Positions 1 through 41,805 of a stretch of DNA of 41,805 nucleotides are shown piece by piece. Positions within the stretch are counted from its first letter, which is position 1. Each line of letters begins with the position of its first letter. Made by a program: the position numbers and the translations under genes. The DNA comes from a virus (lineage: Duplodnaviria > Caudoviricetes): the IMG/VR virus record IMGVR_UViG_3300011434_000011, positions 1 through 41,805 of that record, one strand, 5' to 3'. The notes under the pieces were generated by a model. That model worked only from the letters and a program-made list of their open reading frames with translations, was not told where the DNA came from and made no database searches.

Positions 1-264
1 GCGCGCCTTGCTACGCTCCCCAACGTTGCCGTCCGGCGATCCGCGCTCAAGGTCGACGAGAATCCGCCGATTGATTCGGCACTGCCCCTAACATCGGGCG
101 TCACGTCAACCGGCCCGGGGTGCCCAAAGCAATCCGCCGGATCCTGCGAGGCTGCCGGCTGCCGGGCGTGCTGGAGCCGCTCCCACGTCCACGTTGATTA
201 CCACGTCCACGGCCAGAAAGCCCCGATCCAGTGGCAGGCTGTACTTGCCCGGAGGACACCATGA
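1..264 (+). CDS. GP88-like protein, C-terminal fragment (5' truncated by window edge)
   Basis: Frame 1 is open from base 1: ...LPNVAVRRSALKVD...TSGV...CPKQ..GSCEAAGCRACW...VDYHVH. This Cys/His pattern resembles the C-terminus of phage GP88-family proteins. Stop overlaps the next ATG (ATGA 261-264). Not in the ORF track. Confidence 0.65.
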   Translation, partial: ARLATLPNVAVRRSALKVDENPPIDSALPLTSGVTSTGPGCPKQSAGSCEAAGCRACWSRSHVHVDYHVHGQKAPIQWQAVLARRTP

Positions 265-497
265 GCTTCACCCAACGCGTAACAGCCAGCATGCTCCGCG
301 AGCACAATGCCGCCCGCGGATGGATAGCCGACCGCTCCGCCTGGTCGATCGCCGGCCAGGAAGCCCGCGATCGCGCCTACTTGGCCCGCGTCGCACGCGC
401 CTTGCGCTATCTCGCCAAGCGCGGCGGGCGGGTGCCGTCCGATTGCTCAATCTGCCGCCGCCGCCATGGGTCCGAAATAACCCACGCCTGCGAGTAA
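261..497 (+). CDS. hypothetical protein with C-terminal CxxC..H..H/C metal-binding motif
   Basis: GGAGG RBS before ATG 261; ends CSICRRRHGSEITHACE. Confidence 0.7.
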   Translation: MSFTQRVTASMLREHNAARGWIADRSAWSIAGQEARDRAYLARVARALRYLAKRGGRVPSDCSICRRRHGSEITHACE

Positions 498-510
498 GGG
501 GGAACCAACA

Positions 511-1080
511 ATGAACCCGCCATACGCCCTAGACGCCATCCGCGCCACCATCGCCGACGCGCTCGCCAAGGCCTGCCCCGAGGGAGCCCCCCCGGAGCCC
601 GCCATCCGCTGGAGTCGAGCCTACAGCTACTGCGGTCGCGCGCTGATCGTCGACCGCCGCGCTATCGATGGGGCATTTGCCTCAATCGTTGTCCTGTCCT
701 CGTCCTGGCGAGCCGCAACGCCCGAAGGCCAGCGTCAAACCCTTGTGCATGAGGCCATGCACATCGCCGATGCTTGGCTGCACCCCGGCCAGCCCCTTGG
801 CCACGGCTGGCCCTGGCGCGTGCTCATGCTCAAGGTCGGCGTGCCGGCCGAGGCGGCATCCAAGGACCCTGGGGCAAATGCCGCAAATGCCTTGGCCAGG
901 TGGCGCAGAGACCGCTGGGTCTTTTGCCCCTGCAGCGCCCATCGCGTCTCGGCACGCGCCCACAACGGATACGCAACCGGCACGCGCCCCGGCACTTGCC
1001 GCCGCTGCCGCTGTCCCATCTCGCCGCGCCCCTACGACCTCGAAACCTCGGCACGACTTGTGCAAGGAGTTGCTGCATGA
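511..1080 (+). CDS. SprT-like zinc metalloprotease
   Basis: TLVHEAMH (HExxH), HGWPW motif, C-terminal CxC...CxxC zinc ribbon; AAGGGGG RBS. Confidence 0.85.
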   Translation: MNPPYALDAIRATIADALAKACPEGAPPEPAIRWSRAYSYCGRALIVDRRAIDGAFASIVVLSSSWRAATPEGQRQTLVHEAMHIADAWLHPGQPLGHGWPWRVLMLKVGVPAEAASKDPGANAANALARWRRDRWVFCPCSAHRVSARAHNGYATGTRPGTCRRCRCPISPRPYDLETSARLVQGVAA

Positions 1081-1202
1081 AAACAATGATCGTCGCCCTA
1101 CTCGTCCTGCTGCTCGCAACGCTAGCGGCCGCCTGGGCCACGCGCCCCCTGCCCATCGGCGATGGCATCGCCGTAACCGACACCGTTTATGTCACACGTT
1201 GA
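1077..1202 (+). CDS. small secreted/membrane peptide (41 aa)
   Basis: AAGGAG RBS, ATGA overlap; MKTMIVALLVLLLATLAAAWA signal-peptide-like N-terminus. Confidence 0.65.
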   Translation: MKTMIVALLVLLLATLAAAWATRPLPIGDGIAVTDTVYVTR

Positions 1203-1341
1203 CATTCTCGGGTGGGCGTGGAACGCTGTCACGCAAACCGACTGGCGCCCCTGGGTGCTTAACACCACCACCTTGCCGCCCCTTAGCATAACCCAGCCGC
1301 TTGACATCGGTATTGCTTGGAGAGGAGTTGAACCATCATGA
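1189..1341 (+). CDS. micro-ORF family member (50 aa)
   Basis: MSHVDILGWAWNAVTQTDWRPWVLNTTTLPPLSITQPLDIGIAWRGVEPS; overlaps both neighbours; xAxxA and DIG motifs. Confidence 0.6.
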   Translation: MSHVDILGWAWNAVTQTDWRPWVLNTTTLPPLSITQPLDIGIAWRGVEPS

Positions 1342-1607
1342 CCCGCGATGCTCTCGAGGAATCCCTTGCCCGCGTCAACGCAACGCGCGGGTACAGCAAC
1401 CGGTACCGCCTGGTCCAGCGCTTCGATCGCGCCCCGGGTAAGCCCCGCGCGTTGGCGCTCGTCAAGGCCATCGGCCGCGCCGACAGCAACATCACCGGGT
1501 GGAAAACCCCGGCTGAGATGGCCGCGTTTCTCGCCGGCTTCATCGAGGGCTTCGAGACCTGCGAGAGGCACGTCCGCCGAACGATGGGAGGCCTACGATG
1601 TTCATAG
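1338..1607 (+). CDS. hypothetical protein
   Basis: GAGGAG RBS, ATGA overlap, GC-rich third codon positions. Confidence 0.75.
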   Translation: MTRDALEESLARVNATRGYSNRYRLVQRFDRAPGKPRALALVKAIGRADSNITGWKTPAEMAAFLAGFIEGFETCERHVRRTMGGLRCS

Positions 1608-1735
1608 ACTACCTCTGCGCCGCCGCTTGGGCCTTTGCTGGCGTCGTCTACATGTTCCAGGACAAGCTTGACCTCATGCTGGGCGCGTTCGCCCTGTCCA
1701 CATTCTGGACCTACCTCGGGAGGCTAGCGGAATGA
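1598..1735 (+). CDS. small two-helix membrane protein (45 aa)
   Basis: GGAGG RBS; MFIDYLCAAAWAFAGVVYMFQDKLDLMLGAFALSTFWTYLGRLAE; stop overlaps next ATG. Confidence 0.65.
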   Translation: MFIDYLCAAAWAFAGVVYMFQDKLDLMLGAFALSTFWTYLGRLAE

Positions 1736-2007
1736 CGGCCATGCACGTCCCGCGCATCCCGCGCGCTGAGCAAGAGACCGTGATCCAAGCTGACTCCGGG
1801 GGGGTTATCGCCTACACCACCGACCCTGCCGTGTGGCGCGCCCTCAAGCGCCGCGCGAAGGCCCTGGGTGGCTCCATCGAGACCACCCATCTCGAGGAGG
1901 GGAATCCCCACAACCGCGAAGTCGGGGGGCAAGTCCGCCTCCCCGCGTTCGCCTGGAGCACCGCGCGCTTTGGCCTGCGCTCCCGCCCGCCGAAGGTGGC
2001 GGCCTGA
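1732..2007 (+). CDS. hypothetical phage protein (EQETVI...YT.D motif)
   Basis: GGGAGG RBS, ATGA overlap; the motif recurs in small phage proteins of unknown function. Confidence 0.7.
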   Translation: MTAMHVPRIPRAEQETVIQADSGGVIAYTTDPAVWRALKRRAKALGGSIETTHLEEGNPHNREVGGQVRLPAFAWSTARFGLRSRPPKVAA

Positions 2008-2117
2008 TGCCGCCCGAGTCCGGCTACCACTTCCCCGGGAACGCCTCCGGCGCCGTCCACGGCGGCCCGCGGAGCACCTGCTCAGTTTGCCCACCCACTG
2101 CAAGAAAGGACCCAGCC

Positions 2118-2339
2118 ATGCCGTCCATCCGCCCCTTCGAGGACCGTCCCGTCCTTGGCTCTGACACCGCCGCCCTGCGGGCAGCCCTTGTGCAGGCGAC
2201 GCTGGCCCAAGCCGACGCCAAGGCCCTCGAGCTACGCACCGGCGCCGCCCATATAGCTGCGCAGAACGCCCTCGGCTCAGCCAACCGCCTCTACGACAAG
2301 GCCTACACCGCCCTGCTCGAGGCCATGAGCCGCTCATGA
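2118..2339 (+). CDS. hypothetical Ala-rich helical protein (alternative start 2007)
   Basis: AAAGGA RBS before ATG 2118; coiled-coil-like composition. Confidence 0.65.
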   Translation: MPSIRPFEDRPVLGSDTAALRAALVQATLAQADAKALELRTGAAHIAAQNALGSANRLYDKAYTALLEAMSRS

Positions 2340-2470
2340 TCACGGACCACGCGCACTACGCATATGGGTTGTACGACATGCTTTGGCAGCCCCACTTCCG
2401 CGAGCCGCGGCCGGCCATGGGCGTGACTCTCGGCCAACCCCTGCACTGGGAGGACCTCTACGATGTCTGA
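2336..2470 (+). CDS. micro-ORF family member (44 aa)
   Basis: MITDHAHYAYGLYDMLWQPHFREPRPAMGVTLGQPLHWEDLYDV; ATGA overlap; HAHYA motif. Confidence 0.6.
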   Translation: MITDHAHYAYGLYDMLWQPHFREPRPAMGVTLGQPLHWEDLYDV

Positions 2471-2531
2471 TCCCCTCGAGCTCGCCATCCTCGACCTGCT
2501 CGCCGTCCTGCGGCGCCGGGCGCCCAAATGA
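2463..2531 (+). CDS. 22-aa amphipathic peptide
   Basis: GGAGG RBS; MSDPLELAILDLLAVLRRRAPK; GC-rich third codon positions. Confidence 0.45.
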   Translation: MSDPLELAILDLLAVLRRRAPK

Positions 2532-2630
2532 CCCGGAACCCCGCGGCACGGGCGGCTTGCCCCCAGCGCTACGAGCCGATCCCGCGGTACGGCCGCTGGT
2601 GGCTCTGCCGGCTGGTCCCCATCATACCCA

Positions 2631-2661
2631 TAAACAAAAACGCCCCTTTGTTTTAGGGGCG
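2631..2661 (-). terminator. intrinsic terminator oriented on the minus strand
   Basis: Perfect 7-bp stem CGCCCCT/AGGGGCG (2641-2661) followed on the - strand by TTTTTGTTTA. Confidence 0.55.
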
Positions 2662-2844
2662 GAACCGAGGGGGCGGATTGATTGTATTCAGCCACAGACT
2701 TACATCTGTTTGCCTTCCGGTGCAGGGGGCAGGTGGCTCACAGTCGGCCGTGAGCCCCCGCTTATCGGGGTACATAGATGTAACCCCGGAAACTGAGAAA
2801 AGTTCCCAGGAACCATTCACCCGGCGCCGGGTTGGAGAGATGCC

Positions 2845-3222
2845 ATGGACATAGCCTTGCTGAGAGACCTGGAGCGCATCGTCCGAATGCCGTACGTGAG
2901 AGACCGCCAGGCGGCGCTCCGTGCCTTGGCCCACCCGGACATCGTCTTGGCGTGCCTCGAGGAGCAGCAAACGGAGGCGGTGGCGGCGCGCGTCGACCTC
3001 TCCGGCGTCACCATGGCGTCGGTCAGCGCTGCCCTGCGGGAACTCGGCCCCGGCCTACACCGGGTCTGGCACATCCAGGAAAAGCTGGGCCTGCCGGTTG
3101 GCAAGGGCCACGGCTCCAACGCCTGGTCCTCGAAGAACGCCGTGATCCGCACTCTCCTGCGCCTCCGCAAGCTCGGCCTCGTGAAGCGCGATCCTGAGGG
3201 CGGCGGATGGAGCGTCGTTTGA
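2845..3222 (+). CDS. putative winged-helix DNA-binding protein
   Basis: C-terminal HRVWHIQEKLGL...SKNAVIRTLLRLRKLGLVKRD..GGWSV is a wHTH-like pattern; GGAGAG RBS. Confidence 0.6.
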   Translation: MDIALLRDLERIVRMPYVRDRQAALRALAHPDIVLACLEEQQTEAVAARVDLSGVTMASVSAALRELGPGLHRVWHIQEKLGLPVGKGHGSNAWSSKNAVIRTLLRLRKLGLVKRDPEGGGWSVV

Positions 3223-3371
3223 TGCGTTTCCGCACCAGGGAGCACGCGCGCCGGGCCTGCGGTGGCGCCGTGCCGCGCTTTCCCTGCCCTCGGCACGGCA
3301 GGGATTGGCAGGTGGCCCTCGGCCGCGCCCCCATATGGCACTTCACCCTCGGCCTGGAGGATGTCCCTTGA
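3222..3371 (+). CDS. micro-ORF family member (49 aa)
   Basis: MRFRTREHARRACGGAVPRFPCPRHGRDWQVALGRAPIWHFTLGLEDVP; TGATG overlap; HARRA motif. Confidence 0.6.
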   Translation: MRFRTREHARRACGGAVPRFPCPRHGRDWQVALGRAPIWHFTLGLEDVP

Positions 3372-3763
3372 AGAAGCTCCTACACGTTTCCGCGCTCAGA
3401 GCCACCGACACCAACAGGTGGCCCGACTACAACGCACGCTGGGACTTCAATCCGCGCGGTGCTGATTGGCGGGTCCTCGGCCTTTGCCTCGCCCTCGCCC
3501 TGTGCATACCCCCCGGAGCCATGGCAGCCCCGTCAGTTGCCCTCACCGAAACGTCCTTGACGATCGTCGCCGAGGGCCCCTTCGTCCTCTGGTCCGTCGA
3601 GAAGGATATGCCCGTCGTGGCGTCAGCGCTGTGGGCGCGGGAGTTGCCCCGCCCGCCCGACGGCATCTACCTGGTCCTGACCTTCGACACCGAGCGCAAG
3701 ATCCACGTGACACCGTTTGTGGTCGGCATGCCGCCGGCCTGGAGGCAATGGACGCATGTATAG
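3368..3763 (+). CDS. membrane-anchored/exported protein with micro-ORF-like N-terminus
   Basis: GGAGG RBS, TTGA overlap; MKKLLHVSALRA..., hydrophobic VLGLCLALALCI segment, then a beta-rich domain. Confidence 0.6.
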   Translation: MKKLLHVSALRATDTNRWPDYNARWDFNPRGADWRVLGLCLALALCIPPGAMAAPSVALTETSLTIVAEGPFVLWSVEKDMPVVASALWARELPRPPDGIYLVLTFDTERKIHVTPFVVGMPPAWRQWTHV

Positions 3764-3813
3764 GCCTTGCTATGCCCAAGCGGCCCGCGGAGCCGGGAAC
3801 TTTGCCAATTACT

Positions 3814-3838
3814 GGCCCCCGGTGGGGTGCTTTTTATT
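3814..3838 (+). terminator. putative intrinsic terminator
   Basis: GC-rich imperfect stem GCCCCC-GGT-GGGGTGC followed by TTTTTATT. Confidence 0.5.
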
Positions 3839-3868
3839 GCTGGACTGCGATTGGGGCATTGCGCTCGC

Positions 3869-3958
3869 ATGGCCCGCTTCGTAGCTGCCTGCGCCGTCCT
3901 CGGCGCCATCATCTACGCCCTTTGGTGGACCCTTGAGTGGAGGTATTGGCACCCATGA
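3869..3958 (+). CDS. small membrane peptide (29 aa)
   Basis: MARFVAACAVLGAIIYALWWTLEWRYWHP; stop overlaps next ATG. Confidence 0.5.
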   Translation: MARFVAACAVLGAIIYALWWTLEWRYWHP

Positions 3959-4113
3959 TGATGATCCACTGGAAACACGTGCAGCTTGCCGCAGAGACGG
4001 ATATGTACGACTACAGGCCCGCAGCGATCGAGCGCCGGGCCGCTTGGCTGCCAATCGGCGAGTGCGCCCCGGACTGCGTTTCCCTCACAACAATCCCCGT
4101 GGAGCTCCGCTGA
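3955..4113 (+). CDS. micro-ORF family member (52 aa)
   Basis: GGAGG RBS; MMMIHWKHVQLAAETDMYDYRPAAIERRAAWLPIGECAPDCVSLTTIPVELR; HVQLA and PIG motifs; TGATG overlap. Confidence 0.6.
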   Translation: MMMIHWKHVQLAAETDMYDYRPAAIERRAAWLPIGECAPDCVSLTTIPVELR

Positions 4114-4892
4114 TGTACCTCTTGGCCCATTGGGAAAAGCCCTCGGTCTTTACCCTCAGCGACTGCGACGGCGCCGTCATCGGCCACCACGGCTGGCGCG
4201 ACGCGGACATTCGCCGGTACGTGCTCTCGCGCCCCGACTGGCTGCTCTTCGACTACTTCAACGTGTGGCAAATGCCCCTCTTGAAGTGGCTCGACGGCAC
4301 GAACCCCTGGTTCGAGTTCCTCGGCAACGGCGAAGGCAGGCACCCGTACTACATGACGCCCGACGGGCGCCCGGTGTGCGAGCGTTGGAAGGGCCGGCCC
4401 CTGGTGCCGTGGGCAAACATCGACCCGCAGAAAGCTGCGGATTGTGTCATCGATGCGAAGGAGCGGCGGAACCCGAGGGGCCATGGCGGCATCTTGCTGG
4501 ACTGCTGGTTCCCCCGCCTCGAGGCGTGGATGTCGCCAGACATCCTGACCATCCCACCCGACGTCGAGGCGCAGCATGCTGCGAACGCCTTTGCCTTCCT
4601 GCGCCTGCTCGAGGCCGCGGCTGTCCCTGTCCTCACGAACGGCGACCGGAACTCTGGCCGGCAGCCGGTGTACCTAGAGGACACCGGGCAGCGGATCCCG
4701 TGGGACGAGGCCCTGGCGGTGTGGCGCGGGTTGTCAACACTCTCGGTCAACGCCGACGTTCCATACAACGTGGCACTGGCCCTGCAGGCCTGGGGCACGG
4801 GTAAGTGGCTTGCCTTTACTGACGGCGATGGCACCGCCGCGCCAGGCGCCTACGCCCAGGCCTTGGCGTACCGGAGGGCGTATGGTGTCTGA
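4113..4892 (+). CDS. putative glycoside-hydrolase-like TIM-barrel protein
   Basis: ATG 4113 after GGAG; LFDYFN, HGGILLD, VLTNG and VYLED strands spaced like the GxxLD/NG/E motifs of GH114/GHL-type barrels; Trp-rich. Confidence 0.45.
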   Translation: MYLLAHWEKPSVFTLSDCDGAVIGHHGWRDADIRRYVLSRPDWLLFDYFNVWQMPLLKWLDGTNPWFEFLGNGEGRHPYYMTPDGRPVCERWKGRPLVPWANIDPQKAADCVIDAKERRNPRGHGGILLDCWFPRLEAWMSPDILTIPPDVEAQHAANAFAFLRLLEAAAVPVLTNGDRNSGRQPVYLEDTGQRIPWDEALAVWRGLSTLSVNADVPYNVALALQAWGTGKWLAFTDGDGTAAPGAYAQALAYRRAYGV

Positions 4893-5052
4893 GATCAAGC
4901 CCCACGCGCGTGCCGCCCACCGCGGGGCCGGGTTCTGGCGGCGCGATCTACGTCCGACGCACGAGGGCAAGAAGGACGGCGGGCAGTTTTATTTCGACTC
5001 GATTGACATGTGGTCTTGGCATTGGACCGCTGAGGTGTTTGATGGTACTTAG
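4882..5052 (+). CDS. micro-ORF family member (56 aa), paralogue of next ORF
   Basis: GGAGGG RBS; MVSEIKPHARAAHRGAGFWRRDLRPTHEGKKDGGQFYFDSIDMWSWHWTAEVFDGT. Confidence 0.7.
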   Translation: MVSEIKPHARAAHRGAGFWRRDLRPTHEGKKDGGQFYFDSIDMWSWHWTAEVFDGT

Positions 5053-5230
5053 GCTCGACGCGCAAATCCTCTCTACTGCCCGAGAAGCGCTCTACGGCTA
5101 CACTTCTTGGTGGCGCTTAGACGTTAGGCCCAGGCACCGCGGTAGGCTTGAGGCCGACGATTATTCCTTTGACCCAATCAGTATGGGCTCCATGCACTGG
5201 CACGCTGAGACGTTCGGTTCCCAGCCCTAG
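5042..5230 (+). CDS. micro-ORF family member (62 aa), paralogue of previous ORF
   Basis: GAGG RBS; MVLRLDAQILSTAREALYGYTSWWRLDVRPRHRGRLEADDYSFDPISMGSMHWHAETFGSQP; ungapped alignment to the 4882..5052 product. Confidence 0.7.
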   Translation: MVLRLDAQILSTAREALYGYTSWWRLDVRPRHRGRLEADDYSFDPISMGSMHWHAETFGSQP

Positions 5231-5240
5231 AGGAGACCTC

Positions 5241-6350
5241 ATGGCAACTACGACCCCAACCCCAGAGCAGCGCGCCCAATTCCCCGCGTGGGAAGCCAAG
5301 TGGCGCGCGAACGGCCTCAACACCAAGCCCATGGACGACGCCGACAAGGCGGCCATGCGCTCGGCGCTTGCTGGCATCTACGCCCACATCGCCAAGCAGC
5401 CGCCCCCGCCTGAGGTGATCTTCGTCGCCTCGATGCGGGAGTTGCTGATCGAGGCGCCGGTGCTCCTCGGCCTCAACTACCTCAAGAAAACCCCAGACGC
5501 CGTCAAGGAGATCTGCCCCGGCGTGGACCTCGCGGCCGGCGCGGCTCTGGCACGCAAGGCCCTGTGGGCGAAGGCCCTCGGGGAGCCGGCTCCGCGGACC
5601 CCGAAGGCCATGACTAACATGATGGCCCTCTACCAGGAGATTCACCGCCTGTCGCGAAACCTGTGGGACGGCGGGAACCTGTGGAGCGGCTGGCCCTGCC
5701 ACCTCTCCTTCTACCGGGGCGTCGTCGGCGTGAACGACGAGGACACGACGGGCTGGCCCTTCTACGAGGAAGCCGCGGTTCACGGCGGCCCCCGCATCAT
5801 GGCCCCCGAGTTCGCCATGGTCTGCGACCGGCCCCAGCACATCCACGTCGATAGCGGCGACCGGCTGCACTTCGTCGGCGGGTCCGCCATCCGGTGGCGC
5901 GATGGGTTCGAGTTGTTCCGGTGGCACGGCATTCCTGTCCCCGCCCGGTTGGTCTGCCAGCCCGAGACCATCACCCTGCAGGAGATCAACGACGAGAGGA
6001 ACGCAGAGATCCGCCGCGCGATGCTCTCGCTCTACGGCATGGACCGGTACCTGCACGACACCGGGGCGGTGCCGCTGACGGGGGGAACCGATGATTGGGG
6101 TGCGCTGTACGAGATCAAGCACCCGAACGGCCGCCGGTCGCTGCTCGTCAAGGTCGTGAATAGCTCCCCGGAGCCGGACGGGACCTTCAAGGACTACTAC
6201 CTGCGCGTCCACCCCGAGTTGCGCCCCCTCCAGCGCCGCGGGAACCGCGTGACGGTAACCGGCGAGCCGCAGGCCCTGACCGCCCGGAACGCCGTGGCGT
6301 CCACGTTCGGCAAGCGGGGTGAGCATTACGCCCCGGAATTGGAGTCGTAG
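5241..6350 (+). CDS. DUF6745-domain protein
   Basis: GAGGAG RBS; CDRP..IH.D..DRLH...GSAIRWRDGFELFRWHGIPVP, ERNAEIRR, VVNSSPEPDGTFKDYYLRV..., ARNAVASTFG. Confidence 0.75.
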   Translation: MATTTPTPEQRAQFPAWEAKWRANGLNTKPMDDADKAAMRSALAGIYAHIAKQPPPPEVIFVASMRELLIEAPVLLGLNYLKKTPDAVKEICPGVDLAAGAALARKALWAKALGEPAPRTPKAMTNMMALYQEIHRLSRNLWDGGNLWSGWPCHLSFYRGVVGVNDEDTTGWPFYEEAAVHGGPRIMAPEFAMVCDRPQHIHVDSGDRLHFVGGSAIRWRDGFELFRWHGIPVPARLVCQPETITLQEINDERNAEIRRAMLSLYGMDRYLHDTGAVPLTGGTDDWGALYEIKHPNGRRSLLVKVVNSSPEPDGTFKDYYLRVHPELRPLQRRGNRVTVTGEPQALTARNAVASTFGKRGEHYAPELES

Positions 6351-6410
6351 ATGTTCGAAGCTGTCGCCCAGCGAAACTCGCTGAGCGGACCCCCCCACAA
6401 GGAGAATCAC

Positions 6411-6758
6411 ATGGACAAGATCAAGGGCCAGGTCCGCCAGGGCGACGTCCTGCTGGACCCCACCTCCACCCCCCTCGCGAACGCCGTCGAGGTCCCGCGG
6501 GATAACGGCCGCGTCGTGCTCGCCTACGGCGAGGTCACGGGCCACGCGCACGCCATCGCTGACGAAGGCGTCGCGCTGCTCGAGGACCCGTCGACCGGCG
6601 AGCGCCAGCTGGTTGCCTTCAGCGACACCAAGGTCCGGCACGAGGAGCACTCGGCTCTCCCGGTCCTCGGAAGCCTGGCGACCGAGGCGCGGCGGAACGT
6701 CATCCTCCAGTCCGAGTGGTCGGACGAGGAAGAGGCGGGCTTCGGCGTCGCCGACTGA
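6411..6758 (+). CDS. His-rich partner of DUF6745 protein (RQGDV...GEVTGHAH...HEEH)
   Basis: AAGGAG RBS; motif set typical of the small gene that neighbours DUF6745 genes. Confidence 0.75.
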   Translation: MDKIKGQVRQGDVLLDPTSTPLANAVEVPRDNGRVVLAYGEVTGHAHAIADEGVALLEDPSTGERQLVAFSDTKVRHEEHSALPVLGSLATEARRNVILQSEWSDEEEAGFGVAD

Positions 6759-6760
6759 CG

Positions 6761-7033
6761 ATGTTCTACCGATCCGGCGGCTGGTACTACTGTGAGGCGT
6801 GCAAGCCGCCGGATCCTCTAGCCGTTCGCCTCACCGATCTGGGGGTGCAGCAAGCGCCGGTCTTCTGCGCGGGCTGCACCTCCCTTCTACCTGCCCGCCT
6901 CCACCGGCTCGCGGACCTGCGCGCCGCGGTGTTCGCGCCGGCCGCATGGGCCCAGGTCGTCCGCATGTACGGCCTCGAGCGAGACCCCCCGGAGCAGGTG
7001 TCGCCCCCAACCTTGGCGTGGGACGATGAATAG
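6761..7033 (+). CDS. hypothetical zinc-finger protein
   Basis: CEAC...CAGC pairs; starts 2 nt after the previous stop. Confidence 0.6.
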   Translation: MFYRSGGWYYCEACKPPDPLAVRLTDLGVQQAPVFCAGCTSLLPARLHRLADLRAAVFAPAAWAQVVRMYGLERDPPEQVSPPTLAWDDE

Positions 7034-7178
7034 CCCGGCCTACTGGAGCATCGACGCGCTGCGCGGCACTGGCCCGCTCCGGCTTAGTCCCACAGGTGCC
7101 GACTGCCAAACCCTCCCGGGGTTCTGGCTCCAAACCTCTAGGGGGAACTATCTTGTCGCCATCTCCTCGGACCTGTGA
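7026..7178 (+). CDS. probable micro-ORF family member (50 aa)
   Basis: MNSPAYWSIDALRGTGPLRLSPTGADCQTLPGFWLQTSRGNYLVAISSDL; overlaps neighbours; only the relaxed motif (WSIDA). Confidence 0.45.
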   Translation: MNSPAYWSIDALRGTGPLRLSPTGADCQTLPGFWLQTSRGNYLVAISSDL

Positions 7179-7287
7179 GTGCGGGCGCTTCGTGCCCCCG
7201 CCCGTCGGTAACGTCGTCGCCATGCGGTGCCCGCACTGCACCCACGCTGTGTGGCTGATCCACGTGCTGGCGGTGGTGCAGGGATGA
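7153..7287 (+). CDS. small zinc-ribbon protein (44 aa)
   Basis: TTG start after AGGGGG; CECG...RCPHC; stop overlaps helicase ATG. Confidence 0.55.
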   Translation: MSPSPRTCECGRFVPPPVGNVVAMRCPHCTHAVWLIHVLAVVQG

Positions 7288-8054
7288 GCGTCGTTCCCCT
7301 CTATGCCTCCCTCCGCACGAAGCCGCCCGCGTGGACCATCTTCCCGCTGGCGCGCGAGAGGACCATCACGATCCTGGCCGCGGAGCCGGGAGCAGGAAAG
7401 ACAACGTTGCTACTATGGGCTACAGTCGCGGCTGCTCAGGGGAAGGCCATGCTCGCTTCTGCCCAGACCCATACCCCTGCGCGCCCGTTGCGCACGCTCT
7501 ACTTTGCTTTGGATGGGCCAGCATACGACTACCAATATCTCGTCAACCGCGTCTGCGCGGGGCAGGCGCTCGTGCCATCTCGTGGGACGCCTTTCCTCTT
7601 CTGCCACAAGCGGGTGGACGTACTCGTCCCCGGTGAGCTAGAAAAAGTCCTCGAGGCCGCGGAGAAAACAGAGCATGACCACGAGCCGGTCGACGTTGTG
7701 GTCTTCGATGCCATCCGCGCCATCCACACGGGGGACGAGAATGATAGCAGCCACATGTCCAAGGTGACGAAGCGGCTGCGGGACCTCGCCGAGAGCGGCC
7801 CGGCCATCATTCTCACGCACCACTTCGCCAAGCCCTCGAAGGACCCGAAGGCCCAGGTCCGGGGGCTGGGCGCCATGCGCGGATCGACCATCCTCGACAC
7901 CGACCTCGACATGCAGATTCATCTATCGCGCATCGATGACGCGCCCGAGACGTTCCGCCGGCTGGAGTGGGCGAAGGGCAGAGGCGCGGACGTGCCGCGC
8001 GTGATGGCCTTCACCATCCGCACCGACGCAGATGTTATCACGGTGACGCAATGA
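7284..8054 (+). CDS. RecA-fold AAA_25/RepA-type replicative helicase
   Basis: Walker A AAEPGAGKT, Walker B VVVFD, DEND, ILTHHFAK, RGST motifs. Confidence 0.85.
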   Translation: MSVVPLYASLRTKPPAWTIFPLARERTITILAAEPGAGKTTLLLWATVAAAQGKAMLASAQTHTPARPLRTLYFALDGPAYDYQYLVNRVCAGQALVPSRGTPFLFCHKRVDVLVPGELEKVLEAAEKTEHDHEPVDVVVFDAIRAIHTGDENDSSHMSKVTKRLRDLAESGPAIILTHHFAKPSKDPKAQVRGLGAMRGSTILDTDLDMQIHLSRIDDAPETFRRLEWAKGRGADVPRVMAFTIRTDADVITVTQ

Positions 8055-8188
8055 TAATGTTTCTCCGTGTCGATGGGGCTAGCTACGTTCCTAAGTGCTG
8101 GTACTACATGTATTACCGCGGGGGCTCGTTCAGCATACGCCGCCGGTGGCTCGGCGTTGGCTTTACCATCCAAGGGCTGAGGACATGA
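8051..8188 (+). CDS. micro-ORF family member (45 aa)
   Basis: MIMFLRVDGASYVPKCWYYMYYRGGSFSIRRRWLGVGFTIQGLRT; ATGA overlaps on both sides. Confidence 0.55.
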   Translation: MIMFLRVDGASYVPKCWYYMYYRGGSFSIRRRWLGVGFTIQGLRT

Positions 8189-8322
8189 AGCGCATCCGCC
8201 GTTGCCACCATTGGTGCGCTGCTACGGACGTCGCGGTCTTCGATGCCCCAAGTAGCGCCACGCCCTACTACATGATCGGCTTCAACCTCGGGTTTGATGC
8301 TCTTGTGGAACTCTACAGATGA
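8185..8322 (+). CDS. micro-ORF family member (45 aa)
   Basis: GAGGA RBS; MKRIRRCHHWCAATDVAVFDAPSSATPYYMIGFNLGFDALVELYR; ATGA overlaps on both sides. Confidence 0.55.
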   Translation: MKRIRRCHHWCAATDVAVFDAPSSATPYYMIGFNLGFDALVELYR

Positions 8323-8462
8323 CACTGTCACGCGTGCCATACAGGGCCTGGGACCGTTGGGCCTACCAGCCGAAGATATCTGCGCTCTTATCTGTGCGCT
8401 TGACTATCCCGCCGCTTGGCGCTACTCTTTGGAACATCGGCGGCAACGACTTTGATAATTAA
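8319..8462 (+). CDS. micro-ORF family member (47 aa)
   Basis: MTLSRVPYRAWDRWAYQPKISALLSVRLTIPPLGATLWNIGGNDFDN; ATGA overlap. Confidence 0.55.
   Translation: MTLSRVPYRAWDRWAYQPKISALLSVRLTIPPLGATLWNIGGNDFDN
8400..8428 (+). promoter_or_regulatory. putative sigma-70 promoter for the replication operon
   Basis: TTGACT-17 nt-TACTCT, upstream of the nuclease TTG at 8452. Confidence 0.5.
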
Positions 8463-9252
8463 CATCTCGTCCGTCAACCTCTACACCAAGTGCCCGCGTA
8501 AGTGGGGGTACTCGGTCCTCGGTTACAATGAGCCGGAAACCGCGGCGATGCGAGAGGGCACGGCATTCCACGAGGCTTGCGCCCTCAGCCAGGCCCCCCC
8601 GGAGCATGCGCCTGGCTGGATGCTGGCTGCGTGGGAGGCTGCCCAGGCCTGGCAGGCCGCGCACCCCGAAGTCGAGGTCATTGGCAACGAGATGGAGCTT
8701 GAGGCCCCGTTCGGCCGGCACACCTTGAAGGGGCGCCTCGACCGCATCGTCCGGTGGAACGGGCTCTACTGGCACTGGCAGTGGAAGACCGCGGCGGCCA
8801 ACAAGAACCTCGAGGCCTATACCCGGCTGATTGCCCGCTCGTTCCACGAGCACGGCTATCGGCACCTGGCGATCCACGCCGGCTACGTGCCCTACGGCGG
8901 CTCGTGGCTGGGCGTAGCGCGGAAGCACTCGCAAGCTGCGCTTGATCGGGGGGAGAACCCCCTGTTCGTCACGCCCCTGCCGACAGGATCCAACAACGCT
9001 TCCCTGCTCGCAGACCTCGAGACCCACATCGACGCCATGGCGGAGTGGGAGACAAAGGCCCTGGCCGGCGGCGCGCTGCCGCCCCAGGCGCCAGAGCACT
9101 GCGGGGGATTCTATGGAAACTCGCCTTGCCACTTCCTTGACGTTTGCGACGGCCGTGTGGGCCTTACTGCCGTTGCCCCCCGGGTGTTTCCGGTACATGT
9201 TCGCCAAGAGGCCCCCCGCGATCCGGGGAACGCACTGCCTCCGACCACTTGA
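8452..9252 (+). CDS. PD-(D/E)XK Cas4/AddB-like exonuclease with Fe-S Cys motif
   Basis: SSVNLYTKCPRK, GTAFH, E.ELE, GRLD...QWKT, C-terminal C.......PC.F.DVC; TTG start inferred. Confidence 0.8.
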   Translation: MIINISSVNLYTKCPRKWGYSVLGYNEPETAAMREGTAFHEACALSQAPPEHAPGWMLAAWEAAQAWQAAHPEVEVIGNEMELEAPFGRHTLKGRLDRIVRWNGLYWHWQWKTAAANKNLEAYTRLIARSFHEHGYRHLAIHAGYVPYGGSWLGVARKHSQAALDRGENPLFVTPLPTGSNNASLLADLETHIDAMAEWETKALAGGALPPQAPEHCGGFYGNSPCHFLDVCDGRVGLTAVAPRVFPVHVRQEAPRDPGNALPPTT

Positions 9253-10039
9253 CGCCGCGCGGTTCATGCGCGCATGCGAAGGATGGGATGTCTACATACA
9301 GCTTAACCCCTGCGCAACGCCGGGCCTGGTTCGTCCATCTGCGCGAGATGTTACGGCCCTGCAGTGTCTGCTTGTGGACTGCGACCCTGTCGTGGCCCCA
9401 CCCGGCCGGCCGGCTGCGGGTTGGGCTTGGGCTCCCTCGGCTCCTGCCACCACTGTTGACTCTGGGCGCGGACGACAATTTTGGATCCGCTTTGACCCCC
9501 CTGCCCCGGCGGACGCTTGGCCGCGCGTTGCGCAGTTTCTTCGGGAACTGGCGCCGCCTGCGGGTGTAAGAATCGATGCGACGTACGACCTTCCGCGCCT
9601 GGCGAGGATGCCTGGGACGGTCAACTCACGGACGGGTCGCCAGGCGCGGATTGTTTCGGTGGGACCGCCCGTAGCGCCCGCATGGCTCGAGCGCTTTCAG
9701 CCGGCAGAACGTGAGGAACCTCGAGCATGGGCGGGGCGCCTTGCGGACGTGATGCCGGCACTGACGCGCCGGGCAGCAGACTTCGTGCTGTTCGGGGCCG
9801 ACGAGGGCGAACGCCATGCGGCGTGCTACGCGGCGGCTGTATCGCTGAGGGAGGCAGGCGCGACGCCGGACGTGGCGTGGGACGCACTGCTCCGGGGGGC
9901 TGCCAAGTGCGGCCTCGACGACGACGATGTGTTGAAGGTGTGGCGCCGCATGTTCGGCGCAGGGAGGGGCTATGAGGGAAGTGACGCCAGGGCTGGGGCC
10001 GGAACGGATTCTTCTGTACGGGGCCCCGAAGCTCGGTAA
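9113..10039 (+). CDS. AEP-superfamily (RepB'-like) DNA primase with PriCT-like C-terminus
   Basis: LLVDCD (motif I), DSGRGRQFW (II), ID...DLPRLARMPGTVN (III), GERHAACY; ATG 9113 after GGGGGA; start uncertain. Confidence 0.75.
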   Translation: METRLATSLTFATAVWALLPLPPGCFRYMFAKRPPAIRGTHCLRPLDAARFMRACEGWDVYIQLNPCATPGLVRPSARDVTALQCLLVDCDPVVAPPGRPAAGWAWAPSAPATTVDSGRGRQFWIRFDPPAPADAWPRVAQFLRELAPPAGVRIDATYDLPRLARMPGTVNSRTGRQARIVSVGPPVAPAWLERFQPAEREEPRAWAGRLADVMPALTRRAADFVLFGADEGERHAACYAAAVSLREAGATPDVAWDALLRGAAKCGLDDDDVLKVWRRMFGAGRGYEGSDARAGAGTDSSVRGPEAR

Positions 10040-10763
10040 GACCCGGCTCGCGACCGCGCTGCCGTGGGGCGAGCCCCCGTGGGGCGACCGTGCCCTGTAC
10101 GTGGCGTGGGACCCGAACGCAGACCAGCTGCGCTCGGTCATGCCCGAGGACGCGGCGCACCTGACCGTGATCCAGCCCCGCGGGGAGCGGGGTAAGCCGT
10201 GGGACCCGTGGCTCGCGGCCTCGGCGATCGCGACCAAGGAGTGGCCGGACGTCTCGACGATCATCTGGGACACCATCAGCCAGACCGCGCAGGACGTGCT
10301 CGCGTTCTACGCCTCGCAGCTGCGGTTCCCCAACGAGGCGACCCAGATCGGCATCCCCGGCTCGAAGGCCCACCACGTGATCCCGGCGCGCGGGGACTAC
10401 CGCGACGTCAACACGTCGGTCGGCCACCACCTGCTCAACTTCCTCTTCGAGCGCCCGTACAACCTGATCGTCGTCGCCCACGAGGAGTGGGATAAGCCCG
10501 ACGACGGGAACGCCGAGGCCTTTGGCGGCCCGGTGCTCGCGGGCAAGGGCAGCGTCCGGCTACTGGCCGGCAAGTTCGATAGCGTTATTCGCATCCAGTC
10601 GAAGAGAATGGGGGCGAAGACCGAGTACGTCGCGCGAGCGAACTCGCACGGCGCGTGGAGGTGCGGCGTCCGGTCCACGGTGCCGCTGGAGGACCAGACC
10701 CTGTCCGTCCGACCGACGGATTTCTGGCGGACCTATACGGCCGCCGTGAGGAGAACTGCATGA
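9972..10763 (+). CDS. AAA_24 / Sak4-like ATPase (recombination/annealing)
   Basis: LLYGAPKLGKT, IIWDTIS, IVVAHE, GP.LAGK; GGGAGG RBS. Confidence 0.8.
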   Translation: MREVTPGLGPERILLYGAPKLGKTRLATALPWGEPPWGDRALYVAWDPNADQLRSVMPEDAAHLTVIQPRGERGKPWDPWLAASAIATKEWPDVSTIIWDTISQTAQDVLAFYASQLRFPNEATQIGIPGSKAHHVIPARGDYRDVNTSVGHHLLNFLFERPYNLIVVAHEEWDKPDDGNAEAFGGPVLAGKGSVRLLAGKFDSVIRIQSKRMGAKTEYVARANSHGAWRCGVRSTVPLEDQTLSVRPTDFWRTYTAAVRRTA

Positions 10764-11317
10764 TGGCCAATCCCTACGTCACTGACCCGCGCTTCCGCGC
10801 CCTGTACGACTCGCTGGGCTCGCGGACGCTGACCGTCCCGATGTCCGCGCGCACGACGCGTACGGGCGGCCGGACGTGGCAGGAAGCGTTCAGCATCACC
10901 AAGCTCGCGGTCGAGCGCCCGGGCGTCAAGAAGCCGGACATGGAGGGCGACGACACCTACAACGTGGCGCTGTCGCTGAAGATCAAGCCCGAATCGACGC
11001 AGGACGACGTCACGTCGCCGAACGTCAGCCGGGAGATCACACAGGACATGCGCTTCAACTTCCCGACGCTCCTGCGCGGGATCGAGAGCGGGAATGTGGC
11101 CGGCCAGGCGAAGATGACCGAGATGGCCGCGCGCACGTTCAAGAGCCTGGTCGTGGCCCTCGGCTTCGACCCCGATTTTGGCATGGACCCGGAGGCCTTC
11201 GTCGACGAGCACGGCCAGGACGCCATCGGCGCGACTGTCCTCGGTATCGTCTCGCAGGCCCAGAACAAGGAAGGCGAGCTCCAGGACGAGGTCCGCACCT
11301 TCTTCGTGGAGAGCTAG
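10760..11317 (+). CDS. probable single-stranded DNA-binding protein
   Basis: GAGGAG RBS; follows the Sak4-like gene, the usual SSB position; beta-rich with acidic/aromatic tail. Confidence 0.45.
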   Translation: MMANPYVTDPRFRALYDSLGSRTLTVPMSARTTRTGGRTWQEAFSITKLAVERPGVKKPDMEGDDTYNVALSLKIKPESTQDDVTSPNVSREITQDMRFNFPTLLRGIESGNVAGQAKMTEMAARTFKSLVVALGFDPDFGMDPEAFVDEHGQDAIGATVLGIVSQAQNKEGELQDEVRTFFVES

Positions 11318-11319
11318 CC

Positions 11320-11829
11320 ATGACCGCCGGCACCGATCAGTACTTCCCGAGCGCGGGCGACTCGGCAGCGCACGTGCCGAACGTCAGCGCGCGGGAGTTC
11401 CTGGGCCAGGGCGCCATCAGGATGGGTACCACCGGAGCCGTGCGGGATGCGCGCCAGGGGAAGGGGAGGTTTGACCTCCTCTTCCTCGGCTTCGCCATCG
11501 CGCTGCGGCGCCTCGCGGAGCACTGCGAGGCCGGGGCGATCAAGTACAGCGACCGGAATTGGGAGTACGGCCAGCCGCTCTCCTGGTTCCTTGACAGCGG
11601 AACGCGCCACGCCGCCAGCTGGGCGGCGGGCATGGGGGATGAGGACCATCTAAAGGCGGCGGCATGGAACTTCATGGCGGCACTCGAGACCCGGGAGCGG
11701 ATCAAAGAGGGGCTGCTGCCGGAGGCCCTCGACGACCTCGCGCTGCCGCTCGCTGCCGACGCGCAAGCCAGACATGGCGATGCGATGCCGCTGCCGAAGT
11801 GGGCGGGTCCCTATGTCGGCGACACCTAG
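11320..11829 (+). CDS. dATP/dGTP diphosphohydrolase domain protein (DUF5664-like)
   Basis: TGAVRD..GKGRFDLL, GAIKYSDRNWEYG, DS..RH, EDHL.AAAWN. Confidence 0.85.
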   Translation: MTAGTDQYFPSAGDSAAHVPNVSAREFLGQGAIRMGTTGAVRDARQGKGRFDLLFLGFAIALRRLAEHCEAGAIKYSDRNWEYGQPLSWFLDSGTRHAASWAAGMGDEDHLKAAAWNFMAALETRERIKEGLLPEALDDLALPLAADAQARHGDAMPLPKWAGPYVGDT

Positions 11830-12236
11830 ATAGCAACAGGGAGAGGGGGAGGCGGTGGTGGAGACGGAAAGCGGAGGATCCGCGGTGGCTGGCACGGCGG
11901 ATCCTCGTCCGCTACGGGCTCGAGCCCACCGCGTTCCTGGTTTCGACATTAGCTGGACCAGCGGCGTCGTGTTCTATATGCCGGGTGCCAATGTGGTTTC
12001 TGTCTCGGCGTCGCCGTTCTGGCGGACCCTGGCCGTTCTGGATTTCGGAGAACTGCTGGCGCCGGCTGACGGTTGACCACATCGATCCCTGGGGCCCGCG
12101 CGACAGCGTCGCGAACATCCGGCCCCTTTGCATGGCGTGCCAGGTCCACCGGGGTAAGGCGCGGCTCTCGGACGCTCAAGTGAGAGAGGTGGTGCTACGG
12201 GAATGGTCGAGGCTGTACGGCAGGCTTCCTTGGTAG
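11664..12236 (+). CDS. HNH endonuclease (start uncertain, 11664 or 11799)
   Basis: CSIC...LTVDHIDP...NIRPLCMAC; second Asn/His positions diverged (CQVHRG). Confidence 0.7.
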   Translation: MELHGGTRDPGADQRGAAAGGPRRPRAAARCRRASQTWRCDAAAEVGGSLCRRHLDSNRERGRRWWRRKAEDPRWLARRILVRYGLEPTAFLVSTLAGPAASCSICRVPMWFLSRRRRSGGPWPFWISENCWRRLTVDHIDPWGPRDSVANIRPLCMACQVHRGKARLSDAQVREVVLREWSRLYGRLPW

Positions 12237-12364
12237 CGCTCGAGGCGGCTCATTACTTCGTTATGAGAGAGGTCGACATGAAGGCCGACTCAATCAACAG
12301 CTACAACGGGCCACGCAACGACATTGGCGCGACACTCCGCGTCCGGGGCGAGGTTGATGGCTAG
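12230..12364 (+). CDS. probable micro-ORF family member (44 aa)
   Basis: TTG start; MVALEAAHYFVMREVDMKADSINSYNGPRNDIGATLRVRGEVDG; fills the gap exactly; DIGATL resembles PLGATL of 8319. Confidence 0.45.
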   Translation: MVALEAAHYFVMREVDMKADSINSYNGPRNDIGATLRVRGEVDG

Positions 12365-13454
12365 AGCCACGGGCGACCCCGGGGCGCCCATCATGGTCAT
12401 CGGCGAAGGCTTGGGCAAGGAGGAGATGCGGGACGGCATCCCCTTCGTGGGCCAGTCCGGCAAGATGCTCTGGGGGGTGTGTCACGAGGCCGGCTTCAGC
12501 CGCGCCGATTGCTTCGTCACGAACGTGAACCAGTCGGGCGCGTCGCTCAAGGCGGCGGACCTGGCCCTCGAGCGCCCCCGCCTGGAAGCGGAACTCCGGG
12601 CCTCGGGCGCACGCATCCTCTTCCTGATTGGGGGCATCTCGTTCAAGGCTGTCACGGGCGGCCTCGTGCTGCCAGACGGCAAGGTGAACGCCGGGGTCAC
12701 GGGGCTCCGGGGGTACCTCTTCCTGCCCTCGGACTTCGGCCCCACGTTCGTGCGGCGCCAGGTCCAGACCGGGACGTACAAAACCTCGAGGGCCGGGAAG
12801 TACACCAAGGGCGACCCCAAGTTCGCCATGAAGCGCCTCCCGGAGCCCCGGCCCCTGCCCCCCAACGTCGAGTGGATCATCCCGGCGATCCACCCGGCGA
12901 ACATCATGCGGCAGGAGTTCGAGACCCTGCCGGCCCTGCGGACGGACGCGGCGCGCGTGGGGCGGGCGCTCCGGGGCGAGCTCGCCGTGATCGACCCGGC
13001 GACGCTGCCGTTCCACGAGACGCCCGTCGCCCTCGCCGGCAAGGTCGTGGCGGTGGACATCGAGACGCCCGGCCGGGACTGCGACGACATCTGCCGCGTT
13101 GGGGCATCAGACGGGACGACGACGTGGTCGGACGAGTGGAATCCGACGTCTCGCGCAGCGATCGCGAACCTGTTCGCGGACGAGAGCTTAACGATTGTCA
13201 TCCACAACGCGGCCTTCGACCTGCCACGCCTCGAGCTCGCGGGCGTGCCGTGGCTCCGGGGGCGGCTGTGGGACTCGATGTACGCGGCGCAACTTCTTGC
13301 GCCTGCCCTCCTCAAGGGCCTGGGCAAGACCGCGACGATGCATCTGGACCTGCGGCCCTGGAAGCACGAGAACATCTCGCACCCGGCGCGGTACAACGCG
13401 ATGGATGCGTACGTGGAAGCGCGCTTGGCGCTCGAGCAGATGAGGTTGATGTGA
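12357..13454 (+). CDS. uracil-DNA glycosylase (family 4-like) fused to PolA 3'-5' exonuclease; N-terminal half of a split DNA polymerase
   Basis: MVIGEG.G.EE..G.PFVG.SG, TNV, IHPA (UDG); VAVDIET, HNAAFDL, RYNAMDA (Exo I-III); SPO1-polymerase-like architecture. Confidence 0.88.
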   Translation: MARATGDPGAPIMVIGEGLGKEEMRDGIPFVGQSGKMLWGVCHEAGFSRADCFVTNVNQSGASLKAADLALERPRLEAELRASGARILFLIGGISFKAVTGGLVLPDGKVNAGVTGLRGYLFLPSDFGPTFVRRQVQTGTYKTSRAGKYTKGDPKFAMKRLPEPRPLPPNVEWIIPAIHPANIMRQEFETLPALRTDAARVGRALRGELAVIDPATLPFHETPVALAGKVVAVDIETPGRDCDDICRVGASDGTTTWSDEWNPTSRAAIANLFADESLTIVIHNAAFDLPRLELAGVPWLRGRLWDSMYAAQLLAPALLKGLGKTATMHLDLRPWKHENISHPARYNAMDAYVEARLALEQMRLM

Positions 13455-13585
13455 GCATTATCGAACACGGAAGGGAAGCGCACCTGCCTGCGCGACAGTG
13501 GCGTAACAAGTACATTCCCATAGGTGCCGCCAGGGGCTCCGTTGTCCTTGGGCTCGCTTTCTCGACTTGGGACTCGCTTCAATGA
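13451..13585 (+). CDS. micro-ORF family member inside the split polymerase (44 aa)
   Basis: GTGA overlap, GAGG RBS; MSIIEHGREAHLPARQWRNKYIPIGAARGSVVLGLAFSTWDSLQ. Confidence 0.55.
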   Translation: MSIIEHGREAHLPARQWRNKYIPIGAARGSVVLGLAFSTWDSLQ

Positions 13586-13749
13586 CTGCCGTCGTCGCAG
13601 CCTGCGCGCCTGCCGAGCGCCTGCGCGGCGCGATGCCGTGGCCGGGCCTGGTGCGGATCGGTTCGTTCTCGAGCCCGGTGATCAGTATGCTGCACCGCAT
13701 CCCCGCAACCGGCGACTTCTTCTTCAGGGAATCCTGGGAGTCCGCATGA
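13582..13749 (+). CDS. micro-ORF family member inside the split polymerase (55 aa)
   Basis: ATGA overlaps on both sides; MTAVVAACAPAERLRGAMPWPGLVRIGSFSSPVISMLHRIPATGDFFFRESWESA. Confidence 0.5.
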   Translation: MTAVVAACAPAERLRGAMPWPGLVRIGSFSSPVISMLHRIPATGDFFFRESWESA

Positions 13750-14915
13750 TCCGCGTTTTCGAGACCATGATGGCCGCGCTGCCAACGCTGATCGAGGCCA
13801 CTCGACGCGGCATCCGCGTCGACCCGGTGTACGCTGAAAAGTGGCGGGGCGAGCTCCGTATGAAGCTCCAGGCCCTGCACGCGCAGTGGCCGTACCCCGA
13901 CGTGGATCCGGGCTCGTCGCGCCAGGTGGCGAACCTCCTCTACACTAGGCTGAACCTGCCCCCCAGCTTCACCGACAAGGGTGGGTACTCGGCCGACGCG
14001 AACGCGATCCGGGCTGCGATGGCGGCAGCCCCCCCGGAGCACATGGACGTGCTCCGCTTGCTCTTGGACATGCGGGAATCGCAGACGAGCCTTTCGACCT
14101 TCGCGGGTCTGACGGTATCGCGCGTCCACCCGCAGTTTCTGCCGCAGGACAAGGACGAGGACGAGGAGAAAGCGGGCGACAAGGGCCAGGGCGCAGGCAC
14201 CGGGCGCATCCAGCCCCGTCGTCCTAACACGGCACAACAGCCGGACGACGCCCGCTTTCTCTTTATCCCCGACGAGGGGATGGTCCTCGCGTACTTGGAC
14301 TGGCACTCCGCGGAGGGCCGGGTTGAGTGCGCGTTGTCGCATGACTCCGCGCTGCTGCTTGCCATCGAGGGCGACCTGCACTCGGTGCTTGAGCGGGAGA
14401 TGGGCATCGACCGCACGCGCGCGAAGAACGTGTACTACGGCACGGGCCGAGGCGCCGGCCCCAGGAAGCTGGTGAAGACGCTCCGGGGGAAGGGCTTCTA
14501 CACCACCGAGGCGGAGATGGTCCTGGCCCAGGCGAAGCTGAACACGGCCTTCCCGCAGTGGGCCCACTGGCGGGCTGCGGAGCACATGGCCGCGCGCTCG
14601 ACCCGGGTGATCACGAATCCGTTCGGCCGGCGGTGGCACATCCACCACCCCTCGGTGGCGCGTAAGGCCGTCGCGCGGATCGTGCAGTCGGCCGTGGCGG
14701 ACATGCTCTGGCGGGTCCTGGCGCAGTGGCCCAAGCCGGCCCAGCTGCTGACCCCCGTCCACGACGCGGTGCTGGCGCAGCTGCCGCACCCGGACGTGGC
14801 CCTGGAGCTCAAGGCCGTTATGGAGCAGGTATTTGACGAAATCGCCCCGGGGTTCCGCGTGCCCGTTAAGGTGGCCGTGGGCGCCCCCGGAGCCAGCTGG
14901 GGAGACCTCAAGTGA
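13746..14915 (+). CDS. polA: DNA polymerase family A, polymerase domain
   Basis: GIRVD, SSRQV..LLY..L.LP, TGR...PN, motif A LDWHSAEGRV, motif B RTRAKNVYYG, FGRR, VQSAVAD, motif C VHDA; GGGAG RBS. Confidence 0.9.
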   Translation: MIRVFETMMAALPTLIEATRRGIRVDPVYAEKWRGELRMKLQALHAQWPYPDVDPGSSRQVANLLYTRLNLPPSFTDKGGYSADANAIRAAMAAAPPEHMDVLRLLLDMRESQTSLSTFAGLTVSRVHPQFLPQDKDEDEEKAGDKGQGAGTGRIQPRRPNTAQQPDDARFLFIPDEGMVLAYLDWHSAEGRVECALSHDSALLLAIEGDLHSVLEREMGIDRTRAKNVYYGTGRGAGPRKLVKTLRGKGFYTTEAEMVLAQAKLNTAFPQWAHWRAAEHMAARSTRVITNPFGRRWHIHHPSVARKAVARIVQSAVADMLWRVLAQWPKPAQLLTPVHDAVLAQLPHPDVALELKAVMEQVFDEIAPGFRVPVKVAVGAPGASWGDLK

Positions 14916-15280
14916 TCATCGCTGCAGACGTTCTCGCGTTCGTGTTCGACGGCAAGGAGCTGATATGGCTGGACAAGGAGATCAAGCGCTGGCCAGCCGT
15001 GAGCGGGCCCCACGGGAAGGGGGAGCTGCCCACGGGCGGGTACACCATCCTGCCGGCCGTGCCGCTCTCTGGGATCCCGACGAACGATGCCTACCGGGAC
15101 AAGGCCGGGAATTGCTGGTTCGCTCCCATCCGCCCGCAGTTTAAGACGGAGCGGACGAGCCTCGGGATCCACCCGGACGGCAACGTGCCGGGGACCCTGG
15201 GGTGCATCGGGCTGACCCAAGACGACACGAAGGAAGTCATGGAACTTCTGCAGCTGCCGGGGGTGTTATTCGTCGTATGA
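14912..15280 (+). CDS. Tlde1/DUF2778-like L,D-transpeptidase-fold protein (candidate lysin)
   Basis: AVSG, LP.G.Y, RTSLGIHPDGNVPGTLGCIG (H...GC catalytic signature); GTGA overlap. Confidence 0.7.
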   Translation: MIIAADVLAFVFDGKELIWLDKEIKRWPAVSGPHGKGELPTGGYTILPAVPLSGIPTNDAYRDKAGNCWFAPIRPQFKTERTSLGIHPDGNVPGTLGCIGLTQDDTKEVMELLQLPGVLFVV

Positions 15281-15432
15281 CGGCCCATGAGATCTACATG
15301 CACGCCCGCTTGGCCGGCGCGAAGTGCTCCTGCCCAGCTTCGTTGGAGATCGCAGTGGCGTGGCCGGCGTTCACCGGGGGGAGTTACTTCTACGTGCGGC
15401 CCTTGGGGTTCACGGGGGAAGGGTTTGAATGA
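15277..15432 (+). CDS. micro-ORF family member (51 aa)
   Basis: MTAHEIYMHARLAGAKCSCPASLEIAVAWPAFTGGSYFYVRPLGFTGEGFE; ATGA overlaps. Confidence 0.6.
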   Translation: MTAHEIYMHARLAGAKCSCPASLEIAVAWPAFTGGSYFYVRPLGFTGEGFE

Positions 15433-15557
15433 GCACCACGATCTGCGCCGCGAACGCAATGCTTCCCGTTTACGTGCTCTTCGGCCTCCCGTCGAATTGG
15501 ATGATCATAGGGTGGCCAGAGTGGGGCGGCATGCTTCTGGAGCGCCATGGTGCCTAA
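15429..15557 (+). CDS. micro-ORF family member (42 aa)
   Basis: MSTTICAANAMLPVYVLFGLPSNWMIIGWPEWGGMLLERHGA; ATGA overlap. Confidence 0.55.
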   Translation: MSTTICAANAMLPVYVLFGLPSNWMIIGWPEWGGMLLERHGA

Positions 15558-15693
15558 AAACGATGCCACGTACCACGCGGGCTGGGCCTGCGTCTGGATT
15601 ACCCTTGGTTTCTGGGAGCCGGCCGCGGCTCGGCCGTACTTCGGCAGCGAGAACGGGATGGAGTTACTCCATTTCATGGATCCGGTGGAATGA
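15547..15693 (+). CDS. micro-ORF family member (48 aa)
   Basis: GGAG RBS; MVPKNDATYHAGWACVWITLGFWEPAAARPYFGSENGMELLHFMDPVE. Confidence 0.6.
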   Translation: MVPKNDATYHAGWACVWITLGFWEPAAARPYFGSENGMELLHFMDPVE

Positions 15694-15714
15694 TCCGCCC
15701 ACTCGGAAGGCTCG

Positions 15715-15948
15715 ATGGCTAACTCCCTTCGTTCCTGCATCCAGTGCGGAGCGAACACCTCGGAGCCCGTGTGCAGCCGGTGCACGAAGCCGTGGGGCGC
15801 GCTCGGGTACCGCCCCGAGCCGGCGCGGCTGGTCGGCGGGCGGAAGGCTAAGGAAGCGGCGCCTAAGGCGGGGCGCCGCAGGCGGGGGCGTCAGGAGCCG
15901 GAAGGGCGGCCGGCTCCGGCCCCTGCCAAGATGAAGGAGAAGCCATGA
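15715..15948 (+). CDS. zinc-finger protein with basic tail
   Basis: CIQC...CSRC; GGAAGG RBS; stop overlaps next ATG. Confidence 0.6.
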   Translation: MANSLRSCIQCGANTSEPVCSRCTKPWGALGYRPEPARLVGGRKAKEAAPKAGRRRRGRQEPEGRPAPAPAKMKEKP

Positions 15949-16481
15949 CCACCGACCCCGCGCGAGAGGCGGCGGAGAAGCGGTTACGCGACAAGTTCAA
16001 CCGCGAATATCGTAAGGCCAGCCCATTCAAGCTGGACCCCGCTGTGATTGCCGCCCGCATCGCCGCGGCCGAACACGACAGACCAGCCGGGGTACAAGTA
16101 GGTTCGGGGGTGTCCGGAATAGACGAAGCTGGCGAATCTATCGGCCAAGGCAGTGAACCCGCAACGCCAAGCGCGGATGCTACACCTCCGGCGCAAGCGG
16201 CCGAGCCCCCGAGCGATCTTCCGCCGTACCCGACCGCATCTCAGATGCGTGCTCGCGAGGAGCAGGTTAAGCAGGCCGTTCGCGAGGCCAAGCGCGAGGC
16301 GGTGGGGATTCTGCGCCTTGCGGCAACACGCTGGGGCACCGAGGAGCGATACATCGAGTGCTGGTGCAAGTGGAATCCCCTGGCCAAGCCGGAAGCGCAC
16401 ACACCCGTTTGCCAGAAGGTCACGCAGTACATCGCCGCCTTCGAGGCGGAGCAGGAGGCTAAGCGTGGGGAATCTGCGTAA
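15945..16481 (+). CDS. hypothetical protein
   Basis: AAGGAG RBS; low-complexity middle, CWC...H..C motif near the C-terminus. Confidence 0.65.
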   Translation: MTTDPAREAAEKRLRDKFNREYRKASPFKLDPAVIAARIAAAEHDRPAGVQVGSGVSGIDEAGESIGQGSEPATPSADATPPAQAAEPPSDLPPYPTASQMRAREEQVKQAVREAKREAVGILRLAATRWGTEERYIECWCKWNPLAKPEAHTPVCQKVTQYIAAFEAEQEAKRGESA

Positions 16482-16593
16482 GCTCCGCCGCGGGCTGTGG
16501 GGCGGGAAGCGGAGGACGCCGAAGCGCATCGTGAAACGGCGGCTGTTCCAGGCGCTGCTGGCGTTCATCAAGGAAAGGACGAAGAGTGCTTAA
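16465..16593 (+). CDS. highly basic peptide (42 aa)
   Basis: AGGAGG RBS, GTG; MGNLRKLRRGLWGGKRRTPKRIVKRRLFQALLAFIKERTKSA. Confidence 0.55.
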   Translation: MGNLRKLRRGLWGGKRRTPKRIVKRRLFQALLAFIKERTKSA

Positions 16594-17158
16594 GGACTAC
16601 GGCTTGCTGACCGCCGCCGACGCGGCCCTCCTGGCGACGCAGCTTTCGGATGTCTCCCGCCGGTTCCCGACGGGGACCCTGAACATCCTCGAGATCGGCA
16701 TCCACGAGGGCAAGACGGCGCGGGCCATTGCGCGCCACCTCGAGGGCCTCGAGCGCAGCTTCCAATTCTTTGGCGTCGACAACGGCAAGGACATGGACAT
16801 CCAGGCCCCGTTCGTCGGCGCGGTGCTGATCAACGGCGACAGCGCCGACGTCTACAACGCCGTGCCAAACACCCTGCACCTCGCGTTCATCGACGGATGT
16901 CACTGCATCAACCACGTCGCCTTGGACTACCTGCACTACGGCCGGAAGGTCGTGCAGGGCGGCATCCTCGTGTTCCACGACACGGGCGCCCTGATGCAGG
17001 GCAAGGACTACCAGCACGGGCCGGACATGCCGGACTTCTACGCGGCAACGCGCCGGGCCTTGGACCTCGTAGGCATCGCCGGGGACAAGCGGTGGCGCAT
17101 GGTCGCTGAGAGCGACGCGGAGGATTGGGGAGGATGCCGTGCGTATGAGCGCGTTTAG
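16586..17158 (+). CDS. class I SAM-dependent methyltransferase (Methyltransf_24-like)
   Basis: ILEIGIHEGKT, GVD, GDS, AFIDGCH, GGILVFHD. Confidence 0.85.
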   Translation: MLKDYGLLTAADAALLATQLSDVSRRFPTGTLNILEIGIHEGKTARAIARHLEGLERSFQFFGVDNGKDMDIQAPFVGAVLINGDSADVYNAVPNTLHLAFIDGCHCINHVALDYLHYGRKVVQGGILVFHDTGALMQGKDYQHGPDMPDFYAATRRALDLVGIAGDKRWRMVAESDAEDWGGCRAYERV

Positions 17159-17297
17159 GCGGGCTGTTGAGGCCTTGGCCGAGCAGGAGTTTGGACACTT
17201 TCGGTACCACGCTGGGAGTCCCGACAGGTACGACTCCGTCCCGTGGCCTACGCGCAAGCACGATCTGATGACGACAAGCGAAAGCCCCCCGGAGTAA
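17145..17297 (+). CDS. probable micro-ORF family member (50 aa), last gene of the + arm
   Basis: GGAGG RBS; MSAFRRAVEALAEQEFGHFRYHAGSPDRYDSVPWPTRKHDLMTTSESPPE; stop lies in the terminator loop. Confidence 0.5.
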   Translation: MSAFRRAVEALAEQEFGHFRYHAGSPDRYDSVPWPTRKHDLMTTSESPPE

Positions 17298-17309
17298 CCC
17301 GGGGGGCTT
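17282..17309. terminator. hairpin at the convergence of the two transcription arms
   Basis: Perfect 11-bp stem AAGCCCCCCGG-AGTAAC-CCGGGGGGCTT; short U tracts only. Confidence 0.7.
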
Positions 17310-17325
17310 CGTCGTTGCGCAGCGC

Positions 17326-17637
17326 CTACTTGCTGACGACCGGCACCGGCTTGATCTTGCTGAGCGCGGCTTCCGCCACGCGCCGCACAATCGGCTCGCT
17401 CACGCGGGCCGACGGGGGCAGGCTCTCGCTGATCCGGCGCACGAGGACGCCGACGAGGTGTGCCCACTCCGCCTCCGGCCGTTCCCGGACGAGCTGCGCC
17501 GCAGCGGCTTCCGCGACGATGCGGATGGTTTCGGCGCGCTCGCGGTCCCGCTGGGTCCGCAGTACCTGCGACTGCAGCCACGGGATGAGGATGATGTCCA
17601 CGAGTGGACCGATGAGTCTCTTGAGGATGCTTCCCAT
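17326..17637 (-). CDS. putative holin-like lysis protein
   Basis: AAGGAG RBS; N-terminal hydrophobic helix then soluble helical domain; last late gene. Confidence 0.5.
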   Translation of the reverse strand: MGSILKRLIGPLVDIILIPWLQSQVLRTQRDRERAETIRIVAEAAAAQLVRERPEAEWAHLVGVLVRRISESLPPSARVSEPIVRRVAEAALSKIKPVPVVSK

Positions 17638-17849
17638 TATTTCTCCTTGAGGTTGTTCTCGATGCGGGCGACGGCGTCGCGGATCCACTCGACGTCGGCC
17701 TCGAGCCGCGTGAGCCGCTTCTCGACCTCGATCCGCGAGGACGCCCATCCGGTGAGCGCGCTCACTACTAGTGATATTACCACGGGCCAGAGCAGGCGAT
17801 CAAGCCAGCTCCGCGGGGTCTTCGGTATTGGCAAGCGCGGTAGGTTCAT
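17637..17849 (-). CDS. small TM + coiled-coil protein (holin/lysis-associated)
   Basis: LLWPVVISLVVSALTGW helix followed by RLTRLEADVEWIRDAVARIE. Confidence 0.55.
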   Translation of the reverse strand: MNLPRLPIPKTPRSWLDRLLWPVVISLVVSALTGWASSRIEVEKRLTRLEADVEWIRDAVARIENNLKEK

Positions 17850-20800
17850 TGTGTTAGGGGGTTGTCCGGCTCCGGGGGGGCGTTCGGGACGAGCATCGTG
17901 TGGTACTTGCCCGCCCTCTGCGCCTCGAGCTCCGCGGCGCGCACGTTGTTGTAGAGCGCCTTCTTCTGCGCCTCGTCAAGCGCGAACTCCTCGACGCCGA
18001 AGCCCGTCAGGAACTGGACCATCGCGGCCTTCTTGTTGGCGGTGTCGAAGCGCTGGGCGGACGAGAGCAGCCGCGACAGCGGCGTGGCCTTGACGAGCAG
18101 GTAGAACTTGGTGCCGTTCACCGTGCCGGTATCGGGGTTGAACTCCAGCCAGGCCTGGATCGGCTGCGGCATTTTGGTCGCGACGTCGAGGGCGATGTTC
18201 TGCAGCCGGAACGGCTCGCGGATGTCCTTCCCCGTGTAGAGCTCCCGCTTCGTGCCGTACTCGAGGATGGTCTTGATCGTCGGCGCCAGGCCAGCGAGGT
18301 TCGTGAGGATGGCGTCCCGCCCCTCGGTTCCCAGCGCCGTCTCGATCGAGCTCGAGACCGGCAGGTCCAGCCCGCGGACGTAGACCGTCTTGCCGTCGCT
18401 CTCCAGCTTGAGTTTGAAGTCCCCGCGCAGGTACTGCGGCAGGGCGTCGGCCTCCGGGCCCGTGTCGGCGTCCCCCAACCGGAGCATTGCGGAGATGCGG
18501 CCGGGGTTGCGCACGAGGGTATCGGCGACCTTGCGGATGTTCTTCGAGGCCCAGGCGTACTGAATGGGCCAGAGCCGCCGGAGCCACTGCCGCTCGAACT
18601 TCGTGAGCTTCGTGTAGTCGAACACGGTGCTGTGGATGCGCTCTGCGGCGGCGGCGGGCGTCAGCCCGCGCTCGAGGTACGTCACGAACATCTGCATCTT
18701 CGATAGGTCCTGGAGCTCCTCCGTCCGGTAGATTTTGCGGAAGAAGCTCGAGACGGCGTTGGTCGTGATGCGGCTCCACGGCCGGCCGCGTGCGCTGACG
18801 AAATCGTGGATGCTGCCGGCCGGCGTCTCGAGGCCCAGGTTCTTGAAGAGGTCCCGGGCCTCCTCGAAGGTGTAGCGCCCCAGCGGGGTCTGCAGCGTGC
18901 CGTCGCGCCCCGCGGCGATGCCGAGGGCTGTTAGGTTGCGGCGCGGGTTGGCTGCGGCGAGACCGAGGTCCAGCATGACTTCGGCCTGGTCGCTGACCAC
19001 GTTCCGGGCGGTGAACGCGGGGAAGGGAACGGTCACGCCGAACTTGAAGACGTCGTCGATCGCGTCCTTCAGGCGCATGAGGCCCTTGACCTCCGTGAGC
19101 TCCGTCAGCCGGCTGCCCTCGCGCGCGACTTCGTCGGCGGCGGCCTGCGGCATGAAGTACCCGGTGAAGGGGCCCTCCGCCACGCGTTTGTAGGGCTCGC
19201 CGAAGGCGCTCAGGTAGCGCCGGTACCCAGAGGCGTGCGTCTCGCGGATAGCGTTCAGCGCGTCGGGCGACACCTCGCCGACCTCAGTCTCAGCCTTCTT
19301 CAAGAACTTGAGGAGCTCGTTCATGCTCCGCGACGCGCCGATCCGGGCTTGGTAGTACGCGGCCTTGGCGGTCGGAGACATGCGCTTGACGACGCCAGCG
19401 GCGGCGGGCTTGCCGGCCCAAGCGCGGCCGATCGCAGTGCCCACCTCGGGCATGGTGGCGTAGCGGCGGGCTCCGGTGGTGCGGCCCGTGGCGACCTGGC
19501 CGGCCTCGCGCGCGACGCCTTCGCCCAGCCCGGTGACCTCCTCGTCCATCATCTGGACGACCTCAGGCTTCATCCGGCGGAACACCTCGTCGGCGACCTC
19601 CGCCTTGCCCAAGCCGTAGCTCGTGACCATGCGGCGCTCGAAGCGCGCCGCCGCCCGGGCCTCCGCGTGCGTGGCCCCGCGGTTGGCGAGGACGGTGCGG
19701 ATGTCCAAGTTCGGCCGCAGGTCCCACTTGATCGTGCCCTCGGTCTTCAGCTTCCGGGCGAACTCCATGGCGTCGGTCAGCGTGGGGAACACACGCGCCT
19801 CGCCGTAGGGCCCGGTGTTAAACGACGGGTCGAACGCGACTCCGGCGATGTTGGTCCACCTTGTGCTGAGGTCCCGCATCTCCTCCGGGGGGTTGCGGAA
19901 GTGGTGCGGCGCGTAGTTCTCGCGCCAGGCCTCCGCTGGGATAGCGTTGTCATCGACCTCCGCGGCGAACCACTCCGGCATGAGCCGCCGGAGCCGGCCA
20001 ACGCCCTCTTGGGCCTTCGGGGACAGGTTCTCGAGGGGGAAGCGGGCGGGGTCGTCCATGTGGAGCAGCGCGTACTCGCCCATGGTGCGCACGGGCTGGC
20101 CGTAGAAGTTGATGGGCTTCGGCAGCTTCTCGCGGGTCCAGCGCCCGAGGGCCGGCTGGAGCTCCTTGCCCACGCGCGCCGCGAGCACGCGGCGGTCGGT
20201 ACGCAGGGCGGACTTGGCCTCCTCCATGCCGGGCATGCGCCGGCCGGCGAAGAGGGTCTCGTTGAACGCGCGGTCGATGAGAGCCGGGGGGCCCTGGCGC
20301 ATGGCCTTGGCACCCCAGTTGGTGTTGAGCGCGGCGGTCAGGGGGGCGGCCTTCGTGATGGGGATCCCGGCGAGTCGCATGGTCGAGGTGTCGACCAAGT
20401 GCGTCGCGCCCTGCTCGACGCGCTGGTGGATCTTGGCGATAGCGGCCTCGCGGGCGATCTCGCGGGCCATCATGTCGACCTCGCCCTTGCGGGCGGCGCT
20501 CGTGCCAGGCATGCGCTCGGCTAGCCACGAGGCGTAGCGGGCGGCCTCCGGGAGCTCCTCCTCGACAGCACGCGCCGCCGCCTTCTTGCCGGCGCGAGTC
20601 AGCGCGGGCAGCGTTGCGACGGCACGGCCGCCCTCGCGCACGAGCCCGGAGGCGGGCTTCATGCCGAGGGAGGCGTAGGTCAGCGGGTCGCCGACGGCTT
20701 CGGTGACGACGCCAGCTACGTCCCGGCCGGCGAAGTCGGCCACGCCGCCCTTCTTCGCGCGCCAGCCCTCGCCGGTCTCGTTGTACATGAACGGGAACAG

Positions 20801-21292
20801 CGTGGACAAGTGGCCCAACGCGGGCACGCCCTCGGACTCGAGAAACTCCCCCCCGCGGATGTTCAGCTGCTGGTCGGCCCACTCCGGGAACATTCGACGG
20901 TTGAGGCCGGTGGAGCCTGCGAGCTCGGCGCGCCCCGCGCGGAACGCGCGCTCGAGCGCCCCGGGCGTGCCGGGCATGATCTCTGGGTGGCGGGCCGCGT
21001 AGATCGCGCTGAGGATAGCCTCAGGCATCGTGCTCGAGGCCTCGATGGCAGCGCTGAGCGGGTTGAGCTCCATGGCCGCTTGCAGCGGGTGGCCGAGGGC
21101 TTCCTCGACGCTCGCGATGCGGCGCATGAGGCCCTTGTCCTCGGTGCCCATCGTGAGGGGGTTCGACGCGGGAACCTGCGTGCCGGCGTCCACCAACGGA
21201 TTGAACCCGCTGACCGGTGCGGGCTCCGGGGAGGCCGCGTCGAGCAGCGGGTTGTAGGTGGTGTCGGTGAGGGGGTTATTCGGCCGCGGCAT
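17846..21292 (-). CDS. large internal virion / DNA ejection protein (1148 aa)
   Basis: Size and position after the small ejection genes; FDY..LT.FE..WLRR.WP..Y.W..KN motif typical of large podoviral core proteins; start 21292 inferred. Confidence 0.7.
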   Translation of the reverse strand: MPRPNNPLTDTTYNPLLDAASPEPAPVSGFNPLVDAGTQVPASNPLTMGTEDKGLMRRIASVEEALGHPLQAAMELNPLSAAIEASSTMPEAILSAIYAARHPEIMPGTPGALERAFRAGRAELAGSTGLNRRMFPEWADQQLNIRGGEFLESEGVPALGHLSTLFPFMYNETGEGWRAKKGGVADFAGRDVAGVVTEAVGDPLTYASLGMKPASGLVREGGRAVATLPALTRAGKKAAARAVEEELPEAARYASWLAERMPGTSAARKGEVDMMAREIAREAAIAKIHQRVEQGATHLVDTSTMRLAGIPITKAAPLTAALNTNWGAKAMRQGPPALIDRAFNETLFAGRRMPGMEEAKSALRTDRRVLAARVGKELQPALGRWTREKLPKPINFYGQPVRTMGEYALLHMDDPARFPLENLSPKAQEGVGRLRRLMPEWFAAEVDDNAIPAEAWRENYAPHHFRNPPEEMRDLSTRWTNIAGVAFDPSFNTGPYGEARVFPTLTDAMEFARKLKTEGTIKWDLRPNLDIRTVLANRGATHAEARAAARFERRMVTSYGLGKAEVADEVFRRMKPEVVQMMDEEVTGLGEGVAREAGQVATGRTTGARRYATMPEVGTAIGRAWAGKPAAAGVVKRMSPTAKAAYYQARIGASRSMNELLKFLKKAETEVGEVSPDALNAIRETHASGYRRYLSAFGEPYKRVAEGPFTGYFMPQAAADEVAREGSRLTELTEVKGLMRLKDAIDDVFKFGVTVPFPAFTARNVVSDQAEVMLDLGLAAANPRRNLTALGIAAGRDGTLQTPLGRYTFEEARDLFKNLGLETPAGSIHDFVSARGRPWSRITTNAVSSFFRKIYRTEELQDLSKMQMFVTYLERGLTPAAAAERIHSTVFDYTKLTKFERQWLRRLWPIQYAWASKNIRKVADTLVRNPGRISAMLRLGDADTGPEADALPQYLRGDFKLKLESDGKTVYVRGLDLPVSSSIETALGTEGRDAILTNLAGLAPTIKTILEYGTKRELYTGKDIREPFRLQNIALDVATKMPQPIQAWLEFNPDTGTVNGTKFYLLVKATPLSRLLSSAQRFDTANKKAAMVQFLTGFGVEEFALDEAQKKALYNNVRAAELEAQRAGKYHTMLVPNAPPEPDNPLTQ

Positions 21293-22379
21293 CCCAGGAG
21301 TCCAAGATCTCCTCGAGGACCGCGAGGGAGGCGCGCGCGTCGGCCTCGGACTCGGTGGGGTCGAGCCCGGCCTTTTCGAGGGCGTCGGGGATGTTGTCGT
21401 GCAGCATGGCGCGGATAGCTGCGGCGCCCGCAATTTCCTGGCCGTTCCCCAGGGTGACGATTGGCTCGGGGTCGCCGGCCTTGCGCTTCTTGAGTAGCTG
21501 GGTGCGCCACCGCGTCAGGTTCGACTCGATCGCGGTGATGGTCTTGTCCGCGCCCTTTCGCTGCTTGTCCGGCAGGGCGGCGGCGCGGGAACGCAGGCGC
21601 TTGAGGGCGTCGGCCTGCGGGGCGACGGAGGGGCTCGTGCCGGCGGCCTTCTTGGCGGCCTTCTCGGCCTCGGAGGCCGCGGCCTTGCTGCGCTGGGCCT
21701 CCTCTTCGGCGCCCACGCGCTTGAGGCGCTGCTCGTCGGTCGCCAGCTCCGCCTGCTTGCGGGCCAGGCGCTCGCGCTCAAGCGCGAGGTCCGCAGCTGC
21801 AGCGTCCGTCCTGCGCGTAGCAGTATCGTCGGCTTTGGTCTCGCGCGCGCCGGCTTCAGCCCTGCGGGCCTCGGCGCTCGCCACGTTTCCGAGGAGGTCG
21901 ATGTCTTGGCCGCGCACGGCGATGTCCTGCCCGCGCGCAGCGATGTTCTGCCCGCGGCCTTCCCGCCCGGCCTGCGCGTTGCGCGCGCGTACGTCGTTCA
22001 CGTTCTTGCGGATGGAGAGGATGCCCTCAGCGAATAGCCGCGGGTCCTTCGCGAGTGCGGCAGCCCCGCCGACGAGGAGCATCTGCAGCACCTGGTCGAG
22101 GGTGCCCGGCTCTTGCTCCATGGGCGCGGCCTCCGGGACGGGGGCGACCGGCGGGAGGCTCGCGTCGAGGCCAGGCAGCGAGAACGCGGACTGCGGAGCC
22201 ATCGCGGGCATCCCGCCCTGCTGGAAGCCAGCGAGGTCGGCCAGGCCGATGAATGGCGGCGCGCCCATGGGCGCTGGCGGCGCGACATTCATGCCGGACA
22301 GCGTGCCGGCGAGGCTCGCGCCTCCTGCGGGCAGCGTGCCTTCGACACGACGGAGCTCAGACGGTGGAATGAACGCCAT
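21276..22379 (-). CDS. internal virion (ejection) protein
   Basis: Ala/Gly/Pro-rich N-terminus, RGQDI repeats, coiled coil. Confidence 0.65.
   Translation of the reverse strand: MAFIPPSELRRVEGTLPAGGASLAGTLSGMNVAPPAPMGAPPFIGLADLAGFQQGGMPAMAPQSAFSLPGLDASLPPVAPVPEAAPMEQEPGTLDQVLQMLLVGGAAALAKDPRLFAEGILSIRKNVNDVRARNAQAGREGRGQNIAARGQDIAVRGQDIDLLGNVASAEARRAEAGARETKADDTATRRTDAAAADLALERERLARKQAELATDEQRLKRVGAEEEAQRSKAAASEAEKAAKKAAGTSPSVAPQADALKRLRSRAAALPDKQRKGADKTITAIESNLTRWRTQLLKKRKAGDPEPIVTLGNGQEIAGAAAIRAMLHDNIPDALEKAGLDPTESEADARASLAVLEEILDSWDAAAE
21900..21956 (-). repeat. three 21-nt-period repeats encoding RGQNI/RGQDI
   Basis: RGQNIAARGQDIAVRGQDI. Confidence 0.8.
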
Positions 22380-22380
22380 G

Positions 22381-22749
22381 CTAGACCCCTGGCGGCTGGA
22401 TAGGCGGCGTTTGCTGCGGGAGACTGGCCATCATACGTTGGAGCGCGGCGAGCATGTGCGGGAGGTTCGGGTCGCCGACGGCTTGGGCCTGCATCGGCTG
22501 CGCGGCGTTGGCCTGCAGCTGGTTAGCGGTCGCGCCGAGCTGGGCCTTCTTTTGCGCGCCCTGGTCGAGTGCCCCCTTCGCAGCGGTCGCACCGAGGTTC
22601 GCCATGTTGCCGAGGCTAAACAGGCCCTTGAGGCCCAGGCCCTCTGCAGGAGCGGCAGCAGCCTCAGCCCCGGCCGCTCCCTGCTTCTTGAAGAGCCCAG
22701 GGAGCTGCGTCGCGACGGAAGCGAGGAGCGGAATGAGCGCAGCGAACAT
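22381..22749 (-). CDS. small internal virion (ejection) protein
   Basis: Amphipathic N-terminus, A/G/Q-rich; tightly packed with neighbours. Confidence 0.6.
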   Translation of the reverse strand: MFAALIPLLASVATQLPGLFKKQGAAGAEAAAAPAEGLGLKGLFSLGNMANLGATAAKGALDQGAQKKAQLGATANQLQANAAQPMQAQAVGDPNLPHMLAALQRMMASLPQQTPPIQPPGV

Positions 22750-22755
22750 GGCGAC

Positions 22756-23262
22756 CTACGTCTGGTAGAAGAGGGACGAGATGCCGGGCAGGGCCTGAAG
22801 GCGCTGGCCCAGGTTCTGGAGAGCGGCCTGCATGGCCTGGCCAAAGAGGTCGCCGCGGGCTTGGGCCGTCGCGGTTGCCGGCAGTTGCGAGGCAAGGCCG
22901 GCAGTTGCTGCACCCACCCCGGAGCCGCTGAGCCCGGTGCGCCCGAGGTTCGAGGCGATCGCGGTCTGGGCGTTCGACGCCGTGCCCTGGACGTTTCGCA
23001 AGAGCGACGCGAAGGCCGGGCTCGAGGACAGCAGCTGGAACATTTGCTGGACCTGGCCGGCCAGGGCCTCGGGCCCGTAGGCCTCGCTCAGGCCGCCGTG
23101 GGCCCGGCCAACGTTCCCCCGGAACTGATCGGCGTCGGTACGGGGGTTGATTGGCGTCGGGCTGCCGCCGGCAATGGTGCCCATAGAGGGAGGCGCCGGC
23201 CGACGGCCGGGCAGCTGGGGCTGGAAGGGGTTCTGCGGGGGAGGCGGAGCGGGGTACGGCAT
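22756..23262 (-). CDS. small internal virion (ejection) protein
   Basis: G/A/Q-rich, LGRTGLSGSGV motif typical of pilot proteins. Confidence 0.6.
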   Translation of the reverse strand: MPYPAPPPPQNPFQPQLPGRRPAPPSMGTIAGGSPTPINPRTDADQFRGNVGRAHGGLSEAYGPEALAGQVQQMFQLLSSSPAFASLLRNVQGTASNAQTAIASNLGRTGLSGSGVGAATAGLASQLPATATAQARGDLFGQAMQAALQNLGQRLQALPGISSLFYQT

Positions 23263-23268
23263 AGTCTC

Positions 23269-23298
23269 ATTCTACCATGGTTGGGGCATTTGACGCAA
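23269..23298 (-). promoter_or_regulatory. putative sigma-70 promoter (extended -10), leaderless start at 23262
   Basis: TTGCGT-18 nt-TAGAAT with TG before the -10; ATG 6 nt downstream; no SD. Confidence 0.55.
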
Positions 23299-23304
23299 CC
23301 TTGG

Positions 23305-23676
23305 CTACTCCTCGACGTTCCGCCAGATCTGGACGGTATTGGTGGTGAAGCGCATGGTGGCTGCGGAGAAGTAGTTGGGAGGCAGGCCGAGGCCAGCGAA
23401 GTACAGGGCGAAGATGTCGGCCGCAGGGGTACGCCGGTAGTTCTCGGTGACGATGTTCACCCCCGGGAGCGGTGTGGTAGTGGTGTTGGCGATCCGGGTG
23501 ATCATGTAGAAGTTCGGGCCGACGCCCTCCGAGGCCCACTCAAGGATGCTAGCGACACTGCCGAGAACGAAATCAGCGGCGATCTTGGTTTTCGTAATCT
23601 CGGCGTACTTCTTGAGGAGAGGAGTATTTGCCATTGCTTTAGGTCCCAAGTAGGGAAGTTGGTTGCTGAGAGTCAC
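23305..23676 (-). CDS. hypothetical tail-associated protein
   Basis: GTGA overlap with the propeller gene; alternative ATG 14 codons in. Confidence 0.6.
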   Translation of the reverse strand: MTLSNQLPYLGPKAMANTPLLKKYAEITKTKIAADFVLGSVASILEWASEGVGPNFYMITRIANTTTTPLPGVNIVTENYRRTPAADIFALYFAGLGLPPNYFSAATMRFTTNTVQIWRNVEE

Positions 23677-24470
23677 ACTTGGGTGAAATCGTAGAGATAC
23701 TTTCCGTCAAAGGTGATACCTCTGGTCTCACCCGCGCGCGGAACGGTTGTGGTATTTGTGTGGCAATCAGCAAGTACACCGGCTCCTGCATCTGGTTGTC
23801 GCCGGTGGTGTGCCTTATAGATCATAGAAATAGGTGCAGGAGCAAAGGGAAAGGTTGGATGAGATTTATTAAGAATATATTTGCCATCCCAACACATTCC
23901 GGTGTGAATTGAGATATTATAATCAAGGGCGTTTAACGCAATTTTCGAGGCTACAATGGCGCCAGTTTTAATATCAAAAACATCAACATAGTTTTGTGGT
24001 GCTGCACTGCGCATTGCAAGGATATTTTTTCCATCAAATGTAATTGCCCAGTAAGTAGTAGCGAGGCCAGTTACGAGGCGACGAATAAGGATGCCAGTTT
24101 TACGGCTGTATTTTGAAATCGCGCAAGTTGGAACTGCATCATTGGCGTAGTAGTCAAGGCCCCAGATATACTTCCCATCCCAGCAAATATCACGGAAACC
24201 ACCGTCTGAGACAATGCCAGCGTTGATGTTACGGACGATAGAGCCGTTGGTAGGATCTACAACTACGAAGCGTGCTGATGTGCCGAGGGCTGGATTGGGT
24301 TCGTCTGTACAGAAAATAAGATATTTGCCGTCAAAAGTCACACCTGTTACGTTTTGGTCTTCTGCGCCCGAGCCAGGAACATAGGTCCAAGCAAAGGAAA
24401 GGATCGAGCCAGTGCCAAGGAAGACACCCTTTCGACTGGACTTGAAGACTGTGACGGTGCGGTTTGCCAT
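23673..24470 (-). CDS. AT-rich beta-propeller-like protein (five [FW]DGK[YN] repeats)
   Basis: TFDGKYL, CWDGKYI, TFDGKNI, CWDGKYI, TFDGKYL; TAATG overlap with the fibre gene. Confidence 0.7.
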   Translation of the reverse strand: MANRTVTVFKSSRKGVFLGTGSILSFAWTYVPGSGAEDQNVTGVTFDGKYLIFCTDEPNPALGTSARFVVVDPTNGSIVRNINAGIVSDGGFRDICWDGKYIWGLDYYANDAVPTCAISKYSRKTGILIRRLVTGLATTYWAITFDGKNILAMRSAAPQNYVDVFDIKTGAIVASKIALNALDYNISIHTGMCWDGKYILNKSHPTFPFAPAPISMIYKAHHRRQPDAGAGVLADCHTNTTTVPRAGETRGITFDGKYLYDFTQV

Positions 24471-27082
24471 TAGTTGAAGAACGTGATCTTTGCGTTGGTC
24501 ACGTCGAACTTAGTACCGGCGCCGGTCCCGCCGGTTGCGGTTACAACTAGCCGGACGTATCGGTCCAACTTCTCAATAAGGATGGATTCGTTGATTGCGG
24601 TTGCACAAACGGTGTCGTCGTATCGAAGATCTTGAAGGAAGCCCCATCCGATTTTATAGAAGTTCGAGTTATCTGGGGACATCTCTACGTCAAAGAGAAT
24701 ATCGGTTGGAGTCCCGGTTGAGTCAAGCGTAAAGGAGAGGATGGCATAGCGGAAGCGCCGGCAATCAGTGCTCGCAGAGGTTTGCGTTTCTGGATTTGTA
24801 TCGTAGGCAGTACTGACGCTGGTGAGGGTGACGACAAAGCTCTTATGAATGTCCGAGACATGGACTCCGGCATCATCCGTATTCCCTAATTCATCCGTGG
24901 CGTGGGTCTCACCTGACGCACGAGAGAGGGTGGTGGTTCCCTCATTACGAAACATCGTCACCGCGCCGACCTTCGTGGTCGTCGGGTTCGCGTCGGTATC
25001 GCCGAGGGCTGCACCCGCGGAGAAGTCAGTGTTCTTGACGTGCGCGCGCCGGTCGAGCGTCATCCGCGCTGCGCCGACGTCTCCCTCGTCAACGGAGTCG
25101 GTGCCCGTCTCATCCGCGAGGTAGCCGGTAACCGTAACTCGGGAGGTACCGATCCCGAAGGCTGCATCATCCAGGTGCTCGGAGGAAGCGATGATCCTTC
25201 GATCAAGGGTCATGCGAGCTGCGCCGATGTCGCCTTCGTCTACGGAGTCGGTGGCAGTTTCATCTGCAAGAAAGCCGACAACGCCCACCCGGGAAGTAGC
25301 CACGCCGAAAGCGGCGTCATCAACAAGCTCGTTCCCGCTCAGGAGCTTCCGGTCCAGCGTCATGCGGGGGACGCCAATGTCGCCCTCATCAACGGAGTCC
25401 GTTGCGGTGTCGTCCGCGAGGGCCCCCATAGGCACGACTCTGGAGGTGGCGATAGTAAAAGCCGAGTCATCTGCCAGGTCTACAGAGATGCCGCCCCCGC
25501 CCACGATAACGAGCCGGCCGGAGGTATCCGTCAGGATAATCTGGGCGTTGACGCCGTCGTGGCCGGCGACAAGCCGGGCCCAGTTACCGCTCATCGCCTC
25601 GCCGTCCTGGACGAGGTACGCTGGGATAATGTGGCCCTCGTCAGGCGTAACGCGGAACGCCCGCGCGAAGTCTCGGCCGCTGCCCTCGGCGACCTCGACC
25701 TGGATAGTAATCGTCGAGGCGCGGAAGGTAACGCCTGCTCCGGGGGTGGTGCTCACCCCGATCACCATGGCGGAAACAGCTCCGGCGCTCCACGCGCCGG
25801 AGGTGAAGGGGTTCGCCATCCGCAAGTGGGAGTACATGCGGTAGGCGGTCGTTGAGGTCCCGGCGCTGGTCGTGGTCAGCTGTGTGAGGGCTGCCTCGAC
25901 AGCCGTGTCGAGTGCCGCAGCGACGATCCGCTGGGTGGTCGCGACTACCGTGTCGGTGGCAACGAAGTTGCTGAACTGGACGGCGTGGATCTGTCCGCGC
26001 ACAGCCGCCGGCACGTTGAGGGTATAGGTCGAGGCGACGTCCGTACCGCCCGTAACGGCGATGTTTGTAACCGCCCCGTCGTGCGGGATGTTGACGGACT
26101 CCCACCGGGTCGCAGCGGGCGACGAGCCGGCGATGGCGAAAACGTCCTGGATCTGGCCGTTTGCGCGGACGGCTACGCCGTAGATCGCAGCAGACGGCGG
26201 GTACGTCACGCTCGCAATGGCCGCGGCGCCCTCGAACGCCACATCGTCCACGAACATCGTGTAAGTACCGGCGTTGGCCGTTTTCCCAAACAGGAAGCTC
26301 AGGACCGTGCCGGCGCCGCCGCCACCGGCCGCCGTGACATTGTTGAACTCGATGCCGTCGTCGATTAGAAGGAATACCTTGTTGGTCGCCGAGTCGTAGG
26401 TCCCAGTGATCTTGTACCAGGTGTCGATAGTGAGGGCGGTGACGCCGGACGTGACATCAAGAACCAGGATGCCGCCGCTCGTCATGGAGACTACGGTTCG
26501 CGCCGCCCCAGCGGCACCGCGGATGGTAAAGAGCACCCGCGTGGCATCGGGGAGGGCCGAGAACCGCATGTAGAAACGGAAGGCCACCGCGTTGTGCAGG
26601 GTCGTGGTGGTGGGGTGGCCCGACGTCCCCTCGAAGGACACCGCCATACCGCAGTTTGCTGCGGTCACACCGTCATTGACGATTTGCAGCGCGTAGCTGC
26701 CCGTCCGCTTCGTGCTCGTTTGAATCGAGACCGCGCCGGCCGTGGTATCGCCGTTCAGGTTGAGCTGAGTCCCGTGCTCCCAGCCCTCGATACGGGTGTA
26801 GGTGTGGCCCGTAAGAATGGCGGGCTCCGAGTCGCCCTCCGCCCGGCCGAAGCCAAGAACGCCCTTAGTCGCGTCGTGGACGATCTCGAACTCGTCGACC
26901 TCGTTCTGGCAGCAGGCCGCCCCGGGCTGGCCCCCGCCGTTAGCGCCCGTGACCTGCGACTGGCCGGGCAGGATACCGGCAGCGTTCAATAGCCGCAGGT
27001 AGCGGTCGATGATGAAGAAGCTGCGGCGGGCCGCAGGATCTGTGACCTCGGCCATGGCGGCCAGGCCCTCGTAGTTCCTCAT
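24470..27082 (-). CDS. tail fibre / receptor-binding protein with LamG-like domain and internal repeats
   Basis: Thr/Gly/Ala-rich; DTWYKITGTYD...LLIDDG (LamG-like); follows the nozzle gene. Confidence 0.7.
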   Translation of the reverse strand: MRNYEGLAAMAEVTDPAARRSFFIIDRYLRLLNAAGILPGQSQVTGANGGGQPGAACCQNEVDEFEIVHDATKGVLGFGRAEGDSEPAILTGHTYTRIEGWEHGTQLNLNGDTTAGAVSIQTSTKRTGSYALQIVNDGVTAANCGMAVSFEGTSGHPTTTTLHNAVAFRFYMRFSALPDATRVLFTIRGAAGAARTVVSMTSGGILVLDVTSGVTALTIDTWYKITGTYDSATNKVFLLIDDGIEFNNVTAAGGGGAGTVLSFLFGKTANAGTYTMFVDDVAFEGAAAIASVTYPPSAAIYGVAVRANGQIQDVFAIAGSSPAATRWESVNIPHDGAVTNIAVTGGTDVASTYTLNVPAAVRGQIHAVQFSNFVATDTVVATTQRIVAAALDTAVEAALTQLTTTSAGTSTTAYRMYSHLRMANPFTSGAWSAGAVSAMVIGVSTTPGAGVTFRASTITIQVEVAEGSGRDFARAFRVTPDEGHIIPAYLVQDGEAMSGNWARLVAGHDGVNAQIILTDTSGRLVIVGGGGISVDLADDSAFTIATSRVVPMGALADDTATDSVDEGDIGVPRMTLDRKLLSGNELVDDAAFGVATSRVGVVGFLADETATDSVDEGDIGAARMTLDRRIIASSEHLDDAAFGIGTSRVTVTGYLADETGTDSVDEGDVGAARMTLDRRAHVKNTDFSAGAALGDTDANPTTTKVGAVTMFRNEGTTTLSRASGETHATDELGNTDDAGVHVSDIHKSFVVTLTSVSTAYDTNPETQTSASTDCRRFRYAILSFTLDSTGTPTDILFDVEMSPDNSNFYKIGWGFLQDLRYDDTVCATAINESILIEKLDRYVRLVVTATGGTGAGTKFDVTNAKITFFN
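25043..25471 (-). repeat. three 150-nt-period tandem repeats in the tail fibre
   Basis: DDxAFxxxTSRVxxxGxLADxTxTDSVDEGDxGxxRMTLDR x3. Confidence 0.9.
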
Positions 27083-28974
27083 CGCTGGGTCACGTCAGTC
27101 TTGAAGCCAATGTAGTGGAGGTCCGCGCTCGCATGGAGCACGGCGCCGTAAGCCTCGGCCCGGCCGTCTACGTGGAGAGAGACCAAGCGGTTCTCCGTGG
27201 CGCTGGGCACGAAGACCGCGGAGGCATCCGTGAAGATGTCCGCGTCGGACTTCCGGCGGCGGAGCGCCACGTCGAAGGTGCCGCCCGTAAATGCGCCAAC
27301 GAGGATACGCACCTCGTCGATCCGGGTCTCGGTGTCGATGCTGCCCTCCCGCGGGTAGATCAGCCGCGTCTGGGCCGTCATCGTAGAAACCCCAGCGGTC
27401 ACGTCCTCTTCCATGACGGTCGCGGCGGTCGAGCCGGCGAACGCGCGGAAGCTGTTACCCGAGTAGTCGGCGGCCCAGGCCTCGAGGGACGAGGGCCCGG
27501 AGACCTTGAGGTACCCGCCCTCCTTGAGGTGCTGCGGGTGGTAACTGAGGTGGAGCGCCCGGTTGTTCGGGAGCCCCCCGGAGCCATTCGCCACGAAGTA
27601 GAAGAATAGGCTGTAGAGGTGCTGGACGTTCACGAGGAGGCAGCCGCTGAGGGCGGTCTTGTCGACCAGGGTATCCCAGTCAATATCCATCGTGAGCAGC
27701 TGGGTCCGCAGCCCGTCGGTCATGTAGAGCCCGTCGTGGCTGACGTAGGCCACGCGGGAGTTCCCCTCAACGGGCGTGAAGATACACGCAGCGTCGGGCC
27801 CGACGATCCCGGAAGACGCGCTGATGATCTCCCGGCACCTACCGCGGCTGAACTCTGAATCCGTCTCGTTCGGTAGGTAGTTCAGGCGCCAGACCTGGCC
27901 CTGCATACCGACGATGCACACCGCGTCCAGGGACCGAATGCAGGTCACCTCGTCCTGCTGCTTCGTGTTGAAGCCCACGAAGTAGAGGGACGGGAAGCTG
28001 TGCGGCTTGCCGGGGAAGCTGTACCGGACGACGCTGGGCTCGGCCACATCGTTCGTCACCAGCGAATCCTCGAAGATGTCGCCCGTAGACCAGATCGGTG
28101 GGACGGTGTCGCGCTGAATCAGGAGCGCCGGGCCGCCCGCAATCGACAGGGAGAGGAAGTTGTACGGCGTGTTGGAGACGATCCCGGTGTCGTCGAAGTT
28201 GGTGATCGCAGGGGCACCAGGGATGGCGACCTCGCCAAGGCGGAACCCGCTCGGGAAGTTGCTGGGCGTGACCGCGAGCGTCCCGGGGCCGGCGTCGCGG
28301 TAGACCCGCCAGTGCGTGGCGTTCGCGTTGTGCAGGGTGAGGTACGCGGCCTGGCCGTACTGGATCGCGACGCGGACGGTGTCGTCGTCGTTCACGACGT
28401 CCACGGCGTCGCCGCCCACGACGGAGGTGTAAGCCGACTCGATGTCGTTGACCGAGTCGTACTCGGTGATCCAGTAGAAGTAGAGCCCAGTCGCGGGGCC
28501 GCCGCTCTCGTTCCAGGCGCCGCCCCCAGCGACGAGGGAAACGAGGGTGTCGTTCTCCTCGGTTGGCTGCATGCCGTGGCCGCTGAACGTCGCGCCACCG
28601 AAGACCACGGAAACGTCGGAGCCGTTGGTCAGGAAGTATTGGTTCTCGAAGGCAACAGCCTCAAGCCGCCGATCGGCGGCGAGCCCAGTGCGGAACGTGG
28701 TCCATGACGCGCCGATTCCTGTTTGCCAGATGGTCCCGTGGGCGATGACGAGCCGGGTGCTGCTGAGGCCAAAGCCCTCGAATGGCGTTGCGCGGAGGCC
28801 GCGCACCGCGGCGCCCACGGCGGATCCGAACGCAGCCCGGCCCCGGATCGGGGACAGCGCGGCATTGAACGGCCGGTAGATACCGTTGAGGGCGGCGGTC
28901 AGCTCCCCGGGCGAGAGGAGCGAGGCGTCGCGGGCGGTGACGAGCCCCCCGGTCAGCGGCTCGAGGTGGAACAT
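27079..28974 (-). CDS. tail nozzle / tubular protein B (P22 gp10-like stabilisation protein)
   Basis: N-terminal GGLVT..D...L.PGE....LN motif, beta-rich, 631 aa, after the adaptor. Confidence 0.7.
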   Translation of the reverse strand: MFHLEPLTGGLVTARDASLLSPGELTAALNGIYRPFNAALSPIRGRAAFGSAVGAAVRGLRATPFEGFGLSSTRLVIAHGTIWQTGIGASWTTFRTGLAADRRLEAVAFENQYFLTNGSDVSVVFGGATFSGHGMQPTEENDTLVSLVAGGGAWNESGGPATGLYFYWITEYDSVNDIESAYTSVVGGDAVDVVNDDDTVRVAIQYGQAAYLTLHNANATHWRVYRDAGPGTLAVTPSNFPSGFRLGEVAIPGAPAITNFDDTGIVSNTPYNFLSLSIAGGPALLIQRDTVPPIWSTGDIFEDSLVTNDVAEPSVVRYSFPGKPHSFPSLYFVGFNTKQQDEVTCIRSLDAVCIVGMQGQVWRLNYLPNETDSEFSRGRCREIISASSGIVGPDAACIFTPVEGNSRVAYVSHDGLYMTDGLRTQLLTMDIDWDTLVDKTALSGCLLVNVQHLYSLFFYFVANGSGGLPNNRALHLSYHPQHLKEGGYLKVSGPSSLEAWAADYSGNSFRAFAGSTAATVMEEDVTAGVSTMTAQTRLIYPREGSIDTETRIDEVRILVGAFTGGTFDVALRRRKSDADIFTDASAVFVPSATENRLVSLHVDGRAEAYGAVLHASADLHYIGFKTDVTQR

Positions 28975-29798
28975 GCGGCTACCTTGTCGATGGCGTTAAT
29001 GATGTCAGCCGGCGCCAGGTCCATGCAGGCCACGTCCTCGCGCTCGCAGCCGCCCCAGTCGAAGCGCGGGGGCGGGAGGCGGTGGTGGCAGCCCAAGCAC
29101 GCCAGGCCCTTACGCTGGACCGGGCGGACTCCGGGGTGGGTCACCCTGAAGGCCGGCTCGATGCAGCCGAAGGCCACGACGGCGGGGATGTCGAACGCCT
29201 GGGAGAGGTGCCACGGCGCGCCGTCGATGCCGACGAAGAGGTCAGCGGAGCGCAGGAGCGCCGCGAGGGTCAGCGGATGCGGCGTGCGCCCGACCAGCTC
29301 TTCGTCCACGTAGCCCTCGAGCCAGGGGAACCTGCCGACCTCGACGGTGCGGAAGCCCTGCCGCCGGAGGTACGAGACCACGGGGAACCACACCGACCGG
29401 CGGACGTTGCGCCCGGCCCAGGCGGTGGGCTCGATGTGGAGGACGGCCGTGGGGACTCCCGGCGGCAGGAGGGCGGCGGCTTCCGCGGCGTGCTCCGCGG
29501 AGGGAAAGAGCTCGGGGCGGACGGGCCGGCTGTACGGCAGCTGCGCGGCCTCCCAGTAGGAGGCTTGGATGTGGCGCTGCGGCGTCGCTTCGTACGCGCC
29601 GTCCAGGTCGATGATGGCGCACGCCTCCGGGGGTGGCCCCTCGGAGACATGCGGGTTGCCAGCGAAGGCTGCGGGGTGCATCGTGTCGACGAAGACGGCG
29701 TCAGCTGCCCCGCGTTCCAGGAGGAGGCGCGGCAGGGGCGTCGCGAGGACGACGTCGCCGAGAGCCTGCGCGCGGCGTAGGAGCACTGGAGAAGCCAT
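28953..29798 (-). CDS. glycosyltransferase family 9 (heptosyltransferase-like)
   Basis: RR..ALGDVVLATP, ADLFVGIDG.P.HL..A..IP.VV.FG, C..C..C..C tail. Confidence 0.85.
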   Translation of the reverse strand: MASPVLLRRAQALGDVVLATPLPRLLLERGAADAVFVDTMHPAAFAGNPHVSEGPPPEACAIIDLDGAYEATPQRHIQASYWEAAQLPYSRPVRPELFPSAEHAAEAAALLPPGVPTAVLHIEPTAWAGRNVRRSVWFPVVSYLRRQGFRTVEVGRFPWLEGYVDEELVGRTPHPLTLAALLRSADLFVGIDGAPWHLSQAFDIPAVVAFGCIEPAFRVTHPGVRPVQRKGLACLGCHHRLPPPRFDWGGCEREDVACMDLAPADIINAIDKVAACSTSSR

Positions 29799-30491
29799 CT
29801 ATCCACCCCATCCCGAGTCGTACAGCCAAAGCGACGGGTGGTCGGCGGGCAGCGGGGAGGCGTCGCCGGGGCGGAAAGCCGCCGGCCGGTCGGCGTCCTG
29901 GTCCTCGTGCTGCATCTTCTTCAGGTACCGGTCGGCACGCGCCTGCCAGATCTCGCCGCCCTGCTCGTTCGGGTGGGAGAAGATCAGGTTCGCGCGCGCC
30001 TGGTAGATCACGTAGGTCTGGTACCGCTCGGGGATGTCCACGGCAGTACCTCCCACGGAGGGCGTGGTGATCAGCCGGTGGTACAAGAAGACCAAGGTGT
30101 CCGCCTGGGAGGGGATCGGGAAGATGCGGATCTGCTCCTGGGTGTTCGTGGTGCGGATGATGGTGTAGCCCATCGGCGTGCCGGGGGTCGCTTGGTTCAG
30201 GACGTACCGGTCCCACTCCCGCTGGTCCACGTAGGCCAGCGGGCGGTTGCCGGTCCCGAGGCGCACGGTGTACATGCGCCGGTAGTCGCTCGGCAGGTTG
30301 TAGTCCTGCGTGTTAGCGACGAGCGGGATGGGCGTGCCGGGCTTCAGCAGCCACTGGAAGTCGTTGAGCCCGAGTTCGTCGAGGACGCGGATGATCTCGT
30401 CCGCGGCCTCCGTTAGGAGGTCTGCGTCGGTAGCGCGGCCCAGAACCTTGGCGACCTGGGCCTGCATTTGAGAGTAGGTGTAGATTGCCAT
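29799..30491 (-). CDS. head-tail adaptor / tubular protein A
   Basis: DYNLPSDY, GTP.GY, IRIFPIPS, DIPERYQ motifs; GAGG RBS. Confidence 0.75.
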   Translation of the reverse strand: MAIYTYSQMQAQVAKVLGRATDADLLTEAADEIIRVLDELGLNDFQWLLKPGTPIPLVANTQDYNLPSDYRRMYTVRLGTGNRPLAYVDQREWDRYVLNQATPGTPMGYTIIRTTNTQEQIRIFPIPSQADTLVFLYHRLITTPSVGGTAVDIPERYQTYVIYQARANLIFSHPNEQGGEIWQARADRYLKKMQHEDQDADRPAAFRPGDASPLPADHPSLWLYDSGWGG

Positions 30492-30493
30492 GG

Positions 30494-31744
30494 CTACCTC
30501 GCTACGACCAAGCGCCGAAGGCGCGGGGCCATCTTCGCGGTCTCCCCGACCCACTCAAACAGGGGGCCAGCGTTCCGGCGCACGTCGCGGTTCTCGTGGA
30601 CCCACGTCGACGCGGCGGCCGAGAGCCGGCGCCGGAGCTCCTCCGTCGTGATCAGGGCCTCGAGCTTCTCCGCGAACTCCTCCGGGGTGATGTAGGTCAT
30701 GCCGTTCACCCCATCGGCGATCTCGTTGAAGGGGCCGACGGCCGCCGCGAGTGTGGCCGCCGGGCGGCAGATCGCGGACGACTCGTACCACTTGATGGCC
30801 GACTTGGACTGGTTGAAGGGCGTGTTCGCTAGGGGGCAGAGGTTGATGGAGTGGTTCATGGTCGAGAGGCGCAGGGTGTAAGCCTCGGGGTGGACCCACT
30901 CGAGGAACGTCACGCGGCCGTCCAGCCAGTCGCGCATGCCCTCGAAGATCTGGCCCCACTGGACGAACTCGACGTCCGGGTGGCGCGCGAGCACTGCCCG
31001 CAGCGGCGCCTCGATGGTCGCCAGGTCTCCGAGGTGGCTGCTCCCACCGGCCCACAGGATGCGGACCTTCGACGGCGGGGCGAGGTCGATCTCGGGGTAG
31101 TCCTCGAAGTCGAGGGAGTTGGGGTAGACGTAGATGTTCTTGGCGCCGTAGTTGCGGTAGACCTCAGCAAGCTGCGGGGTCGAGACCACGACGCCCTCGG
31201 CGCCGTAGGCGACGCGCCGCAGGATGTCCATCCGGCGCTGGGCCTCCTCGAGGCTCCACATCTGGCCGTCGCGCGTGATGCTCTGGCCCTCGGCCCACAG
31301 CACCCGCTCCTTGCCGTTGTGGGTGATCATGAGCGGCTCCCCCGGAGCCAGCTTCCGCCCCTGGCCGTCCGTGGTGCCGAAGGAGATGTAGGTGGTGTTG
31401 AAGGGGTCGACGTTCTCGAGGTCGTCGTCCGAGCCCCAGATCACCGCGCCGCGCTCCTTCATCGCAAGCAGCTGTTCGACGTTGGTCTCGATCTTGTGAT
31501 GATACCAATGAACGTCGGCGGCCAACATGATTGCCGTCCGCAGCTCCTCGTACTCCTTCCGCGCCTGGGGCGCGGCCGGCGCGTCGCGGTGGTCGTTGAC
31601 ATACTGGCAGTAGCCCAGCTGGTCACCCCAATAGAGCGGTAGCAGCAGCCGGTACTTGTCGATCCACGAATGAGTACCGCCGCCCACCGCGGTGTAGATC
31701 CGCAACGGACGGCGGTCAGGGCGAGAGAGTTCGCGCAGTTGCAT
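30494..31744 (-). CDS. GT-B glycosyltransferase (family 4-like)
   Basis: YRL.LP, DDD, VSTP.LA, PNS.D, ILWAGGSSH..DL, PL..TPFNQSKSAIKWYE. Confidence 0.85.
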   Translation of the reverse strand: MQLRELSRPDRRPLRIYTAVGGGTHSWIDKYRLLLPLYWGDQLGYCQYVNDHRDAPAAPQARKEYEELRTAIMLAADVHWYHHKIETNVEQLLAMKERGAVIWGSDDDLENVDPFNTTYISFGTTDGQGRKLAPGEPLMITHNGKERVLWAEGQSITRDGQMWSLEEAQRRMDILRRVAYGAEGVVVSTPQLAEVYRNYGAKNIYVYPNSLDFEDYPEIDLAPPSKVRILWAGGSSHLGDLATIEAPLRAVLARHPDVEFVQWGQIFEGMRDWLDGRVTFLEWVHPEAYTLRLSTMNHSINLCPLANTPFNQSKSAIKWYESSAICRPAATLAAAVGPFNEIADGVNGMTYITPEEFAEKLEALITTEELRRRLSAAASTWVHENRDVRRNAGPLFEWVGETAKMAPRLRRLVVAR

Positions 31745-31746
31745 TC

Positions 31747-32106
31747 TTAGACTTGCATGGCGGTAAACTTGCCGGTCTGGTACTCGGGGTGTGCCTTGAG
31801 CCACGCGAGGAAAAGCTGGGGGTCGGTCGCGAAGGCCGGGTCCACACGCTCCAGAGCGATGAAGACTGCTGCAGGAACGACCGCGGCTCGGAGCCAGTTG
31901 CCCGAGTCGTTGAGGCCGGTGACGCGCCGGAAGTTGCTGATCTTCGCAACTTCTTCCGCGGCGCTACGGATGTCGGAAACGGCCTCCACGAACGGCTTGA
32001 TGCCCGGCAGCCCGTTGGCCGCCAGCGTGTGCGCGGAGGTCGCCTCGTGTACCCACTCAGGAAAGTGAATCATAAGAAGGGGAGGGGCGCCCGTGAGACC
32101 CGCCAT
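31747..32106 (-). CDS. conserved podoviral hypothetical protein (alternative start 32073)
   Basis: W..AAVVP...F..WL..HPEY pattern; position after the capsid cluster. Confidence 0.65.
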   Translation of the reverse strand: MAGLTGAPPLLMIHFPEWVHEATSAHTLAANGLPGIKPFVEAVSDIRSAAEEVAKISNFRRVTGLNDSGNWLRAAVVPAAVFIALERVDPAFATDPQLFLAWLKAHPEYQTGKFTAMQV

Positions 32107-32145
32107 CCTAAGGAGGGTTACACTGCGGGCAGGGCGCCCCTGAGG

Positions 32146-32370
32146 TTAGTAGCCTGGTTCGCTTTTCTTCTTCGCCCGCTTCTGCGGGCGCTTGATTTCG
32201 TACGAGATGCGGCCGGGGCCGTACGCCCTGTCGGTGTGGAACGTGGACGTCTGCTCGACGTCGCCTTCGCGAGCGCCGAGCTTCAGGTCCTGCCCCTTCC
32301 GGCGGGCGATGTCCCGCGCGACCCGCTTCTGCGGGCCGGACATCTCACTGATGAGCTTCCGGGATGCCAT
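32146..32370 (-). CDS. small basic hypothetical protein
   Basis: TAATG overlap with the upstream gene. Confidence 0.65.
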   Translation of the reverse strand: MASRKLISEMSGPQKRVARDIARRKGQDLKLGAREGDVEQTSTFHTDRAYGPGRISYEIKRPQKRAKKKSEPGY

Positions 32371-32522
32371 TATTCGCCGCTCGTCAGCTTCTTCCCTTGG
32401 CTGGTTTCGGGGCCCTCGCGCTGCACGCGGGAGTCCTTGCCGTGGGGGTTGAACTTGACGTCAGCGCTCGGCAGGCCGGCGAACTCGCTCGGCTGCTTGT
32501 TGTGAGTCGGTCCTTGCGCCAT
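32370..32522 (-). CDS. hypothetical protein (50 aa)
   Basis: AGGAG RBS; MAQGPTHNKQPSEFAGLPSADVKFNPHGKDSRVQREGPETSQGKKLTSGE; not in the ORF track. Confidence 0.65.
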   Translation of the reverse strand: MAQGPTHNKQPSEFAGLPSADVKFNPHGKDSRVQREGPETSQGKKLTSGE

Positions 32523-32530
32523 GGTGTCTC

Positions 32531-32854
32531 CTATTCCCACCCACCGCCCTGGTACGGATCGGCCGTGCCGGGCTTCGGGTTGGGGACGTAGCCGGAGCGT
32601 GCGAACACGCTCCGGTCGGGGTTGGAAGCGGGGTTCATGAAGGCATCCCAGTCGTCAGGCCCATAGCTGTTGTCGTAGATCTTGGTGTCGGAGCCGCTGA
32701 CTTCAGCGAGCCCCGCCGCGATCTTGCCATCAGAGTTGGGCCCGATCGCCTCGGGGGCGGGGACGTGCTGCTGTTGCGGCCCCGTCTTGCCCCCGGCGGT
32801 CTTCGGATCCTTGTAGGGCGGGTCGCCCCGCCGCTTGAGCCAGTTGAACGGCAT
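32531..32854 (-). CDS. hypothetical Pro/Gly-rich protein after the major capsid gene
   Basis: Starts 1 nt after the MCP stop; GC-rich third codon positions. Confidence 0.7.
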   Translation of the reverse strand: MPFNWLKRRGDPPYKDPKTAGGKTGPQQQHVPAPEAIGPNSDGKIAAGLAEVSGSDTKIYDNSYGPDDWDAFMNPASNPDRSVFARSGYVPNPKPGTADPYQGGGWE

Positions 32855-32855
32855 G

Positions 32856-33836
32856 TTAGTTGTTCGTCACGCGGCCGAGGACGTCCGTCAGCTTGCCGCA
32901 CGCCTTCTGCTGGCCGACCTCGAGGGACAGCTCTCCGAGGACGATGCCACGGGCTGCATCGCCAGCCGGAGCGAGGGGCATGTGCCCGACGGGCCGGAGG
33001 AAGGCAACACGCACCATAGCACTCTCCAAGAAGAACGCCCTGCCGGCGCTGTTCGTGGTGGCCGACGCCGTGGTGCCCTGCGGCACGAACCGGTCGAGGA
33101 TGATCGAGATCATCCCGAAGTCCGACAGGTACACGTCGATCGCGTTGTCGAGCCGGCGATCCGCCATCGCGATGTTGCGCCGGACGTTGTTGTTGACGGT
33201 GAAGGCGCTGATCTGGCGCTTGGCCTTCGAGCCGACGTACACCGAGTCCGGCTTGCCGCCGTCGGTGTAGATCTCCTCGAGGATACCGTTGAACACCGTC
33301 TCGGTGATGATCACCGCGGTGCCGGCGCCGGACCCGCCCAGCTGGGCCGAGTTCGCGTTGAACGCGTTGTCGGTAATGAAGTGCTCGAGGGTCCGCATCT
33401 CGCGGGCACCCGAGGTGGCCGACGCGGTCGCGTCGTTGGCGAAAAGCTTCGCCTCGGCGTTACGCGTGACCTCCTGCATGGCCTTCCAGGCCTGGTGGCC
33501 GTAAGCGTCGCGCATACCTGCGGCGTTGACGGCGCGCTCGGACATCGTGACAGCGAAGTCCTTACGCGGAATCCAGGTCCAGTTGAACTCACGCGACGGC
33601 GCAGTCAGCGTCGCGCCGGAGAAGTCCGCGCCTTCCACGGCTCCGGTGGTGCTCACCGCAGCCAGGGCATCCTGCAGCCACTCGTGGAGGACGTGCCGAG
33701 CGACAGTCTTCGGCGCCCGCGTTAGGAGCGGGGTGTCGGTCGGGTCGATCAGGAAGATGGTATCGAGCAGGTCCTCGCGGTTCGGGCCCTGATTGCCCGA
33801 CGGCGAGAAGAAGACTACGAGGGGCGAAGTTGCCAA
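32856..33836 (-). CDS. major capsid protein (SU10/DUF5309-like HK97 fold)
   Basis: NREDLLD.I..IDPTDTPL, HEWLQDAL, EGAD, Y.SDFG, FLRP...LA..GDA.R..VLGE.SLEV; TTG after GGAG. Confidence 0.9.
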   Translation of the reverse strand: MATSPLVVFFSPSGNQGPNREDLLDTIFLIDPTDTPLLTRAPKTVARHVLHEWLQDALAAVSTTGAVEGADFSGATLTAPSREFNWTWIPRKDFAVTMSERAVNAAGMRDAYGHQAWKAMQEVTRNAEAKLFANDATASATSGAREMRTLEHFITDNAFNANSAQLGGSGAGTAVIITETVFNGILEEIYTDGGKPDSVYVGSKAKRQISAFTVNNNVRRNIAMADRRLDNAIDVYLSDFGMISIILDRFVPQGTTASATTNSAGRAFFLESAMVRVAFLRPVGHMPLAPAGDAARGIVLGELSLEVGQQKACGKLTDVLGRVTNN

Positions 33837-33884
33837 GGGACGGTATCTCCGTTAGAGGTTAGGGTGAGGCGTTGCCGTGGGCGG

Positions 33885-34478
33885 TTACAGGATCTCTTCG
33901 AGATTCTTGTAGCGCCGCTTCATCATGCCGGGAGGCGGGGCCTCGCCGGGCAGCCACATTTCGATCAGCGGGTCGGGCCCGCCGAAGAACTTCTCGCGCA
34001 TGAAGGCGGTCGCGTCGCCCGTCTTCTCTGCCTTCTCGAGTAGCTTATCGAGCTTCTCGTCATGGGCTTCCATAGAGGTTGGGGTCACTCCTCTGCCGCC
34101 GCCGCGGCTGACGCTGCCAACGACGCCCGCGTCCTGCAGGGCCGAGGCCTGCACGTCACGCACCTGGCGCTCGCCCGCGTCCGCTGCGGCTGAAACCTGC
34201 GCCGCCCGGGAAGCCTGCCAGTTGAGGCGAGCGTACTCCGAGGCGCCCTCCGGGTCGCCCTTGACGAGCCGCTGGAAGCGCTCGAGCTTATCGGGGTGCG
34301 CGGAGAGGTAGCTGTTGATCTCGCCGGCCTCGTTGCCGAAGCGGGAGACCGCATCGGCGGTTTGGAATAGCGGGGACATCGTCTGCGAGATGCGCTCAGC
34401 AACCATGCGGTCGATGTCCGCTGCGGTCAGGCTAGGCGCGGCGCCAGTCGGTTCGCCGTAGTCGGGGTCGTTGCTCAC
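33885..34478 (-). CDS. probable capsid scaffolding protein
   Basis: Immediately upstream of MCP; helical, charged; GAGGAAG RBS. Confidence 0.6.
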   Translation of the reverse strand: MSNDPDYGEPTGAAPSLTAADIDRMVAERISQTMSPLFQTADAVSRFGNEAGEINSYLSAHPDKLERFQRLVKGDPEGASEYARLNWQASRAAQVSAAADAGERQVRDVQASALQDAGVVGSVSRGGGRGVTPTSMEAHDEKLDKLLEKAEKTGDATAFMREKFFGGPDPLIEMWLPGEAPPPGMMKRRYKNLEEIL

Positions 34479-34864
34479 TTGGCTTCTTCCTCAGCGGGCG
34501 GCTGGTAGGGGAGCGTATGGCCGTACTCCGCGATGAAGCGGTGTCTGGCCTCATCTTCATTGTGGGTGTTTTGGCGCAGCTTGTCAAGATCGAACTGGGC
34601 CACTTCACCCGACGGCCACGCGAGTAGGGCCTGGAGGGCCTTCACCCGGCCGCGGCGCTCGTCGAGCTCGGGCAGGCGGAGGAACCAGGCCAGGGTCGAG
34701 ATGGCGCCGAAGCGCTGTCGGCCCTGGCCGCTATCCATAACCAGGGCTTGCAGTTCCGCGTTCAGCTTGGCCGTGAGGGTGGGGACAACGACGTCCCGCC
34801 ACACCTCCGACGCGAGGAGCAAGCGCAGGAGCTCCGCCCTGCGCTCCGGTTCGAGCTTTTTCAT
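34475..34864 (-). CDS. hypothetical protein between portal and scaffold
   Basis: TGATG overlap with the portal stop; helical. Confidence 0.7.
   Translation of the reverse strand: MKKLEPERRAELLRLLLASEVWRDVVVPTLTAKLNAELQALVMDSGQGRQRFGAISTLAWFLRLPELDERRGRVKALQALLAWPSGEVAQFDLDKLRQNTHNEDEARHRFIAEYGHTLPYQPPAEEEAK
34559..34587 (-). promoter_or_regulatory. putative sigma-70 promoter for scaffold/capsid genes
   Basis: TTGACA-17 nt-CACAAT inside the preceding gene. Confidence 0.55.
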
Positions 34865-36735
34865 CAGGTCCCCATCATGCTCAGGCCGGTGGCGGTCGCG
34901 TCGGCCTGCTCCCCGGGCATCGGGGTCAGGCCTGCCGTGCCGGCGAAGGGCGAGGCGGGCGTCCCGCCCCCACCGATCCCCGGAGCCATGGCCATTAGGA
35001 ATTGCTGTTGGGCCGCGGTCGGCGCCAGCAGCTCGTTCACGTTCGCGAACTCGAAGGTGTTGAACAGGTCGCGGGCGAACGCCTGCCAGTTAATCATGGC
35101 CATCATCGCCGGGTTGGTCGAGAGGGCCTGCATCAGGGTCATGAGGTTCTGCTGGCGCGTGGACTTCGTCATGGTCTGCGTGGCGCCGCGGGCACGCACG
35201 TCGTAATCCATGTTGAGGTCCGCGAGCTCGACGGACAGGTTCTCGGGGGGCATCGGCTCCCCGGTGATCGGGTTGAAGATCGCGTCCTGGCCGATCATCG
35301 CAACCTGCCGCGGGACCGGGAGGAACTGCTTATTCAGCTGCCGGAACATGTCCGCCAGCGGCTCGAAGAAGCTCTCCTCGATCAGCCGGCTCTCGAGGAG
35401 TAGCCGCACCGAGACATTCTCTTGGCGCGCGAGGAACTCCCGCGCGGTCGTGCGCGACGACCCCATCTGGCCCATGACGGTGTCCTGGGTAATCCCAGAG
35501 CCCTGCTGGTACCAGCGCCACATGTTCTCGACCTCCTGCGGCACGTTCTGCAGGCCCGAGAGGTCCGGCGACAGCGTCTTGATCGCGGCGTTGATGTCGC
35601 CGTCGGCGCCGATCGCGAGCCCGGGGCGCATGAACAGCTTCCGCAGGTCGATGTTAGCGTCGCGGCTGTAGACCATCACCGGGTCGATGAACAGGTCGAG
35701 GGCGTCGAGGCGCTTGTTCGTCAGGCGGTTGACGGCGTACTGCAGCTTCTCGCCGATCTCTACCTTGCCGATGCCGTGGAAGTAGTGCGGGTCGCGGACG
35801 GGCCGGGCGTCCAGGAAGGGCTTCCGGCCGTGCCAGAACGGGTTCACGGAGTCGCGCAGGACGACGCGCCGATTCGCGACGGTGACCACGCGCTGGGTGC
35901 CCTTGCCATCGGAGGTGAACTCCGCGGGCACCCGGCCCCACATCTCGAGCAGCTCGACGGGCCGGGCGTACTTCTCCGCCCGGCGGTTCTCGTCCTCGGC
36001 AAGCGGGTTGCGCGTCAGGAACTGGCGGTTGATGTAGGTGTCGCGGACGCCGCGGGCCATGTCGTTCGACGAGATCAGCCGGTCGACGGCCTCCCGCGAG
36101 AACACGCCGGGGCCATCCGGCTTCGGCACGGCCATCTCCTTGATCTCGTCGAGGTCGAGGTAGTACCGGCGGATGACCCAGCCCATGTCCGCGATCTCGC
36201 GGTGCCCGGGCTGCGGGAAGAAGTCCAGGACGTCGACGGGCTCGAACTGCGGGCCGTCGTACATCAGCTGCCGCTCGGTGATCAGCTTCTCGCGCTTGGT
36301 CCCGCTGCCGGTGTCCTCGTACCCGCGCATCATGATGCGCTCGTACTTCGAGAGCCAGCCGACCTGGGCCACGGCAGTGCCGTAGAGGTCGGAGGTCAGC
36401 AGGATGTCCGCGGACTTCGCGAGGATCCCCGCGTCGCGCATCTGCGCGCTGATGAGCGCTTCGTTCTTGCGCGCGGACGCGACGTCCTCAGGGCCGCCGC
36501 CGACCATCGCCATGTACGGCAGGGTGCCGAGGCTGACATGCACCTTCCGCGCGACGTCCGAGAGGACCGTCGAGAGGGTCAGGGGGATGAAGACGTCGTT
36601 CCGGTAGGACTGGAAGTTGCGGCTATTCCAGCCCCGGAACGTATCGTACCACCGCGCGAAGCGGATGAACCGGGAGTTGTAGGTGTTGAACGAGTACTCG
36701 TAACGCGAGGTCACGAGCTCAGCCATACTAGGCAT
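34864..36735 (-). CDS. portal protein
   Basis: 623 aa; YGTAV..VGW, DFFP.P, VELLEMWG, NPFWHG.KPF, FHGIG, RTTARE; Gln/Met-rich tail. Confidence 0.88.
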   Translation of the reverse strand: MPSMAELVTSRYEYSFNTYNSRFIRFARWYDTFRGWNSRNFQSYRNDVFIPLTLSTVLSDVARKVHVSLGTLPYMAMVGGGPEDVASARKNEALISAQMRDAGILAKSADILLTSDLYGTAVAQVGWLSKYERIMMRGYEDTGSGTKREKLITERQLMYDGPQFEPVDVLDFFPQPGHREIADMGWVIRRYYLDLDEIKEMAVPKPDGPGVFSREAVDRLISSNDMARGVRDTYINRQFLTRNPLAEDENRRAEKYARPVELLEMWGRVPAEFTSDGKGTQRVVTVANRRVVLRDSVNPFWHGRKPFLDARPVRDPHYFHGIGKVEIGEKLQYAVNRLTNKRLDALDLFIDPVMVYSRDANIDLRKLFMRPGLAIGADGDINAAIKTLSPDLSGLQNVPQEVENMWRWYQQGSGITQDTVMGQMGSSRTTAREFLARQENVSVRLLLESRLIEESFFEPLADMFRQLNKQFLPVPRQVAMIGQDAIFNPITGEPMPPENLSVELADLNMDYDVRARGATQTMTKSTRQQNLMTLMQALSTNPAMMAMINWQAFARDLFNTFEFANVNELLAPTAAQQQFLMAMAPGIGGGGTPASPFAGTAGLTPMPGEQADATATGLSMMGT

Positions 36736-36949
36736 CAGGCGGCTCCACGATCTTGCACACGTCCCCGCAGGAGGGGCAGGGCACAGGGATGTCTGGGTCC
36801 GAGGTCGGGCCCGACCAGATGCAGCCGCATCCGACGCAGACCCACACGCACAGGGACCACATGTCTGTCAGGTTGTCAGCTCCCGGGGGAAGCAGACTCA
36901 GGGTTATCACGGCGTCCGGGAACGCTTTCTGGAACCACTTGCTCAGCAT
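36728..36949 (-). CDS. small zinc-ribbon protein
   Basis: CVGCG...CPSCG; overlaps the portal start. Confidence 0.55.
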   Translation of the reverse strand: MLSKWFQKAFPDAVITLSLLPPGADNLTDMWSLCVWVCVGCGCIWSGPTSDPDIPVPCPSCGDVCKIVEPPDA

Positions 36950-37343
36950 CGGCCACCTTTGTGCAGACGGCGCGAACGTAGACCCGGCCGTCCTTGTCGG
37001 GGGCCGGGGTCGAGCCGGCCAGAATGCGGAAGGCGCAGCGCTTCAGAGTTGCAATGGCTCCGGGGAGGAAGTAGCCCCAGGTCTTCTCGGTCCACCAGGA
37101 CCGGACCCGCGGGTCGTCGTAGGCCCCTTCGCTCTTCTCGGAGTCGAGCACGGTAACGTCGATCTCGCCGCCCATGCGCAGGACGCGCCAGGCCTCCCGC
37201 ATGAAGTGCATGCGGCAGGCGACGGTCTCCGCCAGGTCCACGACGAGGATCTTATCTATGCTCCCCGAGTCCCACGGCCAGGCGTCGTCGAGGCTGACGC
37301 CCTCCATGTCGGGCGACCCAGGCTTAAGGATGAGCTTACGCAT
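36876..37343 (-). CDS. degenerate class I SAM methyltransferase-like protein
   Basis: WPW.SGSID.I, MREAWRVL..GG, GAYDDP...W...TW.YF; lacks LNLGCG, LEH and DPTH equivalents. Confidence 0.6.
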   Translation of the reverse strand: MRKLILKPGSPDMEGVSLDDAWPWDSGSIDKILVVDLAETVACRMHFMREAWRVLRMGGEIDVTVLDSEKSEGAYDDPRVRSWWTEKTWGYFLPGAIATLKRCAFRILAGSTPAPDKDGRVYVRAVCTKVADAEQVVPESVPGRRDNPESASPGS

Positions 37344-38007
37344 TGCTGAGCAGTCTCCGGCGGAGGTTGGGCTGCACGGGCGTTCCATCGAGCATCGGTA
37401 CGATGCCCGGGTCCAGCATGTGCCAGAAGAGGCGGCGCATTAGCTGGACGTCGTTCAGGCAGTATGTGAACAGCGCGCCCCACTTCCCGGCCTGGAAGAG
37501 CTTCGGCGCGTCGGCGCCGTGGCCGCTTTTGCCGACCCCGAAGGTCCGCTTGCAGATGGCGTCCAGGTTCCAGCCGGCCTTGTCGGGAGAGCTGTTCGTC
37601 AGGATCTGCCACAGGTCGGCGTGCCGCCGGGGCAGCACGGCGTGGCCGGCCGCGCCCTGAATCAGGGGCAGGTCGAACGTCGCGCCGTTGAAGGTCACGA
37701 TGAGATCGGCGTCCTCGATGGCCTTCACCAGCTCCTCGACTTCCCGCGGGCCGTAGAGTCGGATGTCTCCTCCTCCTCTTCGGTCGCGTAGCCGTACTGG
37801 TCGTCGAACGGCTCCGAGGGGGGCTGGGGGGGCACGAAAGGGGGACCGCCCCCCGGAGTCAGCCACGGAAACGGCGCAGCCGAACCGGGAGAGGACTCCT
37901 TGAAATCCAACGGGCGACGGGTCCGTCGCCGTTTCCGTGTCGAGGAAGAGGATCTGCCAGTCGGTAGGGAGGCTAGCTCCACGAGTCTTCCCCTCGATAC
38001 GAGTCAT
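37336..38007 (-). CDS. DEDD 3'-5' exonuclease (RNase_H_2/YprB-like)
   Basis: LFLDTET, FNGATFDL, DLW, LDAI, YCLNDV; ATG 38007 after GAGG, inside the terL 3' end. Confidence 0.8.
   Translation of the reverse strand: MTRIEGKTRGASLPTDWQILFLDTETATDPSPVGFQGVLSRFGCAVSVADSGGRSPFRAPPAPLGAVRRPVRLRDRRGGGDIRLYGPREVEELVKAIEDADLIVTFNGATFDLPLIQGAAGHAVLPRRHADLWQILTNSSPDKAGWNLDAICKRTFGVGKSGHGADAPKLFQAGKWGALFTYCLNDVQLMRRLFWHMLDPGIVPMLDGTPVQPNLRRRLLSNA
37725..37982 (-). CDS. putative overprinted 85-aa disordered protein nested in the exonuclease gene
   Basis: GAGGGG RBS, GTG overlapping the terL end; preferred codons in this frame over 37762-37850. Confidence 0.45.
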   Translation of the reverse strand: MELASLPTGRSSSSTRKRRRTRRPLDFKESSPGSAAPFPWLTPGGGPPFVPPQPPSEPFDDQYGYATEEEEETSDSTARGKSRSW

Positions 38008-39637
38008 AGAGGCCTCGGAGGTCATTGTCATCCATTGCTCCCGGTTTGAGGACGTCGTCGCCAGGCTGCCGCGGAAGCGGCGGGGCCTCGCCATCGCGCC
38101 CTCTGTACGGGCGGTACACTTGGGGGTGGAACACGTCGGCCGCGGCATCGGCCCAGTCGTCGTGGGCAGAGATGCCGATGCGTGCCATCTGCCACATGAG
38201 CGGGCGCAGGCCCGGGGCGTCGCGCAGGAGGAAGACGTGGCCGTCGATCCAGTAGCCTGAGGCCTCGATGATGCGCGTGACCTTCTTCTTGTTGGGCGGC
38301 CGGCGGATCTCGAGGAAGGGCGGCAGGTGCATGTCGTGGTCGGCGAAGCACGTCTTCAGGTGGGCGTGCCAGACGCCCGCCTTGCCGCCGACGCCGACTT
38401 CATCGGTCATCCAGCGCACGCGCCGCGGCCACCGGCGGTACCTCTGCACGAGTTCGACCAGCTTCTCCACGAGGTCCTCGATGCGCCACTTGTTCGAGCC
38501 GTAGCCCTCGAGGAAGTATACGTTCCCCGTATCCGCATGGTGCCCCCAGACCTGGACGACGGTCTCGTCCCCGCGCCCTGCGCGCTCCGGGTCCTTGAAC
38601 GCGGTATCCATGTGGATCGTGTAGGTCAGGTTCTTCGGCAGGTCCTGCTTGCCGACGAGGATGGCCTGGATCTGCTCCATCGTCAGGGGCACCAAGTCCG
38701 AAGAGCCCGGGCGCAACAGGCACTGGGCGGCGTAGTTGGTGGGGGACTTCCGGTTGAAGTCGTCGAGCTCAGCCTGCGGCCAGAACAGGGGCATCAGCGA
38801 GACGCCGTCCTCCCGCGCGGCCGGCATGAAGTACAGGTCCCACTTGCCCTTCGGGCTGATGTGGAAGGCGTACTCGGGCGGCAGGTCGTAGCCGAAGTGC
38901 CGGCGGATGCCATCCTGGGTGATGGCGTTCGACACGACATCGCCGTCGCAGTAGGGGGTGGCGCAGACGAACATGAGGCTGTCGTTCAGCAGGGCGGGGA
39001 ACAAGCCGATCACGTGGTTGTTCGCGACCTCGATCCAGTTCCCCTCCTCCCGGAGCTTGTCGATCGTGATTGGGTCGTCTAGCCAGAGGAAGTCGGGGTG
39101 CTTGCCGGTGATGCCGACCTCGACGCCCGTGGTGTCGATTGAGGCCTCGGAGCGGTTGATCCGCCGTGCCGCGTGGGTGAACCGGGCCTTGGTCCACGGC
39201 TCGGTGCCCTTCCAGTTGCCGAAGAGCCAGGTGTAGAGGGCGTACGGGTCCTTGTCCTCGTAGATGACCTTGATGGTACCGGCGAACTCAATGGCGTCCG
39301 CGACTGTCGCGCAGTCGATGACGCTGACCAAGTCGGGGTGGCGCAGGCTGAGCCAGAGCATGAGGGCCTTGCCCACGACGCTCTTGCCGCTGCCTCGCGC
39401 GGCATCGAGGAGGACGTAGAAGCGGCGCATCGGGGTCTCGCCCCGGCGCATGGCTTCCCACTCGTAGATGGTCTCCTCGATCCAGGCGCACAGGGGCTTG
39501 TGGAGGTCCTCCGAGAACTTCGTGCCGTTCGGGGGCGGGGAGTTTGAGACCCCGTACGCGTAGCGCAGGAACGGCCAGAAGTGGTGGGCGCAGGCGTCCG
39601 CCAGCAGCTCGCGCTCGAGGGCGCAGTTCCAGCTCAT
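37973..39637 (-). CDS. terL: terminase large subunit
   Basis: Walker A ARGSGKS, ITGKHPD, Walker B LWLDDP, ATPY, nuclease IHMDTA..DET..HDDWADA. Confidence 0.92.
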   Translation of the reverse strand: MSWNCALERELLADACAHHFWPFLRYAYGVSNSPPPNGTKFSEDLHKPLCAWIEETIYEWEAMRRGETPMRRFYVLLDAARGSGKSVVGKALMLWLSLRHPDLVSVIDCATVADAIEFAGTIKVIYEDKDPYALYTWLFGNWKGTEPWTKARFTHAARRINRSEASIDTTGVEVGITGKHPDFLWLDDPITIDKLREEGNWIEVANNHVIGLFPALLNDSLMFVCATPYCDGDVVSNAITQDGIRRHFGYDLPPEYAFHISPKGKWDLYFMPAAREDGVSLMPLFWPQAELDDFNRKSPTNYAAQCLLRPGSSDLVPLTMEQIQAILVGKQDLPKNLTYTIHMDTAFKDPERAGRGDETVVQVWGHHADTGNVYFLEGYGSNKWRIEDLVEKLVELVQRYRRWPRRVRWMTDEVGVGGKAGVWHAHLKTCFADHDMHLPPFLEIRRPPNKKKVTRIIEASGYWIDGHVFLLRDAPGLRPLMWQMARIGISAHDDWADAAADVFHPQVYRPYRGRDGEAPPLPRQPGDDVLKPGAMDDNDLRGLYDSYRGEDSWS

Positions 39638-40074
39638 TGGGTGTGGGGCGGGATGTCGCGCGAGACCGCCGTCTCGATCAGGCCGCGCCACTTCGCGGTC
39701 CTCTTGTCGCCGAAGAACTTGTCGTCCAGGAGCTGGGTCAGGGACGCGACCATGGCCTCCTCGATCGCGGGGCTGAAGCGCTCGAGGTAGCGCGACAGCA
39801 CAACGTGGATCAGCTCATGCAGGACTCCGGGGAGGTAGCCGAAGCGCCCGAGGTCGACGACGACGTGGACCCACTGGACCCTGTCGCGGACGATGGTGTA
39901 TGTAGAGATGGCGTTGGCCTGCTGGGCCGGCGGGATCGGCCGGAACGTCACGACGACGGAGGGCGAGGCCAGGATCTCCTCGCAGCGCCGGAGGAGGATG
40001 ACCGGCGTGATCCGGGGGTCGTACCGCTCGGGCCGCCATTGGATGCGCCGGCCGTGGCTGCCGCCGTTAGCCAC
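39634..40074 (-). CDS. HExxH zincin-like metalloprotein
   Basis: VLHELIHVVL...IEEA; coupled to terS and terL. Confidence 0.6.
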   Translation of the reverse strand: MANGGSHGRRIQWRPERYDPRITPVILLRRCEEILASPSVVVTFRPIPPAQQANAISTYTIVRDRVQWVHVVVDLGRFGYLPGVLHELIHVVLSRYLERFSPAIEEAMVASLTQLLDDKFFGDKRTAKWRGLIETAVSRDIPPHTQ

Positions 40075-40657
40075 GGGCTGGCTCCGGGGAGGCTGCCAGG
40101 TGGGGCTTCGCGCGCGCGATCGCGGCCGTGACGACGGAGTCGGAGCAGCAGTCGATGAGGCGTGCCAGGCGGACGATCTTGTCGGCGTCCGAGAGCGGGG
40201 CCGGCGGGCCGAGGTGCTCCGAGGGGCGGTAGCGCTCCTGGAGCTCGGTCAGCAGCTTGATGGCCGGGACGCGCAGCGACGGGTGGCCTGAGGCGACGAG
40301 GTCGGTTAGCGAGGTCAGCAGGGCCTGGATCGTCATGCCCGAGGAGCCGTCAGCCCGGAGCTGGACGCCAGCCGTGGGCGCGGCGAAGGCGGCGGCTGCC
40401 GCTGCGACGGGATCGGGGGTCGAGGCGACGATGTCGGCGACCTGGGCAGCCGTGGGCGGGATCCGGCCGGTCAGGATCGGGGCCAGCTCGGGGTTCTCCC
40501 GGGCAAACATGGTCTTGTACTTGGCGATCGTCGCCCGGGAGATGTTCAGGCGATCCGCTATGTCCTGATCTGTCATCGAGGTACGGTGCCGCGAGGTCAG
40601 GAGGTCGAAGAGTTTGATGCGCTCGTCCTTGGTCAGCCGCTTACCGTTGCCCGCCAT
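40067..40657 (-). CDS. probable terminase small subunit (N-terminal HTH)
   Basis: MTDQDIADRLNISRATIAKYK HTH; first late gene; AAGGAG RBS. Confidence 0.65.
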   Translation of the reverse strand: MAGNGKRLTKDERIKLFDLLTSRHRTSMTDQDIADRLNISRATIAKYKTMFARENPELAPILTGRIPPTAAQVADIVASTPDPVAAAAAAFAAPTAGVQLRADGSSGMTIQALLTSLTDLVASGHPSLRVPAIKLLTELQERYRPSEHLGPPAPLSDADKIVRLARLIDCCSDSVVTAAIARAKPHLAASPEPARG

Positions 40658-40695
40658 TCCGCTCCTTCCGTGTGGGGGATATGCCCCTGATAGAC

Positions 40696-40725
40696 ATTGT
40701 ATCTGGCCTGGGTCATTTCCGTCAA
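40696..40725 (-). promoter_or_regulatory. sigma-70 promoter of the late operon
   Basis: TTGACG-18 nt-TACAAT in an AT-rich patch upstream of terS. Confidence 0.7.
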
Positions 40726-40782
40726 TAGGTAGCTTACACACACGTCCCCTCGGGGGGTGCCCCCCAGCCCCTAGCCCTCCGC

Positions 40783-40958
40783 TTGGCACGCCCCTTGCCT
40801 AAGCAACGCTCATGCCGCAGCCTCTGGCATGCGCCTTGCTCCACGCCCCCACCCCGCAGCCCTTGGTGCATTTTGCCCGACGTGCAATTGCAAAGCGCCC
40901 AGCGCGCGCACCCTGGTGCGTTGCGGCGCAACGAGTTACGGGCGGCACGAAGCTTGCA
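40783..40958 (+). promoter_or_regulatory. cluster of sigma-54-like -24/-12 elements with IHF-like site
   Basis: TTGGCACG-CCCC-TTGCC (40783), CTGGCATG-CGCC-TTGCT (40824), CGGCACG-AAGC-TTGCA (40943) on +; CGGCATG-AGCG-TTGCT (40802-40817) on -; CAA-CGAG-TTA at 40929. Confidence 0.65.
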
Positions 40959-41013
40959 GTGCAGAGTGGCGAGGGCGGCGCGATGGTGCGCCGCTCAACG
41001 CGGAGAAGCGGCG

Positions 41014-41133
41014 ATGAACCTGTCAGAATACGCGACACTGTGGTCAAAGGCCTTGGCGTACTTGCGCTGCGGCAAGATCGAGGCAGCCTCGCGTTGGGCG
41101 CAACTGCTCGTCGACGCGCTCCGGCGCCGATAG
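41014..41133 (+). CDS. first early gene, 39-aa helical peptide
   Basis: GGAG RBS; MNLSEYATLWSKALAYLRCGKIEAASRWAQLLVDALRRR. Confidence 0.55.
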   Translation: MNLSEYATLWSKALAYLRCGKIEAASRWAQLLVDALRRR

Positions 41134-41160
41134 TCTCACTATCAAGTAAGGGAGAAGGCA

Positions 41161-41337
41161 ATGATTCACCAGAAACTTTCAAGCGCTGTACGATACGCGC
41201 AATCCCTCGCGAACCGTCACGGCATGGCTTACACCGTGGTCTGCGCCAGCACGAGCGGCGGGCTTTACCGTGTCCGCGTCGGCGACGTGCTCCGCTCTGC
41301 GCAGTATGGCGTGCTCGTTCACCCACAGAAAGGCTAG
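41161..41337 (+). CDS. hypothetical protein (58 aa)
   Basis: AAGGGAG RBS; MIHQKLSSAVRYAQSLANRHGMAYTVV...; not in the ORF track. Confidence 0.6.
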   Translation: MIHQKLSSAVRYAQSLANRHGMAYTVVCASTSGGLYRVRVGDVLRSAQYGVLVHPQKG

Positions 41338-41455
41338 CCCCATGTACCGCTTCACTTGTTCCTGCAACTCTGAACCTGGAGAGACTCCTACCGTTGGGGC
41401 CATGAGTCCGGGTGCCCGGACTCCCTGGCCGCGCCCCGCGATTGGAGATAGCCCC

Positions 41456-41653
41456 ATGAATCATTCCCGCCTTTGGCTGGCCGCGATCCTTGCGGCCGTT
41501 GCAGCTTGCGCTCCCCGCACGTGCATTACGCCCGAACCTACGATCGACCTTAGTGCCGCGCAAGGCCTTACGGCCGGCACGCCGTATGCACTCGTCGACA
41601 CTGTCAACGGCGCTCCGATGATCGACGGCATTCCAGAATGTGAGGCAAGATGA
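41456..41653 (+). CDS. small lipoprotein
   Basis: GGAG RBS; MNHSRLWLAAILAAVAA-C lipobox-like signal. Confidence 0.65.
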   Translation: MNHSRLWLAAILAAVAACAPRTCITPEPTIDLSAAQGLTAGTPYALVDTVNGAPMIDGIPECEAR

Positions 41654-41805
41654 TCCCCCACGTGCGACTTTGGACGATCAAGCTATCCGATGGGCGGCGC
41701 TATAACGTGCTCGCCCCTACTAAGCGGCTCGCGATCCTGAACCTTCGCGATCCAGCGAACCCCGGAACGTGGGGCACCATTGATTCAGTCTGGGCCGTGC
41801 GCGCC
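41650..41805 (+). CDS. hypothetical protein (3' truncated by window edge)
   Basis: GAGG RBS, ATGA overlap; MIPHVRLWTIKLSDGRRYNVLAPTKRLAIL... open to the end. Confidence 0.6.
   Translation, partial: MIPHVRLWTIKLSDGRRYNVLAPTKRLAILNLRDPANPGTWGTIDSVWAVRA

Follow-up and report, generated by a model that had tools for sequence, protein, structure and literature searches.

The window (the whole 41,805-nt stretch of DNA analysed) comes from an uncultured SU10/LUZ24-type phage in which about 20 tiny genes are packed between the early genes. A preliminary description had listed 17 micro-ORFs of 42-62 aa that overlap their neighbors, and all are present with the starts, lengths and overlaps it gave; together with the ORFs at 1077, 1598, 2528, 3756 and 16465 they form the set of 22 small ORFs considered here. 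A gene-chain program blind to the motif discussed below called 14/14 of the micro-ORFs lying inside its input stretch (3746-24912), the one at 12230 with an upstream start. In 22/22 small ORFs codon usage fits the assigned frame better than either alternative + frame, and in 14/22 better than all other frames, the remaining 8 being beaten solely by the antisense mirror frame, and GC3 exceeds GC1 and GC2 in 22/22. Under base shuffling, the product of the per-ORF chances of staying open is 2e-11, a crude figure for ORFs that were picked for openness. A Logan contig, which may come from the source sample, matches positions 1-17900 with 0 differences. The micro-ORFs look like real, translationally chained genes, coding by appearance. 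Several earlier observations held: the annotated chain of the - arm contains no ORF shorter than 70 aa, no junction repeats were found in 1-17900, an RVT_1 domain was not found, and Pfam and PHROGs match 0/17 micro-ORFs at E 0.01 (NCBIfam profiles match 0/4 of those tried).

Composition agrees only in part with the original portrayal of W/Y/F/H/P-rich peptides with more A/T-ending codons. Relative to expectation from the core genes, W (47 vs 21), Y (42 vs 28) and C (19 vs 8.6) are enriched, but H (31 vs 24), F (45 vs 37.5) and P (71 vs 62) are only mildly raised. Similarly, T-ending four-fold sites are 2.5-fold up in the micro-ORFs (88/476 vs 154/2101), whereas A-ending sites hardly rise (38/476 vs 126/2101). 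AGG (16 vs 4.1 expected) and TGG (43 vs 22.8 expected) are also frequent.

The signature of the set is an N-terminal HxxxA motif, starting at residues 2-15 in 8/17 micro-ORFs (8/22 small ORFs) and in 0/22 larger + arm genes. When all pair motifs were searched, an equally good one turned up in 2/3000 shuffles for the 17 ORFs and 0/3000 for the 22, and the ungapped N-terminal motif reaches z 4.7 (z 3.5 vs N-terminus-only shuffles). The eight carriers, on the + strand like every gene given here with coordinates, are 2336..2470 and 3955..4113 (ORF, motif and codon usage), 3222..3371 (leave-one-out HMM p 0.003 in the core set), 13451..13585 (p 0.007), 15277..15432 (p 0.01), 4882..5052, 8185..8322 and 15547..15693. 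The common motif claimed for all 17 is thus real in these eight, but kinship of the ‘relaxed’ members is unproven. Two ORFs missed in the earlier list carry xAxxA at the matching position: 2528..2656 is a likely member (in leave-one-out tests p 0.003 when all 22 are used and 0.79 within the core set; z 3.9 when paired with 3222), and 3756..3884 a possible one (z 2.4 against the AT-repeat profile introduced below, shuffle p 0.53). Candidate kin comprise the coupled mini-genes 1189..1341 (relaxed motif), 7026..7178, 8051..8188 and 15429..15557, each identified by ORF and codon usage, 13582..13749 (coupling and codon usage), 8319..8462 (lag-4 identity p 0.01) and 12230..12364 (lag-4 identity p 0.02). 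The last gene of the + arm, 17145..17297, is likewise coupled (p 0.03 vs the core HMM). Across the 22 small ORFs, leave-one-out HMMs give p<0.05 for three (Fisher 0.005), and for the 11 ORFs outside the core set Fisher is 0.23.

Beyond the N-terminus, the peptides had been called unalignable, which is wrong for 4882 and 5042..5230, by sequence the only clear paralogues (43% identical, z 17.8, with 24 identical columns kept, aromatic ones included); 1/253 pairs aligns clearly. The later hydrophobic-Gly motif lacks specificity, occurring after residue 16 in 14/17 micro-ORFs and 15/22 larger genes, and a mid/C-terminal motif search in the micro-ORFs gives z 0.9. Because this presumed site is not specific, the suggestion that the peptides are leader-bearing substrates of a phage enzyme is unsupported. 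The proposal of one family, duplicated, inserted at junctions and diversified, is supported for a motif-bearing core of 8-12 genes but not shown for all 17.

Two of the mini-genes (13451 and 13582) sit inside a split family A polymerase. Profile searches identify a UDG and 3'-5' exonuclease half (12357..13454) and, on the far side, the polymerase half (13746..14915), which shares its reading frame with the exonuclease half. The exonuclease half is fused to the polymerase domain in the nearest relative, G001, and in G002.

Directly downstream of the 4882/5042 pair, 5241..6350 encodes a DUF6745 core protein of 369 aa (PF20530, E 1e-41, 143 bits against a cut-off of 27; predicted structure pLDDT 83). 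A tree places it within an 18-row clade (support 97/94) with members bearing an internal [R/D/Y/W/E/S][A/D]AT repeat. Such a repeat was not found in the window's protein (best 40-residue lag-4 identity 0.08), and its SP-to-GGN spacing is 80 aa, compared with 78 in the repeat-less L146 and 97-441 in repeat-bearers. Following at 60 nt, 6411..6758 encodes a His-rich RQGD partner (115 aa, phrog_27831) that falls in unnamed viral clusters of the ESM Atlas; most DUF6745 homologues are adjoined by an xQGD gene. A fold search with DUF6745 matches solely other DUF6745 or unnamed proteins, PADLOC and NCBIfam give no match, and the papers searched contain nothing under that name.

The clade's repeat survives recognizably in few micro-ORFs. 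With the repeat type taken from the core protein, and eight types tried, 8185 carries a clear relic at residues 11-26 (AT profile z 6.3), AT being the sole type with a strong match. None of 20000 shuffles is as good (p about 5e-5), the relic outscores all 11045 16-mers from larger window proteins, and it is also present in the DNA (12-nt profile p 0.005). A second, probable relic lies at residues 5-20 of 15547 (p 0.009, or 0.003-0.01 in a second test; significance is lost on correcting for 19 ORFs), for which no DNA-level repeat signal was found. Both relic-bearers, the only 2/17, belong to the HxxxA eight, and in both the motif H occupies the [A/D] slot, so that repeat and motif are in phase. 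Over the eight, this register gives p 0.014 (other three registers, 0.28-1.0), which becomes 0.06 once all four registers are allowed for, and the signal comes from 8185 and 15547. Tested by itself, the variable slot gives p 0.20, and in internal repeats H is rare (0.4%) in the [A/D] slot. The tetrad was not detected in the other 15/17. Taken together, the 17 lack a period of 4 (z 1.3) and match neither any repeat profile (mean z -0.06 for AT) nor the HMMs of the minis of L196 and L192 (Fisher 0.69 and 0.24). Comparing the micro-ORF alignment with the clade profile by hhalign gave no match, and in a search with the micro-ORF HMM the DUF6745 segment of the window comes 7th, at 0.8 bits. The peptides are Pro/Gly-rich, which does not suit a helical repeat.

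Repeat-less relatives carry detached mini-genes that range from pristine (L196, L175) to worn, some starting xHAT. L196 combines a repeat-less DUF6745 (PF20530) with dispersed, -4-coupled minis, three of which carry xHAT (at H5, H8 and H10); ‘HA’ occurs within the first 16 residues in 5/17 window micro-ORFs, 3/10 L196 minis and 2/56 controls. In L192, which belongs to this clade too, non-periodic minis of 44-72 aa form a chain and resemble the window's in composition (L192 and window: W 0.039 and 0.047, P 0.077 and 0.070, lag-4 0.087 and 0.071), and the same repeat tests nearly fail there too (4/20). Stand-alone AT minis occur at 0/34 repeat-bearing and 2/6 repeat-less loci (p 0.02, on a hand-edited count). 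QV-type detached versions are found in L037, L039 and L040, and worn ones in L041 and L065; no minis are evident within the 9-18 kb examined around the repeat-less DUF6745 of L146, L156, L134, L142 and L148. The window shares with L039, L040, L175, L192 and L196 a repeat-less DUF6745, RQGD and chained 40-80 aa genes at overlapping junctions. It differs in being of AT type in a 42-kb SU10-type phage, with the period almost gone, in having its common sign at the N-terminus (HxxxA) rather than the tail, and in the two genes inside the polymerase. DUF6745 with an internal tetrapeptide tract (PF20530, phrog_31813), as in Mycobacterium phage prophiGD102-1 gp38 or, for the AT type, L135, L150 and L161, has the same core and RQGD neighbor, and 8185 keeps the clade repeat. 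In the window, however, the core lacks the repeat, which would take the form of separate genes, mostly worn beyond recognition.

The set likely descends not from a stand-alone peptide gene but from the variable insert within the DUF6745 protein of this phage, and therefore likely belongs to a module that recurs but has no name. That it originates as a heavily worn, detached DUF6745 insert library is probable. The fuller reading, that the motif-bearing micro-ORFs are such inserts and predicted swappable parts of a DUF6745-RQGD module, likely in counter-defence, is advanced tentatively, and the swappable-subunit function itself is a guess only somewhat short of even. The proposed path starts from what is observed, a phage with DUF6745 and RQGD, in a clade carrying the internal [var][A/D]AT repeat that its own copy lacks, and repeat-less relatives in that clade, where the repeat does form separate 30-80 aa genes in -4 junctions. 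HxxxA would be what is left of two initial units, xHAT-yAAT, as is visible in 8185, probable in 15547 and extended to the rest through the common motif. The N-terminal stretch alone would stay constrained, as a short helix seated on the core where relatives have their built-in repeat, while the aromatic-rich remainder would drift and present a different surface in each gene; such a helix, common to the micro-ORFs, may serve in docking, and the set may act against host defences. Cassettes would have spread via start/stop junctions: since every one begins on the stop codon before it and closes with the ribosome site of the gene that follows, insertion there would keep the operon translated, and two would have landed in the exonuclease/polymerase linker. 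By analogy with mycobacteriophage Tweety gp54, repeat variation would tune the module against host defences. The most ambitious version is rather unlikely: a repeat insert turned into a genome-wide library of 10-20 exchangeable peptides that keep a docking helix and gain new aromatic-rich surfaces, a modular counter-defence built without reverse transcriptase or recombinase, spread by start/stop overlaps and splitting even an essential polymerase.

The same origin could also have ended in decoupling, an unlikely alternative in which the copies no longer serve DUF6745 and act as coupling spacers or independent small inhibitors, the motif being their least decayed part. The loss of the repeat in most genes fits this, as does the rise in T-ending codons expected under relaxed codon selection; the open frame would be needed anyway for coupling of downstream genes, and NGG-rich repeat slots could have passed on the excess of W, R and G. 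Decay does not, however, readily explain why the +4 Ala persists, encoded by all four Ala codons, next to residues that differ, why 8 genes across 13 kb hold the motif at residues 5-10, or why 4882/5042 retain their identical columns. We give similarly low credence to an independent paralogous microprotein family whose docking helix serves another phage or host protein, with 8185 alone a relic or a chance look-alike. The significant motif, the leave-one-out result over the 22 and the negative set-level tests against DUF6745 repeats all suit this account, but both relic-bearing peptides carry the motif in repeat register, the micro-ORFs match the minis of repeat-less relatives in size, dispersal, composition and the style of their junctions, and no other family was found.

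That these are ordinary, unrelated small early genes, with a motif seen post hoc apart from 4882/5042, is improbable. The single clearly aligning pair accords with it, and in G001 the small genes are also W-rich and carry HxxxA in 2/16 (vs 8/22 in the window, p 0.14); in relatives these junctions are occupied by accessory genes of unrelated kinds. Against it stand the search-corrected shuffles, the motif's absence from the 22 larger genes and the 8185 relic. It is probably true for some ‘relaxed’ members and already unlikely for the core eight. Least credible is a tag for sorting or processing, in the manner of the T4 capsid-targeting sequence, or a leader for a phage enzyme: the fixed N-terminal position with variable bodies recalls T-even internal proteins as outlined in PMC3012670, and the phage encodes an SprT-like protease, but the genes lie in the early/replication arm, have no conserved cleavage site and carry a motif that the repeat register explains and that is far looser than a 10-residue tag.

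Small orphan genes make up a large unexplained share of phage genomes, and the locus allows a path to be traced from a repeat within a protein, via detached pristine copies (L196, L175), to unrelated-looking peptides (L192 and the window); if the library reading is true, many orphan phage micro-genes would have a traceable origin. Tweety gp54, as described in PMC2884959 and PMC9262239, has a 12-bp unit encoding two fixed and two variable residues, and its repeat variation tunes counter-defence vs Phrann gp29/gp30. Compared by description only, it shares with the repeat discussed here the unit of fixed and variable residues, but its repeat lies inside one protein and is tuned by copy number rather than divided among separate genes. 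The T-even internal proteins, in the same outline (PMC3012670), are diverse small counter-defence proteins with only an N-terminal element in common, packaged and processed. The window's motif-bearing small proteins likewise have an N-terminal element in common, although a loose one, but nothing points to packaging or processing, and no cleavage motif was found. PeSL-flanked hyperplastic regions of T4-type phages also gain and lose small variable genes as cassettes, as sketched in PMC2839356 and PMC4122927; unlike these, the window has no intergenic space, repeat family or promoter cassette at its junctions, where genes overlap their neighbors. A diversity-generating retroelement was rejected, as there is no RVT_1 and no template/variable repeat pair in 1-17900, and the excess is of T, with A unchanged. 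New here are the near-total wear and the two mini-genes that interrupt a polymerase gene left undivided in relatives.

All 17 micro-ORFs of the + arm, which contains early and replication genes, are present where the preliminary description had placed them, with the neighbor overlaps it had given (17/17). Five more small coupled ORFs lie beside them (starting at 1077, 1598, 2528, 3756 and 16465), and in 22/22 small ORFs codon usage is best in the stated frame of the three + frames and GC3 is the highest-GC codon position. Pfam and PHROGs return 0/17 matches, in agreement with the earlier statement that no named family could be recognized, and the AlphaFold model of mini-gene 4882 (pLDDT 40) is uninformative. 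The sole large intergenic gap of the arm (2657 to 2844), which is A/T-richer, is likely a promoter/terminator region.

The N-terminal H-A motif proposed for these peptides is real as HxxxA, although narrower than claimed: it begins at residues 5 to 10 in 8/17 micro-ORFs and in 0/22 larger genes. A search over every spaced pair found an equally good motif in 2/3000 shuffles, and the ungapped N-terminal motif reaches z 3.5 to 4.7. The hydrophobic-Gly element proposed as a later family motif did not hold up, being found in 14/17 micro-ORFs vs 15/22 larger genes, the latter offering a longer stretch to scan. Neither the middle nor the C-terminal part of the micro-ORFs yields an outstanding motif (z 0.9); hydrophobic-Gly as a cleavage site was rejected as not specific to them. 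Also rejected were W-x4-6-P as a second motif (8/17, shuffles p 0.17) and a DNA-level element or DGR behind the micro-ORFs. A likeness of the motif to the JAB/MPN N-terminal helix was not adopted, as the peptides lack the acidic and Gly residues that come next in that helix. The peptide bodies, described as unalignable, are so with one exception, since 1/253 pairs (4882/5042) clearly aligns.

This pair lies directly upstream of the gene for the window's core DUF6745 protein (PF20530, 5241 to 6350), whose His-rich RQGD partner is encoded at 6411 to 6758. DUF6745 homologs are either repeat-bearing, with QV, SL, QL, NL, NI, SV, AV or AT units, or repeat-less. The window protein is 36 to 46% identical to the GGN[QL]W-motif subtype, and in a tree using all 50 rows it forms a long branch within an 18-row clade (97/94) of this subtype, in which 38 tracts yield 1089 units of [R/D/Y/W/E/S/G/H][A/D]AT. 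The SP-to-GGN spacing is 80 residues in the window, 78 in a repeat-less relative (L146) and 97 to 441 in repeat-bearers; relatives carry the repeat where the window model (pLDDT 83) has its helical middle part (65 to 145, with lowest confidence at 138 to 147). A Foldseek search of the PDB with this model found nothing, and in a further fold search the best Z (5.7, on a helical part) was within background; structural matches are confined to other DUF6745 and unnamed viral proteins, and PADLOC and NCBIfam give no family. In cyanobacterial genomes (loci L046 to L125), tandem DUF6745 paralogs behind one RQGD gene carry long, non-repetitive variable inserts.

Mini-gene 8185 fits the AT profile over residues 11 to 26 (z 6.3), the sole strong match among 8 repeat types. 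This match was reached by 0/20000 shuffles, scores higher than any of the 11045 16-mers in the window's larger proteins and is also seen in DNA; judging from sequence, 8185 descends from the AT repeat with high probability. The same descent is probable on sequence grounds for 15547, whose match (p 0.009) is not significant once corrected. Because H occupies the [A/D] slot in both genes, HxxxA reads as xHAT-yAAT. Over the 8 strict HxxxA members this register gives p 0.014 (0.28 to 1.0 for the other three), which becomes 0.06 after allowing for four registers and is carried by two genes; H in the [A/D] slot of internal repeats is rare (0.4%). For the remaining motif-bearers, a common origin from the DUF6745 repeat is moderately probable. 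A possible competing origin of the motif, in the helix immediately C-terminal to the repeat (LxCAxxA[WY]xMW), whose N-terminal profile gives Fisher 0.0014 and p 0.0012 vs 57 controls (post hoc; 0.08 without a position limit), was not adopted, as the peptide registers differ and the block was chosen by visual inspection; if true, it would also tie the peptides to DUF6745. A likeness of the motif to residues 98 to 119 of the window DUF6745 was considered and not adopted.

Related loci contain detached minis, that is, stand-alone repeat genes. The best intermediate found is L196 (genome G006, 8524 to 17491), which shows the missing link between the repeat and the window mini-genes. It encodes a repeat-less DUF6745 and about ten dispersed AT minis, pristine to worn, at -4 and -7 junctions between large genes; three have xHAT (residues 5, 8 and 10), and a common EVW[KR] tail contains the ribosome site of the next gene. 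L192 (genome G007, 8037 to 15710), in the window's clade, encodes two tandem repeat-less DUF6745 genes and then >20 coupled, non-periodic genes of 34 to 72 aa, of which the 20 tested (44 to 72 aa) have the composition of the window's, no period and a W-x4/5-PG tendency (11/20, p 0.03). QV minis occur at L037, L039 and L040, where DUF6745 is repeat-less, and worn, non-periodic minis at L041 and L065; minis are absent from repeat-bearing L043 and L045. By locus, stand-alone AT minis occur at 0/34 repeat-bearing vs 2/6 repeat-less loci (p 0.02), in a count edited by hand (L158 and L206, with frameshift-broken repeats, removed; 2 unclear loci left out; L175 added) and in which many loci show <10 kb. 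No minis are evident near repeat-less L146, L156, L134, L142 and L148. At the G001 locus (L031), DUF6745 is short, repeat-less and of a different subtype; the locus also has a 43-aa gene (5060 to 5191) keeping the variable columns of the tetrad (p 0.003) and, at 1079 to 2009, a cluster of four coupled 52 to 59 aa genes, one with HxxxA. In the window, a 131-aa gene (3368 to 3763; p 0.04 against the HMM of the L196 minis) begins with 35 mini-gene-like residues followed by a hydrophobic signal-like stretch, and is possibly a mini-gene fusion.

We propose a constant DUF6745 core whose variable insert would be supplied in trans by the mini-proteins. The N-terminal helix of each peptide is predicted to dock onto the core, leaving the W/Y/C-rich remainder to form a surface that would differ between complexes. 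A complex prediction of DUF6745 with 8185 is uninformative here (score 0.00, controls not folded). Spread as cassettes is suggested by the anatomy of the genes, which start on the previous stop and end in the next ribosome site; the phage also encodes a PD-(D/E)XK nuclease and an annealase of Sak4-like type. A counter-defense purpose may be assumed by analogy with Tweety gp54, which has a repeat number that tunes escape from prophage defense (PMC9262239) and, like the DUF6745 tetrad, a 12-bp unit of two fixed and two variable residues (PMC2884959).

The mini-genes could also be relics of the repeat now decoupled from the core, which is unlikely. Doubtful to the same degree is a peptide family unrelated to DUF6745. 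Against the repeat origin, the 17 as a set have no period 4 and match neither the AT profile nor HMMs built from the minis of L196 and L192, and hhalign against the clade profile finds no link. Close relatives are known as proteins (polymerase at 86, 80 and 61% identity). A profile of 4882 and 5042 finds only itself among 5.8 billion proteins (words) and 1.84 billion (HMMER), a four-peptide profile only window proteins (3 hits from 6 candidates), and tblastn with every one of the 48 ORFs of the + arm against 35 related loci no micro-ORF match better than E 0.009; 0/5 relative genomes hold a mini-protein ortholog, and the ESM Atlas gives no usable match. That these are ordinary small genes is very improbable. 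Of the claim of one family, leave-one-out HMMs leave a weak common signal (Fisher 0.005; 3/22 at p<0.05), which is missing from the 11 ORFs not in the core set. HxxxA occurs in 2/16 small genes of the nearest relative, G001, so that the contrast with the window reaches only p 0.14.

With the preferred reading, mini-genes derived from the DUF6745 repeat, the window is likened to two known kinds, phage proteins with variable repeats and cassettes of small genes that are shuffled. A literature search, with subscription papers mostly outside its scope, returned no description of such a mini-gene system and none of DUF6745. New here are the most worn form among the loci examined, the N-terminal sign and the insertion into the polymerase.

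The family A polymerase (12357 to 14915) is interrupted at the exonuclease/polymerase linker: mini-genes 13451 and 13582 separate its two halves, and each of the three junctions of halves and mini-genes is a -4 overlap. In the nearest complete genomes, G001 and G002 (polymerase 44 to 46%, core syntenic), UDG, exonuclease and polymerase are fused (1005 and 798 aa), with a linker four residues longer than the window's, and unrelated accessory genes occupy several junctions shared with the window. Because stand-alone polymerase halves exist elsewhere (377 to 393 aa, 61 to 86% identity to the window's), the split is likely older than the window genome. LUZ24-like phages presumably have split polymerases as well. 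Excision of the 294 nt to restore a fused polymerase was not adopted: both halves share a reading frame, but the three -4 overlaps make this inevitable, and relatives have separate polymerase halves. An identical 10-mer ribosome-site/start word occurs at each end of the first half, at 12350 and at 13442; as a third exact copy lies at 30839, the recurrence possibly reflects codon bias.

The 41.8-kb record is an entire phage (96% complete by CheckV) with SU10-type capsid, portal and adaptor, the capsid being 29 to 37% identical to those of named phages. An equally long Logan contig, possibly from the source sample, has 0 differences over 1 to 17900, and no RNA sequencing runs holding the window sequence are listed. 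Near-identical short pieces occur in two other studies, two spanning 13466 to 13739, with no informative joint among them; their sole difference, T>C at 13511 in mini-gene 13451 (Tyr21 to His), comes from one contig at depth 2.6 and may be an error. For the primase-like (9249 to 10039) and HNH (11832 to 12236) genes, no ATG or GTG start is obvious where one would be expected; their homologs are intact in G001 and G002. A methyltransferase and two glycosyltransferase-like genes (16586 to 17158, 28953 to 31804 and 36876 to 37388), two of the three within the virion arm, possibly serve DNA, virion or host-surface modification. In the tail region, a low-GC block (0.51 to 0.57) at 23305 to 24470 on the - strand is likely a swapped receptor-binding module.
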